A DNA stretch of 64,000 bases from positions 22,506,001 through 22,570,000 of the forward strand of contig CM114271.1 in NCBI GenBank assembly GCA_050084515.1. The letters are read 5' to 3'. The notes under the pieces are model-generated. The model was given only the letters and a program-made list of their open reading frames with translations, did no database searches and was not told the origin of the DNA. The DNA is from Blasia pusilla. Lineage: Eukaryota. Of the stretch, positions 1 through 64,000 are shown piece by piece. The first letter of the stretch is position 1. Every line of letters begins with the position of its first letter. A program made the position numbers and the translations under genes.

Positions 1-405
1 AGGCCTCTTCGAGTGCCGAGGATTACAAAAACCCCGGAATTTAAGACATCTGCGACATATTGATGGAACTCGGAAGAGAACAAGAAGCCGATCTACAGAA
101 ACAATTCCGCTTCGTGCTGCCTATCGGATTTGTATGCCCTGACTCACATCCACAAAGCGCACAATCCAAAGCTCGGTTTCGCACGATCATGCAAAGAGGG
201 AGCTTCGAACGTGAGGGAGTTGCGACAATGTACAGACTCTAGTCCTTCCTCTGACGAGTCTTCCGGTCGCCCGATGATGCCTCGGGAGATGGTGACCGGC
301 CTGTGACCTGAAGCAGATGCGGGGAGGGTTCCGGGTCATCGTTCGCGAGGTACCGGTCACCACGTCGCCTGTTCCAGCGTGACCGGCGTATCACGGGACG
401 CGACA
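1..405. mobile_element. Possible end of an LTR or other TE, truncated by the window start
   Basis: GC/CpG-rich block ending ...GGGACGCGACA at 405, similar to other LTR termini in this window (e.g. ...GTCGCGACA at 27555), followed by an abrupt switch to AT-rich DNA. Confidence 0.3.
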
Positions 406-430
406 AGGGCTCTAGACCTCAACCAAATAA

Positions 431-997
431 TCTAGATGTAATAATATAATAATCTAGATTATTAAGAGAGGGGCCATTATAGGGGCTCCTTAATGGTGAC
501 ACCTTTCTTTTTTGGCCTCTATTTGATTGATATGCGTTCTTCTCTTACCCTCTCCCGAGGTTTTTTTTTTTATATAACACGGGCATGGTTAGTTTAGATT
601 ATTATTAATGTTGATATAAAAATTTAGATTTGTTATTCGCTAGAGGGTCTCAACAACAAACATCTTTTTCTTGACACTTGTGGTTTTAGGCAATCTCTAT
701 TTATGATCTCTATTTATGACACATGTCCTCTCTAAAAGCTTAGTTCCATCTAACTAAGATGGAGAAGCGTGCAAAATGAGCATGGGAGATATCAAGAGGG
801 TTCTTATTTCATCCGTGCTAATACCAACTAGTATTTTTTATCTATAGTATTATTGGCAAGAGGTATTAGGAACAAACATCTCTATGTTTGAGGGGTCGTC
901 TCTAGTCTCTACACCTGCCCCCTCTAATACTTTAGTTTGATATAACTAAACTAGATGAGAAGGAAGGCTTCTTTCACCCGCGCCGGGCACTGACTAG
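431..997 (+). mobile_element. Putative non-autonomous Helitron-like fragment(s)
   Basis: Starts A|TCTAGA... with TCTA..ATTATTAA-like starts at 431/453/841. Ends with the short GC hairpin CCCGCGCCGGG followed by CTAG|T. Confidence 0.3.
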
Positions 998-1726
998 TCC
1001 ATATTTTCCACTAATCTATGTGTGCATTGTATTAGGTTAGTAGTCATTTTTTCATTTGAATACGCATTGCTTCTACTTGTAAAGTGGATAGAATTCATAT
1101 GACCAACTCTAGATTAATTATATATGACTAATCATGAGAAAATTAAAAATGAATTGACTATATTTTAATCTTTTGTAATGTTTGACTTTGAGGTTTATTG
1201 CTTTGTCATAACAAAAGCTACATGGATGGGGAAGTGGGAAATCCAAATATATGTAGATCAAGATGTAAACACAAGTCACATACAATCAATAAGATACATG
1301 GAACAAAAAACTTGATATCCAATATTTGTCTTTGTGAAGATTTTAACTTCTATGACATGTCGCATAAATTCAAGAATTTCCAATCAAATATCATATGCTT
1401 GTTTGTTTGAGCCATTTTTGAAAGCATGATTGATGTACCAATTTTTAGACACAAACTCTGAGGAGGTAATTCAGAAGACAACCATGTGTTTAAGAATTTT
1501 TTGGATATACATAACTCATCCTATCATTCAAAACATAGGCAACACGGTAAATATGCTCTTATGCACAATATGTATATTTTTGAAAGGATGTTTTTATTCT
1601 TTGTACTCAATACCATAATTCACTTGAAAAGTTATAGAAATGGGAAAAAATTAATACCTCTTCATAGAATCAAACATGATTTTCGTGTTCTTCTTGTCAA
1701 CATCTCTTTGTTATGTCAAAATAATA

Positions 1727-1936
1727 GTATTTCTCAAAACTTTGATGTCATAAAATCGGCAATGATCACGTCCATAAATCTATATTATTATTGGAGAGGC
1801 CTTATGACATCAAAGTTTTGAGAAATACCATTAAAGAATTATAATTTCTTTGAAGATGTGCAAAGAAATTATAACTCTTTAATTCGCAAAGAAATTATAA
1901 TTCTTTAAAGAGTTATAATTTCTTTGCACATCTTCA
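1727..1936. repeat. Two adjacent perfect inverted repeats
   Basis: 1727-1753 is the exact reverse complement of 1802-1828 (27 bp). 1851-1882 is the exact reverse complement of 1905-1936 (32 bp). Confidence 0.9.
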
Positions 1937-4066
1937 CCCAATTTTCAAACAATCTCAAAGTGTTGTTGACAATGTGTTTATGCATATTTACATGAAACCT
2001 CGTGATAAGAATGAAATGACATCTAGAAGAATTATAATTCTTAAGCTACAAGCATTATCACATGGGGTTAAGGTAATATTAAATATAAAGAAACATCAAA
2101 TCCATAATCTTATCCATAATGAAGGGCTTTGAGAGCAACTCGAGAAGTTAAAAATTTCAATTTTTTATGAAATTATCAATGGATTGCTTGAGAAAATTGA
2201 GGAATTTGTCTTACATAAACATCATATTTTGGTATCCCAAAATAGAATGAATAAAATTAACTACTACCCAAAACAAGGTTTTAAATTTGACTATTTAGAC
2301 AAATATTGGGAGTTGCTAGCTTATGCTTAATTTTAGGCCACAAATCAATGAAGTCTAATCACATATCTTGGTCAAAAGATCAATTGTTATGGATATATTT
2401 ACATGAATAAAGCGTTCATTCGATAATACGCAAAATTCATAGTAAAGGCCAAATCAATTAAATGGAAAGCCCACCAAGATTGGAATATTACATATTTTTC
2501 ATTTACCAAACATTGTTAACCCTCTATGAGATAAATCCACAAGCCATCTTCTATCAAACTTGGAATATATCACCCTATATTTTTCACAAAATTTTTTGAT
2601 AGATACCAAAGATAATCTTATTTTTTTGGGCACCCTTAACTATTATAGAAACCAAAGCATCATTTGGACGAATCTAAGAAGTTGGCAAGCAACCAATGAC
2701 TAGATCCAAGAACTATGAATTCAGTATCAGACTCTCGAGTACTACTCGTCCTCTCTTGGAATCATTTCATCTATCAATAGCCATAAATCCTATGCCACAC
2801 TTGGGAGTGGAGCCCAAGAATCCCTTGTTGGAAAATATTCCACAAGGGAAATATCACGCGGGTCCTCAAAGCTTCATCAACCATACTACCTAACTTTGTG
2901 TGGTAATTTTTAGAAACCATTTTGGTCACAAAATTTGTGGGAATGTAGAAATTCAAGCATGGAAGGAATAAGCCATGGCTTTAAGGGGTAGGTAAGCATA
3001 GGAAATGCTAATAAAAAAATATGATCAACAAAAATACACCATATGAAATTAAAAGAAGCTCAATTTAAAAGAAAATGATTGTGCAATTTGGATTTTTAGT
3101 TGATAAGGATTGATTGGTGTTGCAATGATTGTAGGCAATAAGTTAAGTTGTATGAGCCAAAATAAAGCATAATTGTGCAAAGTTGGAGCAACATGTAGTA
3201 GAGTTGGAAACAACAACAAAATGGATCATGGATCAAAAAGCGAAGTGGAGAAGATGAGTAAATATGTAAAGCAAAGGACTATTTCTATCCAACTACATTC
3301 ATAAAAAAAACTCCTCCATTTGTGAACTCCATGGAGTGTACAAAGTTTCCCAATTCAATTGAAGTTTGTGCAAACAGAGCGGGTGTACAGAAAGGGAAGC
3401 GTAATGTAGCCACTTAAAACCGCAACATAAAGAAAAGTTGCTAAAATACAACTGGCGGAATTTGAACAAAGATTGAATATATGGAGATACAATACACATC
3501 CAAAAGATAAAACACTATTGGTGTTGAAATAGTGGAACTGACAAGAGAGCAATAAATTTAATGGTAGAGTAAAACAAAGCGGGATGGGAACATTGGCTAT
3601 AGAGGAGGCGATGGCAAAGATAAAATGGTGTAGTGGTGAGCATATTCTTATAAACACATTGTAAGTGAAATTGAAATGTCCCTCCTATATGTCATACTAG
3701 TGGAATGACGATGGACCTTCCACCTATCCATCTTTCAATTCCACATGTCACCCTACTCAAGTCAAATGTAGGGTGTGGATATTCAGTCTAGTGATGCATA
3801 TATTGTTATTCATCTTAGCACATTTTGACACTTCCTATGCTTACTCTTGACCGAAAAGTGAAATCTCTCCACCAACTAACATTTCTTAGGAGTAAGTTGC
3901 CATTAATGTATCATGTTCTTAATATGTCGTCCCAGACTTCAAAGATCGTACTAGTAAGCGGAGACTATGTTGTGCATAGTCCAAACTACCTCTTAAAGAT
4001 AGTTTCAGAGGCAATTTTTTTCCCCAAAAGTTTGAAATTCAAGCGTCAAAAGAAATTAGAATCCCA

Positions 4067-4216
4067 TCTCATGTATATAATTAAAAGAGGATGGGGTTTG
4101 AGGACCCCGCCCACTGGTGATGACATATATATTTTATGGTGTGCTCTAGCGATGACAAGTGTAAATTAACAAATCCGTGTTATGAGGGGTGATTCTATGC
4201 ACGGGTATTATCCTAG
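4067..4216 (+). mobile_element. Short Helitron-like element or 3' end
   Basis: CCGTG...GCACGGGTATTATCCTAG|T matches the typical plant Helitron 3' terminus. The 5' boundary (TC start) is uncertain. Confidence 0.35.
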
Positions 4217-5849
4217 TTTTTATAGTTGTAAGTTGTATTCATCCTAATCTAAACTAGTGTAGGTTACGTATTATTCTTTGAGTTAATAGTCACATTGACC
4301 ATACAAGTATGGGTGAAGTAAATATGCTCTTTAAAACCAAGAAGCCCACCTACCTTACTAATCTCTTTAGATTTAGAGTACATTAAAGGAATGATTCATT
4401 TTAAATTAATTATGACATTTATTAACAACCCGTAAATTTCACTATTACTTCTAATGATATCATGTAGTTTTATGTCTAAGGGACCTAACACGATGAGAAG
4501 TGCATAGCTTATAGGATGCTTGTTAATAAAATTAGATATGATTGCTTTCGAATAGAAAGTGGACCTAGCATTGTTTGGATTAAATGCTCCTTTCTTCCCT
4601 TAGTGTGGACTTAATAGATTCTTGACTTTCATTCCATTTAATACTTACACCTTTCCTTACACTTCTCTCCATTCTGATGTTTTTTTGTATGTGTGACCAA
4701 AAAAAAAATAGTATTTTATTTTTGTGCACAATGCTTTCCTCCATGTCAAGATATATGTTAGGATTTTTCTTGGTGTTTCCCGATGTTAGGATATTCCTCT
4801 TTGTGTTTGTTTTTCAAATATATGTTTTTCCTACTCCATCCACTTTTCTTTTACCGTCCCATATCTATATTATTTTTGGAGTATGCCTCCTCAATTTTCA
4901 AACTCCTCTCATGTCTATATTTGACAATTTTAACCACTCACATCTTGACTTGTATCAATGATAATTTAGAGAAAATTTCAATGACACTCTAGTTAGGGGT
5001 ATGATTGGAGTATGAAATAGAATTGGGGTTCAATGAAGGACTAGTGATATGTAAGTCAAATTACCCATCATAAGCCCTTCCAAGGTAACGTAGACGTACC
5101 TACTAGTATAATTTCTATCAATGTACAATTTTCTGAACAAAAGGGACTCTTTTGATATTTAGTAAAAAAAAAAACACTTGTTTTAATACAAACAATCGTG
5201 TGCCAACACATGTAAAATTTAATAAAAATATTAAAGACTCATATTTATCCACTACTTTCTCCAATCGTAATTAGTCTTTGCACGTAGATATTGGGTACGT
5301 CGACGGACCCAATTGCTACCCACAAATCGTAAGACTCGATGCCCTTTAGCTTTATTGAGGGTCCACTTCCATGGGCGAACTTCTTGGGGTCGCACGCAAC
5401 CCCAAGAAGTTATATCCGGCTGCAATAGCTGGCGGATGGAGCAGAATTTGGTGGAAAGACTCCGATCATTGTGTCAAGTCACTTCATAATAGAAAGGGAA
5501 ACTTTCAGTTACGGAAATAGGACAACACAAATTCCCCCCCTCCTTTTTCCAACCCTAATTACCCCCCTAACCTTTGCAACAGAAATTCCCACCTCTCCTC
5601 ATCCCTTGAATGCCATAAATATGTGCTTTTCTCATCCCTATTTCACCTTTGTCTCCCTCTAACTTTTGCTCTCATTATTTTTCTTAATTTTTAATCTACT
5701 TCCTTATGCTATCATTTTTTTTCCAATGATGGATGATTCAGATTTTGAGAGGAATGGTAATTCAATGTTGATGTTCTTGTGAACGATGTATCTTCTTCTT
5801 CTCACTCAAGGTCGTTCACTTCGTTGTCTCCTTCTTCAAGCTAGACGCA

Positions 5850-6760
5850 AGAGGTCCCTTCGTCGTTCTCATACTCTCTTGTGTCCCCATGTCATGATGA
5901 ATAATAATGCTAGTGCTATGCCACGTTACATGTACTCTCCTTGGTATATCTTACCACGATCCAAAGCATTTACATGTCTCTTTATTGATGATAGTATAGT
6001 AAGAAGAGACCATCCTGAGCGCTTTAGAGAATTCTTTCGTGTGAGTGTGAGCACATTTGACTTCATTTGTAGTATGTTAAGGACTCGATTGATAACTAAA
6101 TTACTAATCCTACGCATGCTCTACAAATTCTACCAAACAAGTTGTTGAGTGTTGAGAGACACGTCGCTATTACCCTACGATGTCTTGCCTCAGGGGATCA
6201 AATGAAAGGGATTGGAGACCTTTTTGGTATCGGACAATCTACAACTGTAAAGGTTGTCAATCGAGTCATCAATGCACGTGTGGAGGTGGCTCATAGGGCA
6301 GTGAGTTGGCCAAGAGGACAAAAAATTCAAAGGGTGAAATATGATTTCGAAGCACAACACAACTTTTTAAATTATTGCGGTGCAATCAATGTCACTCACT
6401 TTCTCATTGAACTACCAAGAGGTGCAAATTCCACAGTATGGTATAGTCACAAAAATAAATCTTAGGAATGTGCAAAACAAGCTATTGTTGATTCAAGGCT
6501 GTGATTCTTGGATGCCTTCATCGGATATCCCCTTCTATTCATGATACTTGCATTCTATGGAACTCCCAATTCTATAAAGATGCCACTTCATATGAAAGGG
6601 TCCTAGGTGGACTTTCACTTCCTCTAAGAAATGGTGAGAGAACTCGAGAGTATATTATTGATGATGCAGAATACCCACTCTTGTCATGGCTCATAGTTTC
6701 TTATCTCGGAGCACCTATCGGATGAAAGGATACTTGGAACTATTACCATTCTTCTTTCGG
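5850..6760 (+). pseudogene. PIF/Harbinger DDE transposase, frameshifted
   Basis: Consecutive ORF pieces: FREFFRVSVSTFDFICSML, LSVERHVAITLRCLASGD..IGDLFGIGQST, YCGAINVTHF (degenerate GAIDGTH), SIHDTCILWNS, YIIDDAEYPLLSWLI (GD.xYP). Confidence 0.85.
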
Positions 6761-6959
6761 TCTTTCATCGACGTTTACCTCTAATCCCAGCACCAAGGCT
6801 TCTCTTTCTCAAAGTTCCCTCTTGAGTTACGAAAGCCTTGCACTGACCGAAATCTGAATTACCACGAAAGACCACAAAAGTCATTACCTCAATTGAAAAC
6901 ATCCCATAGGAATACATAAAGAGATCAAAGAAAGAAAGTATTGTAAGCACCTTCAATAG

Positions 6960-7830
6960 GAGAAGAAGCCCTAGGATGGTGGTGGTGGTGGATTGGTAGA
7001 CATCCCTTTTGCACCCATCGGGATCTCAAATGGCTCCTCCTCTATATTAACAAACAATAAATTAGTAAGATCCCATATATTCTTCGTATGTAAGTTAATG
7101 AACCAATAAACATGGGCATTCATATTGATGTACCTGGAGTCACGGGAGAATGTATGATAGTGATGGGTAGAGTTTCTTTTGTATTTAAAGTTCCCTCCTT
7201 CACCGGGTATCCATAAGTACCTCTAAACTCATCATTAAGATCAGGTAGAAGAGACGTATCAATGCTTTGCACTCCCATGCTCTCTAGGTCTACGTCTTGT
7301 TGCTTAGGCAACCAGTCTACTAGATCCTTATAGAACATCTCATCAAAGGTCAAAGGTAGACCTTGTTCTTTTCGATCCTTTCTTGACATATGTCGTCAAA
7401 AAAGGATAATGGTCCACTTATTGCCTTGTGCTCCCAATCTTGAACGTGAAAAATTACATACGTTTTAGATCGAAAAAATAAATGAAATCATGTCATATTT
7501 TATTTTATTTTGCTATGACCGACGTACCTTTTTGAAGTCTTTAACAAGAGCACTCCACTCCTTTTTACATGCTTGGCCATCATGAATAGGTTGTGTCATT
7601 CCATTCTTGAAATAATAGTCGGCTACTTTTTGCCACTTCTTTTTTATGGTGGGCATAGTAGATTGATTAGTGTGATTAAATTCTACTACTTCCATCTCAT
7701 GTCGTTTTTCCAAGATCAAAATTTTGATCTCCGAAGATGCCCATGCAATCAACTTGTCCTTTTGTTTTGGTACTCGGGAGTAAAGTATTACACAGTCATC
7801 ATCTACGAGATTTGCTCGATACAATGAGAA
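6960..7830 (-). pseudogene. Harbinger ORF1, Myb/SANT (trihelix-like) DNA-binding protein, degenerate
   Basis: WASSEIKILILEK...KKKWQKVADY...GQACKKEWSALVKDFKKV, then MSRKDRKEQGLPLTFDEMFYKDL. Convergent with the transposase, as in two-gene PIF/Harbinger elements. Confidence 0.75.
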
Positions 7831-9336
7831 ACATGTAAAATTGATAATGAGTATAAAAAAATTCAGCAATGAAAAGTTGTGGAAATTTATAATTATATGT
7901 TATGTATTCCAAACTATATTTAAAACAAACTTTCATTTCTTAAATTTTAAAAAATTTAAGAAATGAAAAAGTTTTAAATTTAAAAAGGACACAAATTTAG
8001 GCTAATTGGAATGATCATGTAGACCTGCACTTAAGCTATGTCCTCGACTATACCTTCTCCATATAGTAAACGTTGTCTCGACTCCGAAATCCCGACTTTG
8101 AAAGCCTGAAGTGCAAAGAGAAAATTTGTTGAATACATACATGCAACTTTTTATGATATATACATGCAGCTTTTTGTGCAAGGCAAGTGGCAAACTACAC
8201 TCCTACACTGCTCCATATAGTAAAAGTAGTGCCGACTTCAAAAGCCTAAAGTGCTAAGATATTTGAATTCATGCTTCAGTCTGAGTTCAAAATGTCCCAT
8301 TATCTAGAAGAAGGCGCAAGATACGTCTCCCATTGTCTCGATGAAGGTGTAGGATAGGGCTGTGGGTCTTTGGGTAATCCCTTAATTTTGTACATCATGT
8401 AAAGCAGAGAGAGCTGAAAGCCATGAAACGGATGTTCATGATCCGGAAACAAATCAAGAAATTTCATCAATGTTCACTTGAAAGCGACATTCACATGCAA
8501 GGAAGGAGGCCCATATCCACCCACGTGATGGAGTTGGAGTGTGAAGTGTGTGAACCGTAGCCCCTGGTAGTTTGGTGGTCAGAAGTCTCTTCAAATAGGC
8601 GAAGAGGTTTGCAAACGACAGTAGTGTGGTTAATCACAGCCAAAGCATCATCTCCCTAAACGGAAGACAAGACCAAAATTATCTCTCTTGATTTTTTTTT
8701 CCGCCAAAAAACTATCGTGCGTCTCCTATCCTTTGTCCTCACCCCTCTCGCTCACTGCAATTCCGCCAAAGTGAAGTGCAGTTTAGCGGAGACGAGACGA
8801 GAATGACGTAGCGATTGTGTCATATTTTATTCTGGAGCCTATGAGGAGAGAATTGCAGCAAACCTTGGGGGCTGCCTCCTGAGCATTGACAAACACACAG
8901 CGCCAATGGGCATTGCATCGAGTGTGTATGATGCACCAAAGAAAATGGGAAACGCTCATAGAAAGCGGAAGCGGAAATTCTCCTCCACTTCCCGCTTTTT
9001 GTGAGTGTTTCCCTATTTGTACCATGAAGGATAACGGAGGAAAAAACAAGAGGCGGGCCCATGACAAGTGGCAGCTTGCAACAAGAAGAGTACCTCTCGT
9101 GTCAACTATCACACGATACGTTAGCACGACCCGCCTTACCTCAGTTTTTTCACAACCTGATTTGGTACGCCTACATTTTTAAATCCTGACTGTGTCCTTC
9201 GGAAACATAAATTAGTCACAGAAATGAGGTTTCTGCAACCTCATTTCTGCTCATGGGACACCGGTATTTGGACCTATTGGGATGGAGTAACTGTAGGCCT
9301 ATCAACTGCCATATGCAAGCTGCCGAGGTGGAGGTG

Positions 9337-9464
<128 letters not shown>

Positions 9465-11877
9465 CTAGCCTCTCCACGGAAGGACGACCTCAAGTAGCAC
9501 TGCACAAGTAGCATAGCAACAAACTAGGCCGTTTCGGCGAAGGTGACAGAACCACATGTATGTCTACCCAGTGTTTGGAAAATCAAAGGTTTTGCGTGTA
9601 TATTAAGTTCTTAGTAAAATACAATGAACCCTAAAGCAAAGCCTTTGATCCAAGACGGCTTGCTCAAACACTATATCTTGTCGATTGGTCACAGCCGCTA
9701 CCTTGTCGCTCGCCTTGTCGAGATTAATTTTTTACGGAAAAGTTTCTGAATTCACTGAGGCTTCTCCTCTAATGAGCGAATGAGCCCCTCTTAGCAGTTC
9801 CCGACACTCTCCTTTGCCCCATGTAGTTGCAATACCACTCCACTGCCAATCCCGCAAATGTTCAACACATTCTCAAGACCAACGTACGTTGAAAGCTCAC
9901 GGACTTAGCTTCCTAATTGTCAGAGGAGGTTTTAATGAACGCCCGCGGCTACAACGAGATTACGAATACCCTACGAAACTAATCTCATATGCTTTTGATT
10001 GGAAGAGACAGAAGAAACAACCGGTTGCACGCAGTGAAACGCTCCCACAAAATTGATGTTCAAGTTCCCCTTAAATGAGTCGGCACAGACATCCAGGAAT
10101 CTTGGGCGAGGCCATGGAAAGCGAGTACTTGCGTTGGAGACTTGATCAATGATTAACACACGTAAGGAAACATCTATTGCAAAAATTACTACCACGGATG
10201 TTAAATGTACAAGGACAACAATGAATTATAGGAGAAACAATCGCTTAGAGGATCGAGGAGAGGTTCGAAGCAACACACCAAAACTTCCCCAGTGGCTAGA
10301 GAATTGACGGCTTCAAAAGCATTCGTGATGGAAGCAATCAATTCTTATTGCTGCTACTTGAGTTGAGGCTTCCTTCTCCATAATCTGCTCTGCAAATTTC
10401 ATCAATTTGTATGTATAGAAAACCAAAGCCAAAAGAGGTTATTTCTCTCACTTCAACTGAATCAGCGAACAAACCAAAGCCCCGAAATCAATCAATGCTT
10501 CCGCTGATCCCCGAAATGCCTCTGAGCAAACATCACCGTGCTTACTGAGAAAATTCTTGTTTGAACGGATTAGTGATACGTGAACTGGGCTCCGCTAGCT
10601 ATCTTCAATCCCGAAGCACATGAGAATTGAAGTGTATGCTCATGTCTCCATGCTCGGCCAATAATTTCTGACAATGTGTAGTGCAAATTCTTCATGGGCT
10701 GCAGGGAGGGACTACACTTACCATGGGTTCAAGTGCAACGACGGAACGACACGATACCACCTACGGAAAGAAACCAGATGAACCGGTTCTTTTGAATTTT
10801 CGATCGGCCCTGGAAGGTTTGGTGGGGCGCAAGGACGTCGCGGCCTTCTTACGCCCAAAAAATTTGGTCCCAAGAAACTCAACGACCCCGTGAAAAATCA
10901 AGGACGTCGATGAGAAAGTGCCGACGCTGACCGTTTCAAAATAGTAGTAACCGTTGGATGTCCTTGATCTACAATAACTTCCAACGTCACTGATATGAAG
11001 TGGCCCATGGAATCCGCATTTGAGGACCCAGTCCCATGCGGCCGAGGTCGTCAGGACGTCACGGAGAGCTCGTCCCACTCTTCTGGATCTTGGTTGATCC
11101 GACGGATGAGATTCTTGAGACTCCAACGGAATTTGCGCCCTTAGGGGTGGATTCCATGGGCACAGGGTATTGGCGACCTTAGAGCGTCGTAGAGTTTTTC
11201 GACGCCCAAGAGTTTTGGGCGGAGAATTCATCTAGCGTCCTCATGACCCATCTAACTGAAATCCGATAGAAACTAATTGAAACCACCGGATATTTCCGTC
11301 CCATAAAATTTTCGGACCCATAGTATAGCACCCCGCGACCTCCACGCGTGCCAAGGAATCGGGCCTTTATTCATAAGAACAAATATGTACAACCCGCTAG
11401 AAGAAAATAACTATGGTCGATGCGACTTCCGGGGAGCCGGCCCCGTGGGACCGGGTCCTGAGAGACGGCGTTGAGCGGCGCCGGCGTGGCTCTGCCGACG
11501 GAATCCGTCCAAGAGCGACCTCGGATGACGAAGACCCACGCCTGCAAAACCCAGTTCGGACACCACCGCCTCACGGTAACCGGTTCTCGACTGTTACAGT
11601 AAAGGAAAGTAAAGTAAAGATGTACACATTCAAACAAATGGGTCTGCACGGACAGAAGCCCGCGCCTGAAGGGGAAGACAGCGATCATAACTCCAGCGAC
11701 GGGTGCTGCAGAGCAAGAAGGACGGGAGGAGTTTGGGCAGAGAGGATCTGCTGCAGAGCGGATTACATCGGAGAAATGATCTGTTGTTTTGTTGCGTCAA
11801 TTTCGTGAGGCTTGATAGCGAGATAGCCTGGACGACGGGGATCGGCAGTGTGCGCTGCGGACGGAACGTGTAGCACG

Positions 11878-14800
11878 ATGTCGGTGTCCTTGAATGCTCT
11901 GAAGAATTATGTTAGAGGTCCATCTTCGCAGAACCAGGCCGAAGACACGGTTCTGTTGCACGTCTCGCATTCGAATCTGAGGCAGAAGTTTTCGGAATTG
12001 CGATTTGATTTGCATGTAATGTTGCTCTCTTTTCGCCTCTGTTGTGTGAGGAATCGGCCTTTTGTGAGGGTGCTGCATTTTGCGCGACAAACGTGCGATG
12101 AGGATCTTAGTGAGAATTGATGTCATCAGCGAAGGATTTAGGTGTGATTGGAGCAGGGCACGGGATGTGCATTGAGTGCACGTGATTATGTCTGAGTTGC
12201 TTATGTTCTTAAAGTTGACTGCAGGGCATCTGGGTTGGATGACAATTACTTGGATCACTTAGGACTGGTCATAGGCTACTATGAGGGAGAGCACATGTGA
12301 AAGCGGTGTATTGCTTCACGTTTATGCATGTCAAGAGTGCACTCTGTTGCATTGACTGGCTGGTTTTTTGCAGACGACTGTCGGCAATGTGAAGGAGAAA
12401 TTGAGGGCTCACACAGGAACAGCTGTTGAGGCCATGTACCTCCAGTTATACGACGATGGCAATGCCAAGCTGTGCGACTTGGCTGAAGATCAGCGTCCGT
12501 TAGGGTTTTACTCTCCTCTTGACGGGTATGCCTGAAGACTTTGTTCTTACTTCTATGAGAATCTCAAGCTGGATTGTGCTCCTCATCCATGTCATCATGT
12601 TGCCTTACTATCGCTAGTCTTCTTGGGAAGTGGGCCACAGATATCGCATACACGTTGTAGACCTTGACCCCACGTCACTCTCAGCAGGGGGCTGGTTGGA
12701 GAATACTTCTCTAGTGGAAAAATACACCATGTCAGACGAAGCCTACAGCAAGCGTGATGGTGAGTTTCGTCAGATCGCCAGAAATTGCCGCGTGTTAATT
12801 CCGTATCGATCTAGAATTCTCTACTTTGAAAATCCATAGTTGATGCAAATGGGTAGCCGTAGCCGTAGCAGTAGTTGTCATGCCCAAAATATCGCCCTTC
12901 TCTGTACAAGTTATATACAGCGAAGAATTAGATGCGTTTGAAGTGGCTAATGTTGTTGATGTACGACCATCCATGCTATTCCTTAGTGCAAAGACTTATC
13001 GTATCTATCTCTGTGCCTACAGATACTTTTAGAAAATTCAAGGAAAAGCGACTCGCAGAAGATCCCACATGGACACTACAGAAGGTCAGTTCTGGTGGGC
13101 CTGGAGCTGTGGTCTAAGGGAACTGGGAATGTCCAACGGAAACTTTTGTAAAGAGCCTGCTCATATTTATGAGCAGGCTATTTCAGAGTTCTCACATAGG
13201 ATCAGGGTTAGCTGGACTCACAGTGGGCTTTGAAGAAGAGCTTCATATTTTGATTAAGGTGTGTCTACCCTAGGCCTTGTACATGGAATGTTATATGTTC
13301 TAAGTGTGGTTGGTGGGTTTGTCCAGGAAATGGCTTCTAGAAGAGGTGGGTCTGTGCCACAGGTCAGTTCCTCTATCGCTGTTGTCATTTCCGTTTCTGT
13401 TGAGACTTTAAAAGTCCAGTTGTACAGATCTTTCTTGCAGTTTGAATGTTGATTGCTGTAATCATGTTTGTAGAGCCAGTTGTGTTTCAGTCGCCAAAGA
13501 AATAATTGGGTTGGAGTCATTTGGGAATGGCACTCATATCCAGCATGATGTTTCTGTGCCAGCAGAGCCATCCAATTGATGATGATCACATGAAAGATAT
13601 TGCTGGAGGCATACATGTAAGTTTTAAAACACTACAAACTATGCTACTGGCATCAGATCTCCCAGAGTCCAAGTGGATTTGAAGCAAGACTTTTCTCACT
13701 TTTTAATTTGTGGCTTAAGATTTTTCTGTTTCTTCATTCGTTTTTTACTTTTTTATTTCTTAGAAGTATTGCCTTGGGTGTTTTTATACCTACCTTTTTC
13801 CAAACCTTCAGCTGAGTATGGTTGATTCTAGATGATAGCACTTGGGTCCCATCTATTATACCTGGAAAATGTTTATGTAAATGTGGATATGTACCTGTCA
13901 TGGAAACGAATGATCGCTGCTTTCTGGTCTCTGTATGAAAGGGTCCTTTAAGCTGAGAGAAATGATATAAACTTCACTGTATGCTTTTCCTTTCATTTGC
14001 TATACTAGTGTGAATATGCTGAATGTTCATCTCTCAGGCACTTGTGAAGTATGTTCTTCTTCAACATTACTTGGGTCATTGGAGAGTGACTCTGTTGAGC
14101 CCTTTTAGAAAATCATAGTACAAGCATTGTGCTTGATATGTGGATTTCTTTTTGTTGTACAGTTTTGTCTTGCACGGGAAAGTGTATGAACAGAGAATTT
14201 GCGTTTATGGTAAACAGGTAGGGGATAGGTGTGAAGTTGACCCAGGGGGCAAGCGTGGGGAAGTAAAGTTTGTTGGAAGAGCAGAGACTTTGGCACCTGG
14301 CTTCTGGATTGGTGTCCAATTTGATGAACCTGTGGGCAAGCATGATGGCCTGTAAGATTTGTTACTTTCTCCTCTCTGTAAGTTTTGCCTTCTTTTGGGA
14401 ACAAGAAATTCGTATCCATGATAGGTGGGATTAGTAAAACAAAATGTACGCAAATTCATTGGGCCTGTAGGTTGTGGATTATCATGTTGTCACCCTCCGC
14501 AGTTTTGAAGTAAAGTGATCAAAGAACTGGTTGCATACTGAAAAATAACGTTACAGTTGGAAGTGCTGTAAAGAAATTTGGGTCTGTCCTTTTCCAGATG
14601 TGAAGGAACTATATTCAGATTCATTTAGAAAACTACTGCATGTGGCAAGACCTTATCCTTACCCTTGCAAGTATGATACTCTTCTATACAGGGTTAAGGG
14701 AAAGAGATACTTTACGAGCCCCACACAGTATGGTTCTATGCTCCGTCCTGATAAAGTGAAGGTATTGTGACTGCTCTTACCAATTGTTCACTATCAGTCT

Positions 14801-14972
14801 GTTTTCTAGTAATGTCTTCTTTGAATGGTTGACACTTTTCCAGATTTAGCCATTAATGGTCATTGCACCAGGGCCCTGTATTTGTATTTGACTGGAATGA
14901 CTGGCATGTTTGGTCGGGCAGGTTGGAGACTACCCAGAGCGGGATCCGTTTGAAGATGACGAGGAGATATAA
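11878..14972 (+). CDS. TFCB: Tubulin-folding cofactor B (Ubl + CAP-Gly), 9 exons, about 271 aa
   Basis: GT-AG exons 11878-12015, 12374-12525, 12641-12759, 13023-13084, 13327-13362, 13563(or 13566)-13616, 14218-14351, 14692-14761, 14922-14972, with consistent phases. Ubl region LGFYSPLDGYRIHVVDLDP; CAP-Gly [25 protein letters not shown]; C-terminus VGDYPERDPFEDDEEI*. Confidence 0.95.
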
Positions 14973-16839
14973 TCTGTAGCAATTTCTGCAATTCCTTTAA
15001 TGCCAGAGGTTTTTAAGGCTATGGTGATATGTTGGAAGTAGAAATTCTATCTGTAAAGCCTACCATCAATCTCTTCAATTTTCAAATCCCTTAATGCCAA
15101 ATTACTATGTAGGGGTCGTTCGTGGGAAGAAGGGCTATGATTAATTGTAGATTAGCAATTGGATTTCTGCACCAGTGGCCAGCAGGGCTGTCTGGCTCCA
15201 GCTGCTAATACTTTCCTATCCTTAATTGTAGAAAGTTCATGCACACAGCTGGTAGTGTCTGTCTTTTCCAAATCTCTGAATACTTGGTCCCCTCCTTGGG
15301 AATGAATCATGTTTCTCACCTCAGTGACTTGAGTCATTACTGGACTTCTTTACTTCACTGTCAACCTGATATCCACTATTTATGCTTTCTACAATGTCTC
15401 GAACTTTTTTTTCCCCCCTTTTCCGGGGTGTTCTCATTGCACTAATGTGGGGTCACTTGGTTAACTGGTCTTTACATTTCTGATGCAATAATCCTCAGCA
15501 CATGCATTTAATATATCAAGCAGCTTGAGAATTGTAGCTACAACGATTGATGGCTTTCTCTTCTGGCAATGCGATCATTTCTCAACTCTCTGGACTAAGT
15601 ACAAATGTAATCTCGAGACCCAAAGTTAGTTGCTGAGGGAAGAGAAGTTGGTTGTGTTCACATAAGTTTAAGGTGGAGCTCTATTTGTCACTTTCTCATT
15701 GTGAGGGTCGCAAGAAGTTTTCCCACAAGAAAATTGCATTCTTATGGTGAACATGTTTGGACTAGTAAGAATCAGTCCAAGAAAACTGATCTTTAAAAGA
15801 GAAATGTTCAGCAATGGAAAATGAAGGAATCAAAATGAAAGAGAGAACTCTTGATGTCCATGTTAAGATATACATTTCTTACATTGGAATGAAAATAGTG
15901 ATACAAACAAATGAATTTTTTTGAAGTAATGGTAGTTAAAGGTTCCTCTTCCTAATTCTCAATGGAGGGAAATTGTGCTATGTGAATTACTTTCACGCCA
16001 ACATCCTCTAGATTTCTTCTAAAGGGTGCCCTTGTTTTATTTGATCTTGTGTCTCCATAGTTCATGGTGGAATGCAAGTATTTAACCGATGGCTTCAAGG
16101 CAAATTTGGGCATGATATAGTTGGAGACCTTTTTTGGAGGAAAAAGGTGAGCTTGTGGAGGAGCTTGGTTGGAGGTGACCTAGGTGTGCATGGGACACAA
16201 TTGAAGTGAGATGTTTACATTTTGCAAGTTGAAAGTGGTGACAACTAGACAAAGTTGGGTAGTAACAAGTTCACCTAATTGACCACTTCTTTCTTCCCTT
16301 TTCATTCAATCTTTGTTGAGAGGTGGTGTTTGCCAAAGTGCTCAAGTTGTGAAGAGGAAGTGTCTTGGGATTTTGTTTCTTTGAGTTGTTGAAATCCTTA
16401 TTCATAAAGCAATGATTTGTTTCTCAAATCTCATGAAAATGCCTTCTATCAACTTTAGCCTTCTCTTACAATCTAGCTGTTGTCATGGACGAGTTCACTT
16501 GGTCTTATGATCAAAGGCTATGTTGCTTCCATCAATTGAGCTTGATTTTGACAAAATTGAATTCCATCAAAAGCTCAATTTCGATGAAATAGAATTTCTT
16601 TTTAAATTTCCAACAAATTTGATCCAATAGTAATGCAAAACACTTCTTGAATAGTCGGTCAAAAATTCACAATAATCACACTCCAAGGATGAGGAAATAC
16701 GTACAATCATTTTGAAACATCCTTTTTATAATGATATATCCCTACATTTCAAAAATTGATTCGAGTTTTATGTTCGAGGAAATGAAGTCATGGTATGAGA
16801 AATCGAATTCAGTTCAGAGTATTAGTTTTTCTTAATGAG

Positions 16840-17490
16840 CCAATTCGGAATGTAGGAAGTGATGATCAAGAAGCACCATCCAACAACATCAATAGAAAGC
16901 CATGAGAGGTGACGAACTCTCAAAAGTTAGAGAGTCCATGCTTGGAAGCGTGAAACCAAAACAATTCCATGAAATGAAGCCAGGGAAGGTTCAGATGAAG
17001 ACATTGAACAATCCATCAATGAGACATTCCAAGCAGCGATGGAGAAGAGTATTCTACTTCTCATTGGACTTCCATACTTAGAGCATCAAACAAGTTAAAA
17101 CCTCAAGTGCTTAAATTCATGCATGATGACTTCTTGGCTATTTATGATATTTATGTGGTGAGGAATCTTTAGATACATGCTTTGATCACTCTTAAAGAAG
17201 AAATACAAAAACTTGAGTGGATTGAAGGGGTTGCAACTGGTGAGTATCTTCTGGAGTTGGTTGATCTTCCAGAAGGTAAGCATGCGATTAGATGTAAATG
17301 AGTATTCAAGATGAAGCACAACTACAATGGTAATGTAATGTAAGGCTACATTAGTGGCAAAGGGATTTGAACAACAATATGGCTTGGACTATAATGAGAC
17401 ATTCAATCTTGTAGCCAAGATGGTGAAAATCAAAACTTGTTGAAGTATTGACCACAAACAAAGGATGAAAAATGTTTGCAAATGATTTCA
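16840..17490 (+). mobile_element. Ty1/Copia pol relic (end of integrase to start of RT)
   Basis: 17264-17440 translates DLPEGKHAIRCK*VFKMKH...KATLVAKGFEQQYGLDYNETFNLVAKM, with stops and frameshifts. Confidence 0.8.
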
Positions 17491-17511
17491 AAATTTTTTT
17501 TAATCATCATA

Positions 17512-18050
17512 GATGCTCTCCCAAACCTACTCATTTCTTGAGCTTGTTGTATGTTTGGATCAAGGTGTTCTACAACCTTGATGCCCTCCAAAGCCTACTC
17601 ATTTCTTGAGCTTGTTGTATGTTTGGATCAAGGTGTTCTACAACCTTGATGCCCTCCCAAGCCTACTCATTTCTTGAGCTTGTGGTATGTTTGGATTAGT
17701 GTGTTCTACAACCCATATGCTCTTCCAAACCTGCTCATTTCTTGAGCTTGTTGTTTGTTTGGGTGAGTGTGTTTTGCACCCTTCATGCCCTCCCAAACTT
17801 GCTCATTTCTTGAGCTCGAGCTATGTTTGGATAAGTGTTTTCTACAAGCTGGATGATGGATGATCTCCGAAACCTACTTACTCATTTCTTGAGGTGGTTG
17901 TGTGTTTGGGTGAGTGTGTTATGCAACTTAGATGCTTTCCCAAACCTACTTATTTCTTGAGCTCGTTTTATGTTTGGATGAGTGTGTCCTACAACTTTGA
18001 TGCTCTCCTAAACCCACTCATTTCTGGGGCGTGTTGAAAGTTTGGATCTG
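17512..18050. repeat. 68-bp tandem minisatellite, about 8 copies
   Basis: Unit GATGCTCTCCCAAACCTACTCATTTCTTGAGCTTGTTGTATGTTTGGATCAAGGTGTTCTACAACCTT starts at 17512, 17580, 17648 and continues, diverging towards the right. Confidence 0.95.
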
Positions 18051-18935
18051 TTCATGTCATAGGGTCGTTGCAATGGAACTTTTCGTATTTCGTGATCGGT
18101 TCCTGAAACTCCTGCTCGCACTTCATTCTGCCCGTGTTTGGCAGTGGGGCGATGGCGGTGATTGCAGAGCATCGGAAAACTCAGTGTGTTCGACCTTTGC
18201 ATTATGTATGTGATTCTGTGCGCCATTAGGAATCAGTTTGCTTTTCCAGTGCGCTCCAGCCATCGAAGGGAAGTGGACTCATCTGCTCGCGGCACCAGGA
18301 AATTTTCATCGTTGTGTTCCAGAGAAAGACTCCTGTGGGATCCGACGGCAAAGCATCGCGCGTACTAATCAACGCGAGTTTGCAATTTGTTTCCAGACGA
18401 AGAAAGACGATCGGATCTGCGAGTTTGTGCATTTTGTTTTGTTTCTTTAAATAGGGAGAGAATCGCTGCGCGATTTTTTGCAAATGCGAAGGAAGCGAAT
18501 CGAATGCGCACTTCTCTTTGTCCGTCCTGAAAGAGTAACAGAATTGTCTGCGGAGTTTCTCGGATTCCTCCGGTGCCGAGGAAGTCCGATCCCAAGTGCC
18601 GACATTGCGCGCATCGGGACGACATTCGGAGGACATCCCTTCCGGTCCCTGTGCGACAGTCATAGCATAGATCGATTTGCTCCATGAATGAATGAGCAAC
18701 ACCTCCCCAGTCCTCACCAGCAAACAACAATCAAAGCCTACCACCTCCTAGTCCCACAAAGTAGGGCATCATTGAAGAGGCGAGAGGAAGTCCCACCGTT
18801 GAAAGTTCTTCGCCGATTGGGCGAGACATGGGAGAAGATTAAGACCGAGACAGTTTGATTTCTATGCTACACTCGGTCGGCGGCCCTGCGAAGCTCAGGC
18901 CGGGCAGAGGAGTGGTGGTCCATTCATCATCATCA

Positions 18936-20505
18936 TCATCTGGTCTTATCCTCGAAGGAGACGCTCGGTGCCGCGAAGGGATGTGCGTAGGGAAGCACTC
19001 GCGCTACGACGATCAGTGGAATCAGCAAATAAGGGATGTAAATCGCGAGTAGAGCGCTGCGTGTGGGTACTCCAGACGCCCAAATGTCACCCAGAATGGG
19101 TATCTGCACACGCAATGAGCCACCAGATCCAAGTTCAGAGATAGCAATCCGTGGTTCATGAGCCTACTTACTCAAATCTCCGCTCGCTTGCGACTCAAGT
19201 ATTCAGTAGTAAGAGAGGTAGCAACACTTCCAGACGTGTCTGGAAATGCGAACCCTATGGAAAGCTCCAATCTACAGAGCACCAGGTTTTCGATTCACAA
19301 GCTTTCTGAGCAGAAATGCTGAGAATGACGGCCGATTCCGTGGTTCGTAAGGGAGAGCATGGGGGCAGAGCGCGTCCTGAGTAGAGATTCAGGTTAGGGA
19401 TTGCAGAGGGATAGAGGCGACGGGTTTGGGATCCAGGTTTCGGCGCTGTGTACGGATCCGAAAGGTGGACAATGGAGCTGCCTATCCAGAGAACTCTAAG
19501 GTTTGGGGAATGTGACAGGCGTGCAGAAGCCGTGCACGGATTCTTCAGGCGACGAGGATAGCCATCTGACGAAGCTGAATCCATGGCGGCAAGTGTGATT
19601 GCCGAATTCCAACAACTCGAATGGACATTCTAGAAAAAAGCAGCCCCGTCAAGGTTCCGAAATGCGAGAGACGTCATGACGAATGCAGAATCATGTTTTG
19701 GGTCCAAAGATAAGAACATCGTACCATGGTGGTGGCAGTGTGCACGCCATATATGATACCTGTCATTCGTCCCCAGTCTTTTCCTGTGCACGAAGAATTC
19801 ACACGCACAACTGAGACAAGCCAGGGCCTTGACATCTTCTAATCTGCCATGAAAATCCATCCTACAAGAGTTCCATGCTCAGATCAAGCACCAGCCAGTA
19901 TCAACAATTCCAACAACGGCAAGCAAAACCCCATGGATCCACCGGGCTTCTTGGAGAGCAAGCGTTCAACACAGATCAGCCGAGCAGTGATGAGATATAC
20001 GCCAATATCATCATAGACAATTGAACGAGCGCTACAGAATTGCGCATCGGCGTTCAATGCACTTCAATGAGCTAGCAGTAACAAACCCACTCATCTCCGA
20101 GGGGTTTACACCTCTGGAAATGAGAGTGAGGACAATGTGCTTCTGCTCTGAAACCGAGACTCCTACGGCAAGAGAAAACCTTCTGGAGCCACTGCACTGC
20201 CATGGGAAGAGAGTGAGGTAATGGATACCTAGGAGGAAGCCGTAGGCATTGGCAATGTGGAGAGGAAGCTGGATGAGGAACTCGGCATAAACCATCGCCT
20301 TGAAGAAATGCGGGGGATTGCCGACAAGGTAGTCACCGGATTGCTTCACGTGCCATTGGAGGAGCTGTTGACACACCGTAGGGAACCATGCTTTGGGAAA
20401 TACCACCTGGGCATCCAACAGCAGCATTATGGGCAGATGTAGCAGGAAGAACATCCCCAACATCACATCGATTGGTCTCTTGCTCAGCGCCAACGCCGTC
20501 TTCAT
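18936..20505 (-). CDS. EXPERA-domain / TMEM97 (sigma-2 receptor)-like membrane protein, 3 exons, 167 aa
   Basis: Exons 20505-20229, 19783-19725, 19103-18936, all GT-AG and phase-consistent. Motifs LLDAQVVFP, SGDYLV..PPHFFKAMVYAEFLIQLP, GKDWGRMTGIIYGVHTATTMIPILGDI, IYIPYLLIPL; C-terminus EDKTR*. Confidence 0.9.
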
Positions 20506-21269
20506 CTCTCGCAGTTCTTCAAGGCGTATCTCTCTCTCTCTCTCGTCGGCGATCAAAATAATCCCATCAATGGAGAAACCGTCTGAGCTCGATTGCTGGG
20601 AGGCGTGAGAATCATCTCTCTCTAAAGAATCGATCAGAATCCCACCAATATCGAAACCATCTGAGATATATCTTGCAGGCTCCGCGCTCTTACCCCTGTG
20701 AGGAGGCAGAATCACTTCGATGTCCGCCTCCACTCCCTCTCTTCTCTCTTTCTCCAACAAACAGATTGGCGATGGAAACCCCACCGATGGGAAACCGTCC
20801 GAGCCACAAATTGACCATGCCCGCAGCCCAAGCTGGAGCGATCCTTCGACTTCCCGCAGCAGAAGACCCCGCGAATCTTTCCTCACCGGAGGCAAGAAAT
20901 CGCATCACATGAACGTGACAGTCATCCTCACCCCAGAAAATCACTCGCCGGCCAAACTCACTACTCATTTCCAACGGTTCGGTATCACAAGAGATTCTCC
21001 CCATTCCCCTTCACATGGAGCCCTTTTCGTTACTTCTTCACAACTAAACCTCACAAACGTATTAGTCTCCGTTTCCCTTACTCTCAACTTTTAGTGGTAT
21101 TTTTATTTCGCGGGTTAAGGAACGGACATAGCGTTTTATATAGTCATATCCTATGAAGATTATGGTAGTTTATTATTTGGAATAACAAAAGAAATTAGTA
21201 TTCAAAAGTTATTTATGTTTTATTTTATGGTTGAAGAATTGCATCGAAGTCGATCAAATGGAGGAAGAG

Positions 21270-22056
21270 AGTTTTGGATAATATCACGATAAGTCACTTG
21301 GTGGGAGTCGTTCATATAGAGGTTTGGATTTATAATGACGATTTTCTTTACACTCACATGAGAAGTCGATATAGAATTTCTTTTGAACCAAGTAGATGTG
21401 ATCGAACCATTCATGCCACGTATGCCAACGCGGGAGAGAGCGAGAAAAAGAGTTGAGATAGCAAAGTGTGTTGTGGTAGTTATTTATCAATTTGCCCACA
21501 TTCCACCACTCGGAATCAGAAATTGTTAAATACACATCCATTATCATTAATATTCTAACAAGTAGATATAAAGTGTACGCCAAATATGTTAGATCGCCAA
21601 GAATTGATGAAATGATTGAAGAAATGCGCAAATATAAGCGTATTTTTGGAGTTTCACAAATCATAGGAGCCATAGATGGGTCTCACATAAAACTTAAATT
21701 CAATTTTGTTGTGAAATATTTCCTAGCACTGTAGGAATCGTCACTCTGAATATTCGGTGCTTCTTCAAGGTATATGTGATGCCGATCTGAAGTTTTGGGA
21801 CATATGTTGTACTAAGTACGGATCCATTTATGATGATGTATATTTAAGGCAATCCATGATGTTTCAATGTATTGAAGAAAAATGTATCCTTTGTCAGCCA
21901 AAAATCACAATGCCATTTGATCACGGAGAGGTTCAAATCATTCCGCCGATAATACTTGGAGATACCGCCTATCCCCTACGACCATGGCTATTGAAGCCTT
22001 TCCATCGACACCTACATCAAGGCAATCCATTGGAAAATATCTCTTCAAAGGGTTGA
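21270..22056 (+). pseudogene. Second PIF/Harbinger transposase fragment
   Basis: IIGAIDGSHI, LLQGICDADLKFWDIC...GSIYDD, ILGDTAYPLRPWLLKPF. Confidence 0.85.
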
Positions 22057-22559
22057 AGGGAAACTCAAGGGGCTAAAGTTCACAATATTGTTACAAGGTT
22101 TGACCAAATCTATTCGTGCTTGTAATGGATTTCAGTTGCTAAGGCTTCGATTAACTTGCTGATCACGAAGGTATATTCTTTGGAGGATAACAAACAGGGT
22201 ATGGTAGTTACTCATTCAATTTAATTCCTTGTTTTTTTTGGAAGCTCACAAGGCTAAAGAATGGTTTTTTCATTAGGCTCTTGAAGTTTTTCACTTGTGT
22301 CAACATATGTGTCTGATTGGAGTCTTCTGTTTGGTTGTTCTGTATTACTTTGGGTTCTTTATAGAACAACCATGAAACCACCGATGACCTCCCAAGGTCG
22401 ACTTCCTTTTGGTCATCCACATCGAGTCTTAGCACACGATTTCAAATTATGGCAAAGAGAGTAGGTTTTGGCCCGCAGATTGGGGATTAAGGGAGTGAGA
22501 TGACCTTGTAATCAATGCAAAGGGGGGGACTTATATACCTCTTCATAGAGTAGAAGAGC

Positions 22560-24671
22560 ATCTGAAAATTTTTGAACGCTTTCATCTTTTTTGCATCCCA
22601 AAGAATAGACACGAGTGGGATTCCTCTGACGAGGAGTGGTCAATTCAAGATCAAGAGTCCTTCAAGGACCAAGCTGAAAAAATCATACATGAAGCCCATC
22701 GTGATATTGACCCTAATTTACCAAATGACACAACCCAAAGGCAACACCTGGATGCTGATATTGATGTTCAACAAATGTTGAATGATATGTTTATGCAATA
22801 CGATCACCTCCATGATGATGAGCATCATGAGGTAGGGGTTGAAGATAGTGAGAATGATCCGATGGATACCGAAAATAATATAGACATTGGAATTGATGAC
22901 GATCAATTTTCTGAGCTTGCACAAGCATGCAAGCCACTTTTTCTAGGGGCAAAGATATCCATCTTAGCTTTTGTGATGTTGCTTTTCAATGTTTCTACTA
23001 CCGATAACTTGCAAACATTGCTCTTGATGAGATATTGAGGCTTATTGGTAAACTCGTTCTTCCAGTAGAAAACCATGTTCCTCCTAGTTACTACGCAGCC
23101 AAGAAGCTTATAGGAATACTTGGATTGAGTTACGATTCATATCATGCATGTAGGATGTGTGTTGTTGCGTGGGGATCTGAAAGATTCAACAATGTGCCCA
23201 AAGTGCCAAAAATCTCGGTTTAAGCAAGCTGGGAAGTCATTAGTACCATGCAAGGTTCTTTGCCAATTTCCCATCATCCCAAGGATGCGAAGAATGTTCA
23301 GATGTTTGACATCATCTGAATTGTTGGTATGGGCAGCAAGTAACAAGAGTAAAGATGGGATGGTTCGACATGCAAGTGATAGCAAAGCATGGTCTCATGT
23401 AGATCAAACTTACCTAGAGTTTAGTCAGGATATGAGAAATTGTAGATTTGGGCTAGCTCCGAGTACATGAAATATTTTGACACAATTCAAAGCAAACTTT
23501 GGGATGGTGCCGAGGAGGAAGGGGTGGCTGGAGAGGAGTTAGAAGGAAGTGGGCAACCAATTTTGCTACTGCCCAACATTCTAAATCTTGCACACAAATA
23601 TGTACTGCACAACAATGAATGCATGGTGAAGTGAAGAAAGTGAGTGTTTAAGGCAATCTCTGACTTTAGTAGAGCTCCCTATTTCTGCACTTCATTGGAC
23701 AAGAATGCATATGGCACCAAACTAGTCACCTTCAAACCCTCCAACTAAGTTGAAAAGGTTCAACTTAGTTCATTGGATGTTTTGCTTTCCACGAGAAATT
23801 TGAAGTGGAGAAAGTTAATCAAGTTGAGTTGGATTCAACTAACTTTGAGGATTGGATGCATCAAGCCATTGTTCGATCTGCTAAAGAGAATGGTGGGGTT
23901 TGTGATGAGGAAGCTTATCATCTATCAATCCCTCTTGAGCCTAAAGTATTATCTTACAAAAGTATGAAGGCTTACGGAAATCATTTTAGAGTCAAGTCAA
24001 GGAATGGATCTTCCTTTAACACCTGCGATTGTGGATTGGGGGCAATGTTTTTGCGTGATATGGAGGATAAGTTTGATTGCTCATTCACAGATGTAGGGGT
24101 TTTAACAGACATCTTAGCCTTCAATTATCACCTTGAAGGTGGTCAACCGGTTGCTCTCATGAGAGGCCGGTGGGTTAGAGGGGATTGGTCTTCTCGACAC
24201 CCAACTATGAAACGAGATTCCCAGGGTTTCTTGATGGCCAATATAAAAGATTTTGAGCCACTAAATCATGAACCATTTGTTTTCCCCTCCCAAGTGGAGC
24301 AAATTTGTTTCGGGGATGGAGGTGAGTGGAGAGTGGTGGTACGGAAAGAAGCTAGATCGCGTAGAGTTTTCCAAGATGCTAGGGACAATCAGGACCATGG
24401 GGAAGGGAGTGATTTTATTGGCCTTGAAGCCCCTTTAACTTTACGTGACTGGCTTCCTCCCGTGAACACAGTTGGTGCAATAGAGTTGAATGACAAAGAT
24501 TTAGTTGTGGCATGTAGAAACTATACATCTGTTCCAACCATTATGGTATCTAGTGGCCGAATGAGATACACTATGAAGACTCAGAAGAAAATGAGTCTGA
24601 ATCAGAATAAACTAAAGATAGTCTGGGCAATCTTTTGTGGTGTATTTGCTAATAGTATTTCTATCAAGTGA
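22560..24671 (+). pseudogene. CACTA/En-Spm TnpD transposase relic with internal deletion near 23460
   Basis: ACKPLFLGAK, YDSYHAC..CVLLRG..CPKCQKSRF, FPIIPRMRRMF, VRHASDSKAWSHVD..RNCRFGLA. It then jumps to the C-terminal part (YKSMKAYGNHFRV; EPFVFPSQVEQICF..EWRVV, DUF4216-like). Confidence 0.85.
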
Positions 24672-25741
24672 TCTACCACCTTGTTCACATTTTCTGCTAT
24701 TGCAAATGGGGAAGAGTTTCAAGGTATGTTCATCTTTTATTTTTCCAATCGTACACTTACGCATCTCACAGTAGTATTGTGTTGATTTTATTTCCTTTCT
24801 TACAAGTGGTTCATTGAGCTTGGCTCAATGGTTGTATGAGAGAACAAATTCTTGAAAATTTTTAGGGTTCCATTGTGGTGCATTTTGTTGGTATCCACTC
24901 CTTCCAAGTTGTTGTGTTTGTTTTAGGTGGTTCACTTGGTACTTGTATGAGAGAATAGGCAATGCAAGTTGTTGTTAATTTTCAGGGATCCATGGTGGTA
25001 GCCTACTGTAATTTTTTTTCAAATTCCATACATCAAAGGCAAGAGAGACAATAGAAAATTCTTTTGGTCATTTGAAAGGAAGATGGATAATTCTATGCGA
25101 TTATCCAATGTCTCTAGAAATGGTTTCTAAAGTAACGCTTGAGTGTGGAGTTCTGCATAATTTTCTTATCCTACATGCAGAGCCCTTACTGTAAGATATC
25201 AATCCAATGGAGGAGAGGATGAATGGTCGAATTATCCAATCATAACTTGGAAGTACAGTTGAGAGGAGAAGAACAATCGCAGATAAACTCGTGCAAGCAA
25301 TATTGTTTAAAGAGTTTTGTGACACATGTTTACTTGAGCGATGATAGAACTTGAGGTAGATCATCCATGCTTATTTTCCAGAAATAGACGTTGTTGATAA
25401 TTGTCTACCTCGCTTTTCTTTCTCCAACTGAAACTCCATATGGCGAAGTTCGAACATTTGACACATTAGCTCCAATTTTTTATCTTCTTGTTAAGCTTTC
25501 TTCTCACTTGTCTCCTTCAAAACTTGGATAAAGGCATTCATTGACTATGTAATATTGTCATTGGTATTTCTCGACTTTCTTTTTTTGTTGGTTGTCCTAC
25601 AATACCTGGTCGGGAACATGATTTGATTCTTGGACTTTGTTTGCTTCACTTGAACTCATGTTGGATGAGTGGGTTTGAGATATGTGTTTTTGAGTCAGGT
25701 ACCACAATGTTTGCTGATAGGTTGATAGTCCTCTCCATTTA

Positions 25742-27759
25742 TGTCGTGACCCTCATAACCAAATGAGCGCCAAACGAAACATCAAAACTCTAATAGGCTC
25801 ATGCTAGGATGGTTTGCATGTTGGAGAGGTCTCTTGAAAGAGACACAAGATATGAGTCGCGAACAAGTTGAGCGTTTCATGTGTTTATGGTCGCGACTAG
25901 GAAAGGTGAACCAACACTCGAGAGGAGTTGAGTCTAGGAAGAAAGGATGCCAAAGAGGTGAGAACCGGATTTGGAATGTGGCTAGCTAGCGTTTGGGGTT
26001 TTGACTATATTTCGGACCAAAAAACTGAACCCTGAGATGCATTTGGGATAAATAAGATGGCTTCACAAAGCTTATGCAAAGCTGGTTGAACGCACCAAAG
26101 ATCTCAGCAAACGCACAAGCAGAGGCAGAGAAACTTCCCAAAAATGATTGTATAGGGAGTCAGGTTAAGGGCCAAATAGAGGGGCACGAGAGTCTATTCC
26201 CAAAAGATAGGGGGAGGTTAGGGAACCTCAGAAGTTCTAGTAAGGGGGAAGGTCTCCAAGCGTGCTTGGGATTCAAACCCCACTTAGGGGCGCCATGGGG
26301 AAAACTAAGGGCACGGAATGGATTGGGAGTTTGACATTGGGATTCAAAACCCGAACCAAGCCCAGTAGAATGGATTTCGTTGGCCACTATTGGATTCCAA
26401 CCCGCGACTCATTTAGTTGGGTGTCGAGTAGAGCCTCACGCGAGGTCCATTGAACAGTTGCGACCGCCAAGTGTCCAAACGCCGTTTTAGGTGTCTAGAT
26501 TATCTAGAAAGTTTGTCCCAAATCTAGGAAAACTTGTAATGTTATGCACTTACTCCTCTTGAACGTCAATCTTTAGTGTTGCGGAAGCGTACGTTCAATA
26601 GGACAAGCTCTATTCGCCGATCTGCACCTAAACATACTCACATTAGTTTGGTCTAGCTCAATGTGCCTTCCAACCCACCAAGTTCTCAACTCGACACCTC
26701 ATCAAGCTCAACCTTCCCTAATTCCTATCTTCCCAACACGAGCAAGTCTTCCGAGACTTGGGACAGACTTTCTGGTTAGTCCAAGCATCTAAAACGGCGT
26801 TTGTATGCTTGGCAATCCCAACTGTCCGACCTCGCATGAACCCCCCAACCCGAGACCCAAAAATATGAATAGCGGGTTGGAATCCAATAGGGTCCTCCGA
26901 AATCCACTCTATTGGATTTGGTTCGGGTTTTGAATCCCAACGCCAAAACTCCCAATCTATTCCGTGCCCTTAGGTCGCTCCGCGACACCCCAAGTGGGGT
27001 TCGAGTCCCAAGCACTTTTAGAGACCTTCCCCCTTACTAGTACTTCTGCGGATCTCCGCCCTCCGCCTACCTTTGGGGAAGAGACACTCGGGCCCCTCTT
27101 TTTGGCCCTCAACCCCACTCCCCGTATAGTCATTTTTGGCCAATATCTTAGCCTCTACTCGTACGTTTACTGAGATCTTTGATGCGTTAGAAGTGGCTTT
27201 GCATAAGCTTTACAACGCCTTCTTACTTGTTCCAAACGCATATCAAGACTAAAAGTCATGGTCCAAAATACAATCGAAACCCCAAACGCTAGTCACGTTT
27301 CAAATCTGGTTCTCACCTCTTTGGCAACCAACTTACCCTAGACTCGACTCCTCTAAAGTCTTTGGTCCACCTTTGGTCCATGTTTCCTAGTTGCGACCAT
27401 AAAAATATGAAACGCTCAACCTTGTTCGCGTCTTATCTCTTGTGTCTCTTGCGTCTCTTCCAAGAGACCAATCCAACATGCAAACAATCCTAGTGCGAGC
27501 CCGCTAGAGTTTGGATGTTCCGCTTGGCGCTCGTTTGGTTATGCGGGTCGCGACATGCCCGTATTGGGAAGTGAGGAACTAGGAAGGTTGAGCTTGATGA
27601 ATTTCCGAGTCGAGAACTCGGTGGGTTGGAAGGTTAATTGATCGAGGCCAGATTAACGTGAGCATGTTTGGGTGCAGATCCGTAGTGAGAGCGTGTCTTA
27701 CTGAACGTACGATTCCGTAACATTAAAGATTGACGTTCAAGGGAAGTAGGCGCACGGCA
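25742..27759 (+). mobile_element. Solo LTR of about 1 kb, interrupted by an inverted copy of itself
   Basis: TGTCGTGACCC...GCGCACGGCA termini; flanks ATTTA/ATGTA (5-bp TSD, 1 mismatch). 25742-26537 plus 27556-27759 align to the reverse complement of 26540-27555. Confidence 0.75.
26540..27555 (-). mobile_element. Nested solo LTR of the same family, opposite orientation
   Basis: TG...CA termini; full-length inverted homolog of the flanking copy. TSD degenerate. Confidence 0.75.
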
Positions 27760-28058
27760 ATGTAGGCATATATTTCTTGTATCTTCAAAATACAAAAACA
27801 ATTTCATACAAGCCAAATCCTCATTGAATGATGCAAGTGACTCCACACAAAAAGAAATGATATTTTAATGTACATTCCATACTCTTATCCAAAAAATAAA
27901 AAATGTATTTCAAGGTCTCTCATTGTGGTCATTTTGATTCTAAGAATAAGGCGAAAAAGAAATGACTATTCTAATTTAAAATACTCTCACATCTACCAAA
28001 TCATGGAACTCACCTTCAAGAGAAGAAGAAAAGAGCTTTCTGGCAGATTGTCACAAAA

Positions 28059-28533
28059 TGAGAAATGTGCAACCAAGTGCCCGTTTACCCGAAATACTCT
28101 TGCCACCAAAACAAAGGAGACAAAAACAAGGAGGAGAAAACGAAGCCCTCCGTTCGGGGGCTCCGTTCTAGCCAAGCCCCATGTCCGTTCCAACTCCGTT
28201 TGTGGGGAGCCGGAACGGAATACAAATACTTGGGCGATATGCCTCCAGTCCAGACGCAGGCAAATGGCCTCCATATGAATCGGGTAAGAAACTGATCCTC
28301 GACGGAGATAGGCACTTCCAAACTTAGAGAGAGTTTCCATCACGGAAGTCTCCGCAGTTTCCATGGATAATTCGTAAGTAGGGCGGTTAAAATCGTCGTA
28401 AGAGTAGTGAAATGGGGAGGCCCCAAAGGGAGGGCTTCGTTCTCTCCCCCTTGTTTTCTTCTCCTTCGCCTTGACCCTACAAAGAGGGTGGCAAGAGTAC
28501 TTAGGGTAGACGGGCACGTGATTGCACATTTCC
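28059..28533. mobile_element. Non-autonomous long-TIR element (MITE/MULE-like)
   Basis: About 100-bp imperfect inverted arms: GAAATGTGCAACCAAGTGCCCGTTTACCC..TACTCTTGCCACC..ACGAAGCCCTCC (28059-28160) versus 28421-28533. Confidence 0.65.
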
Positions 28534-29055
28534 CATTCGAGCCCCATTTCGTCGTAAAATTTACCGTAAGTTTCAGAGAGTATTTTCCATTGCTGAACTC
28601 TTGAGGCGTAATTTTATTACCTCTTCATGAATTTACAAGAGTAATGTCCATAGCTGGACTCTTGAGGTGAAAATTGAGCCTATACCACAGTTGCACGAAG
28701 GCACTTGCTTAATTTTACTACCTCTTCATGAACTCCAAAGTATGTCTTCCTCTGACTTCTCTTACGCAATGATTGCTCTTCAAGAGCTTCAAATAAATTT
28801 ATAGATGGTGTGACGGCTCATGGCCACTATTTGATGAAGCAGCAAAGTCTCAAAGATACACAAACTTGTGCCTACATCATTGAAAACACTTCTACTACTC
28901 TTCACAACATCATGAGTTTGCCCTTCCAATGGAGCAGGGCCCTCATTTGGGTAGAGAAGTTGTAGGTAGTACGACCAATTCTGGTATGCTATGAAGTAGT
29001 GAACACTGTAATGTTCAGTGATTCACTGGCCGATACCGACACATTTCTGAGGTTA

Positions 29056-30999
29056 TCATTTCTCAATTGGAGCTGGCTCTGCTTTCTTCTCAAGTACCTT
29101 CTCCAAAAAGCTCACCACAGTGGATACAGCAGCTTCATCTGGATCACATACCCCAAAAATAGATTGAGCATTCACAAATCCACACATCATGAAAGCAAAA
29201 GACGGAATTTGATGATCTCTCAGAACCCAAATGATGGCAACCCCAGGCACAAAATATTGACAAGAAAGAAAGCACGGCCGACTGCATCAAGTACCATGAG
29301 CCTTGCAGACTTCAGAACTAAGAAACGCACCTAATCTGGGAACGGTGTGGCCCTGGGGATTCCTCAGGAGAACTGGATCCTTCCAGTATTGAAGAAATTC
29401 TTCAGCAGGTATCCTCATAAAGTCTTTGTCACCTGTTCGAACGAAGTTGACCACATTACCCAAAACTCATAAGTTGTACGCACTAAAGTGCATATATCAT
29501 ATGAAGCCAAACAAAGAGACCCCACTCAAACCTTCAAAACTAGTTCGCTCAGAGAAATAGCCCTACATAATGCAGTGGTAAGGTGGGAAGGAAAGCTGAA
29601 CATTTGTGCCTCATTTGTGAAATACAAGACAGCGTACAAGACAGTTCCATGAAATACACGGTGCTGGGAGTGCTCACAAATCAGAAGGTGAGGACCAAAA
29701 TGATTCCACAACCCAGAAATGAGACGAAACAAATGGAAAAGAGGCACATCTAACATATCAGCCACGATGATGTCCCACACATGACTCACCAATCATATGT
29801 AGTGATGAGCAGTCTATGGGTGGCGTGTAAACTTCCACAATGCCCTTATCTCTCAGATATGCTCCAGCTATAGATATGTAAAACTGAAGGCGAGGAAGGG
29901 CTGCTAGTGACTTTCCCTTCATCACTTTCCCCTTCAAAGACCAATATCAGACACCTTTTGTTAAGGGGAGATGTGATGCTGCCAAAACTCCGTCCTTCCA
30001 ACTAGCTACTCTCTATTGGCGACAAGCTCAAGCCAAAACAAACAAAAGTCAAATGCAATTTCTGTCTGTCCTGTTCTCACCAGAGCATACATAGAGGAAA
30101 AAGCGAATAGGGACTATGGAGGTTTCAGCACCCGCATAAAACATGAGTTACAAACGTCCTACATTGGAAGAACACTGCCCTGCCCGTACCTTATCTTGAC
30201 AAGCAACTAAACAACCGCCCAGAACGCAACCCTGCAGGAACGCATTCTCAAAGGTCAGGTATGATAGCTGGAGTTCTGGAATGAAAACAGGATGATACCG
30301 TTAGCGAATTTCAAACCTGTTTCAGATTGTTTGAGAAGAACATAAAAGGTTCTACTCTTGCAACCTCCGTGTCCTATCTGAAGTTGTTTTTACAAGGCAC
30401 CAACGAGCTAAGCATCTGATGAGAAGAATAATTTCTTACCTGTGAAAATCCGATCAAGCCATCAAAAGGTCCATTCTTCTCCATATAATCAGCTATGAAA
30501 GCTATCGCATCCTCGTAGTTGTAAAATTCAGTGAAGTCCTGCATTTCGAGACCAGCACTAGTGATTCATAAACTTGCATGCATCAGAGCGTATGTGATCT
30601 GCTTCAGCATTCAATTGCAACCGAGGATCCTTCCATCTCTTCTGAAAACATTTCGTCACTGCTTTAAACATCAATTGGAGAGAACATTCAGCTGAACTCT
30701 TCCCGTTACAGTCTTTCGACGCACCTCAATTGTCTGGATTAGGAGCTAGCTTGATAGACAAGAGGCGATTAAAGCAAACTAACTTAGAACTTCCAAGCTG
30801 ATGTTAACTGTTCAGCTCCAAGAAAGATAGCAAAAGGTTTCAGGACTGCAACGGTTGAAGAGCACGGTTAATCTCCACAAATCCATGAGACCAGAGGATT
30901 CACCTCATTGCTTTGCATGAATTCAAAGTAGGGTCCGGGGAAAATGGCCTCGATTTCGGAGGGGCCTTGAGCAGGGAAAGGAGCATCCAGGTATGTCTG

Positions 31000-31049
<50 letters not shown>

Positions 31050-31629
31050 CCACGTGAGAGCCATAAAAAAGCTTCATTATCTGGGTCCTATAGTCTCAGT
31101 GAGCGCATCCAAAGCCCACAACTCTTTCGGCCGAAAGAGCCAAAAAATCGCCGGTGTCTGCACTGGCTTGCTTGAACCACATGAAAACCAATTCAGATAG
31201 TCTGCCTCCATTTACGTTGAACAAAAGAGGCGTTTGTGAGAGCCTCCCATGTGTATGACAACCATGCTCACGATAATTGTTATTCCCTTGTCGGGAGAAA
31301 ATGTGCACCACAAAGGAGAACCGCATGCTGTTCCAGATGAGCCGTAACACCCTCACATCTTACAGAACCAGAACTGGGAGTCTGCCCAAAAGAGAAGACG
31401 CCGATCACATGCAATTAAAGCAGCCCAACAGTGAGCATCCGCAAACGAAGCTTTCTGCTGCAGAGACTAGCGCCACAGAAAGAGAGATCGCGATTGGAAA
31501 TCTTACGATATCCAAAAGATCATGAATGCGAGGATCCCACTTGGAGAGCTGTTTCTTCATGAAGGCACCGTTAGTCCTGAACCCATGGAAGGCCAATGCT
31601 CTCAACTTGGGCTGCCCCTCGCTCCCCAT
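29056..31629 (-). CDS. FSH1/OVCA2-family serine hydrolase (alpha/beta fold), 7 exons, about 222 aa
   Basis: Exons 31629-31507, 30996-30904, 30538-30440, 30231-30190, 29916(or 29931)-29790, 29432-29331, 29138-29056, all phase-consistent. Motifs LAFHGFRTNG, YLDAPFPA, GPFDGLIGFSQG (catalytic Ser), HMIGDKDF (Asp), GHTVP (His). Confidence 0.93.
31001..31048. repeat. (CA)n microsatellite next to the intron-1 acceptor of the hydrolase gene
   Basis: Directly visible. Confidence 0.97.
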
Positions 31630-32538
31630 GGCTCGCGGCCACGCTAAACACGCGAATTCCCCTGTGCGTGCACCGGAGAGCACCGCTCCAACGTCTCCGC
31701 CTCTGCTAACACTTCCGCAGCTCGGCAGCACCCGCTCGATTTCCCGTGTCCACACTCGAAACTCCAAAGCCCAACTCCACTCAGACTCTGCTCATCTCAG
31801 CCCAGCCCCATAGGATCATCTACCATCGCCGGCGACGTTTCCGTTTTTTTGCAATCATTGGCGTGGCTCCCGGTCCGACGGGCGGCTGCATAGTTAGTTC
31901 ATTCATTCATTCACCAGCTCGCTCGCTTGAGTACAAAACAAGACGAATGACCGGTTCCACTCGGGAACACGTGAAAAATGGACTCGCATCCCATATCATA
32001 CAAACAAATATTTTCTAGTCGGTGCACGGGTCGAAGGACAAGTCCTCCTCGACATACGCCAAAAAGTCCTCTCTCTCGTACCAAAGGTCCTTCTCCCACC
32101 CTTTTAGATGAAACTAGTACCCAGGCCTTATATTACTTCTCATAATTAAATCTCACAATTCTCAAATGTATTTGAATCCGTTTCAAGTAACTTTATTAGA
32201 TTGTAAAGTCCAAGATATTATTGGTTGAAAGCGTCAAATGTCGAAAGGAGAGGAGCTTGTAAAATGAAGAAGCATTCTCCAATAATAATATAGATTACAT
32301 TTGTCGCAATATGAAAACACATACCAAGAGATAGTTGTCAAATAAGGAGATTCAGGTTGTCTTATTATTTTTGGGGAGTATTATTTAATTTTCAAACTCC
32401 TTTTTTATTGGCCCTCTTAACCAAGAGGATTGTTCAATTTCTCTTCCAACTTCTAAACAAAATTGAAAGATAAATTAAAGATTTTGGGATTTAATCAAGT
32501 TATTAATCACGGATAATTATAGAAATTAATTTAAACCA

Positions 32539-32566
32539 ACCCGTGCATTGCACATACGTATACTAG
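32539..32566 (+). mobile_element. Helitron-like 3' terminus
   Basis: ACCCGTGCATTGCAC...TACTAG|T. Confidence 0.4.
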
Positions 32567-32779
32567 TAATGAACTAAATGAACATTCATCCACATCCGTT
32601 GATTAGTTCACAATATTAACACTTTGGATAATATTGATAAATTTAATGGCGGTGAAAAAACAATTTACAAGGAGGAGAGCACCTTGAGTAATTTGCTGAT
32701 AATTATTTCAGTTTTTTCTAATCTTAGATTTGATTTTTTTTCCTTACCTAAGCTAGGGTTTGCTAAAGGTTTTGGAATT

Positions 32780-33960
32780 TTTGGACCTCCTCCTCGTATC
32801 AATATGTATGTAGCTCTCAAACCTCAATTTCACACACTGCCCTCTTTTTATAATAGGATTTTTGGTTACAATCGGATTTAGGGATTCCTCTTACTTTTCT
32901 CAATCTTTTGCTACATGGCCTAATATTACAACCTCATCCCTTGATACTAATCATCGGTGGGTGGCTTTCACTTTCTCCTCCCATCCTCTTTTTTGGTGTT
33001 TTCAATTCCCTTCATTACTTTCTCTTGGAGTATCGGTTTCAGGTATGTTTGGTGTTATTGCGATGTCTTGACAAGATAGTTTTTTTCATACCAAATGGGT
33101 TTTCTACTTTTTTTCCTTTTCTATTAGTACCAATTTGTAACAAGTTTATTTTAGGTCAATTCCTTTCATAAGTCTTTTAACACTTTATCTCACTACTTTG
33201 CCCTTGCCTATATTTGCTATCATTTTTATGGCATTCTAGATTGAAATTCTCAACCTACTTGTATTCATATCATACAGTTGCTTCTCCTTTTTTTGTAATT
33301 TCAATTATTTTATATTCTTATTAAAGTGGGTATCAATCGTAAATTTTCTTTTGTCTAATCTTTAATCTTTGGATCTAAATCTATTCTAGATGGATTCCAT
33401 TCATTTTATCATGCCTCATATCCTAATACTTCCCTTTTATTACGGTTAATTATGCATCTACTTTTCTTGATTGATATGTGTATGTTTGGTTCTATGGACT
33501 TGGAATTGGAAATGCATCTCCTTGCTTCTTTGGTTTTATATACCCTCCTTCAACCATACTCTTTTCCCTTGTTCCTACTCCTTGTCGTAGACCTCGCCAT
33601 TTTTTCTCTTGTCAATGATACTCATATATCCATTACATTCTCAACATTTCTTCCCTATACTCCTCTTATCCCGTCTTTGTCTCTTTCCATTCATCATAAT
33701 CTCAATCCATTAGTAGAAAATCCTACTACTTTGCCATCCTCACATAAGAGTTTGCTCCTATAGGGATTCAAAGACATTATATTGCTGTCAATCTATACAT
33801 CGGCCTTAAATTCCTAATCCAAGACCACCTCCTACTATAACACTTGCTTGGACATTGCTAAGCTAAATTGATCTTCAATCTCGGTCTCCCTTGTCTTAGA
33901 CTTTCCAATGTCACACGTACTCGTATTGCTCTATGCCCTATCACCCAACAAGCATTGCTT
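32780..33960 (-). mobile_element. Possible highly decayed L1-type LINE 3' fragment
   Basis: Purine-rich minus strand with a frameshifted GGLG(I)RNL-like motif near 33815 and a VC..E....H-like motif near 32830. Confidence 0.25.
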
Positions 33961-34019
33961 TTAAACTAAGTCATTTGGCATTTATGACTTGATTTTTGTG
34001 TCTCAAAGGGTAACCAATC

Positions 34020-35320
34020 ATTCCTAGTCATTGATCCGAATATATGACTCATTTGAGTCATATATCCTTGTCATAAAACCAAGGTTTTCTTCTAGCAAGA
34101 TCTTTCATTTAATCTTCCATAATGAAACCATAGTTGGGAGATTCCATTTAGGGTTTAAAATTTTCAATTCACTCTATGGATAGTCATTCCAAGACTTTGT
34201 TTTTGGTATAGAATCTTGATACCCAAGTGCATGTTATAACAAAGTTGCATGATTTACCCACTCCTATTTGGAGAGAAGGGTCAAAACAGAAGGAAGAAAG
34301 AGGAAAGAAGGGAGGGGGGAGGGCGGACTTTAAGAAGAAATATTTCAAGTGTGGTTTATATTCTCATATTCATCTTACAACATCATTATTTTGAAAATTT
34401 ATTTTCAGTAATAAAATATCCTCTTGGATTATATGAAAAATTTAGGTATTATTATATATTCTCTAATATCATTTAAAAAATATTATCAAATATTATCAAA
34501 TATTTTTAAATATTTTGCTTATTATTTTAGGTATGGAGTCCTAGCTACTTCAATATTTTTAAATGAAATAAATATGAATATAAAAATAAAATTTAAAATA
34601 AAATAATACCAATGTGAGTTTTAAAACATACAAATATACAAATGTCTTTAAATTTGCTATGGATGTACACGTAATAATTTTTAGGCTAGTGGTAGAAGAG
34701 TCCACTGTGGACCTCATGGCTTAGGTTCAAATCTTGCCCAAGCCATGTATTGGGGGAACAAGATGACAAACGGAGGATGGGATGCATGTATGGACGGATG
34801 GAGACAGGGTTCAAAGATAAATGGGGGATGGAATGCATGGTCGGACCGAGTTAATAAATTAAATGAGATTAAAAGATAGAGTTTGGCTGGAGAAGCATTG
34901 ATAGATAGAGTTAACAAATGGGATTAATGGATGGCGTGCGAATGAAGTAGAAGTTGATGGACATATTGAGGGTTGGGTGCATGGATGGATGGGATAAATG
35001 GACAAACATAATTGATGGGAAGATGGAAGGTGGGAGGAATCTAAATGGAGGATGTGTCACATATGCATGGATGGAAGGATGGACAAATGGATCGATGATG
35101 GGATATATTGTTGGCAATTTTTTTATTTTGTCCAGATCATCTATATGACATGAAAATCATAATAATATAACTTATCTTTTCATGCCATTTCAGCAAACCA
35201 TGCTAGTCATTTAAACTATGTGGAAGATATGACTTGGCTTTTGTATATCTACGAGTAATTAGTCATTTCTGGTGATATATGACTCATATGAGTCATAAAA
35301 CCAATGATTTCTTCTAGTCA
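34020..35320. mobile_element. CACTA-type subterminal remnants flanking a degenerate (GGAT)-rich tract
   Basis: Duplicated block ATATATGACTCAT.TGAGTCATA..AAAACCAA..TTTCTTCTAG at about 34040-34095 and 35275-35319. It has the same TGACT/AGTCA motifs as the ends of the 42853-55845 CACTA element. GGAT-rich tract at 34770-35105. Confidence 0.45.
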
Positions 35321-35323
35321 ATT

Positions 35324-36380
35324 GAGAATAAAGTTTGTCGTCGTCTAAAGTCTATTTAAGGACTCAATGAAGCTTGAAGGGCCTTGTCTTGCGCATACAC
35401 ATCGCTACACAACATACATGGATGGTTACATCCACACCTCCCTTATATAGGGTTGGGAAGAGCCAAAAGGCTCTTCTCCTAAAAATAGCTATCCTCTTGG
35501 TAACCTGCACGCACACGTTACTAGAGGCAGGTGACCTGCTCAACAAGTCACCCGGCTGTGAAAGACCTCAACTGGAAAGTTGTCAGAAACAACGTTCCTG
35601 ACACAACGGACTTGTCCTCAACCTCATCCGACACCTTGGGACAAAGTTACACTCAAGAGAGTCCGTTGGCTCCTATGCCCTATCCACGATAGATCTCGGC
35701 CTATCGGCTACTCAGATGTGAGAGCCTGGTATTCAAAGATTGACCAACATATGATCAATCAAGGAAACACTAGAAGCGACTCGAATCATAGTGTTTACAC
35801 TCTAAAACATCGAGTTATGATCGTCGTTTTGTATGTGGATGATATGGTCATGAGCAATAATTGTTTGTTATTTATGAAGGAGATGAAGCATGGGCTATAA
35901 GAGGCTTTTGAGATGGTTGATCTTGGAGTTTCCACGTTTCTCTTGGGAATCAATATTGTATGAGATCACCTGGCTGGTACCATCACAATTCATCAAGACA
36001 CTTTCACAAAGAATATCTTGGCTAAGTTTGGATTGAGTGAATGTAAGCTTGTTTCCATTCCTATAGAACCAAGACCAAAACTTTTAGTCTTGGTTAAGTC
36101 CATGTGTGCAAAATGTAAGAAAGAGATTCATGATATATCAATGGTTTGTTATCAAAGTGTCATAGGGAACTATCTTTCTATTTGCTCTAGACCAAACATA
36201 TCATTTACAATGGGAGTCCTTTGCAAGTACATGCATAATCCAGAACTAGGACACTTGAAAGCACTGAAAATATTATTACAGTCTTTGAGGGAAACTCCAA
36301 CACTCAGAATCACATACAGTTCAAAAACCTCCAACATATTATATGGATTTACGAATTCAGATATTACTGTTGATGAAGAC
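35324..36380 (+). mobile_element. Ty1/Copia RT relic, the outermost layer of the nest
   Basis: ENKVCR..KSI*GL..A*RA|WYSKID, VVLYVDDM, FEMVDLG..FLLGI, YQSVIG..SRPNISF, ILYGFTNSD. Interrupted at 35385-35723 and cut at 36381. Confidence 0.88.
35385..35723 (-). mobile_element. Solo terminal-repeat unit related to the DNMT-Gypsy family, 4-bp TSD GCCT
   Basis: Left end TGTCTTGCGCATACACATCGCTACACAACATACAT matches the repeat Y terminus. Right end ..TAGATCTC..AGATGTGAGA resembles the repeat X terminus. GCCT at 35381-84 and 35724-27; excision restores the Copia RAWY codons. Confidence 0.8.
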
Positions 36381-37800
36381 TGTCACGACTTTTTAGGATA
36401 GATCGGAGAGATCTGGTAGAGCGCCTTTGTGAGTAGAGGAGGACAAGCTCAAGAGGTCTGGGATGACCTATTGAGGTCCCGAGAAACCTGAGAGAGCAGG
36501 TTTCCCCTTTGTTTCGGCTCATTTGGAGCCATATAGAGAAAATTACTATTTTGGGTAAATTTTCATATTTGGTAGAGTGACTTTCCACTTTGGGAAGTGG
36601 CCCTTGACCCGCTAGAGCAGGTCAAGGGCCAAGGAGGTGACCTGCGAGCATATGTTACTGAGGAGAGAGTTTGGGGGAGGGAAGGGGGTATACCTCAAGA
36701 AGAGAGAGTTGGAGAGCTCATTCTGTCTTTGTTGAACCTCTTGGCATGAGGCGGCGTAGCTATGGTCCCTTGCCTTGTGAGTGTAACCCAAGCCTCTCAT
36801 TAGGAGAGTGGGTTTGGTTTGACATTGAGAGAGAGTGCACACATTTGAGAGCTATTGTGTTGAGAGAGATTGGATCTACTTAATTTACAAAGAGAGAATG
36901 CGTGAGTGAGAGAGCTTCATGGGGGAGCTCGTTGGTCACTCGCTGGTTTTGCAAGTTGGGGATTGTATTTCTCATATAATTTGGAGATTGGAGCACGGAG
37001 TTATAATCATTTTTGTTGGGCTGCCATAGCCACCGTTCCAAGGCGTGAATGAAAATTTGAAATTTTTGGGTTCTTTCTTGAGAGGTAGAAAAAAAATCAG
37101 TTTACTTGGTGGATAGGACAAGTTAATTTAGCTATTTGGAGGTAGGGTGAGTAGATCCCATTTTTGGGGGGTGTTGATCCTCAATCTTAGGAGGGGATTT
37201 GTGGTAAGGCATTCAATTTGCAGACGTGTCAAGAGGGGGATTGTTAAGTAAAGAAAGATAGTGGAGATCCAATTTTCCCAGGGGGTTATTCTAGTTTTTA
37301 AAAAAATAAAATTTGGCGGGGAACAACGTCTGTCCTACCACGTCCTAGACAACTGTCCCTGAGACGCGCAAACTGGCTGTGCACTTGCTACCGCGATTGT
37401 ATGCTGTGTGGCCCATCGACGCTTCAGGGCCGCAATCCGGTTGTCGAGCCTCCTAGTGCCAAAGAAAAAATGAGTTGCCATGCAGCCGTGCGCAACTCCT
37501 TCCAACCCTGCGTTACTATCGCCTGTAGAGCCGGGCATCTGACTCTCTGTCCCAGACCGCAGCGGCTATCTGTGTTCGTGGCCGACCGTTTGCATTTTTG
37601 GATTGATGGGATCTTAGTGTTTCATCCGCTTTGTTATGCCATGATTTGTAGTCGCGCGATGACAATCGAGTACCGTGCCATGATGCCCGTTGCCACAACG
37701 CGCCGCTGATTGCCACACCGTCTCGATCGCGGAGCCGCACCATCACTAGGAGAGAAGAGCGTGTAGTGCTGTTGAGAAGGGTATGCCGCTAAGTACCGCA

Positions 37801-38570
37801 TGTCGTACTCATACACATCGCTACACAACATACATCGCTGTCACCGAACATACACACAAATACACACAATCCCATGCTAACTAATGGCATCCAAACAACG
37901 AGACAAGAAGTACCAAAATATCTCCAATAAAATAAGATCCAATCTATTTCACAACACCATAGTTCTCACATGTGTGCACTCTCACATATCTCTCTCAATG
38001 TCAAACCAAACCCACTCTCCTAATGAGAGGCTTGGGTTACATTCACAAGGCAAGGGACCTTAGCCCCGCCGCCTCATGCCAAGAGGTTCAACAAAGAGAG
38101 AATGAGCTCTCAAGCTCTCTCTCCTTGAGGTATACCCCTCCCCTCTCCCAAGCTCTCTCCATGGTAACCTATGCTCCCAAGTCACCTCCTTGGCTCTGGA
38201 CCTGATGTAGGAGGTCAAGGGATACTTACCAAAAATAGAAAGTTGACCATATACTCAAAATGGTACTTACCTAAAATAGTAAGTTTCTCAACATGGCTCC
38301 AAATGAGCCGAAACGAAGGGGAAACCTTCTCTCAAGTTTCCCGGGGCCTCAACAGGTTATCCTCCATCTCCAGAGCCTTTCCTCCATAACTCGAGAAGGC
38401 GCTCTACTAGATCTCACCGATCTATTCTAGAAGATGTGACAACTATCGTGCGCATACACATCGCTACACAACATACATCATGTCACCGAACACACACACA
38501 AACACACACGATCCCATGCTAACTCATGGCATCCAAACAACGAGATAAGAAGTACCAAAATATCTCCAAT
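37801..38570 (-). repeat. 3' terminal block Y1-X2-Y2 of element B
   Basis: Y2 37801-37928 and Y1 38444-38570 are about 127-bp direct repeats. X2 37929-38441 matches X1 60496-60998. Confidence 0.9.
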
Positions 38571-38750
38571 CGCCCCCCTAGCTGGTGGTTAGGTTCCTCT
38601 AACTCCAAATAGCCATCTATCACTATCTACCATGACATACGTCTCTCGGACGCTAAGAGCAAGGAGGCCGGGTGGTCATGTGGCCCCATTGTTAGTCGCC
38701 TTCTTATCATCCATGTCACAGATACAAGTCGGAATATAGAACTACCTACG

Positions 38751-38895
38751 CTATGTACATCTGGGACACATCCATCGTCCCTGAGGAACCCTAGTGAGAG
38801 GTCGCGTCACACATGCCATATGCCATCCTCTCGAACATCCATCACAGATTAGCATAGTGGCTGCACCACGGGCGGAACCACACAACATACATCTC
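38751..38895 (-). pseudogene. PHD finger at the C-terminus of pol/integrase
   Basis: CMLC..MLICDGCSRGWHMAC..PLTRVPQGRWMCPRC, an intact C4HC3 pattern. Confidence 0.92.
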
Positions 38896-40292
38896 AAGCC
38901 TGCAGGAACTACTGCTAAGCTCAGATCAATTGTATCGTTAATGTTCGAAAGGTGACACGATGCACAGTTACGCACATGGTCCTTCCAAACCATACCATTG
39001 CGTCCCTCCAATAAGAGAACACATGATGGCAAAAACTCACGCACTCTCAAGATGGTGCCCCCTGTAGTCACATCCAACATCATGGGTGCCGTCTGTTGCA
39101 AGTAGACATAGTCTCTATGATGAAACCTCCGGATAGTAGGTCGATAACCCCCCCGTGAATAGTCACATACCTCAATGTATCCCGATGTTGCACAATCGCC
39201 AAGTTCTCAAACGCAATGGGCATCACTCTCCCAAATAATTCAGCCCTCTGAGAACATGTTCGCATCCATACATCAAGGTCATCAAGGTTTAACACCTCAC
39301 CAACATCTCGACGAATAGCCGCACGTAAATCTGGCTCTCCGCCATACAAAAGCAAGTCCGGTGAGAAAGATGCTAAGGATGCCTGTCTCCTTTAATCCCA
39401 TTGCCAACCATGGCATATGAAGGTCTCAATCTCCTAGGTGACCTCTCTGCAAGCCATACTTGCGTAGTCCTCTCTTCACCATCTACACAACCCGCTCCGC
39501 TAGTCCATCCGCCTCAGGATGATCTCGCGAAGTAGTGCGGTGGTCGATTAGTGCTTGATCACACAAGGCCTGAAACTCCCCGCAGAACTGTGTACCTTGG
39601 TCTGTCAACACCTCAGCTGGTGCGCAGTAATGACTCAGCACTCAATCTAGGAAGGCATATGCTACTCCCTCACTCGCTTTGTCAAGCAATGCAACCAACT
39701 CTATCCACTTCGAGAAGTCCTCAACCATCACCAACACATAACGACTATGGGGCTCCGTCAAAGGCAAAGGTCTTGCAAAATGCAAACTCCATCTATAACC
39801 TAAACCCATGATCGGAAGTGGATGCAACTGTGGAGTCGAAGCATTTAACAATGGTCGCACTCGATCACACACCTTACATCTGGCAACAAACTGTTGAACG
39901 TCAGTCTGCATGCCTTGCCACCAATACTGAATCTGGAGCAAGCTGTACGTCCTCTTCACTCCAAAATGACCAAACTCCTCGTGGGCATGACGCGCCCAAC
40001 GTATTCTCTGCAAAGTATGAGGCACTACACGCACTCTACCATCCTCCCACACTCGCAATACATATGTCCCCTCCCTTCCGAACTGTCTGGCTTGCTGTAG
40101 GATCCGATCCCACTCTCTAGCACCCACTCTGCTCGCGACGCTGCGAGCACGCAGGTACTCCAAGACCATTCCATCGTCGTGAATGTCTCGGCCACCTGTT
40201 GTCTCCTCACCGTCCTCTGGAACTAAGAACTCTCCATTAGACCTCGCCATCAAAGTCTTAGAAATCTGGCTCTCCATAGCCAACAAGTCCAA
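38896..40292 (-). pseudogene. Gypsy DDE integrase, frameshifted
   Basis: Zinc-binding region HEEFGHFGVKRTY..YWW.GM..DV..FVARCKVC; core YRWSLHFARPLP..YVLVMVEDFSKWIE. Confidence 0.92.
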
Positions 40293-40299
40293 ATAGGCT

Positions 40300-41530
40300 C
40301 ACGCATGCCATCATGGCACCAACGCCTCATTACTCTCACCATGCCAACGAGCTCAGTCACATCTCGTTGACTCGAGCATGGATGACGGCTCAAACCATCT
40401 GCATTGTTGTTGAGCGTCCCAGGTCTATGCACCACGTGGAAGTCATACTCTTGCAGCAGAAAAACTCACCTCACAAGTGTCCCTATGAGCTTGTCGGACT
40501 CCATCAACCACTTAAGTGGTTGATGATCTGGGTTAAGGGATTTAAGGGATTGCCAAATAGATAACACCTGAAATGCGCGAGAGCCCACACTGTAGCCAAG
40601 CACTCGTCCTCATACGAGCTATACTTTGCCTCTACAGCGTTGTTCAAGCAACTAGCGTAAGCCACCACGAACTCTCTACCATCATCGTCATGTTGGGTGA
40701 GCACGGGTCCAAGCCCCAACATGCTCCAATCGGTATGCAATTGGAAAGGATGCCCCCTGATCTGTCTCCTTAATATGGGCGCGGACGTCAATCTGTCCTT
40801 GAGCAGCTGAAATGCTCTCTCTGCTCATCCCCCTAGTGCCACTCCTGATCCATCTTGGTCAGCAAGGTCAGCGGCTTCGCAATGGAGCTGAAACCCTTGA
40901 AGTACCGTCGATAGAAGCTCGCCAAACCCATGAATGCAAACACCTCCTCTAGATGTCGGTCATGCTCCTCAACCGTCGCGCTAAAGACTACCATGTCAGC
41001 AATATAACAACTAGCAAAATCCAGACTTGCCAAGATCCTATCCATGACCCTCTCAAACTCAGCCGGGGCGTTCTTTAACCCAAATGGTAAGAACCGCCAC
41101 TAGTACAAGCAATCCTTCTCGTGAGGATCGATGCCCCAAAATGCCCTCCTCTACATGTTCTCCAATCTAATAGGCAGCTGATGGTATCCAGCTTAGAGAT
41201 CTAACAAACTGAAGATCTTTGCATGCCCAATAGCATCAAAGATTTCCTCATGAGTGGGCATGGCATACCTATCGGACTTTGTCTGCCGATAAATAGGTCG
41301 ATAATCTCCACACATCCGCCTATCCGTCGAGTTGCCATGCACATCCTTCTTGGCGGGCATGATAGTGGCAGATGCATACTCCCCACGTAACATCTCCATT
41401 AGTCCCGCTCCAACCAAGTCTTGGTTCCTACTCTAAATCAGGGCCTCTCTATGTCACTATTCCTGTAGGATTGTCCGAAGATCGGCGTGTCACTCGACAA
41501 CTCAATGCGGATCCCTGGACCCTTCAGCGT
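40300..41530 (-). pseudogene. Gypsy reverse transcriptase and RNase H, degenerate with an internal deletion
   Basis: KKD..RRMCGDYRP, KIFSLLDL, PFGLKNAPAEF, CYIAD (from YIDD), PFQLHTDWS..GLG.VL.Q, YSSYEDECLA, HRPG..NNADGLSR. Confidence 0.93.
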
Positions 41531-41999
41531 ACCCAAATCATGCATACTAAATGCAAAACAACGCCTATAACTCCTAAGGAACTGGTGTATCTAGCGTCGC
41601 TCTCCTCCTGTCAACTTAGGGCCCATATCATGCTCCCAAGTATCCATCGTGATAACGATAGGACTCTCTGGTGCGGGTGTCGGTGGTTGCTATGGTGCAA
41701 CCCCGTCTCGGACAACAAAACTCGACTGCTCCCTTGCATCCAACTGCAAAATCGGATCTCCATTTGCACTATCCGGAACCACGCTCGATGCTGTGGCTAC
41801 CATCTTGTGGCGTACTTGCAAAACATCCCAAGAAGTCCAAGGATGTCTCTCCCAATTACCCTTGGGATGTCGATCTGCTTGAGTCTCGCCCCCAACCATT
41901 GCCTCAACCGTCTCGGTAGGCATGGGGCTCACCAACATAACTGCTATGATCTGTCGTATCCTCAAACGATGCTGCTCAAGCTGCTCCTAAGCTGAAAAT

Positions 42000-42852
42000 C
42001 CATGTCAAGCAGTTCAGGTCCATTGTCTGACCTAAGACATAACGTCATGATGCCTCTGATAGTGACGGTATTGCCGTCACTCCTGGGGGGAATCCCATCG
42101 CTCGCTCTCGCTCATCGGCGTTGGGCTCCACCAACCTCTGTACCTAGTCATCCCAAACCAAGCCAGGTCCGGCCTCCTTGAATGAATAGGAAGCAAGAAA
42201 ACTCACAAATGTGGGAAAGGCTGCCCGTGGCATGCCAATCTTGTTGACCACAGTCAACGGCGGTCGATCATCGTGCCTCACTGCCTGTGATCAACGGTCC
42301 GGATCCAATATAGAATACACCAAAAAATCGGAGGGGTGCTCCACTCTCGCATATGCCCTCCGCAACACCTCGTGTGGTGCCAAGTTGGTCCACCAAAGAT
42401 GCGGGCGATGTGCTCGTGAACCCACACTCGCCACATCCAAAAAAATTGCCGAGCCGATCCATGCGCGTACCTGATGTGCACTCCTCACCACACGGGACCT
42501 CGAATCGCCCAAAATCAGTACATTCTCGAGAATGTATGCTGGAGGACGAGACTGATGCTTCTGCAAGTGTTGCAAGATCCGCATCATCTTCCAAAACAAC
42601 CAGGACCAAGAGTCAGCTAATCCGCTACCCTGTCCATCATTCGATTGGCCCTGATATGGCCAACCAGCAATGACCAAGTCTATAGTCGCTACTCGCTCCA
42701 AGTCTTGTGCCCCCAACAATGAAATGTCCCTTGGTAGGGAACTCTGGTAACCCTGAATGGCGGACGCAGACAACAAGTCGAGAAAACAGAGGCGTAACTG
42801 CGCCACATGGTGAAATAAAGCGCGCCTCGCAACATCATCAATCTCCACATAC
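42000..42852 (-). pseudogene. Cytosine-5 DNA methyltransferase domain of element B, C-terminal part (motifs II, IV, VI, VIII, IX, X)
   Basis: VEIDD, IDLVIAGWPYQG (PCQ>PYQ), YILENV, SRAHRPHLWWTN, EPNADERERAMGFP, YVLGQTMD. One reading frame with three nonsense codons. Confidence 0.92.
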
Positions 42853-43866
42853 CACTAGTAGAAAAGGGATCATTTTTAACCCATATCGTTGTTACTCATG
42901 TTACTTAGAGTCATTTGAACTACTCTTAGTTACTCTGAAACCCTCCTAGTGACTCATGAATTACTCACATGGTTGTGGAGTCATATTTAAATACTTTTTT
43001 ATTTTCATGAAAAATAATATTTTTTTAAGACTAATAGGAAGCCACTTTATCTCAAGTTACTTGGCATATACTTGTATAACAATGTAATGAACAAAATGAA
43101 GAATTTTTTTAATTAGTACTTCCAAAACATTTCATGGAATATATCATATCGGTCGCACTATATCTTGCAAAAACTGACAAAAATCTGATAAAACTAGAGA
43201 TTTCTTACAAAACCCTAAACTTCCAAGCCCGCGTTAAGCCCTCGTTTGTTGTTTTTGTCATTCCAGCCTTATCTCCCTTGCCCACCCCATGCGCTAAGCC
43301 CTCTTTCCTTGCCCGCGTTAAGCCCTCATTCGTCTTTCAACGTTCAAACCTTTTCCACTCGCGCTCTTCCATCTTCTCTCTTGAAAAATGCGTGTAGAAT
43401 GAGTGAAATAATCTTCACTCACTTTGCTACTACATTCGAGGGTACGAATGTTTGGAGATAATTTCTGCAAAGACTTTGTGAAATTGCAGCTCGGATAGCC
43501 CGATAGTGGAAGCTGCGGCCGGTTTGCTCTTAGTTTAATGTGGATGTTCATTTTCAACTACAACTGCATTTAGGGAAAGCTTCATAGATGGGTGTCGACT
43601 GCACACCATGGGGGAGAGAAAGAGTGCAAACCCCATCAGGTAGAGCCTTCACGAAGTCGTGGTGCTTGAAATTTATAATGATAGAGAAGAACGTCTTGCA
43701 ACGAAGCATTTAGGAGAAGCACCATTGCTCTACAATCATCTTGCTCTGAATTTCATTTCCTTTCAAAAATCATGTGATGCCCATAATTTTGTACTTTTGA
43801 AGAAATACATCTTTTTATTCAACGAAGACTTGTATATACATTATGATTTTAATTATTATATATTAT

Positions 43867-44975
43867 TATGGGGAGGAATGAGTAAGATTAAAGCGAATCA
43901 CAAAGCTCCAAGGGCAAGGCAGAGAGATAGAAAATCAAGGATTCGCCTAGGAGGAGAGGAGAATAAAATAACGAAGTCTCAAGACCCAGCAAGAAGCTTC
44001 GGAAGGACAACGAAGCTCTGTCTATGAAGTGCTTCGCTCTATAACGAAGCATGAAGAAGAAGAGAAAGAAGTACTTCGCTCTTGTACGAAGCACGAAGAA
44101 CAAAGCACCTAGAACAAGAACAAAGAATGGAGCGCTTCGTCTTCAGATCAGAAGAAAGAGCTTCGTCCTCAAGCAAAGCAAAAGAGGTCCAGACTTAGCA
44201 GCGAAGCGAAGCTAAGATTGACAATTATTTCAAGCGACACATAGTTAGAATAGTTAGAATAGGAAAAGACGCAACCCTTTGTATCAAATTGGTAGTTATG
44301 ACAGTTTTGTTCTGCGGATTCATAGGGATCATAGGAAAAGCAAAGAGCACCATAGATCTAGTTAGTTACAAATGTTGAAGAGACACCACCTTCATAAAAA
44401 ATGCTTCGAATCTTTGGATTAATCCTCCTTCAGAGAGTATTTAAGAAGCATAGAAGTAGCTATCGTTATCATTCTCTTACGACGTCCTTAAGCTGTAGGA
44501 ATGGTCCGAGCAAGGGAGTAGTACCCTCTCGAGCTTGTATACACATTGAAGCTTTCTCATTCTTGATGGAGTAGTAAAGCAATCATTCATTCATTCTGAT
44601 ATGCGATGATTATGTCTAAGTATTTTTTTTGGATCTCCACAATGAAGAATGAATCAAGGCGAACCTTTCTCATCAATGGAATAATCAACATAAAGCTGTA
44701 GGAAATCTGTTTGACAGAGAGTAGCCTGCCGAGACGGATTAAGTTCCGAAAGTAGGAGAAGCCCGCTTTCATGTTGAGGTCTCTATGAGGTTTCTTAATA
44801 TCGAGAGGAAATCTACCTAAATGTGTTGTCAACTTCATTAGAGAGAATTGAGAAAAGAAACTTTGTTACTAAGAAAGATCCGAAGATATTGATAAGACAT
44901 TGAATATAAATCATACAGATTTAAATACAACTATTACAATAGAATCATAATTTCGAACTCTCTTTTCATCAAACA
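43867..44975. mobile_element. Possible solo LTR inside the CACTA element
   Basis: Compositionally distinct CGAAG-rich block ending ..CATCAAACA. Candidate TSD ATTAT/ATGAT; 5' end TA rather than TG. Confidence 0.35.
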
Positions 44976-45992
44976 ATGATCCTCTTGGGGATCGAACTTA
45001 TTAAACGACTGTAAAATAGAAACTCTTGTACATTACAAATCAAGATTGTTCGGCTTCTGTAGCTAATGTTTTCATTTCAGATGTAGCTCCATCATTTCGG
45101 GTGTAGCTCTTGGTTCAAAGGTGGCTTGTGACTACACACATTGGGAGAGAGAAAGTCTACAAAACTCATAAGGTAGAGATTCCACCGAGCCTCTTTGCTA
45201 AATCGTTGCTATGAGATCATGGTGTTGCTTGAAATCCAATACGAGAGAAAAGAATAAGGTCTTGCCGTATTCCTGTTTTGGAGAAGCCGCATTGAATTTT
45301 TCTTGCGTACAATCATTTTGACGAAGCTGCATTGCTCTCACAAGCATTGCTCATACATTACCATTGATGTGCGCCTGAGAGCTGAATATCCATGTATTCA
45401 TCTATCTAATCCTCCGTCTCTCTCTTGATTGGAAGTTTATATTGCGTGTCGATCTTGAACAAATAGGTTGTACCTTCGGAAATCCAAACCAAATCGCCCA
45501 TACCTTATCTAAGTAGCACATTTTATTGCTTCTTGTTCTCTCATATTTGTGTCATAGCCGCCTTGGTTCTCTCCCCCCGCATTTTGCAATCAAGGCAATT
45601 GTGATTGCACATGATTGATTGGTAGCTGCACTTACAAACAGGGACACAAGCCGGAAGTGCATTACTACTCAACGACTCTAATTATCGCGCAATTTCTTTT
45701 TATGCTTGAATTGCATCCAATTTGGATAGACCCCAATGATAAAATCATGTACCAACCCTTCTAATTCAGCAATAGTGATATAGTGAAGAGATAATGGAGA
45801 GCTCCGGTGAAGAGATAATAAAGAGCTCTTGGTAAAGGGGTAAATCGGAAAAAAATCTAGAGCATTCATCTCCACCATCGGGCAATCCAGCAACAGTCCA
45901 TAGTCACACTGACATACATCACCTAGCTTGCCTCAGTACCTACATTGCCTTCCACCTGCATCCTTGAGTCACAGGAGCATCACATACATCAC

Positions 45993-46148
<156 letters not shown>

Positions 46149-47949
46149 AAGTGTTGGTGTAGAGACTCAAGTCTTAGAACTTGGAGGGGTTCCACTCCAA
46201 GTTTTGATATCAAACAAACAAGTTCAGGTTTCGTACCGGACGACAAGCCTTTTGGGAAAGAGAACGGTCATATTTTATAATTGTTGGTGGCAGGTAGAGC
46301 TTTGAAGGAGTCAAAGCATATAATGAGCAGGTATAAAAATCTAGAAGCTACGTTTTCCCTGGACGCGGTTAAAAAGGTATGAAATCTGATTGAAATTCAT
46401 GGGTTGTTTCCGTAGGAACTTATTGGATATCTTAAGGGTCATGTGCGTTACATAGTGGAATAACAAAAATCTCCCGTAAAAAAAAAACCCTCCTCAATAT
46501 CACACATCCCCTATACCAATCCATGAAAAGATCCATAGGTGGATACTTGAGGGAGAGGTGGACGATTTGTATGGTGACTTCTTTGTATACTTAGTTTTGA
46601 ACTACTCTTTTGTAGTTTAGTAAATATTTAGGGTATTCACTTGAATGGAGAGAAAGTTTTTTTGTCATTAAATATCGGCGCTTGTAGCCTTGTGCACCAT
46701 GGAGAGAGAAGTCTTAGGAATGTAACATCCTCCATGTCTTTGGATGGCATCAGAGTGATGGCGGGTGTTTCGTTTCATCCAATGGTTCAAAACGACTCAG
46801 GGTACTTTTTGTCCAGATTAAGGATCCTTCCTTTTGAAGTGAAGGTCAAGATCTTTACCATGAGCAAGCCTACTAGTCTGGACCGTGTCCTTGCCCTCCC
46901 ATAATCTGCAAGGGCAAACATTTGTTACTTTCATGCTTACTCTGAGCGTTATTGGACCCCAAATAGGTGACAAAGGCATACTACGAATTGGCTATTCCGC
47001 TTAGAAGATCGCCACGTGTATGTGCGATTTGTAGACATTTTTATGTGGAGGGAGGATAGAGGAGCACTATTAGCATGGCTAATGCTTGGGGTCACCCGCA
47101 AAGTCGCTCTTCATATATGTCATGATGCTGGGGGGATTCTCCTTGGGGAGGATCATCCCATTGTTAGGAAGGCACGAGCCAACATTGAATATGCGCGTTC
47201 TATCGGTGGCCATACGCTAGAGGTTATTCTTGAGTATTGTAGTACTTGGGAAGTTGTCACCTCGGGGGACTAAGTATGCATTCGCTCAAGTCGTAGAACA
47301 ATTTCAGGGAAAGTTTGCATATGTTGCCTAAACTTATGCCGTGATGTTGGAGTATGGCAACAAGTCAGATTTGTAGCCTAACTTGAGGCCCTTCATATGG
47401 CCAACAGGTAACATTTGTAATTGACAACAATAAGACAATAAGAGGATCCATTTTAGCGAGTCATTGATTGAGTCACCGTTATTTTTCTTCATTGATGGAA
47501 TTGGGCTTATTTTGAGGGACCATGGTGTATGTACACTCTTGACCTTGGACGATAAAAGATGCTATTACGGGGATGTATGCAACCAAATAATAAATAAGAA
47601 GTAATGATTTCTGTAGAAAACAATTGCTTGTCATGCTATTTAACTTTCACTTGTTCTATGTACAGGTACCAAAGGATTGACTATTGGAAATCCGAGTATC
47701 GTGAAGGCTATAGGTAACCTCCACATCCACTGAAATCCATTTTTAAGCTTTTGTTTTCCATGCCTAAATCATGGACATTCAATATCCATAGAATTTCTGC
47801 ACCTAATAGTAATCTTATTGTCTTTTGTGCCGAAATGTAGGAGTAACCAACGTACAAGGATGGCGCGCCCAAAATACCAGGCCAAAAAAACTCTCGAGGT
47901 GAGCACTTATGCACCATATAGTGCACTCCAGACATTTGCACAAGGAAAC

Positions 47950-48519
47950 CCATATTTGTGCAATTTGTGATGATGGGGAAGACCTGGTTGTTTGCAACGG
48001 GCCTTGTGCCAGGCACTTCCACGCAACTGCAGAATCGGCGGGGGCTATAGAGAACTCTTCTCCAAGGGTCAACCTCCCACCCAACCACGAGGGGAGCTGG
48101 TTATGCGCCAAGATTGTGTGAAGCAAATCGCCAAGTATGCCAAGTGTGGTCTAGAGGGGAGTTTTGGAGAGAGCGAGGATTCTGGGGTTCGTGTGAGAAA
48201 GTGCCCGAATACCTTTTGTGTGAGATTTTTTTGCTTTACTTTTTTGCCTACAGGAGTGGAGTCTTTCCCCATCCATTATTGCCCAGAATTCCATAAGCAT
48301 GATGAGGAGTTGTGGGAGGACATGGTCTATTGTCCTAGATGCCCCACTGCATGGCATTGGACTTGCTTGAAGAAGGCTATGAGTAAGGGTTATGCATGCG
48401 ATTGGATTATATATGACCATGCTGCATGTGGTGAGGATAGGTGGTGGTTCTATTGCCACGAGCATAAAGTTGATCCCACACTTCAGACTCCTTTGAGAGA
48501 TCATATTTCATGGATTTGA
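47950..48519 (+). pseudogene. EDM2-like composite PHD-finger module carried by the CACTA element
   Basis: ICAICDDGEDLVVCNGPCARHFHAT, one frameshift near 48105, then KCPNTFCVRFF..PIHYC..YCPRCPTAWHWTCL..FYCHEHKVDPTLQTPLRDHI. Confidence 0.82.
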
Positions 48520-49477
48520 TTTTCAGGTTGGCGGATGAGAGATCCGTGTCTGAACAAAATTCCGTGGCATTTTGGTGGAGAGTGCAGGGTAGCCACTTTT
48601 GATATAAAGAGGGTCGAGGCTCTAAACATGCTAACTAGGTAGGTGGTATGACTTCGTATAGAGACTTGCCATTACCTATCCTGTGTATTGAGAGTTACAA
48701 TCTTTTGAAATTTTGACCGAATGGCCATAATTGCAAAACTATATAATATCAAGTTTTGTATGAACATTATGCATTAGACATGTTTTGGAAGAATGAAATG
48801 TAATCGTGGTGGTTTCTAAAAGACTCTTGTGATTAGGCTCTTGATTAGGATGTGTCCGGTTGTAGGTGGAATTCTGTATTCACTCGTCATCCATTGCCAG
48901 ATCCAATCATGCAAGTATAGCTTTAGAGCTAGGTAGCCCATCATGGAAAAATATTGGCAACACAGTACCAAAATGAGAATTGTTGAGCTTCCCCCACTCC
49001 CAAGTGGCGGTGTCTCTAAAGTGTTAATGTGTCATGAGACCTCACCCGGATGCGCATCGGGTACGATGCCAACCTCTCTTTTTGCAGGGATTGTAGCCTG
49101 TATCATGGCCTCCCTTGAATTGCCCCATGATAAATGGTGTCAGCTTAAGACAAACACTTGTGAAATTGGGTGGGAGAGAGACTGATTGTCTCCGTGATGC
49201 CACACATGGCATTTCTGGGAATTGGGTAAGAGTTTTGGAGAATTTGAGATGGACCATCCTGAATTCCCAGAGGAATGAACGCGGTGTTAAATATGTCCAC
49301 ATAGATTGGTTGTCCTTGTCCATCCAGGATGGAAGATTGCATGACCCTGACGACCATGATTTATTCCAGAGTAAATCAAGCTCGGTGGTTGTTCTGAAGG
49401 AGAAGAAATTGTATTGGAAGAATGTGAGGGAAGGGAAACCACTCCCAACTGGTCCGCCACCCACTCCACATCCAACC

Positions 49478-49755
49478 ATGTTTGGTCGGGTGAGGGTAGT
49501 ATTTGTCCCTGACAATATATCTCAATGGAGGTTGACATGGATGAAGAGAAAAATTCTAGAATGTGGATGACATGGTGGATAGGAATACGACCCACTTGAT
49601 TTGCCGATCCTTTTCCAAAGCCTATAGACATCATGGAAAGACATTGATTCATTTGTGGGTCTCATCTCAAGGTCTGTATGTGCTTCATTACAATTGGGTC
49701 AAAGAATCCATTGAATTGGGGCACTTGGTAGAAAGTACTCCACATGACTTGATTG
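49478..49755 (+). pseudogene. BRCT-like domain carried by the CACTA element
   Basis: MFGRVRVVFVPDNISQWRLTWMKRKILECG, frameshift, then DRNTTHLIC..HGK..VLHYNWVKESIELG, a THxI..WxxxS pattern. Confidence 0.65.
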
Positions 49756-50199
49756 GAAACAAGCCATTGAAACAACCATACCGGATCAACCAAGTCTCTG
49801 GAGACATGGAGGAGCTTACAGATGAGTGGCAAACCACAGATGACAAAGAAATAGATTCCACCAGTTTGGATAGTTGCGAAAGTAGTGCATATACCGTGTA
49901 CTAAGACATGTTTTTTTGTATTCAATGTGGGTTCCATCTCACTGATTTTGCCTTAATACCAGGTTGCTTGAATATGTCCACATGCAGTGACTACATTCCA
50001 AGTTGGCCAATCAATTGTATAAAGGTGGGGAATATCAACAACCTCGCCCATTTTTGTTACCACCCTATAAGTTTATAACCCTATTTTTTTATGGTTGATA
50101 GTGAAGTTTGGTATCTTTAGGGTTTCATGGATGTCCCACCTAGCCCTCCCTAATGGGGGAAAAATGCTCATCATCATGCACCCATAGGCAATCCTCCAC

Positions 50200-51764
50200 A
50201 CCACTTCGGACCTAGAACAAGCAGGTTACCATTACAACATCCAGAACGGATCAGAGCTCGTGATTCCAAACTTTGGGATCGGAAGCAAGTCCTAGTGGGA
50301 CACTCTAGAAGTGCAAGGATGAGATATCCTTGTGTAGCTTGCAATAGGTCTCGCACATAGGCCTTGCAGAATGTTTTCACTCACCTTCAAAAATGCGGAA
50401 GGCATCCAAAAAAAAGAGTTTATGGAGTTCTAGGCGATGAGGACTCGTCTGATGAAGAGTGGAGGTCCGCATCAAACATTGCCAATGCGGCTAGACATGC
50501 ACAATTTTTGGGACAAGCAATGGGCAACCTCAATGCCCGAGATGCGGGTGAGGCAGGTAGCACACTCGAGAAGTTTGAAGACAATAACCATGATGATGGG
50601 GTTGATGTTGAAGGTGATAGTGTTGATCATGGGATTGATGTGCAACGAATGGTCCGTGACATCTTCCAAGATCGTGATGCATTCTATGATGATGTTGAGA
50701 GCATGGAAGACATCACTGATATAGCCAAAGAGGCTGGAGAGGACGTAGATGATATTGGGCAAGAAGAGGACGAGTAGGGATGGATGTTTGGGTCGCATGA
50801 AACTGTTGCTGATGCATGCAGGCCTCTGTTCCATGGCTCTAAGTGTACAAAGTTGGCCTTTGTACTCATGTTGATGAACATCTGTGGGAAGCATGGTGTC
50901 CCAGTTGTGTTTGTTTCAAGGTTACTTGCATTCTTGAAGACAACAGTCTTTTCTATTGGGAACATGGCTCCTAGCAATAAGTACGAGGCAACTAAATTAT
51001 TGTCAAGTCTTGGATTGAATTACTGTTCCATTCATGCTTGCCCTGATGGCCATATGGTCTTCAGAGGAGAGCATGAAAATCGATCAAGTTGCCCAGTATG
51101 TGGACAAAAAAGGTATCGGAATGTGGGCAAGTCCATGTAGCCCACAAAGGTACTTTGACATTTTGAAATCATTCCTAGATTGAAACGGATGTACAGCAGC
51201 CCAAAAATTTCAAAGTTGATGACTTGGATAGTCGAGAACAAGAGTATCGATGGCCTGCAGCGGCACATCGGAGATTCAGAACATTGGAGGTTCATCGACC
51301 AGAGATGGCCAGAGTTTGCAAGAGAGACAAGGAATGTGAGAGTTGGCCTCTCGACCGATGGAGTCAATCCATTCGGAGACAAGAAAAATGTATATTCTTG
51401 CTGGCCTGTATCCGTGCTGAATAACAACCTCCCTCCGTGGTTGACTACTAAGAAGTTTTTTGTCTTATTGGCTTTGCTTATCCCGGGCCCATAATCTACT
51501 CTTTCTAGGAATATAGACGTTTGGATAGCTCCTCTTGTGGATGAGTTGAAGCGCTTGTGGTACAAAGGCATTGGGATCCATAATGTGGTGCAACGGGTTG
51601 GGAGACCAAACCCATTTAGGCTACAAGCCTTATTGATATTGACTTTGGGAGATTATCCAGCCCACGACATGATTTCACGTCATGCAACAAAGGGGTATTT
51701 GGCTTGTACTGCATGTGGCCCCAATTTCACTGGTGAGCTTGCCATCGGTGGCAGAATCTACTGA
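50200..51764 (+). pseudogene. CACTA TnpD (Tnp2) transposase, 3' truncated
   Basis: IHACPDGHMVFRG..CPVCG..RY, IIPRLKRMY, RHIGDSEHWRFID..RNVRVGLSTDGVNPF..SCWPV..NLPPW..LIPGP, IAPLVDELKRLW, GDYPA..KGYLAC..C. Confidence 0.93.
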
Positions 51765-52360
51765 TGACATTGATGCTCACATTGGAGGTGAAGAATCTCC
51801 CACTTGTGATCCACAGTTTGTTGTAGGCTTTGGTGAAGAGGATCAATCATGCTCAGATGAGCTTTCGGCTCCTAAGGAGCCCTGTCCATCAACAGTTGGG
51901 GGAAAGAAGAAGCAAGTAATTTCTCCGTTTCAATTAGACAAGATGTGTGTCTACAATTTTGTTTCAAGGTTAGTGGCATTTGAAATAAATTGTCTCTAAT
52001 CGGTGGGTTGCATTGCATTGGCAGAAAGGGACAGTTGGAGGGGAAGCTACTTGGGCAAGGGATGTTGCACCCGGGCGTGTACCTGAAAGTCGTATTCCTC
52101 TCAAACAGCAAGTGGGTGTACAATATAGTGGAGTGGGACAGGAAAGCATGTCTCAGGGTGGTAGAGATGGACCCTATGCACAGAACTCCAAGCCAAGTTA
52201 GTTATACGGTGGATATTGTCCAACGGGGCAAGGGTGGAATAGTACAAATCTATCCATTTGCAATCTCAAATTTCTCTTTCATTATACATCATAGGATGAT
52301 GGTGGGAAGGTTGTGTGATGTGTCTATACTACACTGACATATATATCATATGTAGACTCT

Positions 52361-54750
52361 ATGCAGGGTGGATTCTCCAACTACACCGAGGGACCCTATC
52401 ATGCAGTGCCAAATAGTCAAGATCGGTTTGGAAGTAGTCAATATCTTTATGGACTCAATAATAGCACTCCAGAAATGTATGGACAACCTCAATGGTTGGG
52501 GCTAGGACCCACTCAAGGAGTGCAAATGACAAAGGCTACAGGTAATAGCAAGTCACGTATATATAGAGAAGTATCATCCCTATTTGGAGAATTTCTTCCA
52601 AGTGTTTTCACTAATTAGTAAGTGATCTGACATCGATGCATAGAGTCGGCTTGTAGGCATAAAGATTTGCAAAGTGGGCAGTAGTCCACTTTGCAAATCC
52701 TGAAGACTTGACTGAAGACATTCATACGACTCTAGGCTTGCGACGGGCAAGCGTTGGGACAACATACACACCAAACTCAGTGACTGGGAGCAGTGTCGAA
52801 GGCGAGGGGGTGAAGGTCCGAAAAGTGGGTGTGAACAACTTTGGTTGGATCACCACAACTTCAGAAGGAAAGAATAGGTGGTATGCAGATTTTAGAGTCG
52901 AGGTGTTGCGATGGCTTGACATCTCCATTGTGAATTTTTCAGACCAACAGTGAGGGGATTGGAATTCGGTGTTGAGTGATATTTCTGCTAGATGGGAGTA
53001 TGTTGGAAACAATGGCAATAGAGTGCCTCTTCCATGTTTGGAGGAATATGCACAACGAATACTCAAGACGGAGAGATTTAGATTGCGTTAGACATGGAAA
53101 GAAGCTGGAGAAGGCAAGAAAGTGGCCCCACCACCTCATATAGACCCCAACCAATGGGGGAGATTACTTATGCACTTCATGAGCAAGAGTGCAAAGACAA
53201 AGAGTGAGCAGATGTCCAAAGCACGGGCAGCGGTGACCAATCTAAACCCTGCAGGAAGAAAAGGGAATGCACCAATTGTAGAGCGCCTAGTATGAATAAT
53301 ATTGAAGGACACATCTTTAATTTCTATTACCACCATGCATATAGTTTTGCAATTGGTGTTTGGTAGACTAAACTTGGTTGGTGTAACATGTGTTGTAGAG
53401 AAAAGAGAAGGGGCAAACCCCTACTAAGGCGCATGTGCATGAGAAGCCAAAGAACCAAAGGAGTTATGGTACAAGTCCAATGTCAAAGCAGGTATTTGCA
53501 TCTAGTTGCTTTAGAGTAGAGTTGAATCTAGTGTATTTCTAGTACATGCCAATTGATATAGACTGAGATCCAGGTTTTGTATTTCAGCGCTAGGAACATC
53601 AAAGATGACGGAGATCTCTGCCCGATTAAAGTCTATGGAGGAGTTGTTGCCCGAGTCTGTGACTTACATAATTGATCGCATGGATGCATTCTCCAGCAGT
53701 TTGGACGTGCTAGAGGCAAGCATAGAGACTTATGTTGCTAATCAACAAGAGAACTTCATAAAGTTGATGGAATTGATTTCCATGAGCTTGAGAAGGGACC
53801 ATGAGGACATAAGGGGTTCCAAGGAGAGATCGGAAAATCCAAGAGTTGTATCCTCTCCTCATGGAGTTAGTGATCGAGACCCTACTCCTAGTGGAGCACT
53901 TGCCTCTATGCCGTTGAGTGTATCCTCTCCTCACCCAATCACAGGACCACCTTCAAGGGAGAGTGCACCCTCTCCGGAGCTGGTCACTATTGTGTCTTCA
54001 CCTCCAATTCTTCCACAAGTTGCCAAGGGTGTTCATACAGTAAGAGGACTAGATACAATTTTTGGCATTGCACCAACTGGTCCAAAGAAAAAGGGAGCCA
54101 CAAAAGAGGTTAATGCTACTATGTTTGCGCGTGATCCTTTGAGTTCAGGTATGTGAGTTAAAGTGATGTTGTGCATTTTACTTTGAAGTTGTTGAAAATC
54201 ATGATCTATTTGAAAGGGTAGTTAAAGTTTCTTGTTGATTGTGATTGTAGAGACCACAGATGAGGCCCCGGCCGTTGTAGGCAAACGCCAGGGTAGGACA
54301 TTGCGGAGATGCAATTTGGAGGCCACGGTATTTTCAGAGGAGAATGAGGAGAGTGCAAGGATGTTGGAGGGTGGTGGACCCATGGAGTTGGATCATTTGG
54401 ATCTTCTACAAAAGCCAATGGTGGTGAGAAGAGCGACACTTAAGAAGAGGACCCGAGAGGCTACCAAGCCGGTGTTGAAATCTGTTGTGCCTCTGTGGCA
54501 CCAGTTGATATCACGTGAGAACCCCTCTGTGGTTGTAGGTTATGGCAGCTTGCATGATGGTTGTTCTACTTTCCATGGATGTGACATTCCACATGGGCAT
54601 TCTGTTCTCCATTTGAGAGAAGTCTACAAGAAGAAATATGTATTGCCATTTCCAAATATGGTTGACGATCCACCACAGATTTATGTTGGAGATGTCATTG
54701 ATAGTGTAGTGTTATGGCCATCTCATCTTGTTATGCCTTCCCAGAAGTAG
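52361..54750 (+). pseudogene. CACTA TnpA-like second gene, spliced and degenerate
   Basis: PPHIDPNQWGRLLMHF..KTKSEQMSKAR....PAGRKG (Ptta/En/Spm type) at about 53130-53270; a coiled coil; C-terminal FHGCDIP..LPFP..GDVIDSVVLWPSHLV. Confidence 0.7.
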
Positions 54751-55845
54751 GGGCACCTTCGCTTTGTGTGTAGAATTTTTTAGTAAACCTTCCCTTTGAC
54801 ATCCCTCTTGAGTGTGGCGATCTCCATATACTTGTAACTTTTGTACTCATAAGTAGAGGAACATGATGTTTGTGTTTCAATTTTGAGAATATCAAAGGGG
54901 GAGTTTGCACTGAGAAGTAGATTTTGTGTTCTTCCATTGATGAGCATCTTTAACTATAATTCATTAGGCATTCTTCTGACGTAAGAAAATAGTCCATTTC
55001 AAGATGTATGGATACACTGTGTAGCTTTGGACTTACTGCCACAATTGGATGTAAGAAACATTTGCTAGCTGTATCTTTCAATAGATAAGGATTTTTTACT
55101 GTGAAAAACTGAGCTGATCAGATGCTACAACATGGATGGGTTGGTACATGAGTAATGTGCTTGTATGTTTTCACACGATGCTGGTAGCATTAGGACTATA
55201 CAACAGATACATAATGGCATCTCCATTGCATGGACGTAAGAGAAGTAGTGATAGGTGCAGGGAGGGTAGGTAGGAAGGATTAATTCATATTCATGGATAC
55301 AAAATGGACTAAAATGCCAATTTCATTTACATATTCTTGTCAACAATAAAGCAATATGTCATACATAATGACTGGTATAGTTGTTATTTGGATATTATTA
55401 GTGAATAGGATTGTAAATGACATGGAAAAGTCATTTTAATGACTCTTAGTCATTATTTTATGACGCATGAAATCATTATTTATTATTCTGAGTAGTCACT
55501 CTTAATGACTCGCCTAATCATTATTAATGACTTGTCTAGTCAATTCCTAATGAATCTAGTCATTCTTGATGAATCATCTAATCAGTCCTTATGACTCTTC
55601 TAGTCATTTCTTATTACTCGTCCAGTCATTTTTTATGACTTAACCTAGTCATAAAAAATGACTAGATGAAGTCATATTTAGTGACTATGTTGAGTAACAA
55701 AAAAGAGACTCATAAATGACTACCCTCGGTTTTAGTAACAACTTATACGACTAGGAGTAATTTTTATTACTAGAGTCTGGTTAAGTAATTACTTAATCAC
55801 ACAGGCCCGGTTTGAGTAACATCTAGTCATTTTTTTGTACTAGTG

Positions 55846-55990
55846 TACAGGTACTGCTGCACGCGCACTCCAACGTGCAAAACAGAAGCTAACCCAGTGT
55901 TGATCCCTCCAAAGAGATCCAACACCTGAATACCCTCCTCTTGGATGCACCACACAATCGGGGTGGTGTCCAAAGGGGTGATAGCGGCAC
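55846..55990 (-). pseudogene. DNMT domain N-terminal part (SAM-binding motif I)
   Basis: EEGIQVLDLFGGINTGLASVLHVGVRVQQYL; joins in frame to YVEIDD after removing the CACTA element and one TSD copy. Confidence 0.92.
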
Positions 55991-56299
55991 TCCTGCCTAC
56001 CTGGGATTCCTCTGACCCGTCACACTCTGGTGCAAACGTCTCGCTCCACGCAGTCTACACATGCTCAGTGGCTAAGCGTTGAAGCTCCTCAACCGAGCCC
56101 CAAAGCGGCACCTCTCCTCCACGGACTGATGTGGCTACCATGACACTCCTCTCCATAGAAATGTGAGGAACGGGAGTATCCTCTGCATGGACATGTCCCT
56201 CAATAAAATCAATAGGCCAAGTGATGGCAATGCTAAATGCTGCTAAGGTCGCCATCTCTCCTGGCGGTCGCTCGATCACTGCACATGTAAATCGAACGG

Positions 56300-56720
56300 G
56301 TAATGATCTAAGGCGCCCATCACCTGACTGCCATCCTAGTCTATAGGACACCCACTCCTCCGAGTAATCCAGGGAAAACCCCATCGGGTATAATACTGCT
56401 CCACCAACCAAGACGTCGTAGGACTCTGCATCAGTCACTATCGCCTTGGCTCACACCACGAACTCATCTATAGGTTGTCTCGGGCGAATCCTAACCACAA
56501 CCTCATGTTGGGTGATATACTGTGTGATACTCACTCCAAGGATGTCTGTATCCGGAATGGACAATGCTCCACATCGGCTCTCGTCAAGCCCAATCCTCTA
56601 AATGCCACTTTCCCCAACATCATGGGTTGCGCTCTTGAATCCAACAAGACGCGTTGCGGACTAAAAGCTCTACCTCCAGGACTCACCAACTAGAAGACTT
56701 CTCCCCGATTATCCAGCAAC
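56300..56720 (-). pseudogene. Retroviral-type aspartic protease of element B
   Basis: PQRVLLDSRAQPMMLG (LLDSGA with G>R) and YDVLVGGAVL. Confidence 0.8.
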
Positions 56721-57349
56721 ACAACACCAGGAGAAGCCATGGCACACTCTATCGCGGGTCTAGCGGGCATCTCCGCCATCCTAGCAGCCGTAGCGTGCTA
56801 TGAATTTGAAGTGGACACCCCGAGCATCCGCTCCAAGGGTAGGCCCATCACCTCCTCTGCAAACACCTCAGAACATGATGCAAGAACTCCAACTCCACGC
56901 TCACCTAATGTAGTGGCCAGCCAGAACACCTCGGTGGGTGTACCTCCCAATGTCATAACATTGGAAGCAGAAAATAGCAAAGCACGGTACACCATCGTGG
57001 CCGCCCCCAACATCGTACTCGACACATGCTTCTCCTGAGCATCACCAATAGGAGTCGTTGCACTCATTTCTCCCATTATCCTCCGTGCTTGCACACCAAT
57101 AACATCACCAACTCTCCGGGAACTCTGATCAAGACCCATCGATGGGATCCTCATGGCCTCCGATAATGTGAAAGATTGAGAAAGCCTGGTCTGTTTCGTG
57201 GCTTCCCCTCGCTATTGATCCAACTCTGCAGTTGCTCCACGCGTCACAACTGCGGCGGCCTCCATCTGGGCAACCCTGCACATCCAACCAGGATCCTCCA
57301 TATCTCTAGCTGCTCCATATGATGTCGATGCCACGGATCCGGCATCCGG

Positions 57350-58681
57350 TAACCTCAATGCCGTAGTGGCCCTCTGCTCCTATAGCTACTGTAATCGAGC
57401 AACCATCCTAGCCTCACGCCCGGCGTCTCCCTCGACGCGTCTAGGTGGTGGAACTCTACCTCCTCCACCGGCAACTCCACCACCCTGTCGGGCAACTCCA
57501 ACTCCTTGTCCCCCAACGGGACCACCTGGTGCACGACCTCTAGGCCCACTCGGACGTGCAACTCGCTCTAGTGCCATCTCGGGCCCTTAGTCCCGACATA
57601 ACTCAGGGTGCAAGCTGAAACATCTCGCGCGTGTATGACCGTACCTTTGACAATAGTCACACTGATAACCTCCTGCTATAGCACCATCTCCTCCTCCATG
57701 CTGAGGCAGAAGTCCATGACCCTAACGAGTGCAATCGCGGTGATGATGGGCTCCACCACATGACCAACAAGTAATCATAGACGGCTGATGTTGAGCCGCA
57801 TATGAAGGTGCAAGTCTCTGTGGTACGGCCTCCTGATATCCTCCTTGAGCTCGTGGTGCCACAATCAACCTATCTCGAAGTCCACGTTGCTGCATGGGTG
57901 GTGTAGACAATCGTGACTGCTCTTGCCCAGAACCCATGGTGGCTACGCTCTCCTCCGCCATGTTGCGCTCAATATTCTCGGTGGTCATTAAAACAACTCT
58001 CAACGTAGGGGAGATGTTCATAAGAAGCACCCTCCGTACCCGTATCCGCAGGGTCCAATCCAACATCGCGTACCATGACTGTATAGCATGAGCCTCTGTC
58101 ACCCCCTGAATAACGTTGATCAACCAGCATAAGTGAGTGGAAGCCTCACACAAACTCTCACCAGGGCGCCTCTGGAAGTCGTGGATGCTTCGCAACTTCT
58201 CCGTCCATACCCCCTGGTAGCTTGCCCTCAACTCAGCGAAGAACTCAACCACGAGGTTGAACCTTGGACGAACCCGACTAGACAGTGCAATCGCTCCAAT
58301 GCGAGTGACCCCTCCTAAAACATCACTAGTGGAAGAGTAAGCAACCTCTCCTAGCTCCTCCTCCTCCTCATGTGGGAATGGCTCCGTCCATGACTCATAG
58401 TGTGGATCATAACACAGTCGCCATGTCTCAATCTCTTGGGCATATCTGTGGGAGAACTCATGGTAATCGTCCATGGGCGCCCCCTCTAAATGCTAGAACA
58501 TATGGTTCCATGCTATAAATGGGTTGAACTCTTTAGAGTTCCTAGCCCGTTCTGAGTCATACCAACTCCTAAACTCTACAATGAAGTCGTGTAGCTCTAT
58601 AGTGCCTACAACACCCGAAAACCTACGCGGTCCTCTACCCCGATCATCCATCTCATACGCCCAACTGGTAGGACCACTCAA
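57350..58681 (-). pseudogene. gag of element B with two CCHC zinc knuckles
   Basis: PRRFSG..LHDFIVEF, FQRRPGESL, CWSCGGAHHHRDC, CDYCQRYGHTRARC. Confidence 0.85.
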
Positions 58682-60495
58682 TGTGTATGATGGATGACTA
58701 ACACAATCCTCTTCACGCTCTCACGTGGAGATCCTCGAAACCTCGCACCACTCCGGGTAAACCCTCCAGAGCTACTCTGAGATCCACTACCTTGCCTCTC
58801 AAAATCCCAAAAAGATGCCATGATGACCCTCATGTCCCTTTCTCGCAATCACTCTCAACCTCGCCTGCAATCACTCGATCACTCACTTTAACATGCGGCA
58901 CTCAAACTACACTCTCTCAGTGAGACGTGTATTGTGCGGCAACAAACGGCGTGGTGCGAAAATAGGCTAATCTATCATCTCATCGACAAACCATCCTCAA
59001 CTCAAGACATCCCACACAAGCCTATGTCCCCTAAACCCATACATCATCGACGCTCTCACCATCAGCACGAAACCCAATATCCCAAATAACTTCCCAATAC
59101 CTGGAAATCCCCCACACATGCAGGGTAAGAGACCAGAATGGGTAACGTGACAATAATGTCGATGTCGCTCCTCAACAACTGCAAATCTCAGCCCAACTCG
59201 GTCGTGAAGACAACTCCTCCAATTGGCAAGTCGTATTGCTCTTGTACTGACGTTGCTCAAACCTCCTCAATGTGCGGTGTAGGTCCAGCAGTCCGATGCA
59301 CCATTGGCGGCATGAAACAGCATGAACGACACTCGAGAATGGGGTGTGGCACTCGGTGGCATACCCTCCTCAATCAGCAATTCACAGGCCTTGCTCCTTA
59401 GTGAAGGAGTGGCTCCATGATCGAGACGATGCGATGCGGCCATGAGCGGCACGGGGCGGCAATCAATGGCGCGTTGCGGCTACGGGCATCACGGCAGGGT
59501 ACTCGATCGTCGTCGAGCGGCTACAAATCACAACATAGCAACATAAAATGAAAACTCAAACACCATAACCCGAGGTCACATGCCATCACTGGTTGATGAC
59601 GAAACTGCGATGACCGTGGCGGCCAAAACAAAGTACGTGGTGGCGGCGCAAGTCAAAGAATCAACAGTCATCGTGGAAGACCCTCCACTCCATAATGGCG
59701 GCAATGGCAGCCAAGGGTGGACAAAGGCCAAACGCGGCTTTGAGCACCGCTAGGCGGCGATGGTGGCCTACGGTGGACGATGGACGGTGGATAGTGGACC
59801 GCTGACGGTGACGATTAACCGTTGATGGTGATGGTTGACCGTTGACTGTGAAGGTTGACGGTCGATGGTCGATGGTAATGGTTGACCATTGACGACAGAC
59901 CATTGACGGTGACTATGACGGCGACAGCCATCGCCGGCGAGGCGGCTGGTTTAGGGTTTGAACAATTTAACCCTAAAAATCACCTACCAATTGCAAGATT
60001 GACCATAAATTTTTGCTTGCAAATCCAAATTATGCACCGTCTAGTGCATAACTTGCACAGATTTACGATCTACGACAGTCTTAAAAAATATTTTGAATGG
60101 ACATTTGAGTAAAAATTGACTGGGATTGTTGTAAAGCCCAACGTCTCTTTCTCCTCCACAAAAATCTGGCAGCGCTTTCGCGCTGATTTCTCACAACTAA
60201 GATCTAAAACCTATGAGAACACAAATCAGCAAGCTACATGGTGCTCCTAAGAGCACCGGCATGGAGCAATCCCCCCCATACTCAATTTCTATCAAAAATT
60301 GGGCAGCGCTTCCTCGTGCCACTCTCCCGTACAAAAAATCAACAATGCAAAACAGCAAACTCGCATTGCTCTTGCTCCGGTGAGCACTCCCATGAGCCAC
60401 AAAGCAGGGAACACGGTCCCCCAACCTACACCAAACATCAAGAAACCTGAGAGCTCCCCCATGAAGCTCTCTCACTTGCTCAATTCTCTCTTTGT

Positions 60496-60998
60496 AAAAT
60501 AAGTTCCTATCTCTCTCACAACACCATAGTTCTCACATGTCTCTCTCAATGTCAAACCAAACCCACTCTCCTAATGAGAGGCTTGGGTTACACTCATAAG
60601 GCAAGGGACCATAATCCTGCCGCCTCGTACCAAGAGGTTCAACAAAGAGAGAATGAACTCTCAAGCTCTCTCTCTCCTTGAGGTATTCCCCTCCCCTCCC
60701 CCTACTTCTCTCTCCATGATAACCTATGATCCCAAGTCACCTCCTTGGCTATTGACCTCAGGTAGGAGATCAAGGGCCACTTATTAAAAATATAAATTTG
60801 ACCATATACTCAAAATGGAACTTACCTAAAATAGTAAGTTCCTCCATATGGCTCCAAATGAGCCGTAACGAAGGGAAAACCTGCTCTCTCAGGTTTCTCA
60901 GAGCCTCAACAGGTCATCCTCAACCTCTTGAGCCTGTCCTCCATTTCTCGAGAAGGCGCTCTACTAGATCTCTCCAATCTATCCTAAAAGATATTACA
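60496..60998 (-). repeat. 5' terminal repeat X1 of element B
   Basis: Direct repeat of 37929-38441 and inverted homolog of 36381-36886. Confidence 0.92.
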
Positions 60999-61021
60999 CG
61001 CATCCTATTACTGAGTATCGT

Positions 61022-62283
61022 TGTCGTGTCCAGAGTCTTTCTTCGAGTAAGGGCGGACCTTCTAGTTGTAGTAGACGTGGTTGATGCAAGTCGAAATCTG
61101 TAATAAGTTCTTCTTTTTCAGTACAAAATTATTATGTAAACCCTCCATTCTCTTATGACAGGAATTACGAATGGTAGTGCCGAGGCGATCACTTCTTCAT
61201 AACATGGAACCCCAAAATTCCTAACTATAAAGTCCGTATAAAATACTTTACGTTTGTACACAAGGAAAATAGCACAACTAGTGTTGAACCCTACTCAAGC
61301 AGGCCTATTGACGTCCATGGATTGCTACATAAGGACATACAATGTACAATCCCATGTCCTTCCGTAGATGACTATAGGAAGAATCACCGGAGTTGGAGAT
61401 TGCATGACTTGGGAATGCCTCCCCAAAGTGATAGATTAGATAGCAAGTGAACCAGTGCCTATCTACAAAAAGAATCTTGACGTGGTACGGATTAAGGAAA
61501 GAAAAATCGGGCAAACTCGTGCTCCATCCCAATCCATACTTGAAAAACATCCTCTATTCTCCTCTAGAACGGGGACTATCCCTTTTGGGGAGTTGCTCTC
61601 CCAAGAGGGGTAATCCACTCTCATTAGGAAAATAACAAGCCAAACCATCAATTATTTCTAGTATGACTAAACTCCCCTAAGGTGACAAGTCTCACATTCT
61701 AGAATCCTCTCAAAGACTAGATCATGGTCAAGTTACTTTCCCAAGACAGATAATCCACTCTCATTCGAAGAGCAAGCAATCCCAAAGCCATCCACTCAAG
61801 AGTGACGCGAGAAATTCAAGATGTGAAGTAGAAGGTGATGAACCCTTGAAGGTCCCTCCTCTTTATATACTCACAAGGGATCCACAAGAGTATGAAATAG
61901 GGCTAATCTTATCTTGTGCCACATGGCTTCTTCTCAAGGCTTAGCCAATTACATTTTGACACAATTCCTCTCAAGGCTTAGCCAAAATATCCTCTTTTAC
62001 TCCGTTCATATCTTCCAAACTACCCCACCTACCCTAGCCACCAACCAAGACTACTTTTTCTTTTGTTTCATTAAAGCACCAACCCCGTTACTTTACTTTT
62101 CTAATCCCATCTATTATTTATTATCCCTTTTCCTAAAGTTGGATCCGCGCAAATGAGTCACCCTAAAGAGGTTTAAACATGAGAATTTCCTTTTCCTAAG
62201 CTAATTTACTTAAAACTAATAAAACTCTCTCTAACACTTAATGATAGAGGAGTTTACATAGTGGGTGATTTTATTATACGACA
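61022..62283. mobile_element. Solo-LTR-like insert of about 1.26 kb in the leader of element A
   Basis: TGTCGTGT...ATACGACA inverted termini; absent from the homologous leader of B. No clean TSD. Confidence 0.55.
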
Positions 62284-62979
62284 CGGTGTTGTTTGTAATC
62301 ATTCTGTGCGACGAATGCCGCATCGTATCGCTGGATCCGCACCGCACATCGAGGAGATTTGAACATCGTCAATAGCAGAGGAGTACGACTTGCTGCTTGG
62401 AGGAGTTGTCTTCACGACCGAGTTGGGATCGAGATTTTTCAATTACCGAGGCGCAACATCGACACTTATTGTCAGGTTATCCATTTTGGTCTTTTTCCCT
62501 GCACGTGTTAGGGATTTCCGGGTATTGGGTAGTTGTTTGGGATATTGGGTTTCGTGCTGATACTGAGAGCATCATTGATGTATAGGTTAGGTAACATAGA
62601 CTTGTGTGGTATATCTAGAGTTGAGGGTGTATCCTGTCGATGAGATGATAAGACAATAGACGATTTGCCGTACCACGCCGCTTGTTGTCGCACAGCACAT
62701 GTCTTAGTGAGAGAATGTGAATTGAGTGCCGCATGTTGGATTGCGTCATTGAGTGATTACTCGCGAGATTGAGAATGATCATGTGAGAGGGGCACAAGGG
62801 TCATCACAACGTCCTTTCGGGACTTTGAGAGGCGAGGTGGTAGACCTTAGAGTAGCTCTACACGGTTTACTTGGAGTGGTACGAGGTTTCGAGAGTCTCC
62901 ACGTGAGAGACCACCTCGATATCCTTCTGTGTCGTCTTCAAACGATGGAGAGAGTATAGAGGAATCTGCTAGTAATCCA

Positions 62980-64000
62980 CCGCACACATTGAGTGGTCCT
63001 ACCAGTTGGGCGTAAGAGATGGACGACCAGGGTAGAGCACCGCGTAGGTTTTCGCGTGCTATAGGCACTATAGAGTTACACGACTTTATTGCAGAGTTTA
63101 GGAGTTGGTGTGACTTATGGCGGACTAGGAACTCCAGAGAGTTCAACCCGTTTACACCATGGAACGGAATATATTAGCATTTAGAGGGGGCACCCATGGA
63201 CGATTACCATGAGTTCTCGCATAGATATGCCCATAAGATTGAGGCTTGTAGACTCTGCTATGACCCACACTATGTGTCATGGACTGAGCCGTTTCCACAT
63301 GAGGAGGAGGAGTCAGGAGAGGGTTCCTCCACCAGTGATGTTGTAGGAGGGATGACTCACACTAGAGCAGTTGCATCATCCAGTCGAGTTCGTCCCAAGT
63401 TCAACCCCGTGGTTGAGTTCTTCATTGAGTTGAGGACGAGCTGCCAAGGGGTACGAACGCAGAAGTTGCGGAGCTTCCATGACTTCTAGAGGCGCCCAGG
63501 TGAGAGTTTGCATGAAGCCTACACACGCTTGCGCCGGTTGATTAACGTCGCTCATGGGGTGACAGAGGCTCATGCTATCTAGTCATGGTACGCGATGCTG
63601 GACCGGACAATGCGGATACGTGTGCGAGAGGGGATGCTTCTTATGAACACCTCCCCTATGTTGAGAGATGTTTTTAGGACTGCCGAGAACATTGAGCGCA
63701 ACGTGGCGGAGGAGACCGTAGCCACCATGGGTTCTGGGCGAAAGCAGTCATAATTGCGTGCACCACCAGTACAACAACGTGGATTTTGAGATAGGTCCGT
63801 GGCACCACGAGCTCAGAGAGGGTACCGGGAGGCCATGCCACAAAGACGTGCGCCTTCATATGTGGCCCAGCAGTAGGCGCCTTCGATAACTTCTTGGTCA
63901 TATGGTGGAGCCCATCATCAGCGTGATTGCACTCGTCAGGGTCATGGTCGCGTGCCTCAGCATGGAGGAGGAGATAGTGCTTCACCAGGAGTTTATCAGT
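62980..64000 (+). pseudogene. gag of element A, degenerate and continuing past the window
   Basis: MDDYHEFSHRYAHKIEACRLCYDPHY..WTEPFPHEEE closely matches the 57722-58474 ORF; several stops. Confidence 0.88.

Follow-up and report, generated by a model that had tools for sequence, protein, structure and literature searches.

The window analysed here, a stretch of 64,000 nucleotides from Blasia pusilla (contig CM114271.1), contains an old, degraded retrotransposon that we judge, with some reservation, to be probably a member of the streptophyte Gypsy-DNMT3 lineage, its split direct repeats, in the order X...Y-X-Y, being the normal integrated form of that lineage. LTR retrotransposons are conventionally described as carrying two identical LTRs, the outer ends of which are joined to host DNA by the integrase. 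Here a lineage with a DDE integrase departs from this two-LTR rule, and does so in numerous copies belonging to several families. The best reading of the repeat borders is that integrated copies would be circular permutations of the cDNA, and these borders suggest an integrase that cuts within the repeat made by reverse transcription, not at its ends.

The focal element lies on the minus strand, and every coordinate of its split-repeat layout in the original prediction, from X1 through the G6 tract, Y1 and GT to X2 and Y2, was reproduced to the base. The 5' repeat X1 (60496..60998) starts with TGTAAT and contains a TATA-like box and a predicted primer site. At the other end, a polypurine-like tract, TAGGGGGGCG (38571..38580), whose G6 run occupies 38578-38573, stands immediately ahead of Y1 (38444..38570), recovered as a repeat by blastn; then come a two-nucleotide spacer, GT (38442..38443), X2 (37929..38441), with a copy of the primer site at 38102-38091, and Y2 (37801..37928). 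The spacer lies within a palindromic joint, ..GATA-GT-TGTC.., and the X2/Y2 border consists of an X end and a Y start with no added letters. In blastn, X1 and X2 are 85.4% identical over 519 columns (E 9e-173), and Y1 and Y2 92.9% over 126 columns (E 4e-49). The predicted CGCA target duplication was found as a perfect 4-bp duplication, reading TGCG on the minus strand and CGCA on the plus strand: the left copy (60999..61002) adjoins X1 and the identical right copy (37797..37800) follows Y2. At the 5' end X is repeated without Y, and at the 3' end Y is repeated ahead of X; the two whole LTRs of Ty3/Gypsy elements, with a PBS after the 5' LTR and a PPT before the 3' LTR, are not found. The repeat structure that marks the DIRS order, with direct repeats that are split or else a complementary region inside the element, is present, as is the A-coding-B-A-B repeat order of Gypsy-DNMT3.

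The coding content is that of a Gypsy element with an added methylase. Pfam scans were run on minus-strand frames with stops read as X. A gag with two CCHC knuckles, together with protease remnants, occupies 55846..58636 and is interrupted by many stops; neither gave a Pfam match at E 0.01 or better, and both were positioned by tblastn with relatives P0005, P0006 and P0019. Within pol, a Dnmt3-like C5 DNA methylase domain (41979..42851; Pfam DNA_methylase, E 7e-7) is followed by a frameshifted reverse transcriptase and RNase H (40531..41653; RVT_1 and RT_RNaseH_2, with tblastn), and by an integrase with H2C2 and DDE core and a C-terminal PHD finger (38754..40352; Integrase_H2C2, rve and PHD, with tblastn). 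The minus-strand Pfam order and the tblastn map thus give the Gypsy order protease-RT-RNase H-integrase with a Gypsy-type RT; a DDE integrase accompanied by a short target duplication, also a Gypsy trait, and the Dnmt3-type C5 methylase within a Gypsy pol that defines Gypsy-DNMT3 are both present. The methylase is 54-62% identical to its relatives and has PYQ for the PCQ motif; in the integrase, H replaces the first D of the D..D-35-E that is kept in the relatives' consensus line. Among solved structures, the methylase of relative P0023 best matches DNMT3A/3B (E 1e-12), and the RT-RNase H-integrase of relative P0036 is closest to the Ty3 Gag-Pol chain 7q5b (E 9.7e-92). For P0010, a Protein Atlas look-up scored 0.79 at best, below the threshold for a usable match. 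The relatives are from liverworts and mosses, those named being Marchantia, Calypogeia and Sphagnum; Klebsormidium does not figure among the named matches of the relatives' protein comparison.

The element is 23.2 kb long because its pol is interrupted, at one residue of the tblastn map, by a nested CACTA (En/Spm) DNA transposon foreign to the retroelement (42853..55845, plus strand; Transposase_21, E 9e-47), which is 12,993 bp long, has termini CACTAGTA.. and is flanked by a 3-bp TSD, TAC. The focal element sits in turn, in opposite orientation, in the leader of a sister copy, element A (36381..36898, plus strand, for its X at 36381-36886 and PBS at 36887-36898), whose body runs from 36887 to 37796, resumes at 61003-64000 and then leaves the window. 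The X of element A is 80-82% like focal X1 and X2; its region 36391-36930 matches focal 60989-60451 in blastn, and 62314-64000 is 79.6% like the focal gag region 59305-57661. After X, the first ~50 nt of the two elements align, so that element A, which had been cited as an independent case of X followed by the same non-Y sequence, does show that sequence, but it hosts the focal insertion and is not wholly independent of it.

That the arrangement is a family trait, as had been proposed, is borne out by both host reads and related loci. In host genomic run X18, 48,553 reads were placed at 80% likeness or more, and the family is highly abundant, with depth in the thousands at ~1% of one run. Among the 15 of 274 joints listed, at least 211 reads (139+25+47) join a Y end to an X start and at least 515 join an X end to a Y start; 90 further reads 'go back' over the Y-end/X-start joint. 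PPT-to-X joints may be present in the host among the rest. The 867 reads that overhang the X start have as consensus Y end + GT + X start (agreement 0.51), and for the 1,921 that overhang the Y end the consensus is poor (0.40), which fits flanks that vary. Read depth over X, Y and the 3' internal region stands at ~2:2:1, and is low over the leader of element A. Metagenome contigs gave no match to a 28-nt exact word from X; protein alignment recovered 62 distinct related loci on such contigs. The long form, PHD-PPT-Y-nn-X-Y, is found in 18/62, and 30 loci have a short X...Y form, a retrotransposon without any LTR. Termini are TG..CA, and among the 11 elements with both ends, nine have perfect 4-bp target duplications (four long, five short), one matches at 3/4 and one has none. 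In the relatives the Y1-nn-X2 joint is a palindromic GACA-RY-TGTC whose spacer is always 2 nt, a purine then a pyrimidine; this pattern may be simply GC plus C-to-T and G-to-A decay. The idea that the spacer records the flank of a parent copy was dropped, the spacers being unrelated to the copies' own TSDs.

Copies with ordinary X+Y LTRs would have made the focal layout a local rearrangement. At 14 5' ends (12 loci and two in the window), X was never followed by Y, and the other permutation, X-Y-nn-X-leader...Y, was likewise seen at 0/14. Over the window and related loci, differences between X1 and X2 (240/1,875 columns) are twice those between Y1 and Y2 (34/528), which is unexpected since pairs identical at insertion would give equal values; the lower Y divergence may reflect the low C content of Y, or gene conversion acting locally. 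Separate X1 and X2 lineages, as would exist without LTR-like renewal, were sought and the idea was rejected, since X1 and X2 sequences are interspersed, with 86-94% likeness among all copies. Nor do short forms appear older than long ones (0.096 vs 0.102, p 0.63, in a low-power test).

Directly past X1, where the absence of both Y and a TGG-type PBS had been correctly noted, the first 12 nt, ACAAAGAGAGAA (60484..60495, minus strand), form a predicted self-priming PBS, complementary at 12/12 positions to a site within X1, TTCTCTCTTTGT (60642..60653, minus strand), which is predicted to start the RNA and to act as its own primer. The partner site lies directly ahead of TGA[AG]CC and ~30-40 nt past the TATA-like box. 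For the window, as for L015 and L036, pairing reaches 12/12, a score equalled by 0/300 shuffles, and it is 11/12 in element A, L043, L047, L067 and L068; it is poor in several old copies (8-10/12 in L008, L025, L032, L038 and L041, equalled by 25-280/300 shuffles). The letters of the PBS vary among families yet the pairing persists, and in L061/L073 both sides change together, as read by eye. RNA folds, computed from a 5' end that we chose, close on the PBS/X pairing; that of L036 is weak (z -1.76; 11/200 shuffles fold equally well). A tRNA-iMet PBS motif was not found near X1, its three matches with two mismatches lying elsewhere and being below chance, and ARAGORN found no tRNA genes in the window and 40 loci. 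A tRNA-like reading of TGG-containing leader stretches was discarded by eye, the T-arm pattern being absent. Because the PBS pairs with a site within X, priming looks tRNA-independent, as had been suggested, and a Tf1-like self-priming through the 12 nt after X1 is predicted.

The G6 tract is kept and adjoins Y1, never X, in all long-form loci shown, and Y begins 2 nt past the G run in 9/13 resolved cases (12 loci and the window; five further loci have no exact Y2 match and one no G run). The X2/Y2 joint is an X end (the PBS border) followed by a Y start (the PPT border) in 9/13, with L012, L017 and L036 off by one letter and L071 ambiguous; it corresponds to what blunt joining of the two predicted ends of the cDNA would give. 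The original prediction likened the Y1/X2 joint to a preformed circle junction: it does join the right end of the integrated element, through GT, to the left end, but in terms of reverse transcription the ends of the cDNA itself would meet at X2/Y2, since Y1-nn-X2 lies within the repeat delimited by PPT and PBS. Aberrant copies also occur. In L038/L042 the joint holds a 17-nt filler and two PPT-side letters. In snap-back copies (L001, L014/19), X2 and the PBS are followed by the reverse complement of X[1..~181], which stops at GGTCATGACA. Such a form would arise if a plus strand with the PBS at its end folded back onto the primer site, with a later cut at a junction site.

We infer every step of the following route from sequence. 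Transcription would begin at the primer site within X1; the RNA would anneal by its 5' end to the 12 nt past X1 and prime the minus strand, as in Tf1, and the G6 tract ahead of Y1 would prime the plus strand. A PBS after X1 and a PPT before Y1 imply that the reverse-transcribed DNA would have Y-nn-X as its terminal repeat. The integrase would ignore the ends of this cDNA and act at the palindromic ..GACA-RY-TGTC.. of the Y/X border within the repeat; use of this internal site would explain the X start and Y end of integrated copies. Short X...Y copies could result if a linear cDNA were cut at its two internal sites, or a one-repeat circle at its only site. For the long X...Y-nn-X-Y form, the cDNA ends would first be joined, X end to Y start, and then cut; this joint, whose formation we only infer, could belong to a two-repeat circle or to DNA extended beyond the right end. 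A circular intermediate is a reasonable supposition. Only the long form retains a downstream X, and it alone would therefore yield a terminally redundant RNA for another round; under this route the short forms, which outnumber the long ones 30 to 18, would be dead ends, a point against it, although later deletion between Y1 and Y2 could have produced them instead. Also against the route, a two-repeat circle cut at random should yield the other permutation roughly as frequently as the long form, and that permutation was not seen. We put forward tentatively, as a possibility short of even likelihood, that a streptophyte Ty3/Gypsy lineage moved the recognition ends of its integrase to an internal palindrome, so that, as in an integrating pararetrovirus, integration must start from cDNA that is circular or exceeds unit length, making the lineage an independent DDE counterpart of DIRS. 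That the element's Dnmt3 and PHD finger act on the episome, or shield the internal cut site from its own integrase, is pure speculation.

The main alternative, which we regard as rather unlikely, is a DIRS-style restoration. RNA would run from within X1 to within Y2, Y1-nn-X2 would serve as an internal template, linear DNA with an X start and a Y end would integrate, and short forms would be later deletions between Y1 and Y2. The layout is indeed that of the split direct repeats of PAT and Ngaro, in which, according to the sections consulted of PMC7192593, the ends are considered to be restored from the internal repeat junction; the restoration model also predicts the missing permutation (0/14 5' ends), and repeats Y1 and Y2 of 115-127 nt, ~340-510 nt apart, make deletion plausible. 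It leaves unaccounted for, however, the adjacency of PBS to X1 and of PPT to Y1, and an X2/Y2 joint that is the sum of both borders. The joint of L038, with its filler and PPT-side letters, also speaks against it, as do the divergence of short forms, no greater than that of long ones, and the snap-back copies, which reveal a strand running X-PBS.

The remaining explanations are far less probable than either the circular-permutation route or restoration. A tyrosine recombinase, encoded elsewhere or unrecognised, might integrate the element as in DIRS, PAT and Ngaro, leaving the DDE integrase a relic; the repeat layout is typical of such elements, and DIRS and PAT also have a DNA methylase, though of another kind. 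We consider this very improbable: Phage_integrase had no match in three minus-strand frames of 38571-48470 and 50500-60495 (the intervening 48471-50499 falls within the CACTA insert) or in the proteins of five relatives, 4-bp duplications flank 9/11 relatives and the window copy, termini are TG..CA, and D..D-35-E is retained in relatives. Equally improbable, and already refuted as far as the data go, is a one-off local rearrangement, by tandem LTR or unequal crossover, of a family whose LTRs are ordinary X+Y ones, with a PBS of the tRNA kind and the PPT ahead of X. The focal copy is old and broken, with X1 and X2 merely 85% alike, but hundreds of host reads and 18 distinct related loci show the same joints, none of the 14 5' ends has X then Y, and G6 adjoins Y1 instead of X in the long-form loci shown. 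Least probable of all is an assembly artefact, in which Y-X-Y would stem from collapsed or mis-joined repeat reads: very abundant families are where assemblers err, but single 150-170-nt reads cross each joint, and the same order is found on independent contigs from several metagenome assemblies.

The original prediction held that such a layout is not one of DDE Gypsy elements. This does not stand, as the legend of Fig. 4c of de Mendoza et al. 2018 (PMC5890265) already describes KnitGypsy-Dnmt3 of Klebsormidium nitens with Gypsy domains, Dnmt3 and DIRS-like A-coding-B-A-B repeats; streptophyte elements are termed 'Gypsy-DNMT3' in the available portion of bioRxiv 10.64898/2026.05.21.726589. As published, KnitGypsy-Dnmt3 resembles the focal element in both its Dnmt3-type methylase in a Gypsy pol and its repeat order. 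The two differ in host, a charophyte alga as against the liverwort- and moss-like relatives found here, and in the PHD finger after the integrase, 'PHD' being absent from the main text of PMC5890265, whose account, in the sections consulted, gives no TSD, PBS, PPT, short form or mechanism. A literature search of partial coverage, without supplements, found no other paper on split-repeat Gypsy elements, and in no paper found are the 4-bp duplications, the 12-nt self-priming PBS, the G6 at Y1, the blunt X2/Y2 joint, the palindromic Y1-nn-X2 or the short forms reported.

Several better known systems share part of the design. PAT-like, Ngaro and TOC1 elements have the same A1-ORFs-B1-A2-B2 order, with an internal B1A2 formed by right and left ends, but use a tyrosine recombinase without such target duplication, in contrast with the DDE integrase, TG..CA and 4-bp duplications seen here. 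DIRS and PAT carry a DNA methylase as well (PMC7192593, in the sections consulted); that of the focal lineage is C5 and Dnmt3-like, not Dam-like. Tf1/Sushi and Tcn1 chromoviruses likewise have a PBS complementary to the start of their own RNA and not to a tRNA, the RNA start being predicted in our case; they have ordinary LTRs and a chromodomain, unlike the split repeats, PHD finger and methylase described here. In Tf1 the primer is 11 nt long and an RNase H cut is involved. Ty3 (Metaviridae) has ordinary LTRs and a tRNA primer, unlike the focal lineage. For the Tcn1 elements of mosses and club-mosses, self-priming has been predicted (Neumann et al. 2019, PMC6317226, in the part available). 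Cleavage of the two-LTR circle junction by integrase has been described for the retroviruses PFV and HIV-1 (PMC1180852, PMC1905944 and PMC4372172, as far as these were available). The retroviral junction is, as here, a palindromic ..CA-nn..-TG.. joint of right and left ends, but it exists only in circles, as a side route, and has a 4-nt spacer, whereas in Gypsy-DNMT3 every long copy permanently contains an equivalent site, which has a 2-nt spacer and would be cleaved according to our reading.

If the scheme holds, end-to-end junction cleavage, a disputed side reaction in retroviruses, would be the main route of a natural element, and DIRS-like split repeats would have arisen twice, through two unrelated integration enzymes. 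LTR finders that seek two like LTRs and a tRNA PBS mis-bound or miss Gypsy-DNMT3 elements. According to the portion consulted of a review (PMC6338049), such methylase-bearing transposons are absent from land plants, tracheophytes being named; the relatives in Marchantia, Calypogeia and Sphagnum place methylase-carrying retrotransposons in land plants.

The focal element, a degraded Gypsy-DNMT3 retrotransposon on the minus strand (60998-37801), is bounded by split direct repeats in the order X1...Y1-X2-Y2. In element orientation, X1 (60998-60496), which begins TGTAAT and is preceded by the flank ..TGCG, leads into the leader, gag and pol; these are followed by TAGGGGGGCG, which includes a G6 tract (38578-38573), then Y1 (38570-38444, ending CACGATA), a GT spacer, X2 (38441-37929, beginning TGTCAC) and Y2 (37928-37801, ending ACGACA), where the TGCG.. 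flank resumes. X1 and X2 are 85.4% identical over 519 columns, and Y1 and Y2 92.9% over 126 columns. A third X lies on the plus strand (36381-36886) in element A, a sister copy, and leads into the sequence that also follows X1 rather than into Y. Coordinates, repeat order and TGCG flanks were re-read, and the original prediction had described the sequence correctly to every letter.

Metagenome contigs were scanned with an alignment of the integrase-PHD piece of the element: 252 stretches matched, 175 were confirmed, and the best 80 of these (L001-L080) correspond to 62 distinct loci. Eighteen of the 62 have a long form, PHD-PPT-Y-nn-X-Y (nn, a 2-nt spacer), and 30 a short form, PHD-PPT-Y followed by unrelated sequence. 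The others comprise two snap-back forms, one contig ending just past the beginning of Y-nn-X, two loci with Y disrupted by another insertion, and nine without a recognisable Y (seven with at most 701 nt past the PHD match; L031 has a partial Y truncated by the end of its contig). In loci whose 5' end is covered, one X is found 3.8-10.3 kb upstream with the leader after it, both in long forms (L032, L036, L038, L067, L061/73) and in short forms (L008, L015, L025, L041, L043, L047, L068). Ordinary X+Y LTRs in other copies would, by the original prediction, have refuted the layout as a family trait: Y after X, or Y-nn before X, occurs at none of 14 5' ends (12 loci and two in the window). Target duplications of 4 bp flank long forms (CATA, AAGG, TCTC, AATC) and short forms (ACTA, TGTT, TACA, ATTA, TTCA); that of L068 matches at 3/4 positions, and none was found for L041. 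The X...Y-nn-X-Y layout, present in at least four sequence families (the main one, the window's, L035's and L071/L074's), is a lineage trait, not a one-off. The family trait first proposed is thus borne out by the 18 long-form loci and by Y-GT-X and X-Y joints in host reads. Separately, a small repeat of ~820 bp is inserted in X2 of two loci (L016:1239-2411, L018:1385-2557), and copies of it (positions 354-1173 of X_L016/X_L018) are found in both orientations at 20 or more other loci; it is an unrelated mobile element, abundant in the metagenome host.

Public reads carrying the same species label were placed on 36300-39300, which covers the X and start of the leader of element A and the 3' part of the focal copy. 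From X18, the run with raw reads, about 1 in 100 was sampled and 48,553 reads were placed; the family is very abundant in the host. Approximate depths, both orientations summed, were 3,300-4,400 over X2 (about 1,600-2,000 in its two end bins), 1,250-2,250 over the X of element A, 4,500 over Y2 and 2,700-3,800 over the 3' internal region, and the depth over the leader of element A drops to 25-60 beyond about 120 nt. Among the 15 read joints listed of 274, that from Y end to X start is crossed by 211 X18 reads (139+25+47), with 90 further reads going back across it, and that from X end to Y start by 515 (47+191+83+101+93). The X start is overhung by 867 reads whose consensus is Y end + GT + X start, with an agreement of 0.51, about that expected of X starts preceded partly by Y and partly by flank; 1,921 reads overhang the Y end with an agreement no higher than 0.40, in line with varied flanks. 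Y end and X start are therefore both family termini, and the Y-GT-X joint is common. In every run, C-to-T and G-to-A together account for about half of the changed positions (291+274 of 1,094 for X18 over 36300-39300), a pattern consistent with decay of methylated cytosines in the X/Y element family.

With stops read as X, the minus strand of the focal copy matches Pfam families in the order C5 DNA methylase (about 42728-42495), RVT_1, RT_RNaseH_2, Integrase_H2C2, rve and PHD finger (about 38890-38756); no tyrosine recombinase was found in this search of its minus-strand frames. Using tblastn with relatives, gag and protease were located at 58636-55845 (minus strand), and the reading, interrupted at 55845, resumes at 42851 with the very next residue. 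Inside pol lies a plus-strand CACTA/En-Spm transposon of 12,993 bp (42853-55845) with Transposase_21 (E 9e-47), CACTAGTA.. inverted termini and a 3-bp target duplication, TAC; once it is subtracted, the retroelement measures ~10.2 kb. An upstream frame of this transposon gave weak NSD-like PHD matches. The focal copy is dead: it has many stops and frameshifts, its methylase PCQ reads PYQ and its first integrase D reads H. It is inserted, oppositely oriented, in the leader of element A: element A picks up again at 61003, and its gag (62314-64000) matches the focal gag (59305-57661).

The closest proteins come from Marchantia polymorpha, Calypogeia fissa and Sphagnum. The methylase piece shows 54-62% identity to the best of these bryophyte proteins, in some of which RVT_1 and RNase H share a chain with the methylase, and the integrase-PHD piece is 61-75% identical to its closest proteins. 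For one relative, the best solved-structure match of RT-RNase H-integrase was Ty3 Gag-Pol (E 9.7e-92), and the methylase of one relative best matched DNMT3A/3B (E 1e-12). The element belongs to Gypsy-DNMT3 with DIRS-like repeats. The original prediction held such a repeat layout to be atypical of DDE Gypsy elements; the combination is already in print, in passages describing KnitGypsy-Dnmt3 of Klebsormidium nitens, with Dnmt3 within a Gypsy pol and, by the legend of Fig. 4c, a DIRS-like A-coding-B-A-B repeat order (de Mendoza et al. 2018, PMC5890265). These passages give no TSD, PBS, PPT, short form or mechanism; Supplementary Figs 13-14 of the paper may add more. A partial literature search found 'KnitGypsy' in no other paper and no further account of split direct repeats or of Marchantia with DNMT3 and Gypsy; a passage of a 2026 preprint mentions 'streptophytes (Gypsy-DNMT3)'. 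According to a 2019 opinion paper, land plants such as tracheophytes are without methylase-encoding transposons (PMC6338049); the matched Marchantia, Calypogeia and Sphagnum proteins show that bryophytes have such transposons.

The 12 nt directly 3' of X1 are complementary to a site within X, the predicted primer site, which lies about 30-40 nt past a TATA-like box, immediately 5' of TGA[AG]CC. In the window, ACAAAGAGAGAA pairs with TTCTCTCTTTGT at 12/12 positions (0/300 shuffles as good), and element A pairs at 11/12. The main family pairing, ACTCAAAGAACT with AGTTCTTTGAGT, reaches 12/12 in L015 and L036, with 11/12 in four other loci; in L061/L073 paired changes on both sides keep it, and several old copies pair at only 8-10 positions, a score that many shuffles match or exceed. 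In Tf1/Sushi, such pairing of a PBS with the element's own RNA is termed self-priming, which has been predicted for the Tcn1 clade of mosses and club-mosses (PMC6317226). With an assumed RNA 5' end, the fold from primer site to PBS closes with a 13-bp stem; z is -2.66 for the window (0/200 shuffles fold as well) and -1.76 for L036 (11/200).

At the other border, a PPT tract, ..AGCTAGGGGGGCG.., adjoins Y1 in the long-form copies examined. PPT and joint were checked in 19 cases and resolved in 13 (12 loci and the window): Y starts 2 nt past the G run in nine, and X2|Y2 consists of the X end (PBS border) and the Y start (PPT border) with no letters between in 9/13, being off by one letter in three more. 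The border reads ..TTTTC|AGTTGTGG in the main family, for example, and ..TTATTTT|ATTGGAG in the window; in L038/L042 it instead contains a filler of 17 nt plus 2 additional letters from the PPT side. Y1-nn-X2 reads ..C[AG][CT]GA[CT]A-nn-TGTCA.., a near palindrome whose spacer is always 2 nt and always purine-pyrimidine (GC, AT, AC or GT). In the two snap-back forms, independent insertions at L001 and L014/19 (L019 being the L014 locus), X2 and PBS are followed by the reverse complement of X from about 181 to 1; the inverted parts (L001:1619-1799, L014:3699-3878) halt at GGTCATGACA, then flank. X1s and X2s from different copies intermix, and X is therefore renewed each round from one template, as LTRs are.

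The anatomy of the element is clear enough for a testable mechanism to be put forward. Under standard rules, the cDNA would have its right end at the PBS border and its left end at the PPT border; since the PBS follows X and the PPT precedes Y, the reverse-transcribed repeat should be Y-nn-X. As the target duplications show, X start and Y end are the termini used in integration; they meet at the palindrome inside this repeat, and integrated copies would thus be circular permutations of the cDNA. Two nicks 2 nt apart, one after each CA, would split the palindrome into a ready left end and a ready right end. Integrase is reported to cleave palindromic 2-LTR junctions in PFV and HIV-1 (PMC1180852, PMC1905944, PMC4372172). 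The short form would result if both sites were cut in a linear cDNA, or the only site in a circle with one repeat. In the long form, the cDNA's own ends meet at the blunt X2|Y2 joint and would therefore have to be joined beforehand, by ligation or by a polymerase that continues from one end into the other; this form alone keeps a downstream X, and so it alone would yield terminally redundant RNA. The Y1/X2 junction, originally read as a circle junction, would here be the integrase site, and the junction of cDNA ends would be X2|Y2 instead.

We regard as reasonably probable the reading, drawn from sequence, that the cDNA is self-primed with a Y-nn-X repeat and that integrated copies are permutations of it. 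If a two-repeat circle were cut at random, the alternative permutation (X-Y-nn-X-leader...Y) should be as frequent as the long form, yet it is seen at 0/14 5' ends. Its absence is accounted for by the main rival, a DIRS-style restoration from RNA ending in Y2, with short forms as deletions; this rival, which we judge unlikely, leaves PBS pairing, the PPT at Y1, the X2|Y2 border and the snap-back copies unexplained. The permutation reading must also accommodate a majority of short forms (30 vs 18), which would be dead on arrival and may instead be Y1/Y2 deletions; divergence is 0.102 for short and 0.096 for long forms (p 0.63), a weak test because all copies belong to about the same burst. Against it, too, X1 and X2 differ twice as much as Y1 and Y2 (12.8% vs 6.4%), a gap that may be due to the dominant C-to-T/G-to-A read changes and a C-poor Y.

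Other repeats were noted in the window. A 35-nt minus-strand stretch (35385-35419), ending ..GCAAGACA, matches the final 35 nt of Y at 91-97% and is preceded by unrelated sequence that includes a TATA-like box; it probably marks the terminus of a different family sharing the integrase end. The leader of element A is ~1 kb longer than the focal leader, and its read depth rises from 25-60 to 250-620 shortly before the focal insertion site (37007-37612, 37613-37814); element A probably contains another insertion or a different leader variant. A 68-bp unit forms a tandem array at 17457-18115 (at least seven overlapping copies, 62-91% alike). Long inverted repeats at 25741-27754, with arms of 100-800 nt that are 77-85% alike, represent either a foldback-like structure or one repeat in two inverted copies, and (GA)n/(TC)n microsatellites at 9337-9464 and 45997-46146 match each other as inverted repeats.

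Follow-up and report, generated by a model that had tools for sequence, protein, structure and literature searches.

The locus and its interrupted retrotransposon

The window analysed here, 64,000 nucleotides of Blasia pusilla contig CM114271.1, contains a retrotransposon with coding sequence for a cytosine-5 DNA methyltransferase (C5-MTase, here DNMT), split in two by a DNA transposon. The locus raises the question of whether a retrotransposon family of a land plant carries its own methyltransferase and, if so, whether the family is alive, what the enzyme may do and where it comes from. The complete element is referred to as copy B. Its parts, listed in the direction of its coding strand, are followed by the inserted transposon and by two related sequences.

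37801..60998, minus strand: retrotransposon copy B, spanning 23,198 bp, with TG at its start and CA at its end; 10,202 bp after subtraction of the CACTA element together with a single copy of its target-site duplication (TSD)
60999..61002, minus strand: TSD of copy B, TGCG, 5' side; partner at 37797-37800
60502..60998, minus strand: terminal direct repeat A1 (5' LTR-like), 85.2% identical to A2 over 513 columns
56669..58636, minus strand: gag region, from tblastn with Marchantia P0006 (residues 9-637) and P0019 (residues 9-654)
56537..57022, minus strand: aspartic protease region, with DSR where relatives have DSG, and in-frame stops
55848..56054, minus strand: DNMT part before the break, with motif I (LDLFGG), aligned with relatives
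41979..42851, minus strand: DNMT part after the break, motifs II to X, with three in-frame stops
40938..41656, minus strand: reverse transcriptase (RT), frameshifted; RVT_1 E 2.5e-10 on one piece, tblastn pieces in different frames
40355..40833, minus strand: RNase H, RT_RNaseH_2 E 1.7e-26 and tblastn
38892..40298, minus strand: integrase (H2C2 zinc finger, core and C-terminal region), Integrase_H2C2 E 1.5e-16, with stops and frameshifts
38757..38891, minus strand: PHD finger at the C-terminal end of the integrase, PF00628 E 1e-10
38442..38575, minus strand: short repeat B1, directly upstream of A2, 92.9% identical to B2 over 126 columns
37935..38441, minus strand: terminal direct repeat A2, the partner of A1
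37801..37934, minus strand: short repeat B2, the 3' terminus of copy B, supported by read ends
42853..55845, plus strand: CACTA/EnSpm DNA transposon, 12,993 bp, terminal inverted repeat CACTAGTA
42850-42852 and 55846-55848: 3-bp TSD of the CACTA element, GTA
62314..64000, plus strand: second copy (A), facing B head to head; comprises the leader and gag, then runs off the window
36381..36930, plus strand: third A-type repeat in opposite orientation, a solo or truncated copy, 81-82% identical to A1/A2

Copy B is a Ty3/Gypsy-type element whose pol comprises gag, protease, a DNMT3-like C5-MTase, RT, RNase H, a DDE integrase and a PHD finger. Pfam and tblastn matches follow the Ty3/Gypsy order protease–RT–RNase H–integrase, with the DNMT intercalated after the protease. 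The longest open piece of gag lies at 57725-58492, and relatives have a gag-asp_proteas domain at the protease position. The integrase is collinear with residues 1452-1939 of the relative P0185 (E 1e-67), its core matching the rve region of that protein; the PHD finger is placed likewise in P0185 and P0190. When the gag piece, the protease piece and the 69-residue motif I piece of the window were scanned separately, none had a Pfam match. The integrase is of the DDE type, and no tyrosine recombinase was matched in the window pieces or the scanned relatives.

The ends of copy B are not a simple LTR pair, because the element finishes on its 3' side with B2, which duplicates the 134 bp just before A2. 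The resulting layout (A1 – internal region – B1 A2 B2) is that of the split direct repeats of DIRS-order elements of the Ngaro/PAT type. In those elements insertion relies on a tyrosine recombinase and leaves no TSD behind. Copy B differs in its DDE integrase with H2C2 finger, its TG..CA ends and its 4-bp TSD, for which a match at a fixed place has a chance of about 1/256. A purine run (AGGGGGG) stands just upstream of B1, and no tRNA-type (TGG-type) primer-binding site was seen by eye after A1. At 37801, 953 DNA reads continue into unlike sequence with an agreement of 0.37, which marks the point where copies part into different flanks. Copy A is 79.6% identical to 57661-59305 in inverted orientation and matches Marchantia gag by tblastn. 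The sole host protein family matched in the window is EXPERA.

The inserted element has the termini, the 3-bp TSD and the tnp2-type transposase of a CACTA/EnSpm transposon; its open reading frames at 51159-51494 and 51495-51764 encode Transposase_21/tnp2 (E 6e-29 and 9e-15). Its limits were set by the sequences read at both junctions: on the minus strand, CAG CAG TAC CTG TA is followed by CACTAGTAC at 55845, and CTACTAGTG is followed by GTA TGT GGA G at 42853. The frame is equal on both flanks, QQYL being continued by YVEIDD, and uninterrupted natural relatives read RRYLYVERDE at the break point. In tblastn searches the Marchantia proteins P0012, P0011, P0006 and P0019 match 56xxx-55845 and then 42851-41979, with one residue shared on both sides of the break (e.g. 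residue 811 of P0012) and E-values of 1e-94 to 1e-105 for the part after it. Continuity is thus read from the relatives' proteins, which span the break. Both the coordinates and the in-frame join given in the first-pass annotation are correct.

The methyltransferase domain

The methyltransferase motifs occur in the order I (LDLFGG), II (VEID), IV (GWPYQG), VI (ENV), VIII (RAHRPHLWW), IX (ERERAMGFP) and X (LGQTMD). The 186-residue part after the break matches the C5-MTase profile PF00145 (E 1.5e-8, 34.9 bits against a cutoff of 22) and is 56–60% identical to Marchantia proteins by tblastn; the 69-residue part with motif I has no Pfam match by itself. The profile match and the tblastn collinearity bear out the first-pass reading of a C5-MTase between the protease and the RT of a Gypsy element, with motifs in canonical, non-permuted order.

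A profile built from 21 family members and compared with the PDB is collinear with DNMT3A (E 4.8e-23) and DNMT3B (3e-21), followed by DRM (1.8e-16, partial), HhaI (3.6e-9) and DNMT2 (2.5e-7). The AlphaFold model of the intact relative P0001 (pLDDT 87.8) agrees with this placement: the best 50 Foldseek matches listed are all DNMT3A, 3B or 3C, with TM-scores on the target of 0.80–0.85 for catalytic-domain chains. Judged by sequence and predicted fold, the domain is DNMT3-like and not permuted.

Two other assignments were considered and rejected. DRM enzymes share a related DNMT3-type catalytic domain but are circularly permuted (VI–X before I–V), and they align only over profile positions 12-148, to the DRM C-terminal part; the canonical motif order of the window's domain is not that of a DRM-type enzyme. 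A DNMT3 proper, encoded by a host gene, does not fit the polyprotein context, and neither PWWP nor ADD was matched in the window pieces or in the 9, 5 and 3 relatives scanned. The family shares the motif order I-II-IV-VI-VIII-IX-X with DNMT3A/DNMT3B and differs from them in lacking PWWP and ADD, in its place within a retrotransposon polyprotein and in motif IV, which is PCQ in the family and PCN in the aligned DNMT3A/B chains. PCQ is the motif IV of most C5-MTases.

Decay, copy number and transcription

Copy B itself is dead, as the first-pass annotation had stated. The catalytic cysteine is replaced by tyrosine (PCQ to PYQ; codon TAT at 42654-42656), the protease DSG has become DSR, a TAG stop lies in the same frame just upstream of the first DNMT part (56055-56057), further in-frame stops and frameshifts interrupt the coding regions, and the terminal repeats are 85% alike. 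Decay has proceeded mainly through C>T/G>A changes; among the differences of DNA reads from copy B, A>G (190) and T>C (227) exceed C>T (83) and G>A (98). The history of copy B thus comprises insertion with a 4-bp duplication, later insertion of the CACTA element between DNMT motifs I and II, and then decay.

The family is highly repeated in the source species and sense-strand transcripts are present. In about 1% of one whole-genome sequencing run, with reads counted at 85% likeness or more, summed DNA depth is 0.6–1.8 in single-copy host bins, 1292–2846 in pol bins and 769 in the DNMT bin (42328-42728); it is about 1000 over the A-type repeat at 36381..36930. These depths suggest hundreds to about 2,000 related copies. 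Depth over the DNMT is about one third to one half of that over RT and integrase, so many related copies may lack the domain or have diverged in it, or some RT reads may derive from related families without a DNMT. In all three RNA runs, depth over 37917-42327 is 36–221 for first mates on the plus strand and 0.3–12 for first mates on the minus strand, which under the usual stranded protocol indicates RNA from the minus (sense) strand. RNA depth is about 9–10 in the DNMT bin, compared with 39–50 in an expressed host exon bin. The source of this RNA might be read-through or silenced loci.

It is quite possible, although we lean somewhat against it, that all Blasia copies are dead and that the RNA represents read-through, precursors of silencing RNAs or transcripts of defective copies. 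The divergence between copies is consistent with such an extinction (79.6% identity between A and B, 85.2% between A1 and A2), as are the 61,234 of 97,198 DNA reads that are less than 90% alike and an RNA depth that, over about a thousand copies, is just a few-fold above that of one host exon. Against it, the RNA is strongly sense-biased in all three runs and spans the whole pol, and in another species, Marchantia, paralogues in the DNMT tree are separated by very short branches (0.01–0.08), as after recent activity.

Possible roles of the domain

We tentatively propose a mechanism for intact copies, one that we hold to be somewhat less probable than not. The element's protease would free the methyltransferase, or the enzyme would stay fused to the RT; it might then act on the element's fresh cDNA or on DNA at the integration site, so that a new copy would enter the genome with a host-like 5-methylcytosine pattern in place. 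The PHD finger of the integrase could, by analogy with the chromodomain of chromoviruses, direct new insertions to chromatin marked by one particular state of the histone H3 tail. Both kinds of element carry a small chromatin-reader-type domain at the integrase C-terminus, a chromodomain there and a PHD finger here; a targeting role in chromoviruses is cited in a preprint (10.64898/2026.05.21.726589).

The domain may instead have another job, which we consider possible though less likely than not: methylating host chromatin near insertions or restraining the element's own copy number, acting on RNA, or serving as an inert binding module. The presence of a chromatin-reader-type PHD finger in the same element would suit such another job. 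According to de Mendoza et al. (2018; PMC5890265), the related Klebsormidium nitens domain produced no DNA methylation in yeast, a result that the authors call inconclusive because human DNMT3B also failed; they also raise RNA methylation, for LINE-borne DNMTs. The retention of GWPCQ in 19 and ENV in 23 of 26 close relatives (LDLFGG is likewise kept in 23) points to an enzyme and not a scaffold, and the fold and best profile matches are to the DNA-acting DNMT3, with DNMT2 far weaker.

Relatives and origin of the family

A search with the window's domain retrieved 26 proteins, every one of them long; the named ones belong to Marchantia, Calypogeia or Sphagnum. Collinear relatives occur in Marchantia polymorpha, Calypogeia fissa, Sphagnum, Closterium and K. 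nitens. The Marchantia gene sets hold family members labelled 'hypothetical protein', with at least 11 gene models of the gag-PR-DNMT-RT type (PR, protease); by Pfam, P0010 and P0011 contain DNMT, RVT and RNase H (overall PR-DNMT-RT-RH; RH, RNase H) and P0012 contains gag followed by DNMT. A set of 32 long, more distant relatives includes DNA_methylase in 26, integrase in 24, RNase H in 21, RVT_1 in 18 and a PHD finger in 16. A second placement of the domain, RT-RH-DNMT-INT (INT, integrase), also occurs among relatives. The earlier suggestion that the system extends to a land plant gains support from relatives with named hosts, two liverworts and one moss.

In the DNMT tree the window's domain falls within an 18-row bryophyte clade (support 100/99) that comprises the window, nine Marchantia, one Calypogeia and one Sphagnum sequences and six further rows. 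The K. nitens, Closterium, bryophyte and chlorophyte-type groups form separate well-supported clades on a polytomous backbone. The K. nitens protein KFL_009030040 (P0223), retrieved with the profile of this DNMT group, shows the arrangement PR-DNMT-RT-RH-INT and aligns collinearly with Marchantia P0011 through the protease, the DNMT (30% identity) and RT-RH (38%).

This kind of element is already known: de Mendoza et al. (2018; PMC5890265) describe KnitGypsy-Dnmt3, a Gypsy-type element of K. nitens with a DNMT3-related domain, and the element described here is a land-plant member. The two share a non-permuted DNMT3-related domain in the Pol ORF, the order PR-DNMT-RT-RH-INT and, according to the Fig. 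4c legend of that paper, DIRS-like repeats. They differ in their hosts, a charophyte alga as against a plant whose element has its nearest named kin in liverworts and a moss, and in their DNMTs, which fall in separate clades and are about 30% identical. A PHD finger follows the Blasia integrase, whereas the partial K. nitens protein and the five Closterium-type proteins checked gave no PHD match. The same paper reports few copies in K. nitens, compared with hundreds to about 2,000 here, and purifying selection on the K. nitens domain (Ka/Ks below 0.2).

We conclude, with a probability of about 0.87, that the family forms the bryophyte branch of a known group, the Gypsy-DNMT3 retrotransposons, whose first description came from K. 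nitens. That these and the K. nitens elements share one ancestor is likely and not certain, because the tree has a polytomous backbone and was built without a host DNMT3 or DRM outgroup. The polytomy, the separate clades and the low DNMT identity are what would be expected if the bryophyte family and KnitGypsy-Dnmt3 had acquired their DNMT3 domains independently, and the second placement implies that the domain moved or was acquired more than once. Independent acquisition is nevertheless improbable, given the same insertion point between protease and RT, the collinearity of protease and RT-RH, the retrieval of P0223 with this group's profile and the DIRS-like repeats of both families (PMC5890265, legend). 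That a single Gypsy copy took up a fragment of a host DNMT3 can be dismissed as very improbable: a single copy in the window is readable through the domain, copy A exiting within gag, but the domain shares its reading frame with the regions on either side, lies at the same position in P0010, P0011 and P0223 and in the collinear proteins of all five lineages, and has a depth of about 770 compared with about 1 for single-copy sequence. Sister copies thus carry the domain in place, contrary to the refuting condition set in the first-pass annotation.

Implications

The bryophyte family may represent an old green-line lineage of DNMT3-Gypsy elements, combining a methylation writer, a PHD reader and DIRS-like split repeats and surviving in land plants in up to about a thousand transcribed copies; we regard this full picture as speculative and rather doubtful. 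If it is true, the domain has changed its place in pol one or more times, as between PR-DNMT-RT and RT-RH-DNMT-INT, and if intact copies are also active, transposon-encoded de novo cytosine methylation would exist beside host DNMT3, DRM and CMT in a land plant.

Cytosine methylation is the main route by which plants silence transposons, and a transposon with its own DNMT3-type enzyme would reverse that logic. Retrotransposons with such domains are in print so far from a charophyte alga and dinoflagellates only, and our literature search found no account of Gypsy-DNMT3 elements in land plants. Transposon copies of this kind can inflate the number of 'DNMT3 genes' counted in a bryophyte genome. 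With members in its gene set, Marchantia polymorpha offers a genetically tractable land plant for studying the role of a transposon-borne methyltransferase.

Architecture of the interrupted element

The minus strand of the window carries a Gypsy-type retrotransposon (copy B, 37801–60998), whose open pieces are gag (58492–57725) and a protease region. Downstream of the protease region, one in-frame TAG precedes a DNA methyltransferase (DNMT) stretch that ends ...VLDLFGGINTGLASVLHVGVRVQQYL at 55848. An inserted element begins CACTAGTAC... at the base directly after this stretch, and its opposite mirror end, ...CTACTAGTG, lies at 42853; beyond it, GTA TGT GGA GAT reads (Y)VEID. The CACTA termini, together with the GTA duplication at both ends of the break, place the whole inserted element inside the coding sequence, and this element is a CACTA/EnSpm transposon.

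Features of copy B and of its insertion
42853–55845, inserted CACTA/EnSpm transposon, 12,993 bp; CACTA termini, 3-bp duplication GTA, Transposase_21/tnp2
38757–38891, minus strand, PHD finger after the integrase (PF00628, E 1e-10)
60998–60502, minus strand, repeat A1, ~500 bp, 85.2% identical to A2
38441–37935, minus strand, repeat A2, ~500 bp, 85.2% identical to A1
38575–38442, minus strand, repeat B1, 134 bp, just before A2; 92.9% identical to B2 over 126 columns
37934–37801, minus strand, repeat B2, 134-bp segment directly after A2

The two DNMT halves were left unjoined, and continuity was judged from tblastn alignments of proteins from relatives. Four Marchantia polymorpha proteins align to 55845 and restart at 42851 at the same residue; across the break, the Marchantia protein P0012 is matched over residues 596–811 and then 811–1080. 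Natural relatives read ...RRYLYVERDE... at the site where the window has ...QQYL before the insertion and YVEIDD... after it. The Pfam DNA_methylase profile (PF00145) matches 186 codons past the break above its cutoff (E 1.5e-8, 34.9 bits; cutoff 22), and motifs IX (ERERAMGFP) and X (LGQTMD) lie in the same frame, reading through three in-frame stops. The first-pass annotation had described a DNMT domain split by a CACTA element and joining in frame; this description is exact, with both ends read in the sequence and the break bridged by the Marchantia proteins.

A second CACTA-like coding remnant is located at 22499–24671, with ORFs that by eye resemble 50361–51140 of the inserted transposon; Pfam gave no match on 23769–24671. 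Within the inserted transposon, an ORF at 47974–48519 has a weak match to a PHD-variant/RING-like zinc finger (E 8e-4, below the Pfam cutoff).

Pol domains and ends of copy B

Downstream of the DNMT, Pfam recognises an RVT_1 reverse transcriptase (RT), RNase H, the H2C2 finger of an integrase and a PHD finger. The pol domains are collinear with those of the relative P0185 (1946 aa), which by Pfam consists of protease, DNMT, RT, RNase H, integrase and PHD. In chromoviruses the integrase is followed by a chromodomain, whereas copy B has a PHD finger at the same place. The best PDB matches of this finger are CHD4, PHF12, KDM5A/B PHD1, DPF3, KAT6A, PHF21A, ATXR5, AIRE and UHRF1, most of which bind H3 tails unmethylated at K4. 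Such a reading specificity, suggested by sequence likeness, would suit targeting to silent chromatin and is offered as a lead. The finger is also present in P0185, in the relative P0190 and in 16 of 32 long relatives; neither the partial Klebsormidium nitens (K. nitens) protein nor the Closterium-type proteins that were scanned showed one. At 40450–40608, three DNA reads and some RNA reads of every run (6, 11 and 13) jump over 157 bases; a deletion variant among copies is likelier than an intron.

The direct repeats are split, in the order A1 ... B1-A2-B2, with no copy of the B repeat adjoining A1. The B repeat also has a 33-nt fragment at 35387–35419. The termini of copy B are TG...CA, with TGCG flanking both sides, and 953 genomic reads leave the element at 37801 into mutually disagreeing sequences, indicating that 37801 is a true terminus. 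Split direct repeats in this layout are known from DIRS-order elements. Copy B shares this layout, yet its integrase is of the DDE type, its ends are TG..CA and its TSD is 4 bp long.

A family of DNMT-bearing elements

A word-seeded search for longer proteins returned 26 matches with 44–62% identity; Marchantia polymorpha contributes 11 gene models or more, Calypogeia fissa three and Sphagnum one. The Marchantia family proteins have been public for years under 'hypothetical protein'. By Pfam, P0010 and P0011 (both Marchantia) contain DNMT, RVT_1 and RNase H; in P0012, gag precedes DNMT. GWPCQ is retained in 19 of the 26, and ENV and LDLFGG in 23 each. Scanning the full set of 1.84 billion representatives with HMMER yielded 607 matches at E<=1e-3 and 231 at <=1e-10. 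Among 32 long matches, Pfam found DNA_methylase in 26, integrase in 24, RNase H in 21, RVT_1 in 18 and PHD in 16. Closterium spp. and a Scenedesmus 'pol' are among the named members. A profile of the algal members retrieved K. nitens KFL_009030040, ordered DNMT (312–369), RT, RNase H and integrase, which is collinear with P0011 across protease, DNMT (30%) and RT-RH (38%).

Comparison of these sequences supports the DNMT being a trait of a transposon family and not an accidental capture. A one-off captured host fragment, the alternative weighed in the first-pass annotation, fails: P0010, P0011 and P0185 carry the DNMT at the same position. The interpretation of the locus as a Gypsy element with a DNA methyltransferase domain is likewise supported, and the named sources among the 26 matches, Marchantia, Calypogeia fissa and Sphagnum, bear out the suggested extension to land plants, in liverworts and a moss.

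Local domain mapping of 199 proteins assigned 47 to the order PR-DNMT-RT and 50 to RT-RH-DNMT-INT, with DNMT alone in 102. In the second architecture, RT-RH-DNMT-INT-PHD (P0190, P0050, P0061 and others), the DNMT lies between RNase H and integrase. Proteins of the RT-RH-DNMT-INT type form one well-supported DNMT clade that includes the Scenedesmus 'pol', so the domain moved, or was separately acquired, within related elements.

Type of methyltransferase and phylogeny

The window DNMT is a DNMT3-like catalytic domain; its motif order is canonical and not that of a DRM, as the first-pass annotation had noted. Searched as a single sequence, it matched only DNMT3B in the PDB, weakly (E 0.005). A profile of 21 family members matched DNMT3A (E 4.8e-23), DNMT3B (3e-21) and also DNMT3C; plant DRM aligned over the first 148 positions only (1.8e-16), and HhaI (3.6e-9) and DNMT2 (2.5e-7) matched more weakly. 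AlphaFold gave a confident model of the intact relative P0001 (pLDDT 87.8, pTM 0.87). The Foldseek matches listed for this model down to rank 50 were all DNMT3A, 3B or 3C, with a TM of 0.80–0.85 on target for catalytic-domain chains. Pfam found no PWWP or ADD domain in the window pieces or the scanned relatives. In the ESM Atlas, the nearest cluster was streptophyte DNA_methylase, followed by phage methylases, adding nothing beyond Pfam.

A tree of 73 DNMT domains was built with IQ-TREE (LG+G4, 344 columns, no host DNMT3 outgroup); from an earlier 127 rows, 10 RT-RH-DNMT-INT rows and 16 of unknown architecture were kept, and 6 new rows were added. An 18-row clade (support 100/99) contains the window domain, sister to all the other rows, of which 9 are from Marchantia, 1 is from Calypogeia, 1 from Sphagnum and 6 are unnamed. 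Support is 100/100 for the K. nitens clade, 100/99 for that of Closterium and 100/98 for the RT-RH-DNMT-INT type, which includes Scenedesmus; these three clades are separate on an unresolved backbone. The comparison with charophyte Gypsy-DNMTs places the window domain in a bryophyte-dominated clade, apart from K. nitens and Closterium; as the tree has no host outgroup, it does not establish a single origin. Sphagnum P0022 (with P0007 and P0018) groups beside the Marchantia sequences, within the part of the tree dominated by liverworts and not outside it; old paralogy, horizontal transfer or contamination are possible causes.

Decay of copy B

Copy B is dead, as annotated at first pass. The catalytic Cys of its DNMT is replaced by Tyr (TAT, 42654–42656), the protease motif is DSR versus DSG in relatives, the post-break DNMT part contains three stops, RT and integrase are frameshifted, the CACTA transposon interrupts the DNMT, and A1 and A2 have diverged by 15%. 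Where genomic reads differ from copy B, they have G/C against its A/T at 417 sites and the reverse at 181, an excess suggesting that decay was mainly by C>T/G>A changes. CpG depletion was considered as a sign of past methylation and is uninformative (obs/exp 0.71–0.72 in the element versus 0.65 in the host part).

Abundance and transcription

Reads from one WGS run (~1% read) and three RNA runs were mapped on 31100–43100 at a likeness of at least 85%, and same-species sister copies were assessed via read depth. Summed DNA depth was 0.6–1.8 in unique host bins, 1292–2846 over pol and 769 in the DNMT bin, which suggests hundreds to ~2,000 related copies, a rough figure given the noisy baseline. 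DNMT-bin depth is a third to half of that over RT and integrase, so related copies need not all carry the DNMT. Another high-copy repeat (35110–35911 and 35562–36401; DNA depth ~500–1000) overlaps a Copia-like RT fragment, and many reads with rearranged joints fall within it at 35384–35725.

Over the element, each of the three RNA runs had a depth of 36–221 with the first mate on the plus strand and 0.3–12 with the first mate on the minus strand; over the DNMT bin it was ~9–10. An expressed minus-strand host exon (31501–31901; RNA depth 39–50) has the same read polarity, and the element RNA is therefore sense. This exon has a sharp boundary at 31507, where 65–93 RNA reads in each run cross to a different exon, and its ORF resembles, by eye, the N-terminus of a serine hydrolase (FSH1-type). 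A further host ORF (20032–20904, minus strand) has an EXPERA/EBP-family match (E 6.6e-7).

Relation to known elements

The element belongs to the known kind 'Gypsy-DNMT3'. The K. nitens elements (KnitGypsy-Dnmt3) combine DIRS-like repeats with Gypsy domains according to the Fig. 4c legend of PMC5890265; copy B has the split A1 ... B1-A2-B2 arrangement. In intact copies the DNMT would be catalytically active and methylate the element's own cDNA or the site of integration, as proposed by de Mendoza et al. 2018 (PMC5890265). In that paper, CG methylation in yeast was seen only for a dinoflagellate DIRS-borne DNMT3, and the K. nitens Gypsy DNMT domain gave none, a result its authors judged inconclusive.

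A search of the main text of openly available full-text articles turned up no account of a land-plant Gypsy element that carries a DNMT. In their passages on such elements, two later papers, PMC12344493 and the preprint 10.64898/2026.05.21.726589, name only 'streptophytes' and cite the 2018 paper; bryophyte sequences may already be among those in the supplementary DNMT trees of PMC12344493 and PMC5890265. New here are the presence, abundance and transcription of such elements in a land-plant lineage, together with a PHD finger and, in chlorophyte-type elements, a second position for the DNMT.
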